This document shows, one piece after another, positions 1 to 64,000 of a stretch of 64,000 nucleotides of DNA; positions within the stretch are counted from its first letter, which is position 1; each line of letters begins with the position of its first letter. The DNA lies in contig NC_135820.1 of assembly GCF_964213995.1 (NCBI RefSeq), forward strand, positions 496,001 through 560,000, in the 5' to 3' direction. The position numbers were made by a program, and so were the translations under genes. This stretch comes from Mustelus asterias (taxonomy: Eukaryota). The notes below the pieces were generated by a model, which ran no database searches, was not told the DNA's origin, and saw nothing but the letters and a program-made list of their open reading frames with translations.

Positions 1-162
1 TGATCCTTGGGGATTGTGTCACTATTTAGAGTGATCCTTGGGGATTGTGTCACTATTTAGAGTGATCCTTGGGGATTGTGTCACTATTTAGAGTGATCCT
101 TGGGGATTGTGTCACTATTTAGAGTGATCCTTGTGGATTGTGTCACTATTTAGAGTGATCCT
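1..162. repeat. 31-bp tandem minisatellite (TGATCCTTGGGGATTGTGTCACTATTTAGAG), ~5 copies, runs off the window start
   Basis: Units start at 1, 32, 63, 94 and 125; near identical. Confidence 0.95.
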
Positions 163-755
163 CTAAATTAGTGACACTCTATTTAGTGAAAGCAGCGCGC
201 TGAGTGGGCCACTGTGCATGTGCCAATCTGTCAGTGCCGAGATCGACATATGAGCAGTGCCCCCACGCTGCCGGCCTCTCGATCGCTGGCCAGTTTGATC
301 GCTAGCCAGTCCCACGACCTCTGCAATGCCAGCTCTCTGCACCCCCCCCCCTCCACCCCCCGCGGCCCGATCGCTGGCCCCCCTGACTATTCCCAAGCCC
401 AACACCCCCACCGATTTGCCCCCCTGACAGTAAACCTCCCCCTCCCCGCACCCCCCCCCTCCCCCCCTCCCCCCCCCCCCCCCCCCCCCCCCCCCGGCCA
501 TAAGCAGGCAGACCACATCCCCCTCCCCGGCTAACCCCTGATGGGCAGTGCCAAGATGCTCCCTGAGCATTGGCACTTTGCTCCTTGGACAGTGCCAGAG
601 GGCACAGGCTGGCACTGCCAAGGTGCCAATGTCCAGGGAGCACCCCCTGCCGCCCGACCCTTTGGGGGGTTCCGATTGCCCCCCTTCACTCCAGCAAGGT
701 CGAGCCGCGAATTCCCGGTTTGTGGGGAGCTTGTGTTATCCCCACTGGAGTGAAC

Positions 756-3700
756 AAGAACAAAGAACAATACAGCACAGGAACAGGCCCTTCGGCCCTC
801 CAAGCCCGCGCCGCTCCCTGGTCCAAACTAGACCATTCTTTTGTATCCCTCCATTCCCACTCCGTTCATATGGCTATCTAGACAAGTCTTAAACGTTCCC
901 AGTGTGTCCGACTCCACCACCTTGCCCGGCAGCGCATTCCAGGCCCCCACCACCCTCTGTGTAAAATACGTCCTTCTGATATCCGTGTTAAACCTTGCCC
1001 CCCTCACCTTGAACCTATGACCCCTCGTGAACGTCACCACTGACCTGGGAAAAAGCTTCCCACCGTTCACCCTATCTATGCCTTTCATAATTTTATACAC
1101 CTCTATTAGGTCACCCCTCATCCTCCGTCTTTCCAGTGAGAACAACCCCAGTTTACTCAATCTCTCCTCATAACTAAGCCCCTCCATACCAGGCAACATC
1201 CTGGTAAACGTCCTCTGCACTCTCTCTAAAGCCTCCACGTCCTTCTGGTAGTGCGGCGACCAGAACTGGACGCAGTATTCCAAATGCGGCCGAACCAACG
1301 TTCTATACAACTGCAACATCAGACCCCAACTTTTATACTCTATGCCCCGTCCTATAAAGGCAAGCATGCCATATGCCTTATTCACTACCTCCTCCACCTG
1401 TGACGTCACCTTCAAGGATCTGTGAACTTGCACACCCAGGTCCCTCTGTGTATCTACACCTTTTATGGTTAACATAGAACATAGAACAGTACAGCACAGA
1501 ACAGGCCCTTCGGCCCACGATGTTGTGCCGAGCTTTATCTGAAACCAAGATCAAGCTATCCCACTCCCTATCATCCTGGTGTGCTCCATGTGCCTATCCA
1601 ATAACCGCTTAAATGTTCCTCGAGTGTCTGACTCCACTATCACTGCAGGCAGTCCATTCCACACCCAACCACTCTCTGCATAAAGAACCTACCTCTGATA
1701 TCCTTCCTATATCTCCCACCACGAACCCTATAGTAATGCCCCAATGGTTCTGCCATTTATCGTATAGCTCCCCCCTACATTAGTTCTACCAAAATGCATC
1801 ACTTCGCATTTATCTGGATTGAACTCCATCTGCCATTTCCTTGCCCAAATTTCCAGCCTATCTATATCCTTCTGTAGCCTCTGACAATGTTCCTCACTAT
1901 TTGCAAGTCCAGCCATTTTCGTGTCGTCCGCAAACTTACTGATCACCCCAGTTACACCTTCTTCCAGATCGTTTATATAAATCACAAACAGCAGAGGTCC
2001 CAATACAGAGCCCTGCGGAACACCACTAGTCACAGGCATCCAGCCGGAAAAAGACCCTTCCACCACCACCCTCTGTCTTCTGTGACCAAGCCAGTTCTCC
2101 ACCCATCCAGCCACCTCCCCCTTTATCCCATGAGATCCAACCTTTTGCACCAACCTACCATGAGGGACTTTGTCAAACGCTTTACTAAAGTCCATATAGA
2201 CGACATCCACAGCCCTTCCCACGTCAACCATTCTAGTCACTTCTTCAAAAAACTCCACCAGGTCAGTGAGGCATGACCTCCCTCTCACAAAACCATGCTG
2301 ACTATCGTTAATGAGTTTATTCCTTTCTAAATGCGCATACATCCTATCTCTAAGAATCCTTTCCAACAACCTCCCTACCACGGACGTCAAGCTCACCGGC
2401 CTATAATTTCCCGGGTTATCCTTCCTACCCTTCTTAAATAACGGGACCACATTAGCTATCCTCCAATCTTCTGGGACCTCACTTATGACGAGACAAAGAT
2501 TTGCGTCAGAGGCCCAGCGATTTCATCTCTCGTCTCCCTGAGCAGCCTTGGATAGATTCCATCAGGCCCTGGGAATTTGTCAGTCTTTATATTCCCTAAA
2601 AAACCTAATACTTCCTTCCCTGTAATGGAGATTTTCTCTAACAGGTCAACACTCCCCTCCGAGACACTCCCAGTCAACACATCCCTCTCCTTTGTGAATA
2701 CCGACGCAAAGTATTCATGTAGGATCTCCCCTACTTCTTTGGGCTCTCAGCATAATTCCCCACTTTTGTCACTGAGAGGTCCGATTTTTTCCCTGACACC
2801 CCTTTTGTTCCTAACGTATGATTAAAATGCCTTGGGATTCTCCTTAATCCTGTCTGCCAAGGACATTTCGTGACCCCTTTTTGCCCTTCTAATTCCTCGT
2901 TTGAGTTCTTTCCTACTTTCTTTGTATTCCTCCAGAGCTCCCTCCGTTTTTAGCTGCCTGGATCTAACGTACGCCTCTCTTTTCTTTTTGACCAATCCCT
3001 CAATTTCCCTGGTTATCCACAGTTCTTGAATCCTACCCTTCCTATCCTTCTTTTTTACAGGCACATGCCTATCCTGCAGCCCTAACAACTGTTCCTTAAA
3101 AGACTCCCACATGCCAGCTGTGGATTTACCCTCAAACAGCCTCTCCCAATCAACAGCTGCCAATTTCTGCCTAATCCCACTAAAGTTAGCCTTCCCCCAA
3201 TCCAACACCTTACCCTTGGGACTCCACTCATCCTTTCCCATCACTATCCTAAAGCTAACAGAATTGTGGCCACTATTTGTCACATGTTCCCCGACCGAAA
3301 CTTTGAAGACCTGACCGGGCTCATTCCCCAGTACTAGGTCCAGTATAGCCCCCTCTCTAGTCGGGCTATCTCCATATTGTTCCAACAACCTTCCTGTATG
3401 CATTTTACAAATTCCTCCCCATTCAGACTCCCAGCCCTAAGCGATTTCCAGTCTATACCAGGGAAATTGAAGTCTCCCACTACAACAACCCAATTTTCCC
3501 GGAACCTATCCATTATCTCCTGACATATCCGTTCTTCCACTTCCCTTGGGCTGTTGGGGGGCCTGTCGTATACCCCCAACATAGTGACTGCGCCCTTCCT
3601 GTTTCTGAGCTCCACCCACAGTGACTCGGTACACGACCCCTCTGAATTGTCCTCCCTCTGCCCTGCTGTAATATGCTCTCTAACTAATACTGCTACTCCC

Positions 3701-4178
3701 CCACCTCTTTTGGCCCCTCCTCTGTCTCGTCTAAAACACTTGTACCCCGGAATATTCAGTTGCCAGTCCTGTCCCTCTTTCAACCAAGTCTCTGTCAGCG
3801 CAACCACATCCAAGTTCCTCGTAAGCATTAAGGCCCTGAGTTCGTCTGTCTTACCTGCTACGCTCCTTGCATTGAAGTAGATGCACTCCAGACCTCCAGA
3901 CCCAGTGAGGTCATCCTCCCCCAGACTGCTCTTCTTCTTTGCCAGTCTTGTCCTGGCCCCAAGCTCGTCCCCAGCCTCTACACTTGTAGACATAATTTTT
4001 TGATCCCCACCCCCCTGCCATATTAGTTTAAACCCACCCGAACTGCACGAGCAAAACTCCCAGCCAAGATATTCGTGCCCTTCCAATTTAGTTGTGACCC
4101 GTCCTTCTTGTACAGGTGCCCTCCTCTCTTGAAAACTTCCCAGTGATCCAGGAATATGAAGCCCTCCCTCCTGGACCA
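756..4178 (-). mobile_element. CR1/HER1 LINE, 5'-truncated (ORF1 C-terminus, APE endonuclease, RT), frameshifted
   Basis: ORFs carry [34 protein letters not shown] and RPHLEYCVQFWSP; ORF1 FLDHW...GTNILAG; GAACAAA-type tail at 756; target duplication GAGTGAAC at 748-755 and 4179-4186. Confidence 0.95.
1471..1743 (-). mobile_element. Short 3' fragment of young CR1 family B nested inside the preceding CR1
   Basis: AACATAG tail; sequence matches the 3' end of 52035-54981; TSD ATGGTT at 1465-1470 and 1744-1749. Confidence 0.9.
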
Positions 4179-4559
4179 GAGTGAACCACTCTGGCCGGGG
4201 AGCGGGGAGGGAAGCGGGCCTGGAGACTTCAGTCCCGGGCCCACTAATCTCATTTAAATTATATTCAAATGACCATTTAAATGGTCTTTGTGTCTCCCCC
4301 TGATTTCCGGTGTGGAGAGGATGCTGCCAGAAATCCGGCACTGGGAGATGCTGGCAGGGCATGAACCCCATGAATCACCCACCGCAGGATTCTCCCGGCC
4401 TGTTGTGGGAAAACATTAGTGCAGCAGATGGCAGAATCGCCCCCAGTAACTTTAAGACAGAGCCTGGAAGGATGCAGAATCAGTCCCTATGTCTGATTGG
4501 ATAGACTCAGAATGAAACCAATGTTGGGTCTTAAACCTCATGATCCTGGAACAGGCGCA

Positions 4560-5240
4560 GAGCGGACACCTCAGATGGATGTCAAAGATCCTCCGGACAC
4601 AGTCTGGAAGCAGAGGAGGGGTAGCGGGGGTCAGGGGAGTTCTCCCCGGTGTCCTGTGACCAATATTTACCCTCTATGAACATCACTGAGAAAAACAGAT
4701 AAAGGGGAGCATGGTGGCATGGTGGTTAGCACTACTGCCTCAACAGTGGCAAGTTCAATTCCAGCCTTGGGTGACTGTCTGTGTGGAGTTTGCACATTCT
4801 CATCCTGTCTGCATGGGTTTCCTCCATGGGCTCCTGTTTCCTCCCACAGTTCAAAGATGTGCAGTTTGGTGGATCGACCATGCTAAATTGCCCCTTAGTG
4901 TCCAAGGATGTGTGGGTTCGGTGGATTGGCCATGCTAAATTGCCCCTTTGTATCAAAAGATGTGCCGGTTGGGAGGATTTGCTATGGCAAATTGCCCCTT
5001 AGTATCCAAAGATGTGCCGGTTGGGAGGATTGGCCACGGTAAATGTGCAGGGTTGTGGGGAATTAGCGAGGTTCGGGCTGGGTGGGATGCTCTTTTGGAC
5101 AGTTGGTGGGAGTTCGGTGGGCTGGATGGCCTCTTTCTGCACTGCAGGGATTCCATGGTTCTATCTGGGCCAGTATCTCATGACTGTTTGTGGGATCTTG
5201 CTATGCACCAATTGCCTGCCACCTTTCTAACATTACAATA
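4560..5240 (+). mobile_element. DeuSINE (SacSINE1/AmnSINE-like) remnant interrupted by an HE1 SINE
   Basis: CAGGGGAGTTCTCCCCGGTGTCCTG..CCAATATTTA..AACATCACT before the SINE and TGTTTGTGGGATCTTGCT..CATTACAA after it match the Deu-domain/tail as I recall it. Confidence 0.65.
4711..5157 (+). mobile_element. HE1-type V-SINE with an internal triplication
   Basis: tRNA-like head (TGGTGGTTAGCACTACTGCC, GTTCAATTCC), V-domain GTCTGTGTGGAGTTTGCACATTCT, AAATTGCCCC block x3, CR1-like tail. Confidence 0.9.
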
Positions 5241-5489
5241 TTGATGCCGCCACAAGCTGTGACTTTTAGGTGGATTAGCCATGGTAAATGTGCGAGGTTA
5301 TGGAGATCGGGTCTGGGGGCCTGGTCCTGGGTAAAACGTACTTCGGAGAGTCAGTGCAGACTCAATAAGCTGAATGACCTCACTCTGCACAGTCAGGATT
5401 CTATGGCTATAGGCTCTCTGAGATTCGTTACTCTGGGCGGGGGGCAGAGTCTAAATCAATTTATGACCTTTCTGAGAAAGATACTTTCA

Positions 5490-6210
5490 TAATAGTGGAA
5501 AAGATTAATCCTCATATTGATTGGACAAATCAAACTGGCAAAGATAAACTTCAGCATGGGTTCGGAGACTGTATTCAGGACAGTTTCTTGTGGAACATGG
5601 GGAATACAAATCAGGGAGTTTTGTTATTACTGTACAGGGCATTGGTGAGACTGAACCTGGAGTACTGTGTACAGTCTTGTTCTCCTTGCTCACTTATTTA
5701 AGAAGGGATATACTTACATTGGGTGCATTTCAGAGGTTCACTGGGCTGATTCCTGGGATGAAGGGGGTTCGTCTTGTGTGGAAAGGTTGAGCAGATTTGG
5801 GCCCATATCCAATGGAGTTTAGAAGAACACGAGGTGATCGTATCAAAACATACACGATCCTCCGGGAAACTTGACAGGATGGGATTGAGAGAGTGTTTCC
5901 TGTTATGGTAAATGTTAGAACAAGAGGAACACAGATTCTGAATGAGGGGTCTCCCATCGCAGACGGAGATGAGGAGGAATTCCTTCTCTCGGACAGTCAT
6001 TAGTCTGTAGAATTCAATCCACCAGAGAGCAGTGGAGGTTAAGTTAGAGTCTTTAGCGTTTAGGGAATCAAGGTTTATGGGGGTGAAGTGGGTTGGTGGG
6101 ATCGTATAAAGCTGGAGTTAAGGACACAATCAGATCAGGCGTGATAGTATTGAATGGTGGAGAAGGCTTGAGAAGCTGAATGGTCATCTCCTGTTCCTGT
6201 TATGTTCTTA
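5490..6210 (+). mobile_element. Degenerate CR1 LINE fragment (RT C-terminus and 3' UTR)
   Basis: LYRALVRLNLEYCVQ, FTGLIPGM; tail TTATGTTCTTA. Confidence 0.8.
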
Positions 6211-6322
6211 TATTCCTAAAATGCCACAGGGTTCGCTGAAAGGACAAGGCAATGTGCGGTTTTCTCACTTTGATCCAACTTCCCCATTTTGACACATCAA
6301 CTCTTTCTAATTAAACACACAG

Positions 6323-6375
6323 AGGGAGCAGCACAGGAAGAGGGCATTCAGCCCAAACACAGATGGTCAGCTTCT
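6323..6375 (+). pseudogene. Paralog of Siglec-like cytoplasmic exon 6, truncated by a minus-strand CR1 fragment (~6385-6560)
   Basis: GACACATCAACTCTTTCTAATTAAACACACAG|AGGGAGCAGCACAGGAAGAGGGCATTCAGCCCAA closely matches the reverse complement of ~43145-43225. Confidence 0.8.
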
Positions 6376-6750
6376 CCAACCCGAACCTCAGAGCTAAAAT
6401 CCCCTCATCCCTGGAGCCATGCTGGTAAATCTCTCTCCTCACCCTCTCAAGGACCCTCCTATCCTTCCCAAAGTGAGGGACAAGAACTGGACACAATACT
6501 CTCGTTGTGACCGAATCAGAGCTTCAGAAATGTTCAGCATAACCTCCCTGTTTTCTCCTCAATCCCTCTATTTCTGAAAAGCCTATTCTTCCCATCAGCA
6601 TAAACTGCAATTTACAAGCAGAGTGCCATCATCAGACAGCGAGCAAGGGAACATCAGCATGCGTGCTTCTTAATGTACGGAGAGAAACCTGGGACCAGAG
6701 ATTCCACTTCTTCTCCTCAGCGAGCTGAAACTTTTCCTTATTCCTGCTGC

Positions 6751-7200
6751 TCCCCAGTCCTGCTGTGTGGACACATCATAACCAAGGCATTGCCTCACTG
6801 TGTGCAGCCAACATGGTCGAATAGTAATGAACAGAAATGTGATGTTGCTCAGCTTAGTAATCAGATCAGAATGTGCTTTCTGAAAGCTGCACCTTTTCCA
6901 TGCTAGGTTCGATTGTAAGAAGCATTTGGGTTATGAACAATATTACATTTATTAACACAAGTGATTAAATTGCTCAGGCTATTCTGCAGATATTTATAAA
7001 TTAAACTTCTTTTGAAGCAAAGTTCTGGCTCAGATTTGTTCCTTCCTGTTGTCACATTTTCCCCATCAATATGAATTCCTGTGTCCACTATTAAAATACA
7101 AATTTTCCATGTAAACATGTCACGTTGTAGTTACACCCTCCTGGCAGTGTATCCTGGTGCTGTATCATCACAGCCTTGCCACAGATACAAGAGGAGATAT
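6751..7200 (+). repeat. Non-TE segment duplicated at ~16790-17170
   Basis: Shared CCCCAGTCCTGCTGTGTG.ACACATCATAACC, GCAGCCAACATGGTCGAATAGTAATGAACAGAAA and GCTTTCTGAAAGCTGCACCTT; both copies are followed by the 33-bp minisatellite. Confidence 0.85.
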
Positions 7201-7299
7201 TCCACTTGTGGACATGATGACTGGCATCTGGTTCAATCTTGCAGTCTTACAGTGTTTATAAGCTCGTGCAACGCTTTTTCACAACAGACCCTCCAAAAG

Positions 7300-7615
7300 T
7301 GAGTGCGGCACTCCCTCAGCACTGACCCACCGACAGTGAGACACTCCCTCAGCACTGACCCACCGACAGTGCGGCACTCCCTCAGCACTGACCCACCGAC
7401 AGTGAGACACTCCCTCAGTACTGAGCCTCTGACGGTGCAGCACTCCCTCAGCACTGACCCACCGATAGTGAGACACTCCCTCAGTCCTGACCCACCGACA
7501 GTGAGACACTCCCTCAGTACTGACCCTCTGACAGTGTGGCACTCCCTCAGTACTGACCCTCTGACAGTGCAGCACTCCCTCAGTACTGACCCTCTGACAG
7601 TGAGACACACACTCA
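7300..7615 (+). repeat. 33-bp minisatellite (CAGTGCGGCACTCCCTCAGTACTGACCCTCTGA), ~9 copies
   Basis: Direct tandem units; yields the spurious repetitive ORF (TVRHSLSTDPL)n. Confidence 0.95.
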
Positions 7616-9160
7616 GTCAGTAGAGATAGGTGAGGTGATGAATGAATACTTTTCTTCAGTGTTCACCAAGGAGAGGGGCCATGTTTTTGAGGAAGAGAAG
7701 GTGTTACAGGCTAATAGGCTGGAGGAAATAAATGTTCGGAGGGAGGATGTACTGGCAGTTTTGAATAAACTGAAGGTCGATAAGTCCCCTGGGCCTGATG
7801 AAATATATCCTAGGATTCTTTGGGAGGCAAGGGATGAGATTGCAGAGCCTTTGGCTTGATCTTTGGGTCCTCACTGTCCACGGGGATGGTGCCAGAGGAC
7901 TGGAGAATGGCGAATGTTGTTCCTCTGTTTAAGAAAAGGAATAGAAATGACCCTGGTAATTATAGACCGGTTAGTCTTACTTCAGTGGTTGGTAAATTGA
8001 TGGAAAAGGTCCTTAGGGATGGGATTTACGACCATTTAGAAAGATGCGGATTAATCCGGGATAGTCAGCACGGATTCGTGAAGGGCAAGTCGTGCCTCAC
8101 AAATTTGATTGAATTTTTTGAGGAGGTAACTAAGTGTGTTGATGAAGGTAGGGCAGTTGATGTCATATACATGGATTTTAGTAAGGCCTTTGATAAGGTC
8201 CCCCATGGTCGGCTTATGATGAAAGTGAGGAGGTGTGGGATAGAGGGAAAGTTGGCCGATTGGATAGGTAACTGGCTGTCTGATCGAAGACAGAGGGTGG
8301 TGGTGGATGGAAAATTTTCGGATTGGAGGCAGGTTGCTAGCGGAGTGCCACAGGGATCAGTGCTTGGTCCTCTGCTCTTTGTGATTTTTATTAATGACTT
8401 AGAGGAGGGGGCTGAAGGGTGGATCAGTAAATTTGCTGATGACACCAAGATTGGTGGAGTAGTGGATGAGGTGGAGGGCTGTTGTAGGCTGCAAAGAGAC
8501 ATAGATAGGATGCAAAGCTGGGCTGAAAAATGGCAAATGGAGTTTCACCCTGATAAATGTGAGGTGATTCATTTTGGTCGGACTAATTTAAATGTGGATT
8601 ACAGGGTCAAAGGTAGGGTTCTGAAGACTGTGGAGGAACAGAGAGATCTTGGGGTCCATATCCATTGATCTCTAGACGTTGCCACTCAAGTGGACAGAGC
8701 TGTGAAGAAGGCTTATAGTGTGTTAGCTTTTATTAACAGGGGGTTGGAGTTTAAGAGCCGTGGGGTTATGCTGCAACTGTACAGGACCTTGGTGAGACCA
8801 CATTTGGAATATTGTGTGCAGTTCTGGTCACCTCACTATAAGAAGGATGTGGAAGCACTGGGAAGAGTGCAGACGAGATTTACCAGGATGCTGCCTGGTT
8901 TGGAGGGTAGGTCTTATGAGGAAAGGTTGAGGGAGCTAGGGCTGTTCTCTCTGGAGCAGAGGAGGCTGAGGGGAGACTTAATAGAGGTTTATAAAATGAT
9001 GAAGGGGATAGATAGAGTGAACGTTCAAAGACTATTTCCTCGGGTGGATGGAGCTACTACAAGGGGACATAACTATAGGGTTCGTGGTGGGAGATACAGG
9101 AAGGATATCAGAGGTAGGTTCTTTATGCAGAGAGTGGTTTGGGTGTGGAATGGACTGCCT
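7616..9160 (+). mobile_element. CR1 family B RT fragment lacking its 3' tail, fused to an Ig pseudo-exon
   Basis: Nearly identical to ~53265-54810; frameshifts present; ends at GGAATGGACTGCC. Confidence 0.95.
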
Positions 9161-9368
9161 TCGACAGTGATAATCTGCTCTGTCGAGAGCTTCCCAGCTT
9201 CTAACCTGACCTGGAGACATCTTAATGTCCCAGTGAACAGAACAAGATCCAACAATGAGCTGTGGTTGGTGATTCCTCACAGTCTCCAGTGTCCCTGGAT
9301 GTAACATCAGTGTGTGGCAGAGAATGAACATGGAGCAGTGGAGGTGTCCATCACCATCACTGTGGAAC
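9160..9368 (+). pseudogene. Siglec-like C2-set Ig pseudo-exon (5' part deleted, internal 25-bp inversion)
   Basis: STVIICSVESFPASNLTWRHLNV...ELWLVIPH then QCVAENEHGAVE; donor C|GTGAG at 9368/9369. Confidence 0.9.
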
Positions 9369-9779
9369 GTGAGTATACATAGGCCTTAACATCAAATACA
9401 CACATGCATGTGAGCGCACACCAGCGCGCACGCATGCACACTTTCTAAACCAATTCCTCGACTGTCAAATCCTGGTCAAAATCATGATAATGGGAAAGGC
9501 ATTTTCTTTTCATCTAGCCCGACAGTGTCTCCTGTGGTGGAAGGATGCAATTACAGTGTGACAATTTCATATCTGCATGCAGCAACACCCGAACAACCAT
9601 CAACTTGGGCTAAGTGTCAAGTAATGCTCATGCCACACAAGCATTAGGCAGCGGCCATTTCCAACAAGAGAGAATCAACCATCCTGTGAATGAGCAAAAA
9701 TAAACACACAGGCAGCGTCCATTATAAATGCTGTCATTGGAAATTACAATGGGGAAAAAAGCCTTGAAACACACGGGGA

Positions 9780-10805
9780 CATTTTGATTAGATTTGATTT
9801 ATTATTGTCACATGTATTGGGATACAGTGAAAAGTATTGTTTCTTGCACGCAATACAGACAAAGCATACCATTCATAGAGAAGGGAACGAGAGAGTGCAG
9901 AATGTAGTGTTACAGTCATAGCTAGGATGTAGTGACTTAATGCAAGGAGGGTCCATTCAAAAGTCTGTTGGCAGCAGGGAAGAAGCTGTTCTTGAGTCAG
10001 TTGGTACGTGACCTCAGACTTCTGTATCTTTTTCCCAATGGAAGAAGGTGGAAGAGGGAATGTCCGCAGTGTGTGGCGTCCTTAATTATGCTGATTGCTT
10101 TGCCGAGGCAGCGGGAAGTGTAGACAGAGTTAATGGATGGGACGCTGGTTTGCGTGATGGATTGGGCTACATTCACGACCGTTCGTAGTTTCTTGCGGTC
10201 TTGGGCAGAGCAGGAGCCCCATACCAAGCTGTGATACAACCAGAAAGAATGCTTTCTATGGTGCATCTGTAAAAGTTGGAGAGAGTTGTAGCTGACATAC
10301 CAAATTTAATTAGTCTTCTGAGAAGGTAGAGGTGTTGGTGGGCTTTCTTAACTATAGTGTCGGCATGGGGGGACCAGGTTGGTGATCTGGACACCTAAAA
10401 ACATGAAGCATTCGACCCTTTCTACTTCCTCCACATTGATGTCGACAGCGGCATGTTCTCCACTACGCTTCCTGAAGGCAATGACAATCTCCTTCGTTTT
10501 GGTAACATTGAGGGAGAGATTATTGTCGCTGCACCAGTTCACCAGATTCTCTATCTCATTCCTGTACTCTGTCTCGACATTGTTTGAAAGCCGACCCGCT
10601 ACGGTGGTGTCATCAGCAAACCTGAAAATCAAATTGGAGGGGAATTTGGCCACACAGTCATAGGTGTATAAGGAGTATAGTAGGGGGCTGAGAACACAGC
10701 CTTGTGGGGCACTGGTGTTGAGGATGATCGTGGAGGAGGTGTTGTTGCCTATCCTCACTGATTGTGGTCTGTGAGTTAGGAAGTTCAGGATCCAGTCGCA
10801 GAGGG
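9780..10805 (-). mobile_element. Rex1/Babar LINE 3' fragment
   Basis: [62 protein letters not shown]; tail TGTGACAATAATAAATCAAATC. Confidence 0.9.
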
Positions 10806-10853
10806 GAGAAATAATTAATGAAGTCTCACAATAATATATTTATTTGCTTTTAG

Positions 10854-11135
10854 ATGCATCACAGAATCTCCCAATTGCTTCTCCTGATGTGATTAATGCT
10901 TCATGGATCAATATATCTGAGGGGAATTCGACGGTGATAATCTGCTCTGTCGAGAGCTTCCCAGCTTCTAACCTGACCTGGAGACAGCTTAATGTCACAA
11001 TGAACAGAACATGTTCCAACAATGAGCTGTGGTTGGTGATTCCTCACGTTACATCCAGGGACACTGGAGACTATCAGTGTGTGGCAGAGAATGAACATGG
11101 AGCAGTGGAGGGGTCCATCACCATCACTGTGGAAC
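10854..11135 (+). CDS. Siglec/MAG-like C2-set Ig exon (membrane-proximal), plus-strand paralog
   Basis: Acceptor TTTTAG|AT, donor C|GTGAG, 282 bp, phase 1-1; C-SVESFPASNLTW...DTGDYQCVAENEHG; homologous to 45935-46216. Confidence 0.85.
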
Positions 11136-11699
11136 GTGAGTGTACATAGATTTCAACATCACAAATGCACGTGTGCACACATGCAGACACACACATACAC
11201 ACACGCACACAAATCGATAATTTGTCTGTGATACCTCCTTAGGTGACACTGTGACAGAATGGAGGGAAAATTGCCACCAATTTATGCACAGCAAGATCCC
11301 AAACAACCATGTGATAGTGATTTGACAATCGATCATTTAGTGAGTTGGGTTGATCCATATGTAGAGATTACATGTATAAGGTGGGTGACTAATTACTCTC
11401 TTGGGAAGGATTCCTGCTAATTGTGTACGTGACTCCAGTCTCAAACACCAACTTGTCTGTGGGATTCTATGGTGACTTTTTTTGGGGAGGAAACCTGCCA
11501 AGTCTGGGTGAACAGACGACTCCAGCCTCAAACATCAATGTGGTTAACTCTTAACTGCCCTCTGAGCCAGTTTGTATGAAGTCAGTGGTTCAGGAGGAAG
11601 ACACTCTCCACCATCTCGAGGCAAAACTAGGGATGGATAATAAATACTGACATTGCCCGAGAATGAGTATTTAAAAATTGAGTGACTGTATTACTTCGA

Positions 11700-14600
11700 G
11701 ATACATCGGAGCAAGGGTAAGGCTAGGGTGGTTGAGAGCACCCCAGTGGATTTGCCCCTGCACAACAAGTACTCCTGCTTGAGTACTGCTGGGGGGGACA
11801 GCCCGCCTGGGGGAAGCAGCAGTGGCCGTGTCTCCGCAGTGGAGTCCAGCCCTGTAACTCAGAGGGCTAAGGAAAAGAGGAGGAAGGCGGTATTAATCGG
11901 GGACTCGATGGTGAAGGGGACAGACAGGCGTTTCTGCGGAGGTAGGCGGGATTCTCGCATGGTGGTCTGCCTCCCTGGGGCCGGGATCCAGGATGTCGCT
12001 AGTCGCGTCCCGGAAATCCTGAGGTGGGAGGGAGAGGAGCCTGAGGTAGCGGTACATATTGGTACCGCTGATGTGGGTAGGAAGGGAGAAGGGGTCATGA
12101 AAAGGGAGTACAGGGAATTAGGGAGACAGCTGAGAAAGAGGAAAGCAAAGGTAGTAATCTCAGGATTACTGCCTGTGCCACGGGAAGGTGAGGGCAGGAA
12201 TGGAGTGAGGTGGAAGATGAATGTGTGGCTGAGGGACTGGTGCAGGGGGCAGGGATTCAGGTTCCTGGACCATTGGGACCTCTTTAGGGGCAGGGGTGAT
12301 CTGTATACAAAAAACGGGTGGAACTTGAATCACACGGGGACCAATATCCTGGCCGGTAGGTTGGCTAAGGTTACTGGGGAGAATTTAAACTAGATAGGTT
12401 GGGGGGAGGGGAGCTAGAAGAGTTGACTAGGATCAAGGAACTAATTGATGGGGTGGAGGATGCAGGGGTAAGGGGAATTACAAAATTAATGGTAGAGGAG
12501 AGGGTGCAAGTGAATGAAGGCGGTAATTTAGATAAGGGAGTAGAGGGAGAGGGTGTTCGCGACTCATCAAAGCGGGTCCAGATAAAAGCTGGAATAAGGA
12601 CACTTTGCCTGAATGCACGAAGCATTCGGAACAAGGTAAATGAGTTGATGGTGCAAATCAGCACGAGTGGGTACGATCTAGTGGCCATTACAGAAACGTG
12701 GCTGAAAGGTGACCAGGACTGGGAGATGAATATCCAGGGGTATCAGGCGTTTAGGAAGAATAGACAGGAAGGAAAAGGTGGTGGGGTCGCGCTATTAATA
12801 AGAGATAATATCAGGGTAGTACTGAGGGATGACATAGGCTCTGAGGAACAAAACGTGGAATCATTATGGGTAGAGATGAGGAATAGTAGAGGGAGAAAGA
12901 CACTAGTAGGTGTGGTATATAGGCCCCCAAATAATAATGTTGAGGTAGGGAGGGCTATAAACAAGCAGATAAGGGATGCGTGTAAAAACGGAACGGCAAT
13001 AATCATGGGGGACTTCAACATGCACATTGACTGGCAGACTCAAGTCGGTAAGGGTGGAATGGAGGAAGAGTTCTTAGAATGCTGTCGGGATAGTTTCCTT
13101 GAACAGCATGTTACGGAACCGACGAGGGAACGAGCTATTTTGGATCTGGTATTGTGTAACGAGGTAGGTAGAATTAAGGATCTTATTGTGAAGGACCCTC
13201 TTGGGTCTAGTGACCACAATATGGTCGAATTTCTGATTTAGATGGAAGAGGAGAAAGTTTGGTCCCAAACCAGTGTCCTCTGTTTGAACAGAGGGAAATA
13301 TGATAGGATTAGGGATGAATTGGCTAAGGTAGACTGGGAGAGCAGGCTGGCAGGTAGGATAGCTGAGGAACAGTGGAGGATTTTTAAGGAGATCCTTTTC
13401 AGTTCTCAGCAAAAATATATTCCAGCAAAAAACAAGGATTGTAAGAAAAGGGAGAACCAGCCGTGGATAACGAAGGAAATAAAGGAGAGTATTAAAATAA
13501 AAACAGCTGCGTACAGAGTGGCCAAAAATAGTGGAGAAACAAGTGATTGGGAAAAATTTAAGAAACAACAAAGAGAGACTAAGAAAGCGATAAAGAAAGG
13601 AAGGATAGACTATGAAGCTAGGCTAGCAATCAATATAAAAAATGATAGTAAAAGTTTTTATAAATATATAAAAAGGAATAGAGTGGCTAGAGTGAATGTT
13701 GGACCCTTGGAGGACGAGAGGGGGGAGTTAATAGTGGGAAATGAGGATATGGCTGAGTCTTTAAATAAGTTTTTTGTGTCGGTCTTCACGGTGGAGGACA
13801 CAAATAGTTTGCCAAATATTAACGATAGAGGGTTGGCAGCAGGAGAAATACTTAATACAATTAATGTTACCAGAGAGGCAGTGCTGGGTAGACTAATGGG
13901 ACTGAAGGTGGATAAGTCCCCGGGTCCGGATGGAATGCATCCCAGGGTATTGAAAGAAATGTCAGAGGTAATAGTGGATGCGTTAGTGATTATTTATCAA
14001 AACTCGTTGCATTCTGGGGTAGTGCCGGTTGATTGGAAAACGGCTAATGTTACGCCGCTGTTTAAAAAAGGAAGGAGACAAAAGGCGGGTAACTATAGGC
14101 CGGTCAGCTTAACGTCTGTAGTAGGGAAAATGCTGGAATCCATTATTAAAGAGGAGATAGCAGGGCATCTGGATAGAAATGGTTCGATCAATCAGACGCA
14201 GCATGGATTCATGAGGGGAAAGTCGTGCTTGACGAACATGTTGGATTTTTATGAAGATGTGACTAGGGCGGTTGATGGAGGAGAACCGGTGGATGCGGTG
14301 TTTTTGGATTTCCAAAAGGCGTTTGATAAGGTGCCCCATAAAAGGCTGCTGAAGAAGATTAGGGCACACGGAGTTGGGGGTAGTGTGTTAAAGTGGATTG
14401 GGGACTGGCTATCCGACAGGAAGCAAAGAGTCGGAATAAATGGGTGTTTTTCCGGTTGGAGGAAGGTAACTAGTGGCGTGCCGCAGGGATCGGTACTCGG
14501 GCCGCAACTATTTACCATTTATATAGATGATCTGGAGGAGGGGACGGAGTGTAGGGTAACGAAGTTTGCAGACGACACAAAGATAAATGGAAAAGTGAAT

Positions 14601-15503
14601 CGTGTGGAGGACGGAGAAGATCTGCAGAGAGATTTGGACAGGCTGAGTGAGTGGGCGAGGATATGGCAAATGGAGTATAACGTTGAGAAATGCGAGGTTA
14701 TACACTTTGGAGGAAATAAGAACAAATGGGATTACTATCTCAATGGAAACAAATTAAAACATGCTACCGTGCAAAGGGACCTGGGGGTCCTTGTGCATGA
14801 GACGCAAAAGCCCAGTCTGCAGGTACAACAGGTGATCAAGAAGGCAAATGGGATGTTGGCCTATATTGCGAGGGGGATAGAATATAAAAGCAGGGATGTC
14901 TTGATGCACCTGTACAGGGCATTGGTGAGGCCGCAGCTGGAATACTGTGTGCAGTATTGGTCCCCTTATATGAGGAAGGATATATTGGCATTGGAGGGAG
15001 TGCAGAGAAGGTTCACCAGGTTGATACCGGAGATGAGGGGTTTGGATTATGAGGAGAGGCTGAGGAGATTGGGTTTGTACTCGTTGGAGTTTAGAAGGAT
15101 GAGGGGGGATCTTATGGAGACTTATAAGATAATGCGGGGGCTGGATAGGGTGGAGGCGGAGAGGTTCTTTCCACTTAGTAAGGAAGTTAAAACTAGAGGA
15201 CACAGCCTCAAAATAAAGGGGGGTCGGTTTAAGACAGAGTTGAGGAGGAACTTCTTCTCCCAGAGGGTGGTGAATCTCTGGAATTCTCTGCCCACTGAGG
15301 TGGTGGAGGCTACCTCGCTGAATATGTTTAAAGCGCGGATGGATGGATTCCTGATCGGTAAGGGAATTAAGGGTTATGGGGATCAGGCGGGTAAGTGGTA
15401 CTGATCCACGTCAGATCAGCCATGATCTTATTGAATGGCGGGGCAGGCTCGAGGGGCTAGATGGCCTACTCCTGCTCCTATTTCTTATGTTCTTATGTTC
15501 TTA
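11700..15503 (+). mobile_element. Near full-length CR1 LINE: ORF1 SGNH-esterase part (11728-12393) and ORF2 EN+RT (12399-15404) broken by a single TAG at 13239-13241
   Basis: GDSMVKG/HIGT/FLDHW in ORF1; CLNARSI, GDFN, SDH, FADDTK in ORF2; (TTCTTATG)n tail. Confidence 0.97.
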
Positions 15504-15547
15504 TCATTCTGAAAGTGTAGTGCAGTAATTAATGTCTGTTTTTACAG

Positions 15548-15644
15548 ATAGAGACACCTGTAAATGGACAGTAGGATTGCTCACGGCTGGAATCATGTTC
15601 GGTATTTGCCTGGCTGGAATCTTCATCTTTGTGTATGTGAGAAA
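15548..15644 (+). CDS. Siglec-like transmembrane exon (HRDTCKWTVGLLTAGIMFGICLAGIFIFVYVRK)
   Basis: TTTACAG| acceptor, AA|GTAAAT donor, 97 bp, phase 1-2; same size as and homologous to 43721-43817. Confidence 0.85.
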
Positions 15645-16129
15645 GTAAATGAGAAAATTTCAATTGATTTTAAATTAAATATTTACTTCAACGCTCATTC
15701 CTTAATTCAGTGACCGTTTCTCTTGGGATCACCAGAAGACACCTCTCCTGCAAGTGGCCCCCGTGTCCCGATAACCAGAGTGCATCTTGCTTGTCCTTGG
15801 TTGTCATGTACCCAGGTAAATGATAACGAGACCCAGAGATTCCTCACTCTGCACGATTACTCCTGGATTGTATCAGATCACTTTGTGATTCCACACAACC
15901 AGAGTGACTACACCCCAATAAACGGTTCATTCATCAGGAACCACTTTGCAAGGTTCTGAGACTCGAATAAATAATTGCACGTTTGTGTGTGTGTGTGCCT
16001 CTCTCTGATTTAGATTCACTGGGATGATATCAGAACCGAGTGTTTATAACATCAGGGAAGATTGAACAGGATGTGTAGCCTGTTAATTGAATTAATTGGA
16101 TAATTTCTCTGAAGAGCTGGTACAGTGAT

Positions 16130-16695
16130 CATAGAGTCATAGAGGTTTACAGCATAGAAACAAGCCTTTCGGCCCCACCTGTCAACGGCGCCCTTTTTTT
16201 AACGACTAAGCTAGTCCTAATTGCCCGCTTTTGGCCCATATCCTTCGATAGCCATCCTACCCATGTAACTGTCTAAACGTTTTTTAAAAGACAAAATTGT
16301 ACCCGCCTCTACTACTACCTCTGGCAGCTTGTTCCAGACACTCACCACCCACTCTGTGAAAAAATTGCCCCTCTGGACCCTTTTGTATCTCTCCCCTCTC
16401 ACCTTAAACCTATGCCCTCTAGTTTTAGACTCCCCTACCTTTGGGAAAAGATATTGACTATCTAGCTGATCTATGCCCCTCATTATTTCACAGATCGCTA
16501 TAAGATCACTCCTAAGCCTCCTCCCCTCCAGAGAAAAAAGTCCCAGTCTATCCACCCTCTCCTTATAACTCAAACAATCAAGTCTTGGTAGCATCCTAGT
16601 AAATCCTAGTAAATCTTTACTGCACTCTGTCTAGTTTAATAATATCCTTTCTTTAATAGGGTGACCAGAACTGTACACATTATTCCAAATGTGGA
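16130..16695 (-). mobile_element. CR1 LINE 3' fragment
   Basis: LGLFSLEGRRLR...TRGHRFKVRG...WNKLP; ATAGAGTC tail. Confidence 0.9.
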
Positions 16696-17404
16696 AACCA
16701 CGGAGGTTCCTTTGACAGGGTGTATATGCGGTGGACGGGCAGTAAATGCATTGCAGGACAACAAATGAGCATGTCCTTTGTGCCAGGTGCCCCCAGTCCT
16801 GCTGTGTGAACACATCATAACCGAGAGATTGACTCTGCGTGCAGCCAACATGGTCGAATAGTAATGAACAGAAACATAGAGCCACTGAGCTTTGTTATTA
16901 GATCTGAATGAGCTTTCTGAAAGCTGCACCTTGTTCATCCTGTGATAGATTGCAGACATTTTTATATTTAACATCTTACTCTGGGGAAAACTTGCTGCTC
17001 CAAACCATTAATTCATGTTATTACATTTTCCCACCAAATTCTGTAAATTCCAGTGTCCACAATGAAGGTGAAAATTTCCCATGTGAACATGACGCCCGGT
17101 AGTTATACTCTCCTAACAGAGGTGGTGCTGTAGCCTCCCCATTGTCCTTCTCGGAGACTGCAGGATATCTCCCAATTGTTCTTTGTGATATCATTGATGT
17201 ACAGGGAATGGGGGCAATCTTCACGCTGTGGTTATGATGTTGTTAATACAGAGAGTTGGTGAAACCTCCCCTCCTCCCCAGAATTGATGGCAGGGTTAGT
17301 TCTGACTGTGAGGCTCCTACATTCATCTCATAATGCCTCTTCTTTTGATCATCCCTGCTCTAAGTTATCATTTTTAGACAAGACCATCGATAGAGCAATA
17401 CTGG

Positions 17405-18230
17405 CCCTCTGACAGTGCGGCACTCCCTCAGCACTGACCCTCTGACAGTGCAGCACTCCCTCAGTACTGACCCTCTGACAGTGCGGCACTCCCTCAGCAC
17501 TGACCCTCTGACAGTGCGGCACTCCCTCAGTACTGACCCTCTGACAGTGCAGCACTCCCTCAGTAATGACCCTCTGACAGTGCGGCACTCCCTCAGTACT
17601 GACCCTCTGACAGTGCGGCACTCCCTCAGCACTGACCCTCTGACAGTGCGGCACTCCCTCAGTACTGACCCTCTGACAGTGCAGCACTCCCTCAGTACTG
17701 ACCCTCTGACAGTGCGGCACTCCCTCAGTACTGACCCTCTGACAGTGCGGCACTCCCTCAGCACTGACCCTCTGACAGTGCGGCACTCCCTCAGTACTGA
17801 CCCTCTGACAGTGCGGCACTCCCTCAGTACTGACCCTCTGACAGTGCGGCACTCCCTCAGCACTGACCCTCTGACAGTGCGGCACTCCCTCAGCACTGAC
17901 CCTCTTACAATGCGGCACTCCCACAGTACTGACCCTCTGACAGTGCGGCATTCCCTCAGTACTGACCCTCTTACAATGCGGCACTCCCACAGTACTGACC
18001 CTCTGACAGTGCGGCATTCCCTCAGTACTGACCCTCTTACAATGCGGCACTCCCACAGTACTGACCCTCTGACAGTGCGGCATTCCCTCAGTACTGACCC
18101 TCTGACAGTGCGGCACTCCCTCAGTACTGACCCTCTGACAGTGCGGCACTCCCACAGTACTGACCCTCTTAGAGTGCAGTGTTCCCTCATTTTGACCCTC
18201 ATACAATCCAGCGCTGCTTCAGTACTGACC
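17405..18230 (+). repeat. 33-bp minisatellite, ~24 copies
   Basis: Same unit as 7300-7615; a variant CTCTTACAATGCGGCACTCCCACAG recurs every second unit at ~17900-18070. Confidence 0.97.
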
Positions 18231-19524
18231 CTTCAGAATTTCCCACGAAGACAACACAACAGCTCCTAGAATAGACAGGCCGTTCAGCGTCACACTTCCT
18301 GCCAATTTTCACCATGCTAGAAACTCAAAAAAGGTGCAAGATAACTGAAAAAGGGGAAGGAACACAAAGCAGCCAGTGTATAAATGTGTGAAATAATTCG
18401 ACTTCTGATAGTACTCGCTGACCTGCTGCAAAGTTTAAATTTCACAGGAAATCTGAACTTTGCAGCTCAGAAGGAGGCGATTGATTCACTGCCTGAAAGG
18501 GTGCGGGAAGCAGATTCAATAGGAACTCCCAAAATGCCAATATTATAAGCAGATAAATTGGCAGGGCTGTAGGGTGTTGCGGGCTTTGATGTGAGTGTTT
18601 CAATTGATTACAACTTTATCCTTCAAGTAACCAGACCAGGCCATGGAGTTCTCTCGAAGAGCTGTTTCATGCAAGCAAGATAGCAAGGTCCCCAGAAAGT
18701 CATAGGCCGGTAACGAGCCTCAGCACAGCATTCAGGAATACACAAGCAGTTATATTTTCAAATTTGCTTACAAGTAATTAGCATATACCAATCAAAGTAT
18801 AGGAATTATCTCTATCCACTCAGAGTTATTTAAGATTACATCATGCACATGGTGCATATATTAAAACCAATGCCAATCACCTCATGCTTGCTTAATTATA
18901 ATATCCAGTCAGCATGAAGGTTTAATCATGTTCGCTGACCTAATTCATCATTGTTAGAAGTTAACATTGATGTCCCAGTTTGTGCTGCATCTGTGAATGT
19001 CACTGCCTTCTTCCAGTTCCAAATGTCTAAGTTAATTCATTCCCTCAGACAAAAGGCCTTGGTGCTAATCTGTGAAGTCTTTTATGAAGATTTTTTTTTT
19101 CTCTTGACAGCTGATGTGATTGTTAAACTTGTGTGATTATTAACTCTTTTAGGGGGAAAGAGCAGGGGAGAAAGTAGAGACAAATTGTATAGATCTTTCA
19201 ATGTGCCAGCATAGGAAAAATGGGCTGAATGGCCTCCTTCTGTGCTGCATCATTCTATAATCTGATGAGGTAAGATCTTATGAGCAACTCTTCAGATTCC
19301 TGCTGAACTCAGAAGAACCTTGAAAGTGTCACCCAGCATTCCCTTCGATCCTTCCTTCAGCATCTGCCCAGCTCGCTCGTTTGAAGCTGGATGAAAAGTT
19401 GCAGTACGTGCATGGCATATTCCACACTCTGCATAAACTCTTGAAATAAATCACTTGTAAATGTTGCCCCAATATCTGAAACAAGTGAATCTGGTAAGCC
19501 ATGACTTGCAAAAACTTGGCACGG

Positions 19525-19995
19525 GAGAGTGGCACAGTGGTGAGCACTGCTGCCTCACAGTGCCAGGGACCCGGGTTCGATGCACGGTGGCACAGTGGTT
19601 GGCACTGCTGCATCAATGCCAGGGACCCGGGTTCGATTCCCGGCAGCACGGTGGTTAGCACTGCTGCCTCACAGTGCCAGGGACCCGGGTTCAATGCATG
19701 GTGGCACAGTGGTTAGCACTGCTGCCTCATGGCGCCAGGGACCCAGGTTCGATTCCCAGCTTGGGTCACTGTCTGTGCGGAGTCTGCACATTCTCCCTGT
19801 GCATGCGTGGGGTTCTTCCGGGTGCTCCTGTTTCCTCCCATAGTCCAAAAGACATGCTGGTTAGGTGCTTTGGTCATGCTGACTTCTCCCTCAGTGTACC
19901 TGAACAGGCACCGGAGTGTGGCGACTAGGGGATTTTCACAGTAACTTCATTGCAGTGTTAATTTAGCCTACTTGTGACACTAATAAATAAGCTTA
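19525..19995 (+). mobile_element. V-SINE with four tandem tRNA-derived heads and the alternative tail
   Basis: GTGGT(T/G)(A/G)GCACTGCTGC...CCAGGGACCC.GGTTC x4, V-domain, tail CATTGCAGTGTTAAT..CTACTTGTGACACTAATAAATA. Confidence 0.9.
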
Positions 19996-19999
19996 AAAA

Positions 20000-22080
20000 A
20001 AAAACTATGGCACTGGGAGCTGTAATGTTGCTCAAGATGTGTACTTCTTACCACTTCGAATGCGTGCCCATGATAACTAAAAACATGTGGCCCATAAAAG
20101 GTCCTGCAAAACCCACATGAAGACTCGACCAAGGGTGATCAGGCCACTCCCAAAGATATAGTGGTGCTGGTTCCACCAGCCTCTGGTTAAACTGACATGC
20201 AGAACAGGATTTCACTTTGTTCTCCAAATTTTGATCCACATTAGACCACCAAACATACGAAATTGCCAGACTTTTCATTCGGGAGACACCTGGGTTCTAG
20301 TTATGGACTAGGGCGGCACGGTAGCACAGTGGTTAGCACTGCTGCTTCACAGCTCCAGGGACCTGGGTTCGAATCCTGGCTCGGGTCGCTGTCTGTGTGG
20401 AGGCTGCACATTCTCCCTGTGTCTGCGTGGGTTTCCTCCGAGTGCTCTGGTTTCCTCCCACAGTCCAAAGATGTGCGGGCTAGGTTGACTGGCCATTCTA
20501 AATTGCCCCTTAGTGTCCCGGGATGCATAGGTTAGAGGGGTTAGTGGGTAAATATGTTGGGATATGTGGATAGGGCCTGGGTGGGATTGTGGTTGGTGCG
20601 GACTCGATGGGCCGAATGGCCTTTTTCTGCACTGTAGGATTCTATGATTCTATGACTTCATCCACAACTTGCAAACAACCTGAGGGTGGAACTATTACTC
20701 GAGACCCCCAAAGAATGCAAGCATCACGCACATTTAGTTCATCTTTCCCCTTTACGTATGGTCTCAGCTCATCTCCCTCTACAACCATTGGCCATCCCTC
20801 CATCAGTAATTTCTTCACCTGAGACAAGATAGGATGTCTACCCACTGTTTAATTTCCTTAGCACTCACTGGAGAATGTGAAAGTCTCTCAAGTAAGGAAA
20901 TTGCCTCCGGAGGGAATAACATGTCAGGTAAAGGAAGATGACTCAATGCATCTGTATTTCCATTGTCCTTCCTCACCCTGTACACAATGTTATACTGGTG
21001 GGCTGACAATGTGAGAACCCAGCGCTGTATTCTCACCGAAGAAGGATGCATTAAGATTCACTGAAAACTCTTATCAATGGCTTGTGGTCGGTACAGAGAG
21101 TTTCACAGCAAAAACAGCTAGAAACATAAAACATAGAAAATAGGAGGAGTCGGCCATTCAACCCTTCGAGTCTTTTCCGCCATTTAGTATGATCATGGCT
21201 GATCATCCAATTCAATAACCTGTTCCCCTTTTCCCCTCAAATTCTTTGATTCCCTTCACCTCAAGAGCTATATCCAACTACTTCTTGAAAATATTCAATG
21301 TTTTGGCCTCAACTACTTTCCGTGGTAACAAATTCCACAGGCTAACCACTTTCTGGGTGTAATAAGTCTTCGGAGACAGAAGGCCCTTCACCAAAATCCC
21401 TTTATTTACAACTCCAACAGCAATACACAAGAGTGCTATCAGTCAGCAATCTACCTTTGGGAGTGCCAGAGGAACTGACAGTCCTGGTTAAATACAAGGA
21501 ACAGACTCCCTGATTGGCCCACCAATTGACTCCTTAATATTCCAATAGGCCAACCTCAATGGCCTGATTGAAGTCATTACACTGGGTAAAGAAATTTCTC
21601 CTCACCTCTGTCCTAAACCATTTACCCTGTATCCTCAGAATGTGACCCCTGGTTCTGGAATCCCCCACCATCAAGAACACCCTTCTTGCATCTACACTGT
21701 CTAGCCCTGTTAGAATTTTATTGGTTTCTATGAGAAGCCCCCTCTTATTCTTCTGAACGCCAGCTAATACAATCCTAACCGACTCAATCTCTCCTCATAT
21801 GTCAGGCCCACCATCCCAGGAATCAGTCTGGTAAACCTTCTCTGCACTACCTCTGGAGCAGAACATCCTTCCTCAGATAAGGCTAGACCTTCCTTGTCTA
21901 ACTGTGAATATCCCTTCTTAGCGGAGGTGACACAAACCAATGGGTTTTTCTGATCCGTCCTCCACCATATGAGAGAGCTGTGCCCCAAAACCATAAGGCA
22001 AGGCATCACACAACAGGGTGAGATCCCTGTCTTGATCAAAGCGAACCAGCAGATTAGCTGATCATAGCAGCACCTTTACA
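20000..22080 (-). mobile_element. Decayed Gypsy pol (RNase H/integrase) interrupted by an HE1 SINE (20311-20654) and a CR1 fragment (~21120-21880)
   Basis: SYVWW...VKSCSACQ, WEWPDHPWSSLHVGFAGPF, ILWGSRVIVP, RIQRWVLTL, YSQLDKEGLA. Confidence 0.9.
21358..21581. mobile_element. 224-bp solo LTR
   Basis: TGTAAT...ATTACA termini; 5-bp TSD CTGGG at 21353-21357 and 21582-21586; TTTATT poly(A) signal on the minus strand. Confidence 0.85.
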
Positions 22081-22134
22081 CGTTAAAAACAGAGTCTGTT
22101 CTATCAGACGTTTCTCACCCGGAAAATACAACGT

Positions 22135-22956
22135 TCACATTGAAACACTGTACTGTACACGTGCAGCTCTGTGTAATCCCAGCTGCAATAACCTGCAATA
22201 TAAAATACACCAGCAAATATAAAATAAATACTGTATAAATTCAGAATCGGTAACACTCACCAGTCTCTGTTCTTCTCAGGCAGTTCCTCGGGATCGAGGG
22301 TGACTTGTTTCCACTCCTGTTGGATGGATTCCGGGATAGCTGCTTCAGTCCAATGCATCATCTGCAGACTCTGTCCCGTGGGGGGGGCAGGAGGTGTTTG
22401 GAGGATCAAAGCGGTTGGGAGCGTTTGTTTGCCCTCTCTCCTGAATTTGCACGTTCCTTGGGGCGGCACGGTGGCGCTGCTGCCTCACAGCGCCAGGGAC
22501 CCGGGTTCGATTCCCAGCTAGGGTCACTGTCTGTGCGGAGTCTGCACATTCTCCCTGTGTCTGCGTGGGTTTCCTCCGGGTCCTCCGGTTTCCTCCCACA
22601 GTCCAAAGACATGCTGGTTAGGTGCATTGGCCATGATAAATTCTCCCTCAGTGTACCCGAACTGGTGCCGGAGTGTGGCGATCAGGGGATTTTCAGTCAC
22701 ATCATTGCAGTGTTAATGTAAGCCTACTTGTTATTAATAAATAAACTCCTTGCTCTACACTCGGTGACTTCCGGCTGAAACTGCTCCCGTTTTGGTCACT
22801 CAGCTGGAGTCTGCCGGAATGCTTCGAGGACATCCACAAGACGTTTCGATGGAAGTGGCTTTGAGAGATTGGCGCCTCAATGCTGAGCTTGTTAAACTGT
22901 GTGGAAGATGGCATCTCTGCCCCACCGCAAAAAGGGTCAGTCACGGGCTGTAACAT
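22135..22956 (-). pseudogene. Unknown ~155-aa spliced ORF interrupted by a V-SINE
   Basis: Removing SINE 22461-22746 plus one TCCTTG copy joins ...SPSVEQG|TCKFRREG... in frame; GT-AG 68-bp intron 22260-22193; stop at 22137-22135. Confidence 0.45.
22461..22746 (+). mobile_element. V-SINE (alternative tail) with TSD TCCTTG
   Basis: GGGCGGCACGGTGG head, V-domain, AATAAATAAAC end; TSD at 22455-22460 and 22747-22752. Confidence 0.95.
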
Positions 22957-23299
22957 TGGTCAGAGTCACCCAAACACGCCCTGAGACAAGGTGAGCAGTT
23001 TGACCTGTACCTGAGCTAATGTCCTCTGAACTTTGCCCCTTGAACGGTGAACACTCCCCCCACTCCCAGCTCCCCTCCCTTTGGTCACTGGAGGTGAGTG
23101 CCCTCAGCGAGGCCAGGCCATGACCACTGGACGCTGCCCACCCGTTGGTCAACATCTGGGCAGCCTCCAGTACATTGATAATTGACAAAAGGACATGAAG
23201 GGACATGTTTGCCTTTTTTGTGGGGTTGGGTTGAGCCCAGTCAGGGTTTGGCTCAGGAAATTCCAGTTGCAATCGGTGCCAGTGGAGATTCCGGGAGGG

Positions 23300-24015
23300 T
23301 TGGCAACCAGTTTGGGCGGGAACGGTCGATCGTCCCTGCAGTTCGGCCCTGGAGTGCGCACGCGCGGGCAACCAACCGCCAACGGCTGTCCCGCGAGACG
23401 CTGGCGCGTGAGACGCGCATGCATTGTGTGCCGCTACCCGGCAGCAGGCACGTGCGTGCCTGTCTTTTTTCAGCGGGGTGGGAGGAACAAATCGGCTGGT
23501 GGGCGGGTCAAAGGCACGACCACTCCGCTGCGGGGGGGGGGGGGGGGGGAGGGAAGGGGCAGGACACGCCCTCTTGGGCGCCGATAAACGCCCCCCCCAA
23601 GATCGAAACATAAATCAACGCACTCAGTCAGACCCCGCCCCTCACGACCAAGCCCCGCCCCCGTCGCTGACCCCCACACATCACACAATGGCCGGGGAGG
23701 GGCCGGGCTTGAGGGGGCGGGGCCTAGTGAAAGTGGCGTGACTTGACATGTTGGGCGGTGCTTATGAAAACAGGTGTTGTGTCCTCAACGCCGCTATTGC
23801 TGATTATCCTCCCGCCCCGAGGCGCCTCGCGCCGGCCAGCGGCACCTCCACGCATGCGCGCCAGCCTCCTGCGCCTCGCGCGGCGGCGGTTGGTGGTGCT
23901 CGCACGTGCAGCCAAGCCGAGCTTTCCCGCCCAGCCGGGTTTCCAACGCTCCCGGGTTTTCCAACGGCGCCAATGGAGTTTCCTCAGCGGACCCCGCCTG
24001 GGAAGAAAGTTGCCC
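23300..24015. promoter_or_regulatory. CpG-rich island with GC boxes, NRF1-like and E-box motifs (candidate promoter)
   Basis: Dense CpG; CCCCGCCC at ~23633 and ~23653, GGGGCGGGG at ~23714; CGCATGCGC at ~23851; CACGTG at ~23449 and ~23903. Confidence 0.5.
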
Positions 24016-24389
24016 ATCACTCATAGCCACCTCCACCCACCCACAACTCCTTGTGGGGGGGTTATTGTCCTTAAAACATCTCTGAAAAGGTCACACTTGC
24101 CCACCGACTGCCGGTGAGACGGCCATGGGCGAAGAATCGGGCGGGAGGTCACTGAACACAGAGAAAGAGACATGGTTAGGAAGATGCCAAGTCAAGGGTG
24201 ACCACTCTGCCCGTCCAGACACCACCTGCCCCACACTGAGGTGGGGGCGGGCTTGATTGACGCATACAAAATTGTCAGGGACTTTGGTAGGGTGGAGAGA
24301 ATGGAACATTTCCCCTGAGCAGAGTGGTTAATAACCATGGGGGGGGGGGGCATAGATTTAAGGTCAGGGGCAGGAGATTTAGGGGGGCA

Positions 24390-27300
24390 AACTGTGGCAG
24401 ATGGAGTTTAACGTGGAAAAGTGTGAGGTTATCCACTTTGGTAGGAAAAATTGCAAGGGCAACTTATCTAAATGGAGAGAATCTTCATAGTGCTTCGGTG
24501 CAGAGGGATCTGGGCGTCCTTGTGTATGAACCACAGAAAGTTAGTACAGTATGCAGGTACAGCGGGTAATAAGGAAGGCAAATGGAATCTTGGTATTTAT
24601 TGCTAAAGCAATATAATATAAAAGTAGTAAAGTGTACTGTACAAGGCATTGGGGAGACCGCATTTAGAATATTGTGTACAGTTTTGGTCTCCTTGAGGGT
24701 GGCACGGTGGCACAGTAGTTAGCACTGCTGCCTCAGCGCCAGGTACCCGGGTTTGATTCCCAGCTTGAGTCACTGTCTGTGCGAAGTCTGCATGTTTTCC
24801 CCGTGTCTGCGTGGGTTTCTTCTGGGTGCTCCGGTTTCCTCCCACAGTCCAAAGATGTGCAGGTTAGGTGGATTGGCCAGGTTAAACTCTCCATCAGTCC
24901 GACATGTGGAGTTTTTTCAAGGAGCAGCTACTGCGAGTCTGTGATAGGTATGTCCCTGTCAGGCAAGGAGGAATTGGTAGGGCTAGGGAACCGTGGTGCA
25001 CCAAAAAAGTTTCTTTGTTGGTTAAAAAGAAAAAGGAGGCTTATGTTCGGATGAGACGTGAGCACTCGGGTAGTGCACTAGAAAGCTTTAGATTGGCTAA
25101 GAGGGAGTTGAAGAGCGAGCTTAGAAGGGCTAAAAGGGGACATGAGAAGACTTTGGCGGATAGGGTTAAAGAGAATCCTAAGGCGTTCTATAGGTATGTC
25201 AAGAACAGAAGGTTGGTTAGGGCAAGTTTAGGGCCAGTTATAGATGGCAGAGGGAAGTTATGTGTGGAACCGGAGGAGATTGGTGAAGCATTGAACCAAT
25301 ATTTCTCTTCGGTGTTCACGCAAGGGGACATGAATATAGCTGAGGAGGACACTGGGTTGCAGGGGAGTAGAATAGACAGTATTACAGTTGATAAGGAGGA
25401 TGTGCAGGATATTCTGGAGGGTCTGAAAATAGATAAATCCCCTGGTCCGGATGGGATTTATCCAAGGATTCTCTGGGAGGCAAGAGAAGTGATTGCAGCG
25501 CCTCTGGCTCTGATCTTCAGGTCGTCGTTGGCCTCTGGTATAGTACCAGAAGATTGGAGGTTAGCGAATGTTGTCCCATTGTTTAAGAAGGGGAACAGAG
25601 ACTTCCCCGGGAATTATAGACCGGTGAGTCTCACTTCTGTTGTCGGCAAGATGTTGGAAAAAATTATAAGGGATAGGATTTATAGTTATTTGGAGAGTAA
25701 TGAATTGATAGGTGATAGTCAGCATGGTTTTGTGGCAGGTAGGTCGTGCCTTACTAACCTTATTGAGTTTTTTGAGAAAGTGACCAAGGAGGTGGATGGG
25801 GGCAAGGCAGTGGACGTGGTATATATGGATTTTAGTAAGGCGTTTGATAAGGTTCACCATGGTAGGCTTCTGCAGAAAATGCAGATGTATGGGATTGGGG
25901 GTGATCTAGGAAATTGGATCAGGAATTGGCTAGCGGATAGGAAACAGAGGGTGGTGGTTGATAGTAAATATTCATCATGGAGTGCGGTTACAAGTGGTGT
26001 ACCTCAGGGATCTGTTTTGGGGCCACTGCTGTTTGTAATATTTATTAATGATCTGGATGAGGGTATAGTTGGGTGGATTAGCAAATTTGCTGATGACACC
26101 AAAGTCGGTGGTGTGGTAGACAGTGAGGAAGGGTGTCGTAGTCTGCAGGAAGACTTAGACAGGTTGCAAAGTTGGGCCGAGAGGTGGCGGATGGAGTTTA
26201 ATGCGGAGAAGTGTGAGGTAATTCACTTTGGTAGGAATAACAGATGTGTTGAGTATAGGGCTAACGGGAGGACTTTGAATAGTGTGGAGGAGCAGAGGGA
26301 TCTAGGTGTATGTGTGCATAGATCCCTGAAAGTTGGGAATCAAGTAGATAAGGTTGTTAAGAAGGCATATGGTGTCTTGGCGTTTATTGGTAGGGGGATT
26401 GAATTTAGGAGTCGTAGCGTTATGTTGCAACTGTACACAACTCTGGTGCGGCCGCACTTGGAGTACTGTGTGCAGTTCTGGTCCCCACATTACAGGAAGG
26501 ATGTGGAGGCTTTGGAGAGGGTGCAGAGGAGGTTTACCAGGATGTTGCCTGGTATGGAGGGGAGATCCTATGAGGAGAGGCTGAGGGATTTGGGATTGTT
26601 TTCGCTGGAAAGGCGGCGGCTAAGAGGGGATCTTATTGAAACATATAAGATGATTAGAGGTTTAGATAGGGTGGATAGTGATAGCCTTTTTCCTCTGATG
26701 GAGAAATCCAGCACGAGGGGGCATGGCTTTAAATTGAGGGGGGGTAGTTATAGAACCGATGTCAGGGGTAGGTTCTTTACCCAGAGGGTGGTGAGGGATT
26801 GGAATGCCCTGCCAGCATCAGTAGTAAATGCGCCTAGTTTGGGGGCGTTTAAGAGATCCGTAGATAGGTTCATGGACGAAAAGAAATTGGTTTAGGTTGG
26901 AGGGTCACAGTTTTTTTTTTTAACTGGTCGGTGCAACATCGTGGGCCGAAGGGCCTGTTCTGCGCTGTAATGTTCTATGTTCTATGTTCTATAAGGAGGA
27001 TTAGCAGGGTCAATATATGGGGTTACAGGGATAGAGCCTGGGTGGGGTCATTGTTGCTGCAGGCTTGATGGGCCTCCTTCTGTACTGTGGGGATTCTAGG
27101 ATCCGAAGGAGGTAGTTGCATTGGAGGTAGTTCAGAGGAGGTTCACTGGATTGATTCCAGAGATGAGTTTGTCTCACACTATACTCGCGAGACTTTAAAA
27201 GAATAATGGGAGATCCAATTGAGGTGTACAGAATGATGAGGAGGATTGCTGAAGTAGATGTGGAGAGGATGTTTCTGCTTGTGGGGCAATCTAGAACAAG

Positions 27301-27590
27301 TAGTTTTAGGATGAGGGGTAGCAGATTTAAAACAGAGATGAGGAGAAATGATTTATCTCAAAGGTTGGTGAATCTATGGAATTCACTGCCCCAGAGCATG
27401 GTGGATGCCGAGAGATTGAGTAAATTTAAGGACGAGGTGGACAGATTTTTAATTAGTGAGGGTTTGAAGGGTTATGGTGAACGGACAAGTGAATGTAGAT
27501 GAGGCCGAGATGAGATCAGCGATGATCGTATTGAATGCTGGAACAGGCTCAAGGGGCTGGAATGCTTACCCCTGTTCCTAATTCTTATGA
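24390..27590 (+). mobile_element. Three-level nest: old CR1 > HE1 SINE (24697-24890, resumes 26993-27100) > young CR1 (24900-26992, 663-aa open RT ORF)
   Basis: Host CR1 breaks at FWSP and resumes ~27105; the SINE is split after its V-domain; inner LINE has a (TTCTATG)n tail. Confidence 0.9.
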
Positions 27591-28116
27591 TTTAGAGAGG
27601 ATTTGAGGAAAAACATTTTCACTCAGAGGGTGGTGAGAATTTGGAACTCACTGCCTGAAAGGGAGGTGGAGACAGAAACCCGCACAACATTTAAGAAGCA
27701 TTTAGACTAGCATTTGAAATGCTATAGCATACAAGGCTACAGGCCAAATGTTGGAAAGTTGGATCAGAATAGATAGGTACTTGATGGACAGTGCGGACAC
27801 AATGGGCTGAAGGGCCAACTTCCGTGCTGTAAAACTCTATGACACTATGTCTATGACGTGGCAGAATCATAGAACATAGAACATAGAACATTACAGCGCA
27901 GAACAGGCCCTTCGGCCCACGATGTTGCACCGACCAGTTAAAAAAAAAAATCTGCAGAGCACTGGCAGTGCAGAAAGAGACCATTCGGCCCATCGAGTCT
28001 GCACTGACTCTCTGAAACAGCATCCCACCTAGCCCTCCTCCCCCACTTGCCCTTCCTTATCCCTGTAACCCCAAGCATTTACCATGGTCAATCCACCTAA
28101 GCTACACATCTCTGGA

Positions 28117-28393
28117 TAATGCATTTGACTTGAGCAGCCATCCCGGAATCCATCCAACAGGAGTGGAAACAAGTCACGCTCGATCCCGAGGAACTGCCTG
28201 AGAAGAACAGAGACTGGTGCGTGTTACCGATTCTGAATTTATACAGTATTTATTTTATATTTGCTGGTGTATTTTATATTGCAGGTTATTGCAGCTGGGA
28301 TTACACAGAGCTGCACGTGTACAGTACAGTGTTTCAATGTGAACATTGCATTTTCCGGTGAGAAACGCCTGATAGAACAGACTCTGGTTTTAA
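28117..28393 (+). repeat. Inverted duplicate of 22083-22362 (exon-intron-exon piece)
   Basis: Near-identical reverse complement, including AIPESIQQEWKQVTLDPEELPEKNRD and the 68-bp intron. Confidence 0.95.
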
Positions 28394-29534
28394 CACAGAT
28401 TCCTGCGGGAACACATGATTCACTTAAAGTTGTTTCACTTAAAGTCACCATTTTCAGGAATGTGACTGTAACTTTAAGTGAGGATTCCCTGTACCTGTGA
28501 TCAATTCTGGGCCCTGAACCTTAGGAAGGATTCAGCAGAATGATCCCGGGGCTAAAAGGGTTAAATTTAAGGGAGGCCAGGTTAGGTGGAAGAGCTCCCG
28601 AAACGTGTACAGATTCAGTATCCATGGTAACCTTGCGGGCAGTCATTCTGCCGCACCATGCCCGGAGCATCCAGAGGAGCGCTCTGTTTACAATGTCAGG
28701 GCCACATAACAATTGGAAAATGTTCACCCCTGCACTTTATTCTCCTTGTGTTGGGTGTGTATCCATTCCCGGTGTTTGCCGCTATAGCCATCCTATTTCT
28801 GTGTCAATTGTAGTTAATGTTAACATGCACAGAGCAGGGAAACCAGCAAGAGTTGAAGAGCAGGGCAGTAATGTACTTTCCTGATCCATAACCCAAGAGT
28901 TTGGTGAAATCTTTCAACCCAACACAGACCAGGACCTGTATCCATATATGGTGCAGCACAGTTCCACCTCAACCCTCAGCCATCAGGGCAAATGGGAATT
29001 GAACATCCAACCAGTGAATTCTCACTGTAATTCACTCTGTTATCAAAGCTTTTTCACCCTGCTATGACACACAAAACATCTGCAAGTGAACATTCCCAGT
29101 ATAAGTTGCACTGGTTACAATAACATCATGTCTCCCAGTTCCTCAGTCTGAATAGCATTGTCTCTACTAATTCTACAACCAATTTCAACACCTTGTCTTT
29201 GAAATCCTTTCGTTTTATAGAACCAAGGCTGAGAATTAGGAATCAAAAGTATGATATGAAAAGATGGGAACAATGCATGATGGTAAAATGGTGAGGAAAT
29301 TATACTGAACTGGATTAATTATGTTCTCAGCCTTCTTTCCCCGAACAACACACTTCACAATCACCGTTCTGTAAACACTCATATTGAACAACAGAATGAA
29401 AATTGACTCAAATACGCAGACAGCAACTCATGGTAACTGAGTAGCTGAACACTATACAGCATCAAAAAATGTTTCGAAGGCACAGTATGAAGCACATTTA
29501 ATCAAAGTTAACAATTTGGTACTGTAAAAAGACA

Positions 29535-30075
29535 GCGCTGCACTATCAGAGGGTCAGTGCTGAGGGAGTGCCGCACCATCAGAGGGTCAGTACTGAGGGA
29601 GTGCCGCACTGTCAGAGGGTCAGTACTGAGGGAGCACTGCACTGTGAGAGGGTCAGTACTGAGGGAGTGCCGCATTGTCAGTGGGTCAGCACTGAGGGAG
29701 TGCCGCACTATCAGAGGGTCAGTACTGAGGGAGTGCCGCACTGTCAGAGGGTCAGTACTGAGGGAGTGCTGCACTGTCAGAGGGTCAGTACTGAGGGAGT
29801 GCTGCACTGTCAGAGGGTCAGTACTGAGGGAGTGCCACACTGTCAGAGGGTCAGTACTGAGGGAGTGCCGCACTGTCAGAGTGTCAGTACTGAGGGAGTG
29901 CCGCACTGTCAGAGGGTCAGTACTGAGGGAGTGCCGCACTGTCAGAGGGTCAGTACAGAAAGTGCTGCACTGTCAGAGGGTCAGTACAGAAAGTGCTGCA
30001 CTGTCAGAGGGTCAGTACAGAAAGTGCTGCATTGTCAGAGGGTCAGTACAGAAAGTGCTGCACTGTCAGGGGGTC
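29535..30075 (-). repeat. 33-bp minisatellite in the opposite orientation, switching to a 31-bp variant (AGAGGGTCAGTACAGAAAGTGCTGCACTGTC) from ~29945
   Basis: Direct inspection of units. Confidence 0.95.
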
Positions 30076-30099
30076 AGTCTGGAGGGAGCGCTGCAATGT

Positions 30100-30270
30100 T
30101 GGGGGCCTGTTACTGATGGCCTTTTGTTGGAGCTTGTTGTGCACAATTTGGCTGCTACCACGACTCCATTACGACAGTGACCAAAATTTAAACACACTTA
30201 ATTGGCTGTGAGTGCTTCGGGATGTGCTGAGGTGGTGAAAGGCTATCGAAAAATGCAAATCTTTCTGTTC
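30100..30270 (+). mobile_element. DeuSINE 3' tail remnant
   Basis: GAGCTTGTTGTGCACAATTTGGCTG...ATTGGCTGTGAGTGCTTCGGGATGTGCTGAGGTGGTGAAAGGC...AATGCAAATCTTTC. Confidence 0.65.
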
Positions 30271-31028
30271 TGGGCATCAAACAACTGAATGTGTTCAAAG
30301 AACAAACAGCCTAAAGCTTAATCAAAGAGGAGGTCGTCCCAAGGGGCCTCTTAAAGGAGGAGGGAAGAGAGAAAGGTTCAGGATGTAAAGGTTTTCCTTG
30401 AGGAGAGGATCGATGAAAGTTGATCTGAAAGAGAGAGGGATGACACGCAAAGAGAAAGAGAGTGCCTTTAACAATATCGGCTGACTTGGAAACCAGGAGG
30501 CGAAGTTGTGCAGTCAACAGTTTACTGGGAAAAGGGTGGAGGGAACAGGAGTTGGCCCTCATGGACAAGCTGTGTTCAGAGAGCGAATGGAGTTGGCCCT
30601 CATGGACAAGCTGTGTTCAGAGAGCGAATGAGAGGAGAATGGAGAGAGGTTGTGGAAAGATGAGAGTTCAGGGCTCGGGCCGGGGTGGGATGGGGAGGGG
30701 GAGGTTTGGCCCAGTGGGCTCGTGAATGGGATTGAATTTGTCCGTTCTGTCCTGGTGGATCATCGATCAATACCAAAAGACATTTCCAATCAGAATGGAG
30801 AGAAGGAGTTTTCCAGCAGTGAGGAACAACCTGAAGGAGGAGGGACAAACTGAAAGACAGAGAATCATCTCAGAGAGATCATTTCAAAGATATCAGATTA
30901 TAACAAGAGCTTTAAAGCTGGTTCATGGGACTGAGACCCTGTGGATTTTTGGAAAGTAAATGGGAGTTTTGAATGATTCTCACGCTCTGTGTTCTCCCCA
31001 CACTGCGGGTGTCTCTTTCTCGCTCAGT

Positions 31029-31145
31029 TTATACATTCCCATAAATAGCATCCTCAGAAAAGTCACAGTTTGCATAAAGATCATCTTCTGGGTCAGGACT
31101 GAGGCTGTGTTTAGATTCCATTTCCAGAACCTTCCCATCTTTCTT
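31029..31145 (-). CDS. Siglec-like gene, exon 9 (terminal cytoplasmic): KKDGKVLEMESKHSLSPDPEDDLYANCDFSEDAIYGNV*
   Basis: Acceptor TATTACAG|, phase 0, TAA at 31031-31029; Tyr motifs LYANC and IYGNV. Confidence 0.8.
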   Translation of the reverse strand, partial: KKDGKVLEMESKHSLSPDPEDDLYANCDFSEDAIYGNV

Positions 31146-31239
31146 CTGTAATAGAAACAGAAATGATCAGAGAGATAATCAGAGTGATCTGTGTTTAGTA
31201 TAATTGATCCAAATTGAAACTTCCACCCACACGAGACAT

Positions 31240-32545
31240 TAATTATTGATTCTGAACAGAGTTTGATTATTGATACTGAATGGAGTTTGATTATTGCTAC
31301 TGAACGGGGTTTGAGTATTGACACTGAACGGGGTTTGATTATTACTACTGAACTGAGTTTGATTATTGATACTGAATGGGGTTTGGTTATTGACACTGAA
31401 CGGTGTTTGCTTACTGATACTGAACGGAGTTTGATTATTGCGACTGAACGGGGTTTGATTATTGACACTGAACGGAGTTTGATTATTGATACTGAACAGA
31501 GTTTGATTATTGCTACTGAACGGGGTTTGGTTATTGACACTTAACGGTGTTTGATTATTGATACTGAACCGGGTTTGATTATTGATACTGAACGGGGTTT
31601 GATTATTGACACTGAACGGGGTTTGATTATTGATACTGAACGGGGTTTCATTATTGACACTGAACGATGTTTGATTATTGACACTGAACGGGGTTTGATT
31701 GTTGACACTGAACGGGGTTTGATTATTGATATTGAACGGTGTTTGATTATTGATACTGAATGGGGTTTGATTATTGATACTGATCGGGGTTTGATTATAG
31801 ATACTGAACGGGGTTTGATTATTGACACTAAACAGTATTTGATTATTGCTACTGAACGGTGTTTGATTATTGCTACTGAATGGGGTTTGATTATTGATAT
31901 TGATCGGGGTTTGATTATTGCTACTGAACGGGGTTTGATTATTGATACTGAACGGTGTTTGATTATTGACACTGAACGGGCTTTGATTATTGACACTGAA
32001 CGCTGTTTGATTATTGACACTGAACGGGGTTTGATTATCGATACGAATCGGGGTTTGATTATCGATACGAAACGGGGTTTGATTATTGATACTGAATGGG
32101 GTTTGATTATTGATACTGAACGGGGTTTGATTATTGATACTGAATGGGGTTTGATTATTGATACTGAATGGGGTTTGATTATTAATACTGAACGATGTTT
32201 GATTATTGATACTGAACGGGGTTTGATTATTAATACTGAACGGGGTTTGATTATTGACACTGAATGGGGTTTGATTATCGATACGAAACGGAGTTTGATT
32301 ATCGATACTGAACGGGGTTTGATTATCGATACGAAACAGGGTTTGATTATTGCTACTGAACGGTGTTTGATTATTGCTACTGAACGGTGCTTGATTATTG
32401 ATACTGAACGGGGTTTGATTATTGATACGAAACGGGGTTTGATTATTGATATTGAACAGGGATTGATTATTGATATTGAACGGGGTTTGATTATTAATAC
32501 TGAATGGGGTTTGATTATCGATATGAAACGTGGTTTGATTTGATA
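31240..32545. repeat. 24-bp minisatellite (TTTGATTATTGATACTGAACGGGG), ~54 copies
   Basis: Direct tandem units; yields the spurious ORF (LIIDTERG)n. Confidence 0.97.
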
Positions 32546-32553
32546 ATTAATAC

Positions 32554-32652
32554 CGAATATTTGGCAGCCTCGAAGATTTCATAAAGATTCTCATCTGAAT
32601 CAGGACTGAGGCCGTGTTTAGATTCCATTTCCAGAACCTTCCCATCATTCTT
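32554..32652 (-). CDS. Siglec-like gene, exon 8 (duplicated cytoplasmic): KNDGKVLEMESKHGLSPDSDENLYEIFEAAKYS
   Basis: Acceptor region nearly identical to that of exon 9; 99 bp, phase 0-0; weak donor TCG|GTATTA. Confidence 0.6.
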
Positions 32653-32747
32653 CTGTAATAGAAACAGAAATGATCAGAGAAATAATCAGAGTGATCTGTG
32701 TTTAGTATAATTAATCCAAATTGAAACTTCCACCCACACGAGACGTT

Positions 32748-33260
32748 AATTATTGACACTGAACGGAGTTTGATTATTGACACTGAACGGGGTTTGATTA
32801 TTGACACTGAATGGGGTTTGATTATTGACACTGAACGGGGTTTGATTATTGATACTGAACAGGGTTTGATTATTGATACTGAACAGGGTTTGATTATTGA
32901 CACTGAACAGGGTTTGATTATTGACACTGAACGGGTTTTGATTATTGACACTGAACGGGGTTTGATTATTGATACTGAACGGGGTTTGATTATTGATACT
33001 GAACGGGGTTTGATTATTGATACTGAACGGGTTTTGATTATTGATACTGAACGGGGTTTGATTGTTGACACTGAATGGGGTTTGATTATTGATACTGAAC
33101 GGGGTTTGATTATTGATACTGAATGGGGTTTGATTATTGATACTGAACGGGGTTTGATTATTGACACTGAACGGAGTTTGATTATTGACACTGAACGGAG
33201 TTTGATGATTGATACTGAACGGGGTTTGATTATTGATACTGACTGGAGTTTAATTATTCA
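32748..33260. repeat. 24-bp minisatellite, ~21 copies
   Basis: Same unit as 31240-32545. Confidence 0.97.
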
Positions 33261-33676
33261 CACTGTGCCTTTGAGAAATGTATTTGTAGCATGTTTGTTG
33301 TGAAGGGACTGTTTTATTTTTCAGCCCTGATTACGGCGCTGACTGTTTCCGACCGGCAACCCACGTGCTGAGCATGCAGAAGGATAATCGCTCCGAGTTA
33401 TTGGAGTGTTTGTTTTAATTTGGGTGAATGCAGTTTTGTTACTTTTTGGGGTTGTTCTTTGGGGTTTCATAGTGGGGTTTAATTAGCCTGCCTGACAAGA
33501 AGAGATAGTCATATGAGTGGGCGGAGATAGGCTTCCAGAGAGCAGGCAGTTGGTGTTTGAATTTAAGCGGAGCAGCAACTCTTTTTCTCTCTCCTCTTTT
33601 TGGAAATTGAAGTCTGAGACCTGCTGGAAAATATGTATCAGTGGGAGGTTACTTAGGAGTAAGTAAAACTCAGATG

Positions 33677-34623
33677 GGGCAATTTTACCTTTTTTTATTC
33701 TAAGTGCTGGGCGGACCTGAAACTGGGCGAGTTTCAGATCTGTCTTCTGGGCATGTTCTCAGGCCCCCCTCCCCCCCATATGTACTCTGCCTGCAAAAAT
33801 ATCAGCAAGCCTGTTGCTCACTGCAGAAGCCTGTGGGCGGAGCTTAACACACGTGAAAGCATGTAGAGGGAGGTAGTGCTCATGTGCAGGCCTCTGATGC
33901 TGCACATGCGCAATAGCAGTAACAGGGGTTTGACAGACAAAGAGAGCTGTCAGGCCCCTGCTCGTGCAGGCGGCCTGAAGCAGTCCCCCCTGCAATCACG
34001 GTGGCCCAAGATAAAGCCCCTGCCAACCCCCCAACCCCAGCAATCGTGGACCTGCTGCCCTCCCCCCACCGATCGCTGCAGAGTGGCAGCGGACCCCTCT
34101 CCCCCCCTCCCCCCACCGATTCCTGCAAAATGGCAGCGGGCTCCTGCCCCCCATTAGTCCTGCCCCCTGGCACTGCCCAGTGGGCATTGTCCAGGTGCCC
34201 GGTGGGCATTGCTCAGGTGCCAGGGTGACACTGCCAAATTGGCACTGCCCAAGGGGTACTCCCCTTGGCCTCCCCGGGGGGCCTCAATGGTCTCCGGTTC
34301 AACCGGCGAGGCCAAGTCTGACTGCTCTCTGTTCATGGGGAGCATGTCTATTCCTCTCCGGCGTGAACCTTGCCCGGCGAGGTCACAAAGGGGGGGGCGG
34401 GCCCGGACAATTGAACGCTAGGCTCACGAAGCAGATGTCAAATAGCATTATCATAAATCTCTGTATATTAACCTGCCTCCTGCCCATTTCCAGCGAGAGG
34501 CTGACCGTGCCGGAAATCCGGCACTCGCGAAAACTGGTGCCAATCATGCAAAGTGCTTGACGCCCAACTTTACCACTGCGTCGTGCCCGAAAACTGGTGC
34601 AACGCGATGGTAAAACCATCCCC
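33677..34623 (+). mobile_element. GC-rich MITE-like element
   Basis: Imperfect TIRs GGGGCAATTTTACC / GGTAAAACCATCCCC; poly-C tracts and GGCACTGCC motifs shared with 190-750. Confidence 0.6.
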
Positions 34624-34656
34624 AGAGTGTGTCATGTGAATATGCTCAAACAGTAT

Positions 34657-34825
34657 AAAGCAAATTACATCGGTTGCTGGAATCTGAAACCAAAAGAGAA
34701 AATTCTGGAAAATCTCAGCAGGTCTGGCAGCATTTGTAAGGAGAGAAAGAGCTGACGTTTTGAGTCCAGATGACCTTTTGTCTGTCATGTGGACTCGAAA
34801 CGTCGTACTTTTCTCTCCTTACAGA
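34657..34825. mobile_element. Penelope-like terminal fragment with fold-back
   Basis: GCTGGAATCTGAAAC..CTGGAAAATCTCAGCAGGTCTGGCAGCA; internal inverted repeat; flanked by ATGCTCAAAC(A/G)GTAT duplication at 34642 and 34825. Confidence 0.6.
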
Positions 34826-35157
34826 TGCTCAAACGGTATTTTGATAGGGATAAAAAGCAGAAGAAGGATGTGTTGGTGGTTACAATGCAGAGTGAAAAAG
34901 AACTAGATTATTCTGAAACTGACATTCCTCAAATTGGATTGGACAATGAGGAAGTAATCAAATATTGGGATTTACATACTGAGTTACTTTCAGAAAAAAA
35001 TCAAAATGAACTGAAAGAGTTATTACATTCACATGGAGATATATGTGGGAATGTACTGGGAAAAACTAAAATAAGTGTGCTTGATGTAGAAAATGCTGTT
35101 CCAGTTGAGCAATATTTGTCCAGACTTAATCCACTGAAGCTGTCACAGGTTCAGAAG

Positions 35158-35510
35158 GAAAAGCTGACATTTGCTTGGCCTGAGATGCAGCAGTTGAAAG
35201 TCTCAATCAAACACTACGAAGGGCTGGTGGATAGTTACAAATCTCAGTTAATGAAGACTCGAATGGAGGCAGATGAGTGCAATGTAAAACTGGTGAAGGC
35301 AAAAGAGGAGAATCAGTTAGTGGACAATGATTGATTAAGGAAAGTGAGCCGGAGCGGAGACAAATGCAAGAAAAGTTGACTGATTTGGAAGCTGTTCCTG
35401 AGTTGTTGAACGTCAGCTGCAGGACTGTTAAAAACAACTCATCATCGAGGAGAGGAAAAATGTCGATGAATGAACAGTTATGTGTGATCGCAAAATGGAG
35501 ATTGAGGAGT
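35158..35510 (+). pseudogene. ODF2: ODF2/cenexin-like intronless coding fragment with stops and frameshifts
   Basis: EMQQLKVSIKHYEGLVDSYKSQLMKTRMEADE...KEEN; KESEPERRQMQEKLTDLEAVPELL; QLQDC*KQL..EERKNVD resemble the ODF2 coiled coil as recalled (QQLKASVKNYEGMIDNYKSQVMKTRLEADE...ERKNID). Confidence 0.75.
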
Positions 35511-36156
35511 ATTTTACGACTGCAGGCGAAAGTAAAGGACAACGACGTGAGGTGAGACAGTTTGATGAAACAGTACCATCGTTTGAAATGAACTGCTGGA
35601 ATAATGAATCGATACAGCTTGTACAGATGTGAATACCAAGAGAAGCAGTACTGTTCATAGCTGGTGTTCGAGTAAATTATGATGGTTTTTGCAGCAGCAT
35701 AATTGTCACGGTGATCGTTGGAACCATAATTACAATGAATTTTGACACCAAAGAAGACAATCTGCTATGTATCATTGCAAAGAATATGCAGAAAATGATA
35801 ATGAAGATCCTGAACAATTGAAGAAATTGGTAAAGTAGCTTTGAACAGAAAGATTGGAGATGCGGGAAAGACTGTTGAGACACCATTTCACAACAGAATG
35901 TGGAGTTGGACTGCCTGACAGAGGAATCTGTGAAAATCAAAAGAACTGTTTCGACTGAGCAAAGGAAATTAAAAAGCAAATCCAAAGTAGTTTGTGCAAG
36001 TTTGCATCCAATGTAAAGCTTTCTTGTTCATACTTCAGCTCTGATTATGGTGCCAATTGTCTATGACCAGCAGTCCACATGTTAAGAATGTAGATGAATA
36101 ATTGCTCCTAATTATTGGGGTGTTTGTTTTAATCTGAGTTAATGCAGTTTTGTTAT

Positions 36157-36505
36157 CATAGAATCATAGAATCATAGAAACCCTACAGTGCAGAAGGAGG
36201 CCATTCGGCCCATCGAGTCTGCACCGACCACAATCCCACCCAGGCCCTACCCCCACATATTTTACCCACTAATCCCTCTAACCTACGCATCCCAGGACTC
36301 TAAGGGGCAATTTTTTTAACCTGGCCAATCAACCTAACCCGCACATCTTTGGACTGTGGGAGGAAACCGGAGCACCCGGAGGAAACCCACGCAGACACGA
36401 GGAGAATGTGCAAACTCCACACAGACAGTGACCCGAGCCGGGAATCAAACCTGGGACCCTGGAGCTGTGAAGCAGCAGTGCTAACCACTGTGCTACCGTG
36501 CCGCC
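36157..36505 (-). mobile_element. HE1 V-SINE, full length
   Basis: (ATCATAGA)n tail, V-domain and GGGGCGGCACGGTAGCACAGTGG head on the minus strand. Confidence 0.95.
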
Positions 36506-37296
36506 CCTTTGGGTTGTCCCCTGGGGTTTCAGAGTAGGGTCTCTCAGACAAGAAGAGAGACTCATGAATGGGCGGAGCGAGGTTTACAGAGAGACAAACA
36601 GGCAGTTGCTCTTTGAATTTGGATATTTTTTCTCTCTCCCTCTCTTTCTGGAAATTGAAGTCTGGGACCTGCTACAAAATATGTATCCTTCTCCAGAGGT
36701 CTGCAAAAGGCAAGAAGTGTTTTCTCCCTCTTTCTTTTTTTGGAATTCTGCTGTTTGTGAAGACAGGTCTTTCTCTGAAGGCCACTGTCTGAGAGTCAGA
36801 AGACGGGTGTCTCTCTGTATCTCTGTCTAGACGTTATAGAAGGTTGGAGGCCTAGCAGGCCACATAAGACTCTGTTTTTGCTCACTTATTCTGAAGAGGC
36901 ATTTATGTCTATGGGAAATATTGCATAAATTGGAGGGATTCTGGGGGAAAGGTACTGAAGAAAGGTGGCAGTTTTTCAAGGAATGTCTGTCTAGAGTTCT
37001 ACAGGACAACGTTCCGAGCAGACAGGGAGCTGTCGGTCGGTTAAAGGAACCGTGGTGCACGAAAGCTGTGCGGGACCGAGTCGAGAAGAAAAGGCAAGCG
37101 TACAAAAGGCTCAGAGAGCTTGGCGAAGATAGGGATTTAGAAGAGTATACGGCTTGTCGGAAGGGACTAAAGAAGGAAATTAGGAGAGCCAGAAGGGGTC
37201 ACGAGAAGGCCCTGGCAGGTAGGATTAAGGAGAACCCTAAGGCGTTCTATAAATATGTGAAGAGTAAAAGGATGAGACGTGACGGAATAGGGCCTA

Positions 37297-40200
37297 TAGA
37301 ACATAGAACAGTACAGCACAGAACAGGCCCTTCGGCCCACGATGTTGTGCCGAGCTTTATCTTAAACCAAGATCAAGCTATCCCACTCCCTATCATCCTG
37401 GTGTGCTCCATGTGCCTATCCAATAACCGCTTAAATGTTCCTAAAGTGTCTGACTCCACTATCACTGCAGGCAGTCCATTCCACACCCCAACCACTCTGT
37501 GCGTAAAGAACCTACCTCTGATATCCTTCCTATATCTCCCACCATGAACCCTATAGTTATGCCCCCTTGTAATAGCTCCATCCACCCGAGGAAATAGTCT
37601 TTGAACGTTCACTCTATCTATCCCCTTCATCATTTTATAAACCTCTATTAAGTCTCCCCTCAGCCTCCTCTGCTCCAGAGAGAACAGCCCTAGCTCCCTC
37701 AACCTTTCCTCATAAGACCCACCCTCCAAACCAGGCAGCATCCTGGTAAATTTCCTCTGCACTCTTTCCAGCGCTTCCACATCCTTCTTTTAGTGAGGTG
37801 ACCAGAACTGCATACAATATTCCAAATGTGGTCTCACCAACGCCCTGTACAGTTGCAGCATAACCCCACGTCTCTTAAACTCCAACCCCCTATTAATAAA
37901 AGCTAACACACTATAGGCCTTCTTCACAGCTCTATCCACTTGAGTGGCAACCTTTAGAGATCTGTGGATATGAACCCCAAGATCGCTCTGTTCCTCCACA
38001 GTCTTCAGAACCCTACCTTTGACCCTGTAATCCACATTTAAATTTGTCCTACCAAAATGAATCACCTCACATTTATCAGGGTTAAACTCCATTTGCCATT
38101 TTTCAGCCCAGCTTTGCATCCTATCTATGTCTCTTTGCAGCCTACAACAGCCCTCCACCTCATCCACTACTCCACCAATCTTGGTGTCATCAGCAAATTT
38201 ACTGATCCACCCTTCAGCCCCCTCCTCTAAGTCATTAATAAAAATCACAAAGAGCAGAGCACCAAGCACTGATCCCTGCGGCACTCCGCTAGCAACTTGC
38301 CTCCAATCCGAAAATTTTTCATCCACCACCACTCTCTGTCTTTGATCAGACAGCCAGTTACCTATCCAATCGGCCAACTTTCCCTCTATGCCACACCTCC
38401 TTACTTTCATCATAAGCCGACCATGGGGGACCTTATCAAACGCCCTACTAAAATCCATGTATATGACATCAACTGCCCTACCTTCATTAACACACTTAGT
38501 TACCTCCTCAAAAAATTCAATCAAATTTGTGAGGCACGACTTGCCCTTCACAAATCCGTGCTGACTATCCCGGATTAATCCGCATCTTTCTAAATGGTCG
38601 TAAATCCCATCCCTAAGGACCTTTTCCATCAATTTACCAACCACCGAAGTAAAACTAACCGGTCTATAATTACCAGGGTCATTTCTATTCCCTTTCTTAA
38701 ACAGAGGAACAACATTCGCCATTCTCCAGTCCTCTGGCACACTCCATCTGACGAAGGGGCAGCGCTCCGAAAGCTTATGGTATTTGCTACCAAATAAACC
38801 TGTTGGACTTTAACCTGGTGTTGTGAGACTTCTTACTGTGCTTACCCCAGTCCAACGCCGGCATCTCCACACCATTCCCGTGGACAGCGAGGACCCAAAG
38901 ATCAAAGTCAAAGGCTCTGCAATCTCATCCCTTGCCTCCCAAAGAATCCTAGGATATATTTCATCAGGCCCAGGGGACTTATCGACCTTCAGTTTATTCA
39001 AAAGTGCCAGGACATCCTCCCTCCGAACATCTATTTCCTCCAGCCTATTAGCCTGTAACACCTTCTCTTCCTCAAAAACATGGCCCCTCTCCTTGGTGAA
39101 CACTGAAGAAAAGTATTCATTCATCACCTCGCCTATCTCTACTGACTCCATACACAAGTTCCCACTACTGTCCTTGACCGGCCCTAACCTCACCCTGGTC
39201 ATTCTTTTATTCCTCACATAAGGTAAAATGCCTTGGGGTTTTCCTTGATCCGACCCGCCAAGGACTTCTCATGTCCTCTCCTCGCTCTCCTAAGCCCCTT
39301 TTTCAGCTCGTTCCTTGCTAACTTGTAACCCTCAATCGAGCCATCTGAACCTTGTTTCCTCATCCGTACATAAGCTTCCCTCTTCCTTTTCACAAAACAT
39401 TCCACCTCTTTCATGAACCATGGTTCCCTCACTCGGCCATTTCCTCCCTGCCTGATAGGGACATACCTATCAAGGACACCCAGTATTTGTTCCTTGAAAT
39501 AGTTCCACTTTTCATTAGTGCCTTTCCCTGACAGTTTCTGTTCCCAACTTATGCCCCCTAATTCTTGCCTAATCGCAGCATAATTACCTCTCCCCCAATT
39601 GTAAACCTTGCCCTGCCACAATAACAAAAGACACCGAATTGTGGTCACTATCTCCAAAGTGCTCTCCCACAACCAAATCTAACACTTGGCCCGGTTCATT
39701 TCCCAGTACCAAATCCAATGTGGCCTCACCTCTTGTCGGCCTATCCACATATTGCGTCAGGAAACCCTCCTGCACACACTGCACAAAAACTGCCCCATCC
39801 GAACTATTTGACCTACAAAGGTTCCAATCAATATTTGGAAAGTTAAAGTCCCCCGTGACAACTACCCTGTGACCCCCACACATATCCATAATCTGCTTAG
39901 CAATTTCTTCCTCCACATCTCTATTACTATTTGGGGGCCTATAGTAAACTCCTAACAACGCGACCGCTCCTTTCCTATTTCTAACCTCAGCCCATATTAC
40001 CTCAGTGTGCAGATCCCCCTCGAAGTGCCTTTCCGCAGCCATTAAACTATCCTTGATTAACAATGCTACTCCTCCACCTCTTTTACCAGCTTCCCTACAC
40101 TTACTGAAACATCTATACCCCGGAACGTCCAACAACCATTCCTGTCCTTGTTCTACCCATGTCTCCGTAATGGCCACAACATCGTAGTCCCAAGTACCAA

Positions 40201-40326
40201 TCCACGCCCCAAGTTCATCTACCTTGTTCCGGATGCTCCTTGCATTGAAGTAGACACACTTCAACCCACCTTCCTGACTACCGGTACCCACCCTTGACCC
40301 TGATACCTTCCCCAATACCTCACCAA
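37297..40326 (-). mobile_element. CR1 family B copy (EN+RT, frameshifted)
   Basis: Near-identical to the reverse complement of 52070-54981. Confidence 0.95.
38741..38870 (+). mobile_element. Penelope-like terminal repeat fragment carrying a minimal hammerhead ribozyme motif
   Basis: CCAT-CTGACGA-AGGGGCAGCGCTCC-GAAA-GCTT-ATGG; same family as 55177 and 58232. Confidence 0.7.
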
Positions 40327-42329
40327 AAGGTGAAGGCGGGAAAGTCTGTACGGAACCAGTGGAAATGGCAGAGGTGCTCAATGAGTATTTTGCCTCGGTT
40401 TTCACAGAGGAGAAGGACCTGGGTGGATGTACTGTGGGCGTGCGGTGGACTGAAAGGATTGAGTATGTGGACTTTAAGAAAGAGGTTGTGCTGGAATCTT
40501 TGAATGGCATGAAGATAGATAAGTCACCGGGTCCGGATGGGATGTACCCCAGGTTACTGTGGGAGGCGAGGGAAGAGATTGCAGAGCCTCTGGCGATGAT
40601 CTTTGCGTCGTCGATGGAGACGGGAGAGGTGCCGGAGGATTGGAGGATTGCGGATGTGGTTCCTATTTTCAAGAAGGGGAATAGGGATAGCCCAGGAAAT
40701 TACCGACCGGTGAGTCTAACCTCAGTGGTTGGTAAACTGATGGAGAAGATCCTGAGGGACAGGATATATGAGCATTTAGAGAGGTTTAGTATGCTCAAGA
40801 ATACTCAGCATGGCTTTGTCAAGGGCAGATCGTGCCTTACGAGCCTGGTGGAGTTCTTCGAAAATGTGACATTGACAAAGGGAAGGCGGTAGATGTGGTT
40901 GAAATGGATTTTAGCAATGTGTTCAATAAGGTCCCCCATGCAAGGCTTCTAGAAAAAGTGAGAGGGCATGGGATCCAAGGGGCTGCTGCCCGGTGGATCC
41001 AGAACTGGCTTGCCCAAATGAGGCAGAGAGTGGATATAGATGGGTCTTTTTCTAAATGGAGGTCGGTCACCAGTGGCGTGCCCCAGGGATCTGTTCTGGG
41101 ACCCTTGCTGTTTGTCATTTTCATAAATGACCTGGATGAGGAAGCGGAGGGATGGGTTGGTAAGTTTGCCGCGACACGAAGGTTGGTGGGGTTGTGGATA
41201 GACTGGTGGGATGTCAGAAGTTACAGAGGGACATAGATAGGATGCAAGACTGGGCGGAGAAGTGGCAGATGGACTTCAACCCACATAAATACGTCGTGGT
41301 CCATTTTGGCAGGTCAAATAGGATGAAGGAGTGCAATATTAAGGGAAAGACTCTTAGTACTGTAGAGGACCAGAAGGACCTTGGGGTCTGGGTCCATAGG
41401 ACTCTGAAATCGGCCCCGCAGGTGGAGGAGGTGGTTAAGAAGGCGTATGGTGTGCTGGCCTTTATCAATCGAGGGATTGAGTTTAGGAGTCCGGGGATAA
41501 TGATGCAGCTATATAAGATCCTCGTCAGACCCCACTTGGAGTACTGTGCTCAGTTCTGGTCGCCTAATTACAGGAAGGATGTGGAAAAGATTGAAAGGGT
41601 GCAGAGGAGATTTAAAAGGATGTTGCCTGGATTGAGTGGCATGCCTTATGAGGATAGGCTGAGGGAGCTCGGTGTTTTCTCCTTGGAGAGACGAAGGATC
41701 AGAGGAGACCTAATAGAGGTGTATAAGATGTTGAGAGGCATTGATCGGGTGGACTCTCAGAGGCTTTTTCCCAGGGTGGAAATGGCTGCTACGAGAGGAC
41801 ACAGGTTTAAGGTGCTGGGGGGTAGGTACAGGGGAGATGTTAGGGGTAAGTTTTTCACGCAGGGTGGTGGGCGAGTGGAATCGGCTGCCGTCAGTGGTGG
41901 TGGAGGCGAACTCAATGGGGTCTTTTAAGAGACTCCTGGATGTGTACATGGAGCTTAATAGGATGGAGGGTTATAGGTAGGTCTAGAAGGTAGGGATGTG
42001 TTTGGCACAACTTGTGGGCCGAAGGGCCTATTTGTGCTGTAGATTTTCTATGTTTCTTTGTAATAGCTAGCAGTTAAGAATTATACCTTCTCATGTTTAA
42101 GTTGAGTTGTTCGATGCGGAAATGTTATGTTAATTCTTTTTGTTATAGTTAAACTGTATTGTTAAATAAAGTTTGTTTTAATAAAAACTTCCAAGTGGGT
42201 CGATAGAATCTCACCTGGAGTGAAACACCTTCTGCTCACTGTAATACTAAAATCAAAAAGTGACTGGGGTCTATTCTAACTTCATACTATACTTGGAGTT
42301 TCCGATCTGGTCCCTCACAATTCTGAATA

Positions 42330-42745
42330 GTGTTGTGTTTGATTATTGATATTAAATGGATTTGTTTATTGATACTGATCTGTGTTTAATTACTGAAACT
42401 GATGTTGGGTTTGATTATTGATACTGAACGGGGTTTGATTATTGATACTGAACGGGGTTTGATTATTGATACTGAACGGGATTTGATTATTGATGCTGAA
42501 TGGGGTTTGATTATTGATACTGAACGGGGTTTGATTATTGACACTGAACGGGGTTTGATTATTGACACTGAATGGGGTTTGATCATTGATACTGAACGGT
42601 GTTTGATTATTGATACTGAACGGGATTTGATTATTGATGCTGAATCGGGTTTGATTATTGATACTGAACAGGGTTTGATTATTGACACTGAACGGGGTTT
42701 GATTATTGACACTGAACGGTGTTTGATTATTGATACTGAATGATG
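42330..42745. repeat. 24-bp minisatellite, ~15 copies
   Basis: Same unit as 31240-32545. Confidence 0.95.
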
Positions 42746-42874
42746 TTGAGTTTGAGGTTTATTGAGTTGGGTTTGGGTCCATCACAGAGACATGACGAGA
42801 GCAAAGACATGACACATCAATAACCAGGTGACTATCCATGTGAAAGGCTCAGTACCTTGTGGTGTGTCACTCAC

Positions 42875-42982
42875 CTTCTGATGACTCAAGGACCTATCAA
42901 ACACACAATTTTCATAAGTAGGACCTTGATATTCATTGATTATACGGTTCAATTTCATCTCCCATTTTGAATCTCCTCTCTT
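42875..42982 (-). CDS. Siglec-like gene, exon 7 (cytoplasmic): KRGDSKWEMKLNRIINEYQGPTYENCVFDRSLSHQK
   Basis: TATTACAG| acceptor, AAG|GTGAGT donor, 108 bp, phase 0-0; homologous to exons 8 and 9; TYENC motif. Confidence 0.75.
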
Positions 42983-43107
42983 CTGTAATATAAATGGATA
43001 AGGACAGAGTAACTATCAACATGATCTGTGTTTGGTGTTGGCTTAGATTATTGGGGGAGTAAGTTCCCCCAGTTATGGAATATAATTCCAATCATTCCAT
43101 TACTTAC

Positions 43108-43192
43108 CCGGGACCCGTCCAATTGCCTGCCTTGAGAGTAACTGCTGACCTGCTCTGCTTGGGCTGAATGTCCTCTTCCTGTGCTGCTCCCT
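43108..43192 (-). CDS. Siglec-like gene, exon 6 (cytoplasmic): GSSTGRGHSAQAEQVSSYSQGRQLDGSR
   Basis: ACACACAG| acceptor, CGG|GTAAGT donor; 85 bp bridges phase 2 to 0; conserved paralog at 6323. Confidence 0.75.
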
Positions 43193-43720
43193 CTGTGTGT
43201 TTAATTAAAAAGAGTTGATGTGTCACTGTGAATCAAATCAGAAAAACCCTTTTTATTGAAACAAAAGACCTTAGTCTTGTTGTAAGCAACTGTTAACCCT
43301 TTATGTTCTGACACCGTGACATGATTCCAGTGTGAAACTGGATAGTCGTTGACTGAGTTTTATTTCACTGCTCACTCCAGGTGGTGAGGTGGGTCTTCAG
43401 AAGGAGCAGATGTTGCTGAGCATTCTTTCAAAATGTGAGAATCTGGACAGCATTCAAGAGGACGAGAGATAAGTTGAGCGAGAGACAGAGAGAGAATGAT
43501 AGGTAGGGCATTACTGGAGAAAGGCGAGAGAGTGAATGTCCAGGCTGACACCGCAAGTTACAGTATTAGATGTTAAACAGTGAGTGAAGATCAGAGCTGT
43601 TCTGAGGCTGTGAGAGATTTTGGGTTGTGTAAGGTGCTATAGAAATGCAAACTCTTGCTGCAAAGAGAAAAGCTTGAAGTTAACATGTTCAAAACCAACA
43701 AATTGAACCTTCATACTTAC

Positions 43721-43817
43721 TTTCTCACACACTTGTAGATGATGAATCCAATTAGTCCAATGCACGAAGTGATTCCAGCTCCAAGCAATCCTGTTATCCA
43801 TTGATTGGAATCTCGAC
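43721..43817 (-). CDS. Siglec-like gene, exon 5 (TM): SRDSNQWITGLLGAGITSCIGLIGFIIYKCVRK
   Basis: TTTTACAG| acceptor, AA|GTAAGT donor; hydrophobic stretch followed by a basic stop-transfer. Confidence 0.88.
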
Positions 43818-44019
43818 CTGTAAAAATAACCAATGAGTGACTCTAGTACAATTTTAGAATGGTTCTCAGATTGTAGCTGGTCAGAACTTGTGCTGGGATT
43901 ACTATATATACATGTAAGGTCGATACAAGTTACATTAATCTGTAAAATTTATATACACTATCTTTATAAGTAGGTTTCAGATATACCAAGAATTGCCAAA
44001 CTGCTGAGGTGATACACTG

Positions 44020-45850
44020 AGTGCGAAAGAATGGAAGCAGCATTCTATAGACAAGAGGTAAATGATTGCACAACTGACAGATCAGATCAAAGCTCTGCAG
44101 TCCTGTCAGTTGTAGTTGTGAATGGTGGTGGACAATTAAGCAACATACTGGAGGAGGATGCTCAACAAATATGCTCATCTTCAACGACGGTGGAGTCCAG
44201 CACGCCAGTGCAAAAAAAAGGCTGAATTTTCATAGAATCCTACAATGCAGAAGGAGGCCATTCGACTCATCAAGTCTGCACTGACCACAATTCCCCCCCC
44301 CCGCCCCCCCCAGCCCTATCCCCATAACCCCATGCATTTACCCTAGCTAGTTCCCCTGACACTAAGGGGCAATTTAGCATGGCCAATCCACCTAACCCGC
44401 ACACCTTTGGACTGTGGGAAGAAACTGGAGCACCCGGAGGAAATGCACGCAGACCTGGGGAAAACGTGCAGACTCTGCACAGACAGTGACCCAAGCCAAG
44501 AATCGAACCCGGGTCCCTGGCGCTGTGAGGCAGCAGTGCTCGCCACTGCGCCACTGTGCCGCCCCAGCCATTAATGCTGAGTGGATGATCCATCTCAGCT
44601 TCCTCCCTGAAGCCCCCAGCATCAGAGGTGCTAGTCTTCTACCAATTCAATTATCTCTGTATGATATCAAGAAACAACTGAAGGGACTGGATACTGGAAA
44701 GACTGTGGGCCCTGATAACGTTCTGGCAATTGCACTGAGGACTTGTGCCCCAGCACTATCTGCACCAAGCTATTCCAGTTCACTTATAACACTGGCAACT
44801 GTCCGGCAATGTAGAAAATTCCTTATTTATGTCCACAATAAGCAGGACAAACTCAACACAGCCAATTCCCTCCCCATTAGTCTACTCTCCGTCATCAGTG
44901 AACTGATGGCAGGTGTCATAACAGCACTATCAAGCTTCACTCACCAAATACCTGCTCATGGACGCTCTGTTTGAATTCCACCAGGCCCACTTGGCCCCTG
45001 AACTCATTAGAGCCTTGATCCAAACATGGACAAAAGAGCTGGACTCCAGAGATAAAGTGAGAGTGACTGTTCTTGGCATCAAAGCAACATTTGACCAAAA
45101 ACGGCATCAAGGAGCCTCAGCAAAACTGGAGTCTTTGGGGCTTGGAGTCATAAATAGCACAGGGGAAGGTGGTTATGTCTGTTGCAGGTCATACCATCTC
45201 AGTTCCATCACTATAGGTGGTTCTCTGGCTCATGCGCTAAATATTTTCAGCTGCTTCATCAGTGACCTTACTTCCATCATGAGGTCACAAGGAATGATGT
45301 TTGCTGATAATTGCACTATGCCCGGCACAACTTGTGGCTGCTCAGACACTGAAGCAGTCCATGTCCAAATCCAGCAAGACCTGGACAACCTTCAGACTTG
45401 GGCTGATAAGTGGCAAGTAAAATTCATGTCACACAATTGCCAGGCAGTGGTCATCTCCAACAACATTGAATGTTACCACCTTCCCTAGATGTGCAAAGGC
45501 ATTACCTTTATTATATTGCCCGTTATCACCGGCTTGGGGGTTACCTGGATTCCCATTGGCCAGAAGGTAAGTTGGACCAGCTATGTAAATACTGTAGCTA
45601 CAAGAGCAGGTCAGAGGCTGGGAATCCTCACCTCTTGATTTCACAAAATCTGTTCAACATTGAAAATGCACAAGTCAAGAGTGAGGTGGAATATTCTTCA
45701 CCGGCATGGATGAATGCCATTCCAAGAACACTCCAGAAGCTCCAGACAGCTCCAGGACAAAGCAACACTGTGAATGCACCCAACCCACATGGACTACAAC
45801 GGTTCAAGCAGGTGGCTCAATCCCCACGACCTGAAAGGGGAAGTTAGGAA
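44020..45850 (+). mobile_element. Old, degenerate non-LTR retrotransposon RT region with an HE1 SINE (44230-44565, minus) inserted
   Basis: LDTGKTVGPDN, PISLLSVIS, MFADNCT, LQTWADKWQVKF. Confidence 0.75.
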
Positions 45851-45934
45851 TTGACATTAAATGTCAAAATTGCCAGAAATACACACATCTCCTGAAACAG
45901 TAGAAACAAAATGTTGATGTTTTTGTACACTCAC

Positions 45935-46216
45935 TTTCCACAGTAATGGCTATGGACCTCTCCAATCCTCCATGTTCATTCTCTGCTACACACTGATAGA
46001 CTCCACTGTCCCTGGATGTAACGTGAGGAATCACCAACCGCAGCTCATTGTTGGATCTTGTGCTGTTTATTGGGACATCAAGATGTCTCCAGGTCAGGTT
46101 AGAAGCTGGGAAGCTCTCGACAGAGCAGATTATCACTGCCGAATTCCCCTCAGTTATATTGAGCCATGAAGCATTAATCATATCAAGAGAAGTGATTGAG
46201 AGATTTCGTGGCGCAT
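45935..46216 (-). CDS. Siglec-like gene, exon 4 (C2-set Ig)
   Basis: YAPRNLSI...ICSVESFPASNLTW...DSGVYQCVAENEHG; 282 bp, phase 1-1, AG/GT ends. Confidence 0.92.
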
Positions 46217-46359
46217 CTAAAAACCAACATCGATCTTGAGTATTACTGAAAAAGACATATGCTCCTGAACCTTTTCATCTTGGACTTTTCAGGATACTTC
46301 ACATGAATACTAATATATAAAAGGAACAATAATTTACACTGCACGAGAAGAGTGTTGAT

Positions 46360-49300
46360 TGAACACAAGATTTGGAAGCAAGAACAGGCCATTCAGTCAA
46401 TCAAGCCTACTCTGCCATTCGATAAGATCATGGCTAACCCAAATGTGGCCTCAACTCCAGTTTCCCGTCTTCCCTTGCCCCCCCATTAACTATTCACTCC
46501 TTTGTCAATCAAACTTCTATCTATCACATCCTTGAGTTTATTCCCTGACTCATCCTCCACTGCTCTTGAGAAGAGAATTCCAAACATCAACAACCTTCTG
46601 TGAGAGAAAAAGATTCCTTATTTCAGTCTTGAAATGCATTGTCCCCTAGTTCTAGACTCATAGAGTCAGAGTCAGAGAGCCTTAGAGATTTCCAGCATGG
46701 AAACAGGCCCTTCGGCCCAACTTGTCCATGCTGCCCCCTTTTTTTTTTAAAGCCCTAAGCTAGTCCCAATTGCCCGCATTTGGCCCATATCCCTCTATAC
46801 CCATCTTACGCATGTAACTGTCTAAATGCTTTTTAAAAGACAAAATTGTACCCGCCTCTACTACTACCTCTGGCAGCTTGTTCCACACACTCACCACCCT
46901 CTGTGTGAAAAAATTGCCCCCCTGGACCCTTTAGTATCTCTCCCCTCTCACCTTAAACCGATGCCCTCTAGTTTTAGACTCCCTTACCTTTGGGAAAAGA
47001 TATTGACTCTCTACCTTATTTACGCCACTCATTATTTTATAGACCTCTATAAGATCACCCGAAGTCGTCTACGCTCCAGAGAAAAAAGTCCCAGTCTATC
47101 CAGCCTCTCCTTATAACTCAAACCATCAACTCCTGGTACCATCCTAGTAAATCTTTTCTGCGCTCTTTCTAGTTTAATAATATCCTTTCTATATTAGGGT
47201 GACCAGAACTGTGCACAGTATTCCAAGTGTGGCCTTACCAATGTCTTGTACAACTTCAACAAGATGTCCCAACTCTTGTATTCAATGTTCTGACCAATGA
47301 AACCAAGCATGCTGAATGCCTTCTTCACCACTCTGTCCACCTGTGATTCCACTTTTAAGGAGCTGTGAACCTGTACCCCTAGATCTCTTTGCCCTGTAAC
47401 TCTCCCCAATGTCCTACCATTAACTAAGTAAGTCCTGCACTGGTTCAGTCTACCAAAATGCATCATCTTGCATTTATCTAAATTAAGCTCCATCTGCCAT
47501 TCGTCAGCCTACTGGCCCAATTGATCAAGATCCCATTGCAGTCTGAGATAACCTTCTTCACTGTCCACTATGCCACCAATCTTGGTGTCATCTGCAAACT
47601 TACTAACCATGCCTCCTATATTCTCATCCAAATCATTAATATAAATGACAAATAACAGTGGACCCAGCACTGATCCCTGAGGCACACCGCTGGTCACAGG
47701 CCTGCAGTTTGATAAACAACCCTCTACAACCAACCTCTGGCTTCTGTCGTCGAGCCAATTTTGTATCCATTTAGCTACTTTACCCTGGATCCCGTGAGAT
47801 TTAACCTTTTGCAACAACCTATCTTGCAGTACCTTGTGAAAGGCCTTGCTAAAGTCCATGTAGACAACATCAACTGCACTGCCCTCATCTACCTTCTTGG
47901 TTACCCCTTCAAAAACTCAATCAAACTTGTGAGACATGGTTTTCCACTCACAAAGCCATGCTGACTGTCCCTAATCAGTCCTTGCGTCTCTAAATGCTGT
48001 AGATCCTGTCTCTCAAAATATCTTCCAATAACTTACCCACCACAGATGTGAGGCTCACTGGCCTGTAGTCCCAGGCTTTTCCCTGCAACCCTTTTTAATC
48101 AAAGGCACATTTGCCACCCTCCAATCTTCAGGCACCTCACCTGTGACTATTGATGATTCTCTGCCAGGGGACTCCTCCACAAGGGGAAAATCCTCTCAGA
48201 TCCACCCTGAGATGTCCCTTCAGGATCTCTTTTGTTTCATAGATTTATAGATTGATAGACATTTGAGGCACTGTAGGAGGCCATTGGGCCCATCGTATCC
48301 ATGCCAATCAATAAAGATCTGACTACATGAAGCTCATTTTCCAGCGCTTGGCCCACCCATATCCCTGGAGGTTACGGCAGTGCAAGTCAATATCTAAATA
48401 CTCCTCCAATGTTGCAAGAGTTACTGACTTAGTCATCCTTTCAGGCAGTGAGTTCCAGACTCCTATCACCCTCTGAATGAATAAGTTTCTCCTCAACTCC
48501 CCTCTTAGCCTTCTATCTCTTAACTTAAATCTATGCCCCCTGGTTATTGACCCCTCTGCTAATTTCAAAAAGTAACATCTCTTATCCAACCTTTTTATGC
48601 CCCCCTCATAATCTGATACATCTGTATCAGGTCCTTCTCAACCTTCGCTCCTACAAGGAAAACAATCCCAGCCTACCAATCTCTCCTCACAGCTTAAATC
48701 ATTTAGTTCAGGCATCATCCTGGTAAATCTCCTCGGCACTCCAGTACAAGCATATCCTTCCTCTAACATGGTGACCAAAACTACTCCAGTTATGGCCGAA
48801 CCAGCATTTTATACAGTTCCTGCACGACTTCCCGCTCTTGTATTCTATGCTTCGGTTAATAAAGACAGGTATCCCATGTGACTTCTTAACCACCTTATCA
48901 ACCTGGTATGTCACCTTCAGAGATCTCTGGATATGCACTCCAAAGTCCCTCTAATCTTAAAGTTTATTTATCAGTGTCACAAGCAGGCTTACATTAACAC
49001 TGCAATGAAGTTACTGTGAAAATCCCCAAGTTGCCACACTCCGGCGCCTGTTCAGGTACACAGAGGGAGAATTTAGCATGGGCAATCCACCTAACCATCA
49101 CGTCTTTTGGACTGCGGGAGGAAACCAGAGCACCCGGAGCAAACCCTCGCAGACACAAGGAGAATGTGCAAACTCTGCACAGACAGGCTACGAATTGAAC
49201 CCGGGTCCCTGGTGCTGTGAGGCAGCAGTGCTAACCACTGTGTTACTGTGCCGCCCACTGATCCCAGTGCTTTCCCAGGGTCCTACCATTCATAGTGTAA

Positions 49301-50060
49301 TTCTTTGCTTTGTTAGCCTTCCCCAAGTGCATTACCTTAATTCTCCTTTTGAATTTGCCAATGATGTGCCCATCTGACCAGTCCATTGATATCCACCTGC
49401 AGTCCACAGCTAACCTCTTCACTATTTACCACGCTACTAATTTTTGTACCATTTGCAAACTTCTTGACCATATCCCTTACATTCCAGCCCAAATCATGAA
49501 TGTACACCAGCACATAGCAAGGGCCCCAGCACGGAGCCCTGTGTAACCCCTGCTCTTGTATTCATCTCCACATCATAACCCCACTGGAGACAGGCTTTAT
49601 GTTACAGAAACATCCCTGCACCATCATTCTCTGCTTCCTGCCTCTCAGCCAATTTTGGATCCAATGTGCCACTTTGCCTTGGATCCCATGGGCCATTACT
49701 TTCTTGACTAGACTGCCATGAGGGACCTTATCAAAAGCTTTGCTAAAGTCTATTTGGCAACATCAAATGCATTACCATCATCAACACTCCTGGTTACCAA
49801 CTCAACAGAGTTTGATGAAATTTGTCGAACATGACCTTCCCTGAAGAAATCCATGCTGACCATCCCTGATTAATCTGTGTCTATCCAAGGGCAGATATGT
49901 CCTGTCCCTCAGGATTCTTTCCAGTGACCTTCCCACCATGGGGGTTAGACTGACTGGCCTGTAATTTCTTGGTCTATCACGACCTCCCTTTTTGATAATG
50001 GGACAAGTTTAGCAATTTTTCATCCTGTGGCACCACACCCATGGCTAGACACGATTTGAA
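46360..50060 (-). mobile_element. Stack of minus-strand CR1 fragments with a V-SINE at 48958-49257
   Basis: [30 protein letters not shown]; several 3' tails. Confidence 0.85.
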
Positions 50061-50094
50061 AATTACTACCAGTGCTCCAGTTTCAATAAGGTCA

Positions 50095-50890
50095 CATCCC
50101 ATTTTCCCGCCCATTTTTTGGGCATACTTACCTGAATGAATCTCCGAAACTCTGTGCATCACAGAGTGCCTCAGAGGGATTCACGCTGGAAACTGGGGGT
50201 GTGGGGACTCATCCAGCCCGAGAGGCTGGAAGCATAGTGCTCATTGGTTCACTGTGCATGTGCCAATCTGTCAGTGGGGAGATCGGCGCATGCGCACTAG
50301 CCCCCCAACACCCCCCTGCTTCCCAATTGGTGGCCTTCCCAACGCCGCCCCCCCCCCCCCCCCCGCCGCCCCTTGATCGCAGTTCTACTGGATTCCACCC
50401 AGGCCAGTCCGATCTCTGCCCCCCCCCCCCCCGCCAACTCCCCCACCTCCACTACTTGCCGGATGCAACCTCACCATCACTCCCTCCTCCACCGATTGCA
50501 CTGCAGAATGGCAGAGCGTCCCCCCACCGCAGCACTGATCCCTTCTCCAGTAACCCCCGTCCCCTCTGGCCCGGCCCCCTTGGCATTGCCTGGTGCCCCT
50601 CGGCACTGCCCAGTTCCCCTTGGGCAGTGCTAGGCTGCACCTGCCTGCACCAGCCCCCCCAGGAGGGTCTCAATGGCTTCTGTCCCCGCCAGCGGGTGAG
50701 CATGTCTGCTCCCTGTTGGTGGGAAGCAGTTGTAAACCCCGCTGGTGGGAACTACCCCTGGTGGGTTGGGGGGACATTAGCGAGCTCAGAGACTGTCCGA
50801 TTTCACTATGCTAATCAGCACCGCGCGCCAGTCACAAGTCCTGGTAAAGGTCCCCCACTGATGTCTCCTGGCCACTCCGTGAGCGGCCAA
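50095..50890 (+). mobile_element. GC-rich MITE-like element (same family as 190-755)
   Basis: CACTGTGCATGTGCCAATCTGTCAGTG, poly-C tracts, GGCACTGCC motifs. Confidence 0.6.
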
Positions 50891-51072
50891 GGATTCAACA
50901 TTATCTCTGTTTATCTTGTCCAGATGCTACCAGACCTGCTGAGCTTTTCCTGCTTTTCTTCCAGATTTTCACCATTCACAATATTTTGCTTTTATGATGG
51001 TGCTTATGGGATTTTGCTGTGCACAATGTCGACTACTATTGCTAACGTGCAATTAATTGTATCTGTACTCAC

Positions 51073-51366
51073 ATTGCACAATCAGCGTGAAGATCCGCTT
51101 CGATGAAACAGATGGAGATCTCACTCTACAGGTGAGATTGTGTCCGTGGTGCTTGAGTGATGGGATCAGGGTCAGAACAGAAGTATAGGTCAGAGTGACA
51201 CCATGCTGAGTTACAGTGTTTGAGACTGACCCAGGTACGTCAGTGGGAGTGTCCCAGGTTAAGACAGGTGCTGTTCCATTGCACGTTGTGTTGAAGGTGC
51301 AGCTTATGTCCACACGCTTTCCTGCAATAATTTCAGCAGGGAATATCGTGGGTTTATCTGTGAAAT
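51073..51366 (-). CDS. Siglec-like gene, exon 3 (C2-set Ig, domain 2)
   Basis: DFTDKPTIFP...ISCTFNTTCNGTAPVLTW...SVLTLIPSLKHHGHNLTCRV, typical of Siglec domain 2; 294 bp, phase 1-1. Confidence 0.93.
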
Positions 51367-52034
51367 CTAACACACAGAGAATGGATCCTTTTAGATAAAT
51401 ATAACATGAAGCATCAGTTCAAATAGAAATCACAGCCCCACAAGAGAAAGCACTGTTACAAGGAGGAAATCTGACCTGAGATTACAGTGATCATTAAAGA
51501 ATTTCCTATTTTTAGACTTGCTGAAACTCTGTCAGCAGCTTAAAACCAGAAAATTCCACCTGAGGTCAACAGACCTTTGCATAGTTCGCTCCCCCATCTG
51601 CTACAATTCCTGCGGCAGGCGGGATGGAAAAAGTTGCCCCCGTTTCTCTTTACACAGATGCTGCCAGACCTGCTGAGTTTTTCCAGCATTTTCGGTTTTA
51701 ATTTCAGATCTCCAGCATTTGCAGTGATTTGCTTTTACTGGAATCAGATAATCAGGTTATTGATCACATTCCTATTTGTGGGAGCTTGCTGTGCATAAAT
51801 TAGTCACTAATAAATCCAGTCAGGAATTCAGAAGGTACTTATGTGAAATTCAGGAATTAGTCCATTAGCTGTGAACAGATTTTGGTGTCCTGAGGTGGCT
51901 CTCGAAAAAAGGACTCTATTGTCAACATCTGTCAAGGGACAAGATCTACATGCATTTGGATAGGCAAGGACTGATTGGGAAATCATGTCTTACAAAATTC
52001 TCTACAGTTTTTTGAACGGGTGACCAAGAAAATA

Positions 52035-54981
52035 GAGTTGTAGTCCAGAAGTCAGTGAGGGTGGTGAGGTATTGGGGAAGTATCAGGGTCAAGGGTGGGT
52101 ACTGGTAGACAGGAAGGTGGGTTGAAGTGTGTCTACTTCAATGCAAGGAGCATCCGGAACAAGGTAGATGAACTTGGGGCGTGGATTGGTACTTGGGACT
52201 ACGATGTTGTGGCCATTACGGAGACGTGGGTAGAACAAGGACAGGAATGGTTGTTGGACGTTCCGGGGTATAGATGTTTCACTAAGTGTAGGGAAGCTGG
52301 TAAAAGAGGTGGAGGAGTGGCATTGTTAATCAAGGAGAGTTTAACGGCTGCGGAAAGGCACTTCGTGGGGGATCTGCACACTGAGGTAATATGGGCTGAA
52401 GTTAGAAATAGGAAAGGAGCGGTCACGTTGCTAGGAGTTTACTATAGGCCCCCAAATAGTAATAGAGATGTGGAGGAAGAAATTGCTAAGCAGATTATGG
52501 ATATGTGTGGGGGTCACAGGGTAGTTGTCATGGGGGACTTTAACTTTCCAAATATTGATTGGAACCTTTGTAGGTCAAATAGTTTGGATGGGGCAGTTTT
52601 TGTGCAGTGTGTGCGGGAGGGTTTCCTGACACAATATGTGGATGGGCCGACTAGAGGTGAGGCCACATTGGATTTGGTACTGGGAAATGAACCGGGCCAA
52701 GTGTTAGATTTGGTTGTGGGAGAGCAATTTGGAGATAGTGACCACAATTCGGTGTCTTTTGTTATTGCAATGGAGAGGGATAGGGCCGTACGGCAGGGCA
52801 AGGTTTACAATTGGGGGAGGGGTAATTATGATGCGATTAGGCAAGAATTAGGGGGCATAAGTTGGGAACAGAAACTGTCAGAGAAAGGAACTAATGAAAA
52901 GTGGATCTTTTTCAAGGAACAAATACTGGATGTCCTTGATAGGTATGTTCCTGTCAGGCAGGGAGGAAATGGCCGAGTGAGGGAACCATGGTTCACAAAA
53001 GAGGTGGAATGTCTTGTGAAAAGGAAGAGGGAAGCTTATGTAGGGATGAGGAAACAAGGTTCAGATGGCTCAATTGAGGGTTACAAGTTAGCAAGGAATG
53101 AGCTGAAAAAGGGGCTTAGGAGAGCTAGGAGGGGACATGAGAAGTCCTTGGCGGGTCGGATCAAGGAAAACCCCAAGGCTTTTTACTCTTATGTGAGGAA
53201 TAAAAGAATGACCAGGGTGAGGTTAGGGCCGGTCAAGGACAGTAGTGGGAACTTGTGTATGGAGTCAGTAGAGATAGGCGAGGTGATGAATGAATACTTT
53301 TCTTCAGTGTTCACAAAGGAGAGGGGCCATGTTTTTGAGGAAGAGAAGGTGTTACAGGCTAATAGGCTGGAGGAAATAGATGTTCGGAGGGAGGATGTCT
53401 TGGCAGTTTTGAATAAACTGAAGGTCGATAAGTCCCCTGGGCCTGATGAAATGTATCCTAGGATTCTGTGGGAGGCAAGGGATGAGATTGCAGAGCCTTT
53501 GGCGTTGATCTTTGGGTCCTCGCTGTCCACGGGGATGGTGCCAGAGGACTGGAGAATGGCGAATGTTGTTCCTCTGTTTAAGAAAGGGAATAGAAATGAC
53601 CCTGGTAATTATAGACCGGTTAGTCTTACTTCGGTGGTTGGTAAATTGATGGAAAGGGTCCTTAGGGATGGGATTTACGACCATTTAGAAAGATGCGGAT
53701 TAATCCGAGATAGTCAGCACGGATTCGTGAAGGGCAAGTCGTGCCTCACAAATTTGATAGAATTTTCTGAGGAGGTAACTAAGTGTGTTGATGAAGGTAG
53801 GGCAGTTGATGTCATATACATGGATTTTAGTAAGGCGTTTGATAAGGTCCCCCATGGTCGGCTTATGATGAAAGTGAGGAGGTGTGGGATAGAGGGAAAG
53901 TTGGCCGATTGGATAGGTAACTGGCTGTCTGACCGAAGACAGAGGGTGGTGGTCGATGGAAAATTTTCGGATTGGAGGCAGGTTGCTAGAGGTGTGCCGC
54001 AGGGATCAGTGCTTGGTCCTCTGCTCTTTGTGATTTTTATTAATGACTTAGAGGAGGGGGCTGAAGGGTGGATCAGTAAATTTGCTGATGACACCAAGAT
54101 TGGTGGAGTAGTGGATGAGGTGGAGGGCTGTTGTAGGCTGCAAAGAGACATAGATAGGATGCAAAGCTGGGCTGAAAAATGGCAAATGGAGTTTAACCCT
54201 GATAAATGTGAGGTGATTCATTTTGGTAGGACAAATTTAAATGTGGATTACAGGGTCAAAGGTAGGGTTCTGAAGACTGTGGAGGAACAGAGAGATCTTG
54301 GGGTCCATATCCACAGATCTCTAAAGGTTGCCAGTCAAGTGGATAGAGCTGTGAAGAAGGCCTATAGTGTGTTAGCTTTTATTAACAGGGGGTTGGAGTT
54401 TAAGAGCCGTGGGGTTATGCTGCAACTGTACAGGACCTTGGTGAGACCACATTTGGAATATTGTGTGCAGTTCTGGTCACCTCACTATAAGAAGGATGTG
54501 GAAGCGCTGGAAAGAGTGCAGAGGAGATTTACCAGGATGCTGCCTGGTTTGGAGGGTAGGTCATATGAGGAAAGGTTGAGGGAGCTAGGGCTGTTCTCTC
54601 TGGAGCGGAGGAGGCTGAGGGGAGACTTAATAGAGGTGTATAAAATGATGAAGGGGATAGATAGAGTGAACGTTCAAAGACTATTTCCTCGGGTGGATGG
54701 AGCTATTACAAGGGGGCATAACTACAGGGTTCGTGGTGGGAGATACAGGACGGATATCAGAGGTAGGTTCTTTACGCAGAGAGTGGTTGGGGTGTGGAAT
54801 GGACTGCCTGCAGTGATAGTGGAGTCAGACACTTTAGAAACATTTAAGCGGTTATTGGACAGGCACATGGAGCACACCAGGATGATAGGGAGTGGGATAG
54901 CTTGATCTTGGTTTCTGATAAAGCTCGGCACAACATCGTGGGCCGAAGGGCCTGTTCTGTGCTGTACTGTTCTATGTTCTA
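52035..54981 (+). mobile_element. CR1 family B LINE with an uninterrupted 936-aa ORF2 (52095-54905; APE endonuclease + RT), ORF1 absent; nested in an older CR1 (51925-55790)
   Basis: CVYFNARSI, GDFN, SDH, FADDTK in one frame; (TTCTATG) tail. Confidence 0.97.
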
Positions 54982-55176
54982 TGAGGCCAGTGCCGTAGAT
55001 GTTGTCTACATGGACTTTAGCAAAGCCTTTGACAAGATACCACATGGTAGACTGGTCAGTAAGGTTAGATCAGATTGGATCCAGGGATAACTAGCCAATT
55101 GGCTTGTTGGTAGGAGACAGAGTGTGGTGGTAAAGGATTGCTTTTCAGACTGGAGGCATGTGACCAGCAGTGTGCA

Positions 55177-55315
55177 TGATGTGGAGATGCCGGCGTTGGA
55201 CTGGGATAAACATAGTAACAGTTTTAACAACACCAGGTTAAAGCCCAACAGGTTTATTTGGTAGCAAATACCATAACCGGTATTTGCTACCAAATAAACC
55301 TGTTGGACTTTAACC
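55177..55315. mobile_element. Penelope-like fold-back insertion
   Basis: Arms 55236-55272 and 55279-55315; flanking duplication ACCAGCAGT(G/A)TGC. Confidence 0.75.
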
Positions 55316-56179
55316 AGCAGTATGCCGCAGGGATTGGTGCTGGGTCCACTGTTGTTTGTCATTTATATAATCGATTTGGATGAGAATATGGGAGGCATGG
55401 TTAGTAAGTTTGCAGATGACACCAAAATTGATGGTGTAGTGGACAGTGAAGAAGGTTTCCTCAGACTACAACAGGATCTTGAGCAACTGGGTCAGTGGGC
55501 TGAGGAATGGCAGATGGAGTTTAATTCAGATAAATGCGAGGTGTTGCATTTTGGTAAAACAAATTAGGGCAGGACTTGCACAGTCAATGGTAGGACCCTG
55601 GGGAGTGTTGTTGAACAGAGAGACTGAGGGGTGAAGGTACATAGTTCTTCGAAAGTGGTGTCACAGGTAGACTGGGTGGTGAAGAAGGCATTTTGCACAC
55701 TTGCCTTCATCAGTGAGAGCACTGAGTACAGGAGTTGTGAAGTTATGTTACAACTGTACAAGACATTGGTAAAGCCACATTTGGAGTAAAGAACAAAGAA
55801 CAAAGAAAATTACAGCATGGGAACAGACCCTTCGGCCCTCCACGCCTGCACAAAACATACTGCCGGACTTAACTAAAACCCTGTACCCTTCCGTGGACCA
55901 TATCCTTCTATTCCCATCCTACAAAAACAAAGAAAAGGAAAGAACAAAGACTGCGTACAATTCTAGTTGCCCTGCTATCGGAAGGTTGTTTAATCATTGA
56001 CATTAAAATGAGTATTAGAGGTTGCTTTCGGACTGAACTGGAAGTTATCACCAGGTTATTGATAATCAGACACTGCGTTATAATAAGCTGTGTTTTGTTT
56101 TAATTTGTAAACCTCATCATCTGGGTTATTTTCCATCGAGTGTTGAATGTGAATTGTTGAGTAATAACACAGAACTTAC

Positions 56180-56542
56180 CAAAAACATGAATCTGGGTTA
56201 CAGGATAGTTATGGTTTGGACCCTTGTGAAATTCTACTCTGAAAAAATAAGGTCCTGCATCTTCCCGTCTGACGTTGTTTATAATCAGGGAACAGTTGCC
56301 ATCTTTCAGGTTTCCAGACAGCCGGGTCCGATGGCGGAATTGTACTGCCTCAAAAATATGATTCCTGGAGTGAAAGGCTATAGACGATACATCCAATGTC
56401 TTGCTATTAAACCAGACTCCACCCCGCGGTTGGTTTGCCAAGTGTGATGGATAACTGTAATGACATGGAATCTGTACACATGAACCTTCGAAAGCTGTCA
56501 CCTCTCGTGGTGTATCGCCTTTCCAATCCTGTGATAACCCAA
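56180..56542 (-). CDS. Siglec-like gene, exon 2 (V-set sialic-acid-binding domain)
   Basis: W..TPREVTAFEGSCVQIPC...W...RTRLSGNLKDGNCSLIINNVRREDAGPYFFRVE: Siglec SCVxIPC, GNCSL and YFFR (essential Arg) signatures; 363 bp, phase 1-1. Confidence 0.95.
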
Positions 56543-57810
56543 CTGGGGAGAGAAATATAAACATTTAACACTGCATTGTTTGTAGATCCACGAAAGTCAA
56601 TATTCACCCCCTCTGTCACTGAGCACAGTGGCTTCAGTGTGGACCATCTACAGGACACACAAGGAACTCCCCAAGGTTTCACAATGGATGGAAGAGAATC
56701 CTGGACACAGGAGTGGACAAGTTCATTCTACATTGACCCATGGTCTTCAGGACCCTGTTTAATGAAGCCAATCTTCCACCCAACACAATGTCTACAAGAC
56801 GCACCAATGGAGATACATTCAGTGCTGATTGACAAGGCAGGACAATGGATGAGGAGCCGTCAGAACTCCCATCATCATAACCATCACGAATCACTGATTA
56901 GCCTCACCTCCCTGCAAGATCTTCAAAAAGCAGATTGAATCAGATTAGTGAGTTTAGTTTTTTAGAGGATGAGGCTTTGCTGGCTGGGCCAAAATTTATT
57001 GCCTTACCATAAGAATGTCCTTGTGAGCCACCTCATTGTCTAAAGGATTATTTCTGATCCAAACACCCCCATTGTTGTAGCACTGATTCCGATGCAGCAT
57101 TGTAGGCTGATTTGTTCCCAAGCTCAGCGCTGACCCGACTCCAGCAGATACTGAAACACATGGGCAAAGTGCCTCTAGCCTGAGCTCTGGCTGTGTTGAG
57201 AGCAAAGACATATATGCAAACTGAATATTTGACACCTTCAAACACAGCTTTGCTTCTCTATTTCAGTTATCTTGCACCTTTATCAAAGTTTCTAGCATGC
57301 TGAGAGTGGACAGGAAGTGTGATGCTGAACAGTCTGTCTATTCTCGGAGCTGCTGTGTTGTCAAATGGGAAATTCTGACAACAATGAGCGGAACACACAT
57401 TTCTGGACATTCCTATCAGAGTCTGAGCATCAGGATAGACTTGAACACTCCATTTGTATCCATTCATCTCATCTCAACCCATTGGCTCTATCACTCTATC
57501 ATAGATCACCTCCTAGTTCAGCTAGCCTCCATTTTAAGATCCTCATCCTTGATTGGCAATTTGTCCATTACCCCCCAACTCCACTGTCTATCTCTAACCT
57601 CCTCCAGCCCTGCAACCCTCAGATCTCTGCTCTCCTCTAACTCTGCTGTCGGACGGGGAGTCAGTGAGCACAGAGTGATGGGCGAATGGGACTTGGTGTG
57701 AGTTTGTACACTGGGTCACTGCTGAATTGGTTTCCAATCAGAGCTCAATAAGAATGGTCTTTTACAAAGACTATTGACTATAAATCTGTCCGAGCTGACG
57801 CTGATATTAC

Positions 57811-57850
57811 CTTGGAGAAGTGACAGGAGGAAGTAAGATTTCCCAATCAT
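57811..57850 (-). CDS. Siglec-like gene, exon 1 (leader): MIGKSYFLLSLLQ
   Basis: ATG at 57850, CAAG|GTAATA donor in phase 1, joins VGLSQDW; upstream acceptor at 57893 suggests a 5' UTR exon. Confidence 0.8.
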
Positions 57851-58231
57851 TGTCCAGTCCCAGATATTTCACCAGCTTCTCACTCTCAAGCTCTGAAAGA
57901 GAAAGGAGTTAATGAGACCTCACCTCTTGTCCGACAGCTCTCGAGAGATCAGAACTGCTTTTAGTCAATGTCTTCACAGATTAATTGGATTCTGTGTGGG
58001 ATGATAGGTGCTCTGCAGAGAGTTACAAGGCTTTAAGAAAGAGAAACAATGAAGGACTGCATTTCTATAGCGCCTTTCACCATCTCAGGATGTCTCAAAC
58101 CTCATCCCTTGAACTAGAAAGATGTTCTGTATGACACATTTAAGCCTTATACTTAGATCTCAATAATCAGCAGAAATCTTTCAATGCGCCAAGACTGTGA
58201 ATGAAGACCTCCTCCTGTTCCCATAAAGCAG

Positions 58232-58338
58232 TCATGATGTGGAGATGCCGGCGTTGAACTGGGGTAAACACAGTAAGAAGTTTAACAACACCAGGTTAAA
58301 GTCCAACAGGTCTTTAACCTGGTGTTGTTAAACTTCTT
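58232..58338. mobile_element. Penelope-like fold-back insertion
   Basis: 27-bp arms 58275-58301 and 58312-58338; TSD TTCCCATAAAGCAG at 58218-58231 and 58337-58350. Confidence 0.8.
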
Positions 58339-58466
58339 CCCATAAAGCAGGCCAGAGGCGACTGAATGGCCTCCTTTTCATGTTTAAAGGTGCTGGGGTA
58401 GATGCAAGCAATGGCATGTATCTATCAATCTCTCTCTCTCTCGCTCTCTAACCCCTACCGTGTAGA

Positions 58467-59500
58467 ATGGATCTCAGACTCATTGATCTAGAGCTGGCTA
58501 TCATGGTGGCAGCGGAAGAGGAGAAGGCGGCGGCTCAGGAGGTGGAGGATGTAGGGAGGCCACTCCAGGAGCAGCCAGTGGCAGGCCCTCAGGAAAGAGG
58601 GCAGGGGGCTGCCGCTGTTGGCCATGAGGTGGGAGAGCAGTGTCCTGAAAGGGTGAAGTTGACAATGGCACTTCTATGCAAAAGGATCATTTTAGGCACC
58701 CAGTGGCAGTGGTGGGATCTCAAAGGCGTCAGTGCAGAGATGTGTTCGCCAGGTTACAGAATCTTGTTCACTCGGGCAGGCCAATAAATACACTTTGATG
58801 TTGGACAAGGTCAGCAGGAGGCCCGGGCTGCAAGCTCCCTCGCCATTGCTGGGATGCCCCATGTCCAGGGGGCAGTGGACGGGACACACATTGCCTTGAG
58901 GTCCCCACAAGCTGAGGGGCAACCATTCATCAACCGAAAGGGGTTCCACTCCCTCAATGTCCTAATCATTTGCGACAACTAGATGATCATCATGCAGGTG
59001 AGTGCACACCACCCAGGGAGTGTCCATGACAGCTTTGTGCTGAGGAGGTCGGACATCCTTGGGCTCTTCAAGACCAGCCCAGGCTGCCAGGAAGGCGCGT
59101 GGGGGACAAGGGCTACCCGCTAAGGTCATGGCTGATGACGCCTGCGCAGAGGCCCGAGACCAAGGTGGAGGCCTGTTCCAATGAGGCCCACGCTGCTACC
59201 TGCTCCGTAGTAGAGCGTTGCATAGGCCTGCTAAAGATGAGATTCCGCTGCCTGGACTGTTCTGGGGGTGCCCTCCAGTGTGACCCTGAGCATGTCTCCC
59301 TCATGATCATCGTCTGCTGCATCCTGCACAACATCGCGCAGCAATGGGGAGACCAGCTGAAGGAGGAGGAGAAGGAGGATTGTCACCAGCAGGACTGGAG
59401 GACCTGCCATATAAGGAGCGGGATGATAGAAAGCAGGCGATGATGACAGGGGTCCAGCAGGGCAGGGCAGCAAGGGAGGCCCTATAGCAGCCTGCTTTAC
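58467..59500 (+). mobile_element. PIF/Harbinger transposase pseudogene (HARBI1-like DDE)
   Basis: VQGAVDGTHIAL, FINRKGFHSLNV, PGSVHDSFVL, GDKGYPLRSWLMTP, VERCIGLLKMRFRCLD, CCILHNIA; stops and frameshifts. Confidence 0.92.
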
Positions 59501-59699
59501 CGAGCTGGTGATGTCCAGTGTGGAGGCTCTCCAGGATACACATCGGAGGTGTCCAGCTGTGATCCACGCCCTGTTGCCCATGATGCCCTTGGCAGCCATC
59601 CCCTGGAGGGCCAAGACCTGGAGGGCCCCGGCTGACTTGCAGGTGACACTGATGTTTCTGTGCCACCCTGTTCACCCAGCTGGCCCTGAGATGCCCCGG

Positions 59700-61420
59700 T
59701 GTGAGGAAGAGGAGGAAATCAGAAGGTCTCAGGACATCCGGAGTCTCCTGTGTGGAAGGCCTCGGCAGGGGCTCTAGCCCTTCCTCCTCCCCCTTGGGCT
59801 ACCCAGAGGCCCTGGAGACACTCCATGCAATGTCAGAGTAGCTGGACTAAGCACCAGAAGCTCCAGCATCACCGGCTCTGCCAGTTCTGGAGGCCCAGAC
59901 GTGTCTGCCCCATGGTCTGTGATCCCTCAGCCCTAGCCCTCTGAGACTCGGCCAAGCTCTGGAGCCCCTATGCTACAGCATTCTCTGAATGAGCTGGGTT
60001 CTGGAGCCCCTCAGCATTATCCCTCTGAGACTGGGCTAAGTTGTCAAGGCTCATAGACACGACCTGCTATGTCTCCAGAATCCTAGTGAGTGCCCCAGCC
60101 ATGGCCAGCACTGTCTCCAACATGCCCCTGGCCACGGACCGATGTGCCTCCAGGATGCCGGCGACACCTTCGGCCGTGGCCCACTGTGCCTCGGCAATGG
60201 CCCGCTGTGTCTCCAGGATGGCCTGGAGCCTATCACCCATGAGGTCGGATCCCTGTGCCATACTTCCCACTGTGGATGCCACCCTTGCAGTGTTTGCCTG
60301 GTTCGCACACTGTGCCGGCACCACCTCTTGTGACAACATTCTTTTTGACTTACAGTCGCAGCAGTGTTGCTGACAGCCTCCAGAAATCCTTGGATTTGCT
60401 GATGCATCTCCACCAGCTAAGGGACGAACGAACCCCAAGGCAGGGCACCTGGCTTGGGGCCAGCTGAATCCTCATCTCCGGCACATTTCCGTGTGCCCAA
60501 GCCCTCGGATATGCCTGCTTCCACCCGGTGTGCATCAGCAGCTGTGAGGTACTGACCAGTAAGTGACTCGAGCCTCAGCACTAACATGACCCACCATGGT
60601 GATAGTCTCTCACTAGTGTTGTCCTCGGAGGATTCCTCAGGGTCTTCCTCTGAAGCGTCCAGTCTCTGGGGGTTATCTTCAGGAGCAGAACAGGTGGGGG
60701 GAGGGGATGGGGAGGGGGGGGCGCGGAGGGGAGGGGGGGGGGCGCCGACACCAGAAGGGCCTGGTGCATCAGGATCTAGCACTGTAAAACAGAGTGCAGC
60801 ATGGCACTTATTGCAAAGAAGACTAAGGAATAGGGTTCAGCTGATGCTCACTTGCATGCCGGAACCAACGTGGCTGCTGGTGACCATTCTCCCCCCGCCC
60901 CATCCGCAACCCCGCCAGCTCCATAGCATGCTGCTCGTACATTGTGAGCATCCACAGCTCTGGGACACCCCCACGAGTCTTCTCCCTCTCATGGCGGTTA
61001 TGCACGTTCTTTTCATAGGGTGATTGAAAGCATGATGTATGGAAGAGCATGGGGTGCAATGTGTGTCGGGGTTGGGGAGCTTTCTGGAAAACGCGTCCAC
61101 ACTAGGGTGGGGTTGGGGCTGATTGCAGTTGGCGGGGGGGGGGGGGGGAGTGGGGGCGGGGGGGCGATGGGGGGTGCACAGGGTTTGGAGGCGATGGCAT
61201 TGGTGGCAGCCCTTGAGGTGTCTGGGGATGTTTTGACATTATAGGCACAGCACATGTCTAGGTTTCAGAATGGGATGCACACTCACTCTTGCAGCCTGAA
61301 GAATGTTATTCATTTTCTTGTGGCACTGCTCCCCAGACCGAGGGGTCAGTGTCCTGATGATGTCACCGCCTCCCAAAATGTGCTTGCCGCGTGACACCTT
61401 GGATGACAGCCCTGAGTGGG
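59700..61420 (-). mobile_element. Harbinger Myb/SANT-like ORF, spliced and decayed, convergent with the transposase
   Basis: RSGEQCHKKMNNILQAAR|GTGAG at ~61285; HNRHEREKTRGGVPE...YEQHAMELAG; Pro-rich and helical-repeat C-terminus. Confidence 0.75.
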
Positions 61421-62029
61421 ATAGAGCTCCACCATTGCAGCTCGCAGGTGGACCTGCTCACTCTCCACAAATCTCGGTGCACTTTTCTTTGGGGCCATCT
61501 TGCTGTCGTGTCTGGCTGTGTGTCCATAATTGCAGTTTATATACAGCTCTGGCTTGTTAAGGGAGTCCAGTGCAGTCAGTTTGGGCGACTAAGGGGTCTA
61601 TTAGGTAAATTTCCTTGAGATTAATGTACAGGCAGCCTGGTTTCAATAGAGGACGAGCCATCTCCAAAGATACTGATTGGGTTAGCTCAACAAGGTACTG
61701 TGACCACGGGTGTTGCAATGCTCAAGGCTCTCACTCTACAAGGCACTTGTGGGGTTGTTGTGGGTTTTAATCAAAAACAAAAGATGTGATTTGCACATGT
61801 AGATTCAAACTAACAAGATATATTCTAGGAGCTCTTGCTTGTACATAGTAGAAAATGAAACTAACAGCAGCCTGTGAAACACCTCAATGGCATCACCATC
61901 AAATCATTTGATCAACTCTGAAAGCAATCATGCAACCTCTTAAATATATAACATTGAGGATATCAAATGCGATATTAACTGCGCCCTCAACATACCCTGC
62001 CACGTTCACTGACCTATACATGTACACCG

Positions 62030-63260
62030 AGGTCCCTTTATTCCTGTATCCCCTTTAGAGTTTCTCTCTTTAATTTATGCTGTCTCTCCATATTCTTCCT
62101 GCCAAAATGAATCACCTCACACTTTTCTGCATTGAACTTCATCTGCCACTTGTCTGCCCAATCCACCAATATGGCTGCATCCTTTTGAAATTTATTCAAG
62201 ACTATTCTTATCACAGTTGAGAATGTTTCCAATCTTCATATCATGTGCATATTTTGAAATCAAGCCCCAGACCATGTTAATATATATCAGAAGAGCAAGG
62301 GTTCAGATACTGACGCCTGTGGAAATCGACAACGAACCTTCCTCCAATCTGAAAAGCATCTATTTATCACCACACTGTGTCCTGTCACTCAGCCTGTTTT
62401 TTACTCAAGTGTCTACTTTCCCTTTTATTTTATAAGCTAGAATTCTGCTTACAAGTCTGTTGTATGACACTGTATGAAATGCTTTTGAAAATCCTGATAC
62501 ATCACATCAACATCATTACCCTAATCAATCTCTGTTACCTCCTCAAAACCACCAGCAAGTTAATTAATCCGTGCTGGCTCTCCTTAATTATCCTGCCATT
62601 GTCTAAGTGACGACTGATATTGTCCCGAATTATAGTTTCCAGAAGTTTCCCCACCACTGAATTCAAACTGATTGCTGTGCACTTGCCGGCTTTATCCTTG
62701 GGGGAGTCCAGAATTAGGGGTCATAGTTTGATGTTAAGAAGTAAACCTTTTAGAACTGAGGTGAGGAGATGTTTCTTCACCCAGAGGGTGGTGAATGTGT
62801 GGAATTCACTGCCACAGAAAGTAGTTGAGGCTAAAACGTTGTGTGATTTCAAGAAGAAATTAGATATAGCTCTTGAGGGTAAAGGGATCAAGTGATATGG
62901 GAGGGTAGGGGGATTAGGATATTGAATTTGATGAACAGCCATGATCAAATTGAATGGCAGAGCAGGGCTGAATGGCCTACTCCTGCTTCTAGTTTTTTTT
63001 TCCCATACTTCTATTTAAACAAGGGTATAACATTCGCAGTTCTCCAGTCTTCTGATATCACTCCTAAGTCTATGGAAGACTGGAAGATCATCACGAGTGC
63101 CTTTGCAATTTCTACTCTCTCTTTCCTCAGCATTCTTTGATGCATTCCATCCGGTCCTGGTACCTGATCAATGTTAAGTAAAGGTAACCTTTCTGACATC
63201 TCCACATTCTCATCTGTAAATTCCTCCAGGGTACCAATTAATTCCTTTTTTAAAAGTTTC
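62030..63260 (-). mobile_element. Degenerate CR1 RT fragment with a plus-strand CR1 3' end nested at ~62700-62995
   Basis: WADKWQMKFNAEKCEVIHFG, PGPDGMH, EDWRTANVIPLFK; FFTQRVVNVWNSLP on the plus strand. Confidence 0.85.
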
Positions 63261-64000
63261 ATTTATGGGATGCAGGCATCGCTGGCAAGTCCCAGCATTT
63301 ATTTCCCATCCCTATTTGCCTTGAGAAATGGTGGTGAGCTGCCTTCTTGAACCACTGCAATCTGTGAGGTGTAAATAAACCCACAGAGCTGTTAGGGAGG
63401 GAGTTCCAGAATTTTGACCCAATGACAGTGAAGGAATGGCCGATATATTTCCAAGCGCCAGGATGGTGAGTGACTTTGAGGAGAACTTCAGGGTGATGGT
63501 GTTCCTAGGTATCTGCTGGCCTTGTCCTTCTAGATGGTACCGATTGTGGGTTTGATAGGTGCTGCCTAAGGAACCTTGGTGAGTTCCTGCAGTGCATCTT
63601 GTAGATAGTATACACGGCTGTCACTGTGTGTCAGAGGGATCAAATATTTGTGGAAGGGTACCAATCAAGCGGGGCTGCTTTGTCCTGGATGGTGTCAAGC
63701 TTTTTGAATGTTGATGTAGCTGTACTCATCTAGGCAAGTGGAGACTGCTTCATTATACTCCTGACTTGTAGATGGTGGACAGGGGAGTCAGGAGGTGAGT
63801 TACTTGCCACAGAATTCCCAGCCTCTGACCTGCTCATGTAGCCACAGTATTTATACGGCTAGTCCAATTCAGTTTCTGATCAATGGTAACCCCCAGGGTG
63901 TTGATAGTGAGGGATTTGCCGATGCTAATGACATTGGATGTTGAGGGGCAATGGCCTGATTCCCTTTTGTTGGAGATGGCCATTGCCTGACACTTGTGTG
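63260..64000 (-). mobile_element. Old LINE 3' region (same family as 44020-45850)
   Basis: Reverse complement resembles ~45420-45850 (ATGGCCATCTCCAACAA, ACTGTGGCTACA.GAGCAGGTCAGAGGCTGGGAAT). Confidence 0.7.

What the first reader, a model, noticed from the sequence alone, without database searches (positions are those of the whole stretch)
31029..57850. Complete shark Siglec-like receptor (V-C2-C2-TM) with an atypical YxN-rich tail
Seen: nine exons with canonical GT-AG ends and compatible phases (1,1,1,1,2,0,0,0) spread over 27 kb of mostly TE DNA. The V-set keeps the Siglec inter-domain Cys and the YFFR arginine. The tail has TYENC, LYEIF, LYANC and a terminal AIYGNV, rather than a textbook (I/V/L)xYxx(L/V) ITIM plus TxYxxI ITSM pair. 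Known: YxN is the Grb2-SH2 preference, and Siglecs usually signal via ITIM-SHP1/2 or DAP12. Inference: a lineage-specific chondrichthyan Siglec subfamily with different signalling; the TM has no charged residue for DAP12.
Basis: partly seen in the sequence, partly recalled or inferred. Interest (0 to 1): 0.7.

Follow-up and report, generated by a model that had tools for sequence, protein, structure and literature searches.

The report
Shark Siglec with Grb2-type tail
This is an intact shark gene for a Siglec-type immune receptor, one of a cluster of close relatives, whose tail lacks the usual brake motifs and instead repeats a short motif conserved in sharks and rays that likely recruits the adaptor Grb2; one of the four motifs first reported (LYEIF) is a truncated duplicate exon that is probably skipped.

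Summary
The gene is real. All nine stretches have AG/GT ends and phases 1,1,1,1,2,0,0,0 and join into an open 494-aa frame. The V exon matches a RefSeq Mustelus asterias 'Siglec-13' model exactly. Siglec cysteines and arginine align with MAG and CD33.

Corrections:
(1) The LYEIF exon is a 3'-truncated duplicate of the last exon. It is cut by a minisatellite, has a 4/9 donor, has no counterpart in any relative found, and is not YxN. The likely product has eight exons (461 aa) and three YxN sites.
(2) The gene sits in a cluster of 20 near-full V exons with three tail types: ITIM+ITSM, TM-arginine with a short tail, and this YxN type. Ectodomains are mixed across types, as in paired receptors.
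(3) The tail is one exon module duplicated. Its last exon occurs in seven shark and three batoid species.
(4) YxN is not new to Siglecs (CD22), and similar terminal motifs occur in bony-fish and frog relatives.

Best reading: a predicted co-stimulatory receptor with a DNAM-1/ITT-like Grb2-binding tail. There is no RNA or binding evidence here. It is not CD22; MAG orthology is unlikely. New variant of a known kind.

The parts
57811..57850 (-). Signal-peptide exon (coding part; an acceptor lies upstream, so it is an internal exon)
   Evidence: identical to the N-terminus of P0027; near-identical copies before 10 other cluster units
56180..56542 (-). V-set exon with C35, C40, C97 and essential R115
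   Evidence: Pfam V-set and Ig_CD22; PDB hits MAG, Siglec-10, Siglec-5, CD33
51073..51366 (-). First C2-set exon with the inter-domain cysteine C163
   Evidence: Pfam C2-set_2; alignment to MAG and CD33
45935..46216 (-). Second C2/I-set Ig exon; open and with strong splice sites, but skipped in RefSeq model P0027
   Evidence: present in relatives such as P0041
43721..43817 (-). Transmembrane exon, no charged residue in the helix, juxtamembrane cysteine
   Evidence: helix 237-265 in the AF2 model of P0027
43108..43192 (-). First cytoplasmic exon (cy1), homologous to an element upstream of the signal-peptide exon of most cluster genes
   Evidence: in P0027 and 17 other protein models
42875..42982 (-). 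Tail exon t1 (TYENC), an internal duplicate of the terminal-exon module
   Evidence: donor 9/9; homologues in Cetorhinus, Carcharodon, Rhincodon, Chiloscyllium
42337..42740 (.). 24-bp minisatellite just after t1
   Evidence: the same repeat precedes the last exon in two other C20 genes and the C10 gene of this type
32554..32652 (-). t2 (LYEIF): 3'-truncated duplicate of the terminal exon, probably a pseudo-exon; read-through would stop at 32515
   Evidence: 65/72 nt to t3, then 20/30 to the last exon of a paralogue, then repeat; donor 4/9; junction present in DNA contigs
31242..33265 (.). 24-bp minisatellite array that encloses t2
   Evidence: 84.5 copies
31029..31145 (-). Terminal exon t3 with the pair DDLYANC-x7-YGNV and stop
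   Evidence: 98% identical to the paralogue at C20:255687-255927; homologues in 7 shark and 3 batoid species
35937..35954 (-). Six-codon end (SKQFF, stop) used by RefSeq model P0027; likely a gene-caller artefact
   Evidence: Located; no other copy in 864 kb; no relative ends this way

Best explanation
This is an intact eight-exon Siglec-type receptor gene (V-C2-C2-TM, 461 aa predicted) in a shark paired-receptor cluster, whose tail carries three tyrosine-x-asparagine motifs and would likely signal by recruiting Grb2-family adaptors directly, as a predicted co-stimulatory receptor. Shown: the exons, the Siglec residues, the cluster, the three tail classes, the duplicate origin of the tail exons, and conservation of the terminal exon across sharks and batoids. 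Inferred: (1) sialoglycan binding through R115; (2) phosphorylation of the acid-flanked tyrosines (DDLY, DAIY) by a Src-family kinase after clustering; (3) Grb2/Grap/Gads docking at up to three pYxN sites and output through Vav, PI3K, PLC-gamma or Ras-ERK, as for the DNAM-1 and IgG ITT motifs; (4) skipping of the LYEIF stretch, a minisatellite-associated truncated duplicate; (5) expression in leukocytes.
For: YxN at 3 of 7 tail tyrosines; 0 of 7 fit ITIM or ITSM. In 13 terminal exons (12 relatives and this one) N+2 is 13/13 at the last tyrosine and 11/13 at the one before, with D at -2 in 10/13 (the two tyrosines and the last N were part of the selecting pattern, but an independent BLASTP in the same call found the same proteins). 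DNAM-1's Grb2-binding motif is D/EIYV/MN and needs N+2 (PMC4647266, passages); DIYAN occurs in P0054 and P0022. 28 of 155 tails end in YxN against 0.9 expected from composition (rows are related, so this is not a probability). TM uncharged while sister genes carry a TM arginine (8 proteins) or ITIM/ITSM-type pairs (21 proteins). Tail classes are interleaved on the ectodomain tree. All four other genes of this type in the genome have one terminal exon and no t2.
Against: No RNA, expression, glycan-binding or Grb2-binding data. The terminal motif fits the ITIM pattern [IVLS]xYxx[LVI] in 5 of 12 relatives. Grb2 on CD22 serves an inhibitory calcium pathway (PMC5302901, title and passages), so YxN does not fix the sign of the signal. 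The inhibitory class also has YxN inside its ITIM. The t1 YxN is lost in P0022, P0080 and the C10 gene. t2 has an acceptor identical over 25 nt to that of t3 and lies upstream of it, so it could divert splicing. RefSeq's model of this gene ends before t3. All relatives are predicted models.
Confidence: 0.55

Rival explanations
1. The tail is inhibitory or dampening: the last motif is a degenerate ITIM that binds SHP-1/2 or SHIP, or Grb2 is used as on CD22 to lower calcium signals.
For: Terminal motif fits the ITIM pattern in 5 of 12 relatives; DDLYANC resembles the DLLYANI ITIM of the inhibitory class; CD22-Grb2 attenuates calcium (PMC5302901, passages).
Against: 7 of 12 relatives and this gene have A, P at -2 or K, T at +3 while N+2 never changes; the upstream motif has C at +3 in 12 of 13; the cluster already has a dedicated ITIM+ITSM class.
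Confidence: 0.2
2. The last two tyrosines form an atypical ITAM that binds the tandem SH2 domains of Syk or ZAP-70.
For: Y-x10-Y spacing, the recalled ITAM spacing, is ungapped in all 16 shark hits, with acidic residues before the first tyrosine.
Against: +3 residues are C and V, not L/I; batoid spacing is 8, 9 and 10 (P0083, P0254, P0226); N+2 is what stays constant.
Confidence: 0.1
3. This particular copy makes a different or crippled tail: t2 is spliced in (nine exons, the first reader's model) or captures the splice and terminates the protein before the conserved last motifs.
For: t2 acceptor is intact and proximal; both the nine-exon join and the read-through are open frames; RefSeq found no model reaching t3.
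Against: Donor 4/9, and its GT is the valine codon of a cut S-V-Y-A-N-V; no AATAAA/ATTAAA between t2 and 29502; t3 is intact and nearly identical to a paralogue; no relative has the exon.
Confidence: 0.3
4. It is a plain MAG or CD22 orthologue.
For: MAG is the top PDB sequence hit (E 2.4e-26 for P0027), narrowly ahead of CD33 (3.5e-25).
Against: Three Ig domains; 20 near-full V paralogues at 62-73% identity; CD22-like gene is separate (P0088); other shark V domains hit MAG equally well. No true MAG was in the trees.
Confidence: 0.03

Closest known systems
CD33-related Siglecs (CD33, Siglec-5/14, -10, -11/16)
   Same: V-C2 fold and residues (Foldseek top hit CD33, E 8.5e-19); gene cluster; near-identical ectodomains on inhibitory and TM-charged activating tails, as for Siglec-5/14 (PMC4042635, PMC6288428, passages)
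   Different: This gene has neither ITIM/ITSM nor TM charge; the elasmobranch clade is only in an unresolved polytomy with tetrapod CD33-related Siglecs
CD22 (Siglec-2)
   Same: Siglec with a Grb2-recruiting tyrosine, Y828 in mouse (PMC3342095, PMC5302901, passages)
   Different: CD22 has one such site among three ITIMs; here YxN sites are the only recognisable motifs. The shark CD22-like gene is separate (P0088)
DNAM-1 (CD226) and the IgG ITT motif
   Same: Acidic-[IL]-Y-x-N near the C-terminus, uncharged TM; Grb2 binding gives co-stimulation (PMC4647266, PMC4263166, passages)
   Different: Not lectins; one motif rather than three; binding is shown there and only predicted here
Prolectin (CLEC17A)
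   Same: Glycan-binding receptor whose YxN tail co-purifies with Grb2 (PMC2709368, passages)
   Different: C-type lectin, unrelated fold, also has SH3-binding motifs
RefSeq 'Siglec-13/-12/CD33-like' models of sharks and rays (e.g. XP_078093142.1, XP_078092346.1, XP_078092314.1)
   Same: Same gene and family, named automatically
   Different: The model of this gene lacks the second C2 exon and the last exon; names carry no orthology or tail class

Membership tests
Siglec | N-terminal V-set followed by C2-set domains, type I membrane protein | tested here: met
Siglec | Essential arginine on the F strand | tested here: met
   R115 aligns with the F-R of MAG and CD33; invariant in 30 proteins; 19 of 20 cluster V exons
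Siglec | Intra-sheet cysteine pair and V-to-C2 inter-domain cysteines | tested here: met
   C40/C97 and C35/C163 align with MAG and CD33 cysteines; bond geometry in the model was not measured
Siglec | Arginine-dependent binding of sialic acid | not testable with these tools
   Needs a glycan array
CD33-related Siglecs | Clustered, fast-evolving, paired inhibitory and activating members | tested here: met
   20 near-full V exons in C20:120-760 kb, three tail classes, mixed on the tree
CD33-related Siglecs | ITIM plus ITIM-like/ITSM tail, or TM charge for DAP12 | tested here: not met
   0 of 7 tyrosines fit; TM uncharged. Met by sister genes, not this one
CD33-related Siglecs | Common descent with tetrapod CD33-related genes | tested here: inconclusive
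   Polytomy with SH-aLRT 88 on 126 columns, quick method, no true MAG or Siglec-15
CD22 orthologue | Groups with CD22; long ectodomain; several ITIMs plus YENV | tested here: not met
   Separate gene P0088 has these
MAG orthologue | Single-copy gene with five Ig domains (recalled) | tested here: not met
   Three Ig exons; multi-copy family. The genome's true MAG was not located
ITT-like co-stimulatory motif | YxN core with acidic residues upstream | tested here: met
ITT-like co-stimulatory motif | Phosphorylation-dependent Grb2 binding and activating output | not testable with these tools
   Needs pull-down and cell assay
ITAM | YxxL/I-x6-8-YxxL/I (recalled consensus) | tested here: not met
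   Spacing fits in sharks, +3 residues do not (C, V); batoid spacing varies

The most novel reading that the evidence does not exclude
Siglecs have a third, overlooked signalling mode beside ITIM-phosphatase and DAP12: direct Grb2 co-stimulation through ITT-like tail motifs. It is kept in sharks and rays, present in bony fish, frogs and turtles, and absent as a stand-alone tail from human Siglecs. In sharks the tail was built by capturing the family's own 5' leader exon as the first cytoplasmic exon and duplicating one tyrosine exon, inside a three-class paired-receptor cluster that would push the CD33-like system back to the first jawed vertebrates.
Probability: 0.3. Interest if true: 0.7.

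Novelty: new variant of a known kind. Interest (0 to 1): 0.45.

Why it matters
A fish Siglec paper states that fish genomes lack CD33-related Siglecs and that four Siglecs are regularly present (PMC7226832, abstract and passages; it deals with teleosts). Sharks instead show a large cluster with inhibitory, TM-charged and YxN tail classes on interchangeable ectodomains. That makes two questions testable: whether paired sialic-acid receptors are ancestral to jawed vertebrates or arose repeatedly, and whether a Siglec can co-stimulate through Grb2 alone. It also shows that the RefSeq models in this cluster cannot be used as they stand.

Tried and rejected
RNA support: no RNA holder listed. Two guessed-RNA runs of another organism had no contig on the last exons, and one same-organism run was a low-cover library with adapter ends; this is no evidence either way.

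True MAG was not found among the genome hits or protein searches, so the trees lack it and Siglec-15. Both trees are quick IQ-TREE runs with SH-aLRT only; the careful run did not finish. Rows were hand-picked (63 and 62). 'Amph', 'rept', 'tel' and 'mamCD33r' labels were my guesses from sequence except the rows named.

No complex was predicted, because the binding in question needs phosphotyrosine. The AF2 model is of RefSeq P0027, lacks the second C2 domain, and its tail has pLDDT under 50.

Literature: 8 searches listed no paper on a shark Siglec cluster or this tail; subscription journals are largely not covered and no supplements were read. A 2009 comparative-genomics paper on CD33-related Siglecs in non-mammals and a 2018 Siglec evolution review are recalled only and may mention cartilaginous fish.

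Rejected: assembly artefact for t2 (a DNA contig bridges its unique junction, though possibly from the same animal); t2 as random junction sequence (it is homologous to a paralogue's last exon).
Full report
Observation. Nine stretches have AG/GT ends and end phases 1,1,1,1,2,0,0,0, and join into an open 494-residue frame; without the LYEIF stretch the frame is 461 residues. Pfam gives V-set/Ig_CD22, C2-set and I-set for the three Ig exons. The best solved relatives by sequence are MAG, CD33, Siglec-5 and Siglec-10. C35, C40, C97, R115 and C163 align with the Siglec cysteines and arginine. An AlphaFold2 model of the RefSeq protein (mean pLDDT 79.7) matches CD33, MAG and Siglec-10 first. 74% of the span has three or more other copies in the surrounding 864 kb.

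Identity and setting. The V exon is 100% identical to RefSeq XP_078093142.1, 'Siglec-13' of Mustelus asterias, on a contig of the same length as the window's. That model has 333 residues: it skips the second C2 exon and ends after t1 in five residues with no counterpart in relatives. The window lies in a cluster at C20:97-773 kb with 20 near-full V exons at 62-73% identity to this one; 19 of 20 keep the arginine and 1 of 20 has a stop. A CD22-like gene follows at 879 kb, with its own YENM, DYENV and ITIM motifs (P0088).

Three tail classes. Of 124 proteins held at that point, 21 had an ITIM/ITSM-type pair, typically LLYANI...TEYAQI, 8 had a short tail with an arginine in the TM (one of them on an unrelated ectodomain), 15 had the tail seen here and 7 more had its TM without the last exon; 53 were other and 20 had no TM. 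All three classes occur in this cluster. On a V+C2 tree the elasmobranch family is one clade (42 rows, SH-aLRT 99) in which the classes are interleaved. This is the pattern of paired receptors homogenised by gene conversion, as described for Siglec-5/14 and -11/16 (PMC4042635, PMC6288428, passages). On a V-only tree the family (98) lies in a polytomy (88) with tetrapod CD33-related Siglecs, apart from the CD22/sialoadhesin rows (97); true MAG and Siglec-15 were missing, so orthology is open.

How the tail was built. t1, t2 and t3 share the same acceptor flank and align as copies of one phase-0 exon. The models of two squalomorph sharks have a single such exon, YENC...YANV (P0056, P0061). Galeomorph models have t1 with YENC and t3 with YANC...YGNV, which suggests a duplication in that lineage (inference from two outgroup models). 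The terminal exon is found in seven shark species and, behind a different TM, in Mobula, Hemitrygon and Rhinoraja. A tail-only search returned 10 proteins among 152 candidates, all from sharks.

The LYEIF stretch. Its first 72 nt match t3 at 65 positions. The next 30 match the last exon of the paralogue at C20:137993 better (20/30) than t3 (14/30). After that similarity falls to background where the 24-bp minisatellite starts. Its GT donor is the valine codon of a cut S-V-Y-A-N-V and matches the consensus at 4 of 9 positions, against 7-9 for the others. The four other genes of this class in the genome have one terminal exon. A DNA contig bridges the junction with one difference, so it is not an assembly artefact, though the run may be from the assembled animal. 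I put skipping at about two in three; inclusion or read-through remains possible because the acceptor is intact.

Motifs and mechanism. Three of seven tail tyrosines are YxN; none fits ITIM or ITSM. Across 13 terminal exons the N at +2 is kept 13/13 and 11/13 times, and the residues that an ITIM or ITAM needs vary or are cysteine. The last motif still fits the ITIM pattern in 5 of 12 relatives. The two last tyrosines are ten residues apart in all 16 shark hits, an ITAM-like spacing (consensus recalled), but eight to ten apart in batoids. The nearest functional precedent is DNAM-1, whose D/EIYV/MN motif binds Grb2 after Src phosphorylation and activates Vav-1, PI3K and PLC-gamma1 (PMC4647266, passages), and the IgG ITT motif (PMC4263166, passages). 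I therefore read this class as a predicted co-stimulatory Siglec. The sign is uncertain, because Grb2 on CD22 lowers calcium signals (PMC5302901, title and passages).

Not shark-only. 28 of 155 tails in my protein set end in YxN (0.9 expected from composition; rows are related). Beyond elasmobranchs they include eel, tarpon, arapaima, sea bream, alfonsino, two frogs and a turtle. Whether this is shared descent or convergence is not resolved.

A second oddity. A copy of the first cytoplasmic exon lies upstream of the signal-peptide exon in nearly every cluster unit of any class, often about 0.5 kb away, with a conserved donor, and in the lone gene on C10. For this gene it lies about 39 kb upstream, outside the window. 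RefSeq models in two other sharks splice that exon to a signal-peptide exon (P0040, P0042, P0081). The simplest reading is that a 5' leader exon was captured as tail-coding sequence; the direction is inferred.

Literature. Eight searches listed no description of this cluster or tail. I read passages of PMC5302901, PMC13358205, PMC3342095, PMC4263166, PMC2709368, PMC8455134, PMC13262535, PMC4042635, PMC4810170, PMC6288428 and PMC4647266, and passages plus section 3.3.3 of PMC7226832; no supplements. Subscription papers on Siglec evolution were out of reach and may cover sharks. Earlier scan notes had nothing near this place or for this sequence and one broken shark Siglec tail in another genome.

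Verdict. A real, probably functional member of an apparently undescribed tail class within an expanded elasmobranch Siglec family. New variant of a known kind; interest 0.45.

Noticed in passing
G000:C20:97,000-773,000: Cluster of Siglec-like genes on both strands, many with two or three tandem V exons, in three tail classes, with several broken copies; RefSeq models fuse neighbours (P0012 joins V exons 48 kb apart across a complete gene).
   Followed up: partly
G000:C20:415498-415635, 647367-647494, 737819-737956: TM exons with an arginine (ILGIRA) and a very short tail: the probable activating class; the middle copy is frameshifted.
   Followed up: partly
window 43108-43192 and copies such as G000:C20:102694, 384151, 461436, 592517, 642585, 660934: The first cytoplasmic exon is homologous to an element upstream of signal-peptide exons, probably a 5' leader exon.
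   Followed up: partly
window about 6290-15642, + strand: Fragment of a neighbouring family gene: partial cy1-like element, a broken C2 exon, an intact C2 exon and an inhibitory-class TM exon, with no V or tail exon detected.
   Followed up: partly
G000:C10:90,664,000-90,686,700 (L122-L124): A lone gene of the same tail class on another chromosome; its t1 has lost the acceptor AG and the tyrosine, and RefSeq P0082 skips it.
   Followed up: partly
G000:C20:879,584-982,065: A CD22-like gene with two V domains (P0088) and an inhibitory Siglec-like gene lacking the essential arginine (P0102) flank the cluster.
   Followed up: partly
P0078, P0079 (Carcharodon): Models join an unrelated V domain without the arginine to this tail class, and two isoforms differ by t1; domain shuffling or a fused model.
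   Followed up: no
window 7302-7617, 17399-18232, 29540-30099: Three arrays of a 33-bp satellite, and many LINE-type and short interspersed repeat fragments across the introns.
   Followed up: no

Follow-up and report, generated by a model that had tools for sequence, protein, structure and literature searches.

A shark Siglec-like receptor gene whose cytoplasmic tail probably grew by two unrelated exon duplications

Siglecs, including MAG/Siglec-4, the CD33-related members and CD22, combine a V-set domain bearing a YxFR motif with C2-set domains, a single transmembrane segment and a tyrosine-containing tail, and are encoded by clustered paralogs. In the cysteine pattern of the family, domain 1 and domain 2 have three cysteines each. 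The arginine of the YxFR motif is described as essential (PMC13358205), the signalling classes named for Siglecs are the ITIM class and the basic-transmembrane/DAP12 class (PMC6288428), and the ITIM consensus in their tails is [I/V/L/S]xYxx[L/V] (PMC7226832). The available part of the latter source reports only four regular Siglecs in fish, and the available part of the whale shark paper (PMC8455134) contains a single mention of Siglecs; our literature search, covering few subscription papers, found no paper dedicated to shark or elasmobranch Siglecs, an absence that is weak evidence. Outside the family, the ITT-like motif of DNAM-1/CD226 provides pY-x-N for the Grb2 SH2 domain (PMC4647266). 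Tandem exon duplication, including that of terminal exons, has been reported for about 10% of animal genes, and repeats were noted in the introns between duplicated exons of OBSCN (PMC9013439). A search for exon duplication linked to tail motifs, again with few subscription papers covered, returned nothing relevant.

The locus described here is a Siglec-like receptor gene of Mustelus asterias, located on the minus strand of the window (the whole stretch of 64,000 nucleotides analysed) and corresponding to RefSeq XP_078093142.1 (120 of 120 residues matching); residues 1-292 of our gene model are identical to that protein. The deduced architecture is of Siglec type, with C2-set domains and a single transmembrane segment after an N-terminal V-set domain (Pfam V-set/Ig_CD22 and C2-set_2), and PDB matches to MAG and CD33 extend over residues 19-221 (E 2e-26). 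The V-set arginine, R115 in YFFR, aligns with YYFR of MAG, and the cysteines C35/C40/C97 and C157/C163/C214 have aligned counterparts in MAG, reproducing the Siglec cysteine pattern. The receptor is a putative binder of sialylated glycans. Its RefSeq name, 'Siglec 13', is an automatic label and gives no indication of orthology to primate Siglec-13. The exons, repeats and insertion of the locus are the following.

57811-57850, minus strand: coding part of exon 1, signal peptide, 40 nt, phase 1 (tblastn with XP_078093142.1, 13/13 identical)
56180-56542, minus strand: exon 2, Siglec-type V-set with the YxFR arginine R115 (Pfam V-set and Ig_CD22; top PDB matches MAG and Siglec-10/5/7/CD33)
51073-51366, minus strand: exon 3, first C2-set Ig domain (Pfam C2-set_2; in the RefSeq model)
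45935-46216, minus strand: exon 4, second C2/I-set Ig domain, open, phase 1-1 (Pfam Ig_3/I-set and frame check; missing from the RefSeq model)
43721-43817, minus strand: exon 5, transmembrane segment without a charged residue
43108-43192, minus strand: exon 6, juxtamembrane cytoplasmic, phase 2 to 0 (RefSeq comparison and frame check)
42875-42982, minus strand: exon A (7), symmetric, phase 0, one YENC, strong donor (7/9; in the RefSeq model)
42320-42745, minus strand: 24-bp minisatellite alpha, 17 units plus part of another, its start lying about 130 nt beyond the donor of A
33264-42319, no strand assigned: transposon nest of 9,056 bp inserted into the array (flanks in unit register, 4-bp overlap)
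35937-35954, minus strand: five-codon terminal exon of the RefSeq model, inside the nest
32745-33263, minus strand: 24-bp minisatellite beta1, about 21 units, continuation of alpha
32653-32744, minus strand: intron end and acceptor of B, unique sequence duplicated with that of C (90/92 identical)
32554-32652, minus strand: exon B (8), 3'-truncated copy of C
31238-32557, minus strand: 24-bp minisatellite beta2, about 54 units, filling the B-C intron
31146-31237, minus strand: intron end and acceptor of C, unique sequence
31029-31145, minus strand: exon C (9), terminal coding exon, YANC-x7-YGNV and stop

The nine-exon model with B included is open throughout (495 codons, no internal stop). The first-pass annotation of this DNA had described A, B and C as cytoplasmic tyrosine-motif exons arisen by duplication, and both points are confirmed, the receptor being a member of the Ig superfamily. 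The three related exons also lie where it had placed them, each open and each starting at a phase-0 acceptor, TATTACAG followed by AAG. Over 54 nt of acceptor context, B and C agree at 53 positions, A and B at 41, and A and C at 40, and the next-best site elsewhere in the window reaches only 30/54. The similarity claimed for the exons themselves holds in part. Exon DNA alone does not relate A to C (511/2000 shuffles scoring as well) or to B (1288/2000), and a direct BLASTP comparison of A with the other two exons found no match; the case for the homology of A comes from the acceptor context together with a protein profile test (22.2 bits, 0/300 shuffles). B and C are far closer, with 2 differences in 92 unique intron bases and 3 in the first 54 exon bases, and their regions form a direct repeat with an offset of 1507 bp, 90% identical across 692 bp. 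Identity is 98% in the intron and drops to 76% close to the junction of B. Array origin was also considered for the acceptor segment common to the exons; it is unsupported, the best unit match being 12/24.

We consider it probable that the tail of this shark Siglec-like receptor grew by two unrelated exon duplications, an old one that gave the A/C pair and a young one that gave B, truncated and likely skipped. The 3' end of B is the most direct trace of the young event. Positions from about 32558 to 32652 derive from C, with a 9-nt in-frame deletion relative to it, and from 32557 downward the sequence is array-derived, so that the first minisatellite unit supplies both the last codon of B and its weak GT 'donor'. 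The 19 nt from the last tyrosine codon of B match the array unit at 16 positions vs 10 for the end of C, and none of 19,176 random 19-mers reached 15. The right junction thus lies inside the exon, at the last tyrosine of C. A global alignment had suggested a whole copy of C with a mutated stop; this was dropped after unit parsing, which identified the last codon and GT as a degenerate unit of the array. GTAT is common to the valine and stop codons of C and to the array unit, which gives the exact junction an alternative reading.

In the reconstruction that we favour, a segment made of array units, the 92-bp intron end and most of exon C would have been tandemly duplicated, with one breakpoint in the array and the other at the last tyrosine codon of C, so that B became fused to the array. 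The junction is observed; the pathway would have been a non-homologous or microhomology-type event, in which the minisatellite took part at one breakpoint and was otherwise just carried along. Homologous neighbouring exons and a duplicated acceptor context are features of tandem exon duplication as described in the available part of PMC9013439. Relative to the typical cases given there, B differs in being truncated at its 3' end, with a last codon and GT borrowed from a minisatellite unit, and A in being a former terminal exon turned internal cassette.

As first reported, 24-bp arrays occupy both introns separating the three exons (17, about 21 and about 54 units), and the two arrays of the A-B intron, alpha and beta1, are the parts of a single array that the 9-kb transposon nest interrupts. 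The mechanism that had been built on them, unequal crossover within the minisatellite, would have paired array with array, produced all three exons as symmetric units and set the number of tyrosine motifs. Arrays do now stand on both sides of B, every acceptor is phase 0 and the module number varies among annotated paralogs, but other observations make this account highly unlikely. In a minisatellite-mediated duplication, arrays should flank the ancestral unit and contain both breakpoints; here the B junction is inside an exon, and no array was found before A (best unit match 13/24) or after C (14/24), nor any further unit match of at least 17/24 elsewhere in the window. The lack of an array upstream of A or downstream of C rules out array-by-array crossover as the source of either copy. 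The first-pass annotation had itself stated that duplication breakpoints outside the arrays would speak against its mechanism, and one B/C breakpoint is so placed. Nor are the exons uniformly symmetrical, as had been stated: C is terminal, with a stop codon, and the donor of B is array sequence. The A/C pair is moreover common to three orders of sharks, and B lacks a YxN motif. Comparison of the order of variant units between beta1 and beta2 showed no standout offset (best 0.892, next 0.888), which argues against the crossover and leaves the B/C breakpoint not mappable by unit order. An open frame through the array, searched against 1.84 billion proteins, returned periodic look-alikes only (at most 53% identity among the 150 matches listed), and array-derived peptides were absent from 115 shark-family proteins; such protein searches carry no information on introns.

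The acceptor of B is intact and its GT stands in phase 0, but this GT is a cryptic donor matching the U1 consensus at 4/9 positions, vs 6-8/9 for the other seven donors of the gene, and B is therefore most likely skipped, or else ends the protein early. Read-through from B meets a stop 12 codons on, and none of the 106 GTs in beta2 exceeds 5/9. If the acceptor of B is used, the read-through product is the likelier outcome, with a tail losing the two YxN motifs of C; when B is skipped, A is most likely spliced to C, giving a tail with three YxN motifs. B is thus probably not an extra spliced-in signalling unit. It carries YEIF and no YxN, so the YEN/YAN motif that had been ascribed to all three exons holds for A (YENC) and C (YANC and YGNV) and fails for B. 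Between B and C, 25 codons contain 7 amino-acid-changing differences and 1 silent difference, and B shows no sign of purifying selection. It is improbable that B is instead a real cassette exon whose array-derived GT is used to give an A-B-C tail in which the spacer is longer and further tyrosines, none of them in a YxN, are added, with array length or unit variants that could tune its inclusion. The phase of the GT, the open nine-exon frame and an acceptor nearly identical to that of C agree with such a cassette, as does the report that tandem repeats modulate splicing in humans (available part of PMC10078293), a class that this locus resembles, as far as sequence tells, in having a repeat that abuts a candidate splice donor. 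The weak donor, the excess of changing differences, the lack of a three-module tail among 28 related tails and the omission of B from the RefSeq model count against it. No transcript-level model including B was found, and the silence of RefSeq is weak evidence, since the same model also omits C and ends in the transposon nest.

A tentative possibility, compatible with the two-duplication history, is that B is copy-number variable at present through mispairing of the 1.5-kb direct repeat formed by beta1, intron end and B and by beta2, intron end and C. The length and identity of this repeat favour such mispairing, and the fall in identity toward the junction is what ongoing conversion would give; a single haplotype is in view, however, and the diverged unit order of beta1 and beta2 suggests that the copies have existed separately for some time. 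That B is an assembly artefact, a false haplotype duplication, is extremely unlikely: near-identity within a repeat-rich region is what such an error would produce, but the window contains no N, the arrays differ in unit order, and B has a private deletion, a private junction and 8 codon differences.

LTR retrotransposons are recognised by TG...CA termini, a 4-6 bp target duplication, paired LTRs and gag/pol remnants. The nest in the A-B intron ends in TG...CA and is flanked by a 4-bp in-register overlap, each copy one change from the array unit; its LTR-like pair (33320-33639 vs 36034-36687) is diverged and partial (74-79% identity), and it contains SINE and reverse-transcriptase LINE pieces (RVT_1 at 40790-41233), with no Pfam match at 34774-35331. 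The nest would have split the array earlier or later than the duplication of B. As the RefSeq model ends within it, the gene may now stop short of C. The fuller form of this idea, that the nest breaks the A-to-C intron and transcripts end inside it, leaving B and C silent and the tail with one YxN, is doubtful. It is favoured by the RefSeq terminus at 35954-35937 and by six sense-strand AATAAA hexamers in the A-B intron; against it, C is intact, retains every conserved motif position and is 92% identical to the C of a paralog. Gene models that end in repeats are, besides, a common annotation artefact.

The older duplication is visible in the relatives of the gene. In an unrooted tree of 31 rows and 39 columns, built from annotated gene models of unseen support, the A-type and the C-type segments fall into two distinct clades (99.9/100 support), both of which hold members from Rhincodon, Stegostoma, Chiloscyllium, Hemiscyllium, Carcharodon, Cetorhinus and Mustelus, whereas B clusters with the C of the window and a Mustelus paralog (99.5/99 support). 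A and C thus appear to be an ancient pair common to carpet, mackerel and ground sharks. From the tree, a terminal exon with an acidic Y-x-N-C-x7-Y-x-N module would have been duplicated before these three orders diverged, and the upstream copy, A, would have kept the first motif only (YENC) and gained a donor, becoming a phase-0 cassette. C-termini orthologous to C occur in 18 other shark proteins. The Carcharodon isoform XP_041037223.1 lacks A, which isoforms X1, X3 and X4 keep, and related tails contain one module in 10 of 28 cases and two in 18; the variable number of tyrosine modules anticipated by the first-pass annotation is hence real among annotated paralogs and isoforms.

In the 19 tails compared, the tyrosines are always 11 residues apart, with x7 between the motifs; the second YxN is present in 19/19 and the first in 17/19. 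No ITIM or ITSM match was found in exon 6, A, B, the B read-through or C, and none of 19 transmembrane segments contains K or R, so that the basic residue of activating (DAP12) Siglecs is missing. The ITAM consensus is YxxL/I-x6-8-YxxL/I. The shark tails do not conform to it, the +3 residue of the first tyrosine being Cys in 17/19 and never L/I, although that of the second is V/I/L in 17/19. The tyrosines of A and C, unlike those of B, conform to the Grb2-type, ITT-like pY-x-N consensus, and recruitment of Grb2-family proteins by the phosphorylated YxN tail is a candidate function. As far as the motifs indicate, binding of sialoglycans would lead to phosphorylation of the YxN tyrosines by Src-family kinases and then to Grb2-family adaptors, not to ITIM/SHP-1 or DAP12 signalling. 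With respect to the Siglecs described in the available part of the literature, this shark subfamily is unusual in carrying YxN in place of an ITIM or a basic transmembrane residue. It resembles DNAM-1/CD226, as described in the available part of the source, in placing the pY-x-N motif in an Ig-superfamily tail without an ITIM, and differs in having up to three YxN, of which two are spaced much as in an ITAM. The comparison implies no sequence homology between the two tails.

In a cluster of rapidly evolving immune receptors, a duplication such as that of B and C is nothing unusual, though exon B illustrates clearly how a duplicated exon can end in a minisatellite unit. More interesting is the YxN-x-YxN tail, which every sampled shark lineage has conserved; should it recruit Grb2, the receptor would be an adaptor-independent activating Siglec, with a bearing on the ancestral function of Siglec tails. 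It is a speculative and rather improbable extension that these receptors form a third Siglec class in sharks, with Grb2-type YxN at ITAM spacing, acting beside ITIM paralogs as paired receptors, in which a skippable A tunes dosage and a copy-variable decoy B truncates the tail, array alleles tuning the signal. Sharks do have an expanded Siglec-like cluster with tails of both the ITIM and the YxN type, and 26 of the 115 shark-family proteins retrieved have a tail with the ITIM consensus.

The window DNA, from a shark, is rich in repeats. The V-set exon at 56542-56180 on the minus strand matched XP_078093142.1, annotated in RefSeq as 'sialic acid-binding Ig-like lectin 13' of Mustelus asterias, at 100% (the only one of 77 hits at this level). 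The closest solved structures are MAG and the CD33-type Siglecs. The alignment with MAG covers six cysteines and the YxFR arginine of the window gene. Modelled with nine exons (leader, V-set, two C2, TM, juxtamembrane, then A, B and C), the gene shows canonical AG/GT boundaries throughout, and its frame stays open for 495 codons if B is included or 462 if it is left out. The RefSeq model contains A but neither B nor C, and it terminates with five codons at 35954, within a transposon nest. It also lacks the second C2 exon (45935-46216, minus strand), which is intact, with phase 1-1, and is possibly a cassette or an annotation miss. The tail region comprises the following features.

42875-42982 (minus strand), tail exon A
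32554-32652 (minus strand), tail exon B
31029-31145 (minus strand), tail exon C
42320-42745, minisatellite block alpha
33264-42319, transposon nest
32745-33263, minisatellite block beta1
31238-32557, minisatellite block beta2

The three-exon feature proposed by the first-pass annotation is real, and a modestly interesting subfamily of YxN-tailed shark Siglecs underlies it. All three exons start at the same phase-0 acceptor, TATTACAG followed by AAG, and share its 54-nt context (A-B 41/54, A-C 40/54, B-C 53/54; at most 30/54 in the rest of the window). The near-identity of B and C was likewise borne out (2/92 differences in the intron, then 3/54 and next 5/21 in the exon), and the two are clearly recent duplicates. 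The exons are not all symmetrical as had been claimed, since C is terminal, and the tyrosine motifs ascribed to all three were found in A (YENC) and C (YANC and YGNV), whereas B carries YEIF and no YxN. The exon DNA of A showed no significant likeness to that of C (511 of 2000 shuffles as good) or of B (1288 of 2000). At the protein level, a profile of C-type segments (18, all taken from other proteins) scored A at 22.2 bits, which none of 300 shuffles reached; of ten other A-type rows, four were equally clean (0/300), and for six the score was reached by 1-5/300 shuffles. The acceptors of A (42982/42979), B and C are tandem (CAG/AAG), and the first Lys of A is missing in the RefSeq model, as though the second AG were chosen. 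The 12-mer common to the three acceptor contexts occurs a fourth time, unchanged, in the degenerate end of alpha (42376-42387, minus strand); no wider similarity was found between the acceptor segment and the 24-bp unit. In the M. asterias paralog XP_078092314.1, whose gene model extends beyond the final motif, the C exon is 35/38 identical to that of the window, which suggests further recent duplications of the tail region on the same chromosome.

The 24-bp unit does occur in both introns, in three blocks (alpha, 17 units; beta1, about 21; beta2, about 54), and is absent from the rest of the window; on average a unit departs from the consensus by 1.7-2.1 differences. Alpha and beta1 are a single array split by insertion, since the flanks of the intervening 9,056 bp rejoin in unit register. 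This insertion starts with TG and ends with CA; its flanks overlap by 4 bases, a length that fits a target-site duplication, and each of the two copies is one change away from the unit. Within it lie SINE-like repeats, LINE pieces with reverse transcriptase, here given the labels SINE and CR1, and a pair of diverged LTR-like stretches. Prior to insertion, A was followed by 130 nt, the array, 92 nt and the exon. Two LINE copies (37291-40325 and 52062-54988) are 95-97% identical, indicating recent activity; one copy sits head-on in an older LINE within the A-B intron, and a stop-free LINE reverse-transcriptase ORF of 669 codons lies at 24886-26892 on the plus strand.

Unequal crossover within the minisatellite, the origin first proposed for the copies, is refuted. 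Crossover from array to array can copy a unit only if an array flanks it on each side, and none was found after C (in 30600-31100 the unit matches at 14/24 at best) or in the 125-nt intron before A (best 13/24). Moreover, one breakpoint lies within the exon: B, which has a 9-nt in-frame deletion, tracks C as far as the last tyrosine codon of C, and its next 19 bases, last codon and GT included, match the array unit at 16/19 vs 10/19 for C's own end, with none of 19,176 random 19-mers reaching 15. This exon-to-array junction implies that one segment, comprising array units, the intron end and the greater part of C, was duplicated in tandem, with one end in the array and the other inside exon C; it points to non-homologous or microhomology-type repair. 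GTAT, common to the last codons of C and the unit, allows an alternative, slightly shifted junction, exon-to-array all the same. No alignment of unit order stands out between beta1 and beta2, hence the arrays turned over after the duplication. An assembly artefact is unlikely, given the absence of N in the window and the private changes in B. Tandem duplication of exons, terminal ones among them, is described as common (PMC9013439), and gene conversion has been reported at Siglec loci (PMC6288428). The copy number of B might vary.

In favour of the use of B are its open frame and an intact acceptor that is reached first. The other evidence speaks against it. The donor of B matches the U1 consensus at 4/9, compared with 6-8/9 for the other seven donors, and the 106 GTs of beta2 score 5/9 at best; read-through past B meets a stop 12 codons on. 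Over the first 25 codons B and C differ in eight, seven of them residue-changing. Among 115 shark family proteins, 28 have a tail of this type, isoforms included; two modules occur in 18 of them and a single one in 10, and none has three. As the RefSeq model also omits C, it is a poor witness on B. B cannot contribute a YxN and, if used as terminal exon, would remove two. Tandem repeats can alter splicing, as described in PMC10078293.

The A/C pair is older. A 39-column unrooted tree of 31 segments, from A, B, C and 18 tails (of the 28, ten were dropped as isoform or duplicate rows), separated A-type from C-type with support of 99.9/100, and placed B with window C and one Mustelus paralog (99.5/99). 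Carpet, mackerel and ground sharks are present on both sides, so that the pair is no younger than the divergence of these orders, which took place well over 100 million years ago, and the flanking arrays do not account for it. Among the squalomorphs, the three rows from Heptranchias and Pristiophorus show a single module, with YENC and YANV, and A may have been lost there or never been present. Five one-module galeomorph rows fall within the C-types, pointing to loss, skipping or under-annotation. A is absent in one Carcharodon isoform and kept in three.

In the C-type module the tyrosines are 11 residues apart in 19/19 rows, with YxN at the second in 19/19 and at the first in 17/19; none of the 19 rows has a basic TM residue. 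No ITIM or ITSM was found in the tail of the window gene; 26/115 family proteins have an ITIM-consensus tail. Siglec signalling is described in terms of ITIM or DAP12 classes (PMC6288428), and pYxN as the Grb2 SH2 consensus behind DNAM-1 activation (PMC4647266), a protein that the window gene resembles in a pYxN-type tail motif. The YxN-tailed Siglec thus probably recruits adaptors and is activating or co-stimulatory, and A would be a cassette supplying a third YxN. Shark ITIM-type tails (LLYANINF ... EYAQI) and the YxN class (DLYANC) have a common LYAN core, and the two classes may be homologous, differing by a +3 change. In two ITIM-class Carcharodon proteins (P0028, P0048) the entire cytoplasmic block is repeated twice in the gene models, possibly another case of tail duplication or merged models. 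Four regular Siglecs have been described in fish (PMC7226832); no study of shark Siglec tails was found in the literature covered, outside which most subscription papers lie.

Sequence comparison also located pieces of a second Siglec-like paralog, in reverse orientation to the main gene.

6290-6371 (plus strand), paralog piece
9160-9441 (plus strand), paralog piece
10848-11159 (plus strand), paralog piece
15548-15645 (plus strand), paralog piece
18233-18353 (plus strand), paralog piece

They consist of a piece resembling a juxtamembrane exon, a C2 exon broken by a LINE, a further C2 exon that is intact, a TM exon and a stretch that matches intron 1 (57258-57378). Neither a V-set nor a tail exon was found, and no fetched protein matched the pieces above 90.5%. 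An unrelated 33-bp satellite forms three arrays (7302-7617, 17399-18232 and 29540-30099), the last about 1 kb downstream of the C stop and shortly ahead of position 29502, where the first candidate poly(A) hexamer lies.

Follow-up and report, generated by a model that had tools for sequence, protein, structure and literature searches.

How does a spliced piece of a host gene come to lie inside an LTR retrotransposon, and from what kind of template was it copied? The question arose at a locus of the shark Mustelus asterias, in a stretch of 64,000 nucleotides (contig NC_135820.1, positions 496,001 to 560,000 of the forward strand; hereafter the window). A sequence-only reading had described there a Gypsy pol remnant that continues in frame into codons resembling ODF2, and had explained it by a template switch onto a testis-abundant mRNA. 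Abundance in testis would fit both ODF2 and MEIOB, a second gene found in the same cargo. Our results support capture of host RNA by template switching, since the cargo crosses exon junctions, its ends show microhomologies, a parent form carries reverse transcriptase (RT) at the same place and there is no poly(A) at the cargo ends. However, three genes were captured and not one, and a linear mRNA is probably the wrong template, because in ODF2 the donor site of exon 16 is joined to the acceptor site of the earlier exon 10.

The window copy and its surroundings

The locus holds a degraded member of a multicopy Gypsy LTR family, Gmr1-like and non-autonomous. Its parts are as follows (MEIOB and EPB41L3 exons, labelled M and B, are numbered by us within the mapped part of each gene).

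33262..33640, + strand: 5' LTR remnant lacking its first bases and its 3' half; 74% to the 3' LTR, matches the LTRs of copies L047, L049, L050 and L176
34623..34651, + strand: integrase C-terminal remnant (CHVNMLK); 91% to L049/L053, where it ends an Integrase_p58_C match
34652..34824, no strand: later insertion with inverted ends and duplicated 10-mer flanks; missing in other copies, self-inverted match
34825..35151, + strand: linker between integrase and RT plus the first RT residues, from the parent element; common to cargo-free relatives that continue into RVT_1
35150..35508, + strand: spliced ODF2 exons 13 (from nt ~21), 14 and 15 with the beginning of 16; 80% to the host CDS, three junctions crossed
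35508..35836, + strand: MEIOB exons M6 (from nt ~10), M7, M8 and M9, spliced; 80% to host exons, G000:C23
35837..35853, + strand: MEIOB exon M3 start, with back-splice-type junction M9/M3 at 35836/35837; 15/20 letters, shift 0 (L001)
35854..35870, + strand: ODF2 exon 16, 3' end; 15/19 letters
35871..35927, + strand: ODF2 exon 10 start, with back-splice-type junction E16/E10 at 35870/35871; by exon comparison
35928..36030, + strand: EPB41L3 exons B4 (end), B5 and B6 (part), spliced; 84% to host exons, G000:C7
36027..36940, + strand: 3' LTR remnant, interrupted at 36156-36507 by a common short repeat; by repeat comparison

The two LTR-like repeats proposed around the cargo were confirmed as 33262-33640 and 36027-36155 plus 36508 onward (74% over 333 columns). 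This copy has lost gag, protease and most of integrase, as well as about 170 nt ahead of the EPB41L3 piece and, behind it, the B6/B2 junction, the RNase H end and the polypurine tract; the E16/E10 and M9/M3 junctions are kept. The 10-mer around the later insertion is found at 34642-34651 and 34825-34834. Between the 5' LTR and the integrase remnant lies a GC-rich stretch (33640-34622), parts of which also stand beside copy L008 and which is probably another repeat.

The read-through from pol into ODF2 was borne out by the ORF at 34774-35334, which reads QVQKE/KLTFAW across the joint, and the letters said to be shared at this joint are present in the aligned rows. As a remnant of the parent pol, the ORF holds apart from its initial 50 nt, which derive from the later insertion. 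In a protein search residues 35152-35331 matched shark ODF2 with 78-81% identity (E 1e-18) and ray ODF2 with 66-79% (23 proteins). The ODF2 stretch runs over some 120 codons, close to the 115 or so first estimated, and passes its three host exon junctions without introns, but two deletions, of 1 nt and 10 nt, disrupt the frame and leave just about 60 codons open. The sequence that follows had been taken for coiled coil; it is instead MEIOB with its OB fold, then ODF2 once more with the exon order reversed, and finally EPB41L3 with its FERM domain. A poly(A) tail and target duplication, as for a LINE-made retrocopy, were not found around the cargo, both ends of which pass directly into pol in aligned copies.

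The proposed Siglec intron was also supported: the element lies antisense within an intron of an inferred Siglec/MAG-like gene of the minus strand, exons of which flank it on either side (V-set at 56103-56564; Ig at 45867-46274; tyrosine-motif exons near 42900, 32600 and 31100). A Pfam search of the window ORFs gave nothing useful. The terminal tyrosine-motif exon region (31028-33257) is itself duplicated (31067-31366 vs 32574-32873, 91%); each duplicate adjoins a 24-nt minisatellite, and the tails diverge past the first tyrosine. On the opposite strand an Ig exon at 10835-11146 (+) resembles the one at 45867-46274, which suggests a second, convergent Siglec-like gene.

Host exons and backward junctions across copies

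Host ODF2 was located at G000:C13:4084608-4048314, with 19 coding exons that have GT-AG borders and translate to P0006. One ODF2 isoform labelled Carcharodon (P0004) ends in a lipocalin domain, probably by read-through or annotation fusion with a neighbour gene. The middle cargo piece was identified as MEIOB by protein match (E 1e-20) together with host exons on C23; an atlas search had given OB folds as a lead, and a word-based protein search and a PDB search with this piece found nothing. A fragment of the element, from its EPB41L3 part, lies at G000:C23:21681204-21681566, some 10 kb upstream of where the mapped MEIOB exons begin. The next cargo piece matched FERM_N and band 4.1-like protein 3 in other copies, and its host exons lie on C7, B2 with a start codon. 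We take this gene to be EPB41L3 rather than a paralogue, from its N-terminus and the best PDB match. Donors and acceptors of the host exons are GT and AG.

In long-form copies the cargo is arranged, from 5' to 3', as pol; ODF2 E13 (part)-E14-E15-E16 (start); MEIOB M6 (part)-M7-M8-M9 / M3-M4 (part); ODF2 E16 (end) / E10 (part); EPB41L3 B3 (end)-B4-B5-B6 / B2 (part); and the RNase H end, purine tract and LTR, where the strokes (M9/M3, E16/E10 and B6/B2) mark backward joins. These copies hold the whole of M3 together with part of M4, and the 3' piece of exon 16 measures 47 nt in them. The backward joins were analyzed by anchoring one exon and choosing the adjoining exon among 34 host exons, in 71 cargo-bearing copies from the fetched loci (70 places, as L092 and L148 are one). 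E16 stood before E10 in 37 of 38 anchored copies (33 at shift 0; anchor missing in 33). M3 followed M9 in 34 of 36, or 33 of 35 without the duplicate (33 at shift 0; anchor missing in 35), and B2 followed B6 in 30 of 39, all at shift 0 (anchor missing in 32). The misses are deletions, insertions or weak scores, and the normal neighbours E9, M10 and B7 were best in none of the anchored copies. A laxer probe for the junctions was abandoned in favour of this test, as it gave false positives such as a MEIOB 'junction' in the MEIOB-less copy L089. Exon junctions in reversed order at splice sites were thereby found for all three genes.

The order of the exons would correspond to circles of 899 nt for ODF2 (exons 10-16), 744 nt for MEIOB (M3-M9) and 560 nt for EPB41L3 (B2-B6). 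In all 71 copies the cargo is confined to the exons of these putative circles, apart from a few alignments that overrun a border by 5-12 nt through chance likeness. Each captured piece is shorter than one turn of its circle and covers about 60-71% of it, so that crossing the junction is what would be expected from a circular template.

The joins between templates look different from the backward ones. All five show microhomology of 4-9 nt, as read from aligned rows and with lengths taken without random simulation: 4 exact nt (about 9 with one gap) at pol/ODF2, 8/9 at ODF2/MEIOB, 7 at MEIOB/ODF2, 7/9 at ODF2/EPB41L3 and about 6-7 at EPB41L3/pol. The backward joins share 0-1 nt where this can be read, the end of EPB41L3 exon 1 lying outside the mapped part. 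Concurrently, host ends fall at splice sites in 6/6 cases at backward joins and in 0/8 at between-template joins, which lie 10-93 nt from exon borders (Fisher p 3.3e-4). From these differences in position and microhomology we infer that the backward joins were probably made by the spliceosome and the between-template joins by RT. At the ODF2-to-MEIOB switch both exon starts are in register. The frame is kept at several switches, but since microhomologies between these coding sequences are in frame 37-53% of the time anyway, nothing can be drawn from this.

Parent element, spread and decay

Eight cargo-free relatives (L170-L172, L174-L176, L178 and L184) share both flanks with the cargo copies and have RT-RNase H, about 1140 nt where uninterrupted, in the place of the cargo. 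Integrase lies upstream of RT, with rve followed by RVT_1 in L170, and Integrase_p58_C followed by the RT start in L184 and L169. This is the order described for the Gmr1 clade of Gypsy elements (PMC8220671, in the part available to us), and it is on domain order that the likeness is based; unlike Gmr1 as described there, the cargo derivative has lost RT-RNase H. A SCAN-like gag match in L174 is suggestive of the same affinity. Remnants of gag, protease and integrase are retained in longer cargo copies. L047 has two LTRs and a purine tract, together with a target duplication of 5 bp that was read in this one copy. A primer site was read by eye in L049, where it resembles what we take to be a tRNA-Pro site; a scan with a primer-site pattern gave no match.

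By form the 71 copies comprise 2 without MEIOB and with exon 16 whole, 16 long, 23 short, 6 with further deletions and 24 unassigned. The MEIOB-less form (L089 and L143) is read from its sequence as the earlier state, because it carries ODF2 bases missing from the other copies; a copy with ODF2 only or EPB41L3 only was not found among the 71. A tree of 39 copies and the host was star-like and did not separate the subfamilies, L089 being basal (support 76) and L143 placed inside. L085 (long-form) and L089 carry the same short repeat at nearly the same base, at the end of exon B6, where target preference and shared ancestry would fit alike. One further copy, L177, is a recombinant of parent and cargo in which RT continues about 185 nt further (oriented 4150-4520) before entering the cargo with an 11/12-nt match at the ODF2 exon 14/15 border. 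This secondary switch lies at most 6 nt from an exon junction. Co-packaging of parent and cargo RNAs would be expected to give such re-entry from a longer RT stretch.

The family is large. A 301-nt query over the pol-ODF2 junction gave 443 candidates in the shark's own genome; 40 were scored, and 39 of them were other places, at 78-85%. A 26-nt E16/E10 pattern with up to 3 mismatches was found at 96 places vs 0 for the reversed control. The captures are thus present at no fewer than 96 places, and they were made not at this Siglec intron but long ago in an ancestor of this family. A search of the same genome for copies that carry OFD1, run in strict mode, matched the host gene alone, with 19 exon hits. 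Twenty-three of the 96 are one identical variant, mostly at C15:80.5-84.4 Mb, and are likely segmental duplicates. The same region (L185, L186 and others) holds at least 20 near-identical copies of one insertion, some about 5.15 kb apart, which point to a recently duplicated unit.

LTR pairs differ by a K2P of 0.21-0.27 in four copies, and terminal branches of the tree measure 0.08-0.17. Rates in sharks are slow, and such rates would put the age of the burst on the order of 100 million years. In a comparison of very few sites, five changes found specifically in the present host ODF2 are absent from the copies, which do carry C39; C39 is common to the sampled galeomorph sharks and missing from sawshark and rays. 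Contigs of four other organisms, from four studies, cover at least 80% of the element, and among the matches listed every one of the four spans the MEIOB and EPB41L3 junctions, against three for the ODF2 junction. Selection on the cargo was considered, as raw pairwise dN/dS (0.47-0.75) and a deficit of stops suggested it, but the missense signal was gone when base change and CpG were matched (1797 observed vs 1817 expected, 0.99). Stops numbered 97 vs 123 expected (33 vs 53 in the ODF2 part), and this small deficit may be explained by the choice of copies through protein searches. With missense changes at the neutral expectation, the cargo therefore looks like a passenger in neutral decay, with no sign of purifying selection in the matched test.

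Origin of the captures and relation to known systems

The copies show directly how the cargo is built, with its exact junctions and microhomologies, and they include a parent form and a form without MEIOB. Together these make it very probable that the RT-RNase H of a Gmr1-like Gypsy element was replaced stepwise through template switching onto three circular RNAs, and that the product spread in trans and decayed neutrally. The circular templates and the order of switching are our reconstruction. Three circular RNAs would have been packaged with element RNA in the germline. During minus-strand synthesis RT would leave the element near the RNase H end, copy about 400 nt of the EPB41L3 circle through its back-splice junction, switch to the ODF2 circle for about 540 nt and go back to the element at the RT start. 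In a later round about 510 nt of the MEIOB circle would have replaced some 35 nt within ODF2 exon 16. The resulting RT-less element has kept its LTRs, the primer site and the purine tract; the parent likely mobilised it in trans, and deletion subfamilies would then have arisen before its neutral decay. Several observations weigh against this reading: every capture is shorter than a full turn, single-gene copies were not found among the 71, L143 falls inside the tree, the L177 switch is close to an exon junction, the ODF2-to-MEIOB switch has its exon starts in register, and the target duplication was read in one copy.

Reversed junctions can be reached by other routes. Trans-splicing of two pre-mRNAs of the same gene yields linear transcripts with repeated exons and an identical, exact donor-to-upstream-acceptor junction, and such transcripts could have served as templates. 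They are generally held to be rarer than circles, would be required three times, and not one captured base lies outside the would-be circles in the 71 copies; we consider this route improbable. We give about the same small weight to backward jumps of RT within the introns of pre-mRNA, followed by splicing of the hybrid introns from the element transcript. The junctions would then be exact without any circle, and the element has passed through many rounds, seen as subfamilies. It would, however, need three backward jumps and packaging of nuclear pre-mRNA, and no intron-bearing intermediate occurs among the 71 copies. Apart from common repeats in L143, host intron was absent from the six cargoes tested. 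A search for inverted matches between the present-day flanking introns, the only kind of repeat compared, scored 0 bits for both ODF2 and MEIOB, and 188 bits for EPB41L3; for the first two genes this weighs against circles as well.

Ordinary mRNA could also show the reversed order if blocks of exons had once been duplicated in tandem in the host genes, a route by which such junctions are known to arise. This we find very improbable, as it asks for three independent gains and losses, each tested host exon is at present single-copy within 100, 100 and 200 kb of its locus, and full-length shark ODF2 proteins have the ordinary length of 778-874 aa. Least credible of all is that backward switches on linear mRNA came to rest on exon borders by chance. 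The element does switch templates often, but a random backward jump has a chance of 4-6e-4 per gene to place both ends within 1 nt of borders, and the backward joints have just 0-1 nt of homology.

Each half of this reading has precedents, since LTR-mediated capture and circular-RNA pseudogenes are both published. Dong et al. (2016, PMC4897178) described 33 mouse pseudogenes derived from circRFWD2 that lie beside MMERVK10C-int and carry a non-colinear back-splice junction, and called the mechanism mysterious. The shark family is likewise multicopy, with back-splice junctions and a tie to LTR element sequence. The mouse case involves one gene and an ERV, with no switch points mapped in the paper, whereas the shark family has three genes within one non-ERV Gypsy element, with switch points, parent and intermediate. 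On the other hand, the mouse circle is known from RNA, whereas the shark circles are deduced from genomic DNA. In the parts available to us, Tan et al. (2016, PMC5131818) reported LTR-mediated retrocopies, including a four-gene mouse 'Super' copy in MERVL. There too pieces of host RNA take the place of part of the element ORF, the switches show microsimilarity, and chimeras of several genes as well as secondary rounds occur; the shark cargo shares the replacement of an ORF part between two LTRs and the switch microsimilarity. Those retrocopies are young and low-copy. Neither 'circular' nor 'back-splic' occurs in their text or in the supplementary files searched, and it is by this wording that the cases are set apart here. 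Maize Bs1, in what we could consult of PMC5131818 and PMC5408686, is an LTR element with three transduced cellular genes. It differs in being from a plant and having a hybrid ORF, with no back-splice junction in the description, whereas the shark cargo decays neutrally.

In the open-access literature we found neither an LTR element that combines several back-spliced captures nor a description of the shark family, nor papers on circMEIOB, circEPB41L3 or circODF2. Within that literature, what appears to be new is that three of three captures are back-spliced, with switch points and an intermediate preserved. The route by which circular RNA is reverse transcribed into genomes, which Dong et al. 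left open, would here be laid out in detail, from the parent element through five switches at microhomologies and three exact back-splice junctions to an intermediate that survives. Genomic copies of this kind can mimic back-splice reads.

That three of three captures span a back-splice junction leads to a testable claim, namely that LTR particles favour circles, and this can be checked in any genome by looking for reversed exon order in LTR-borne cargo. The proposal that germline LTR particles take circles as switch templates far above their abundance, as these are stable and endless for RT, is tentative, and we give it slightly less than an even chance: it is based on three events of a single lineage and assumes that circles make up a low share of germline RNAs. 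Old LTR elements would then be a fossil archive of circles, and the three junctions would represent back-splice isoforms of a shark meiotic germline, fixed before several living shark lineages split. The family itself predicts three specific circles in shark gonads, one of them from a meiosis gene.
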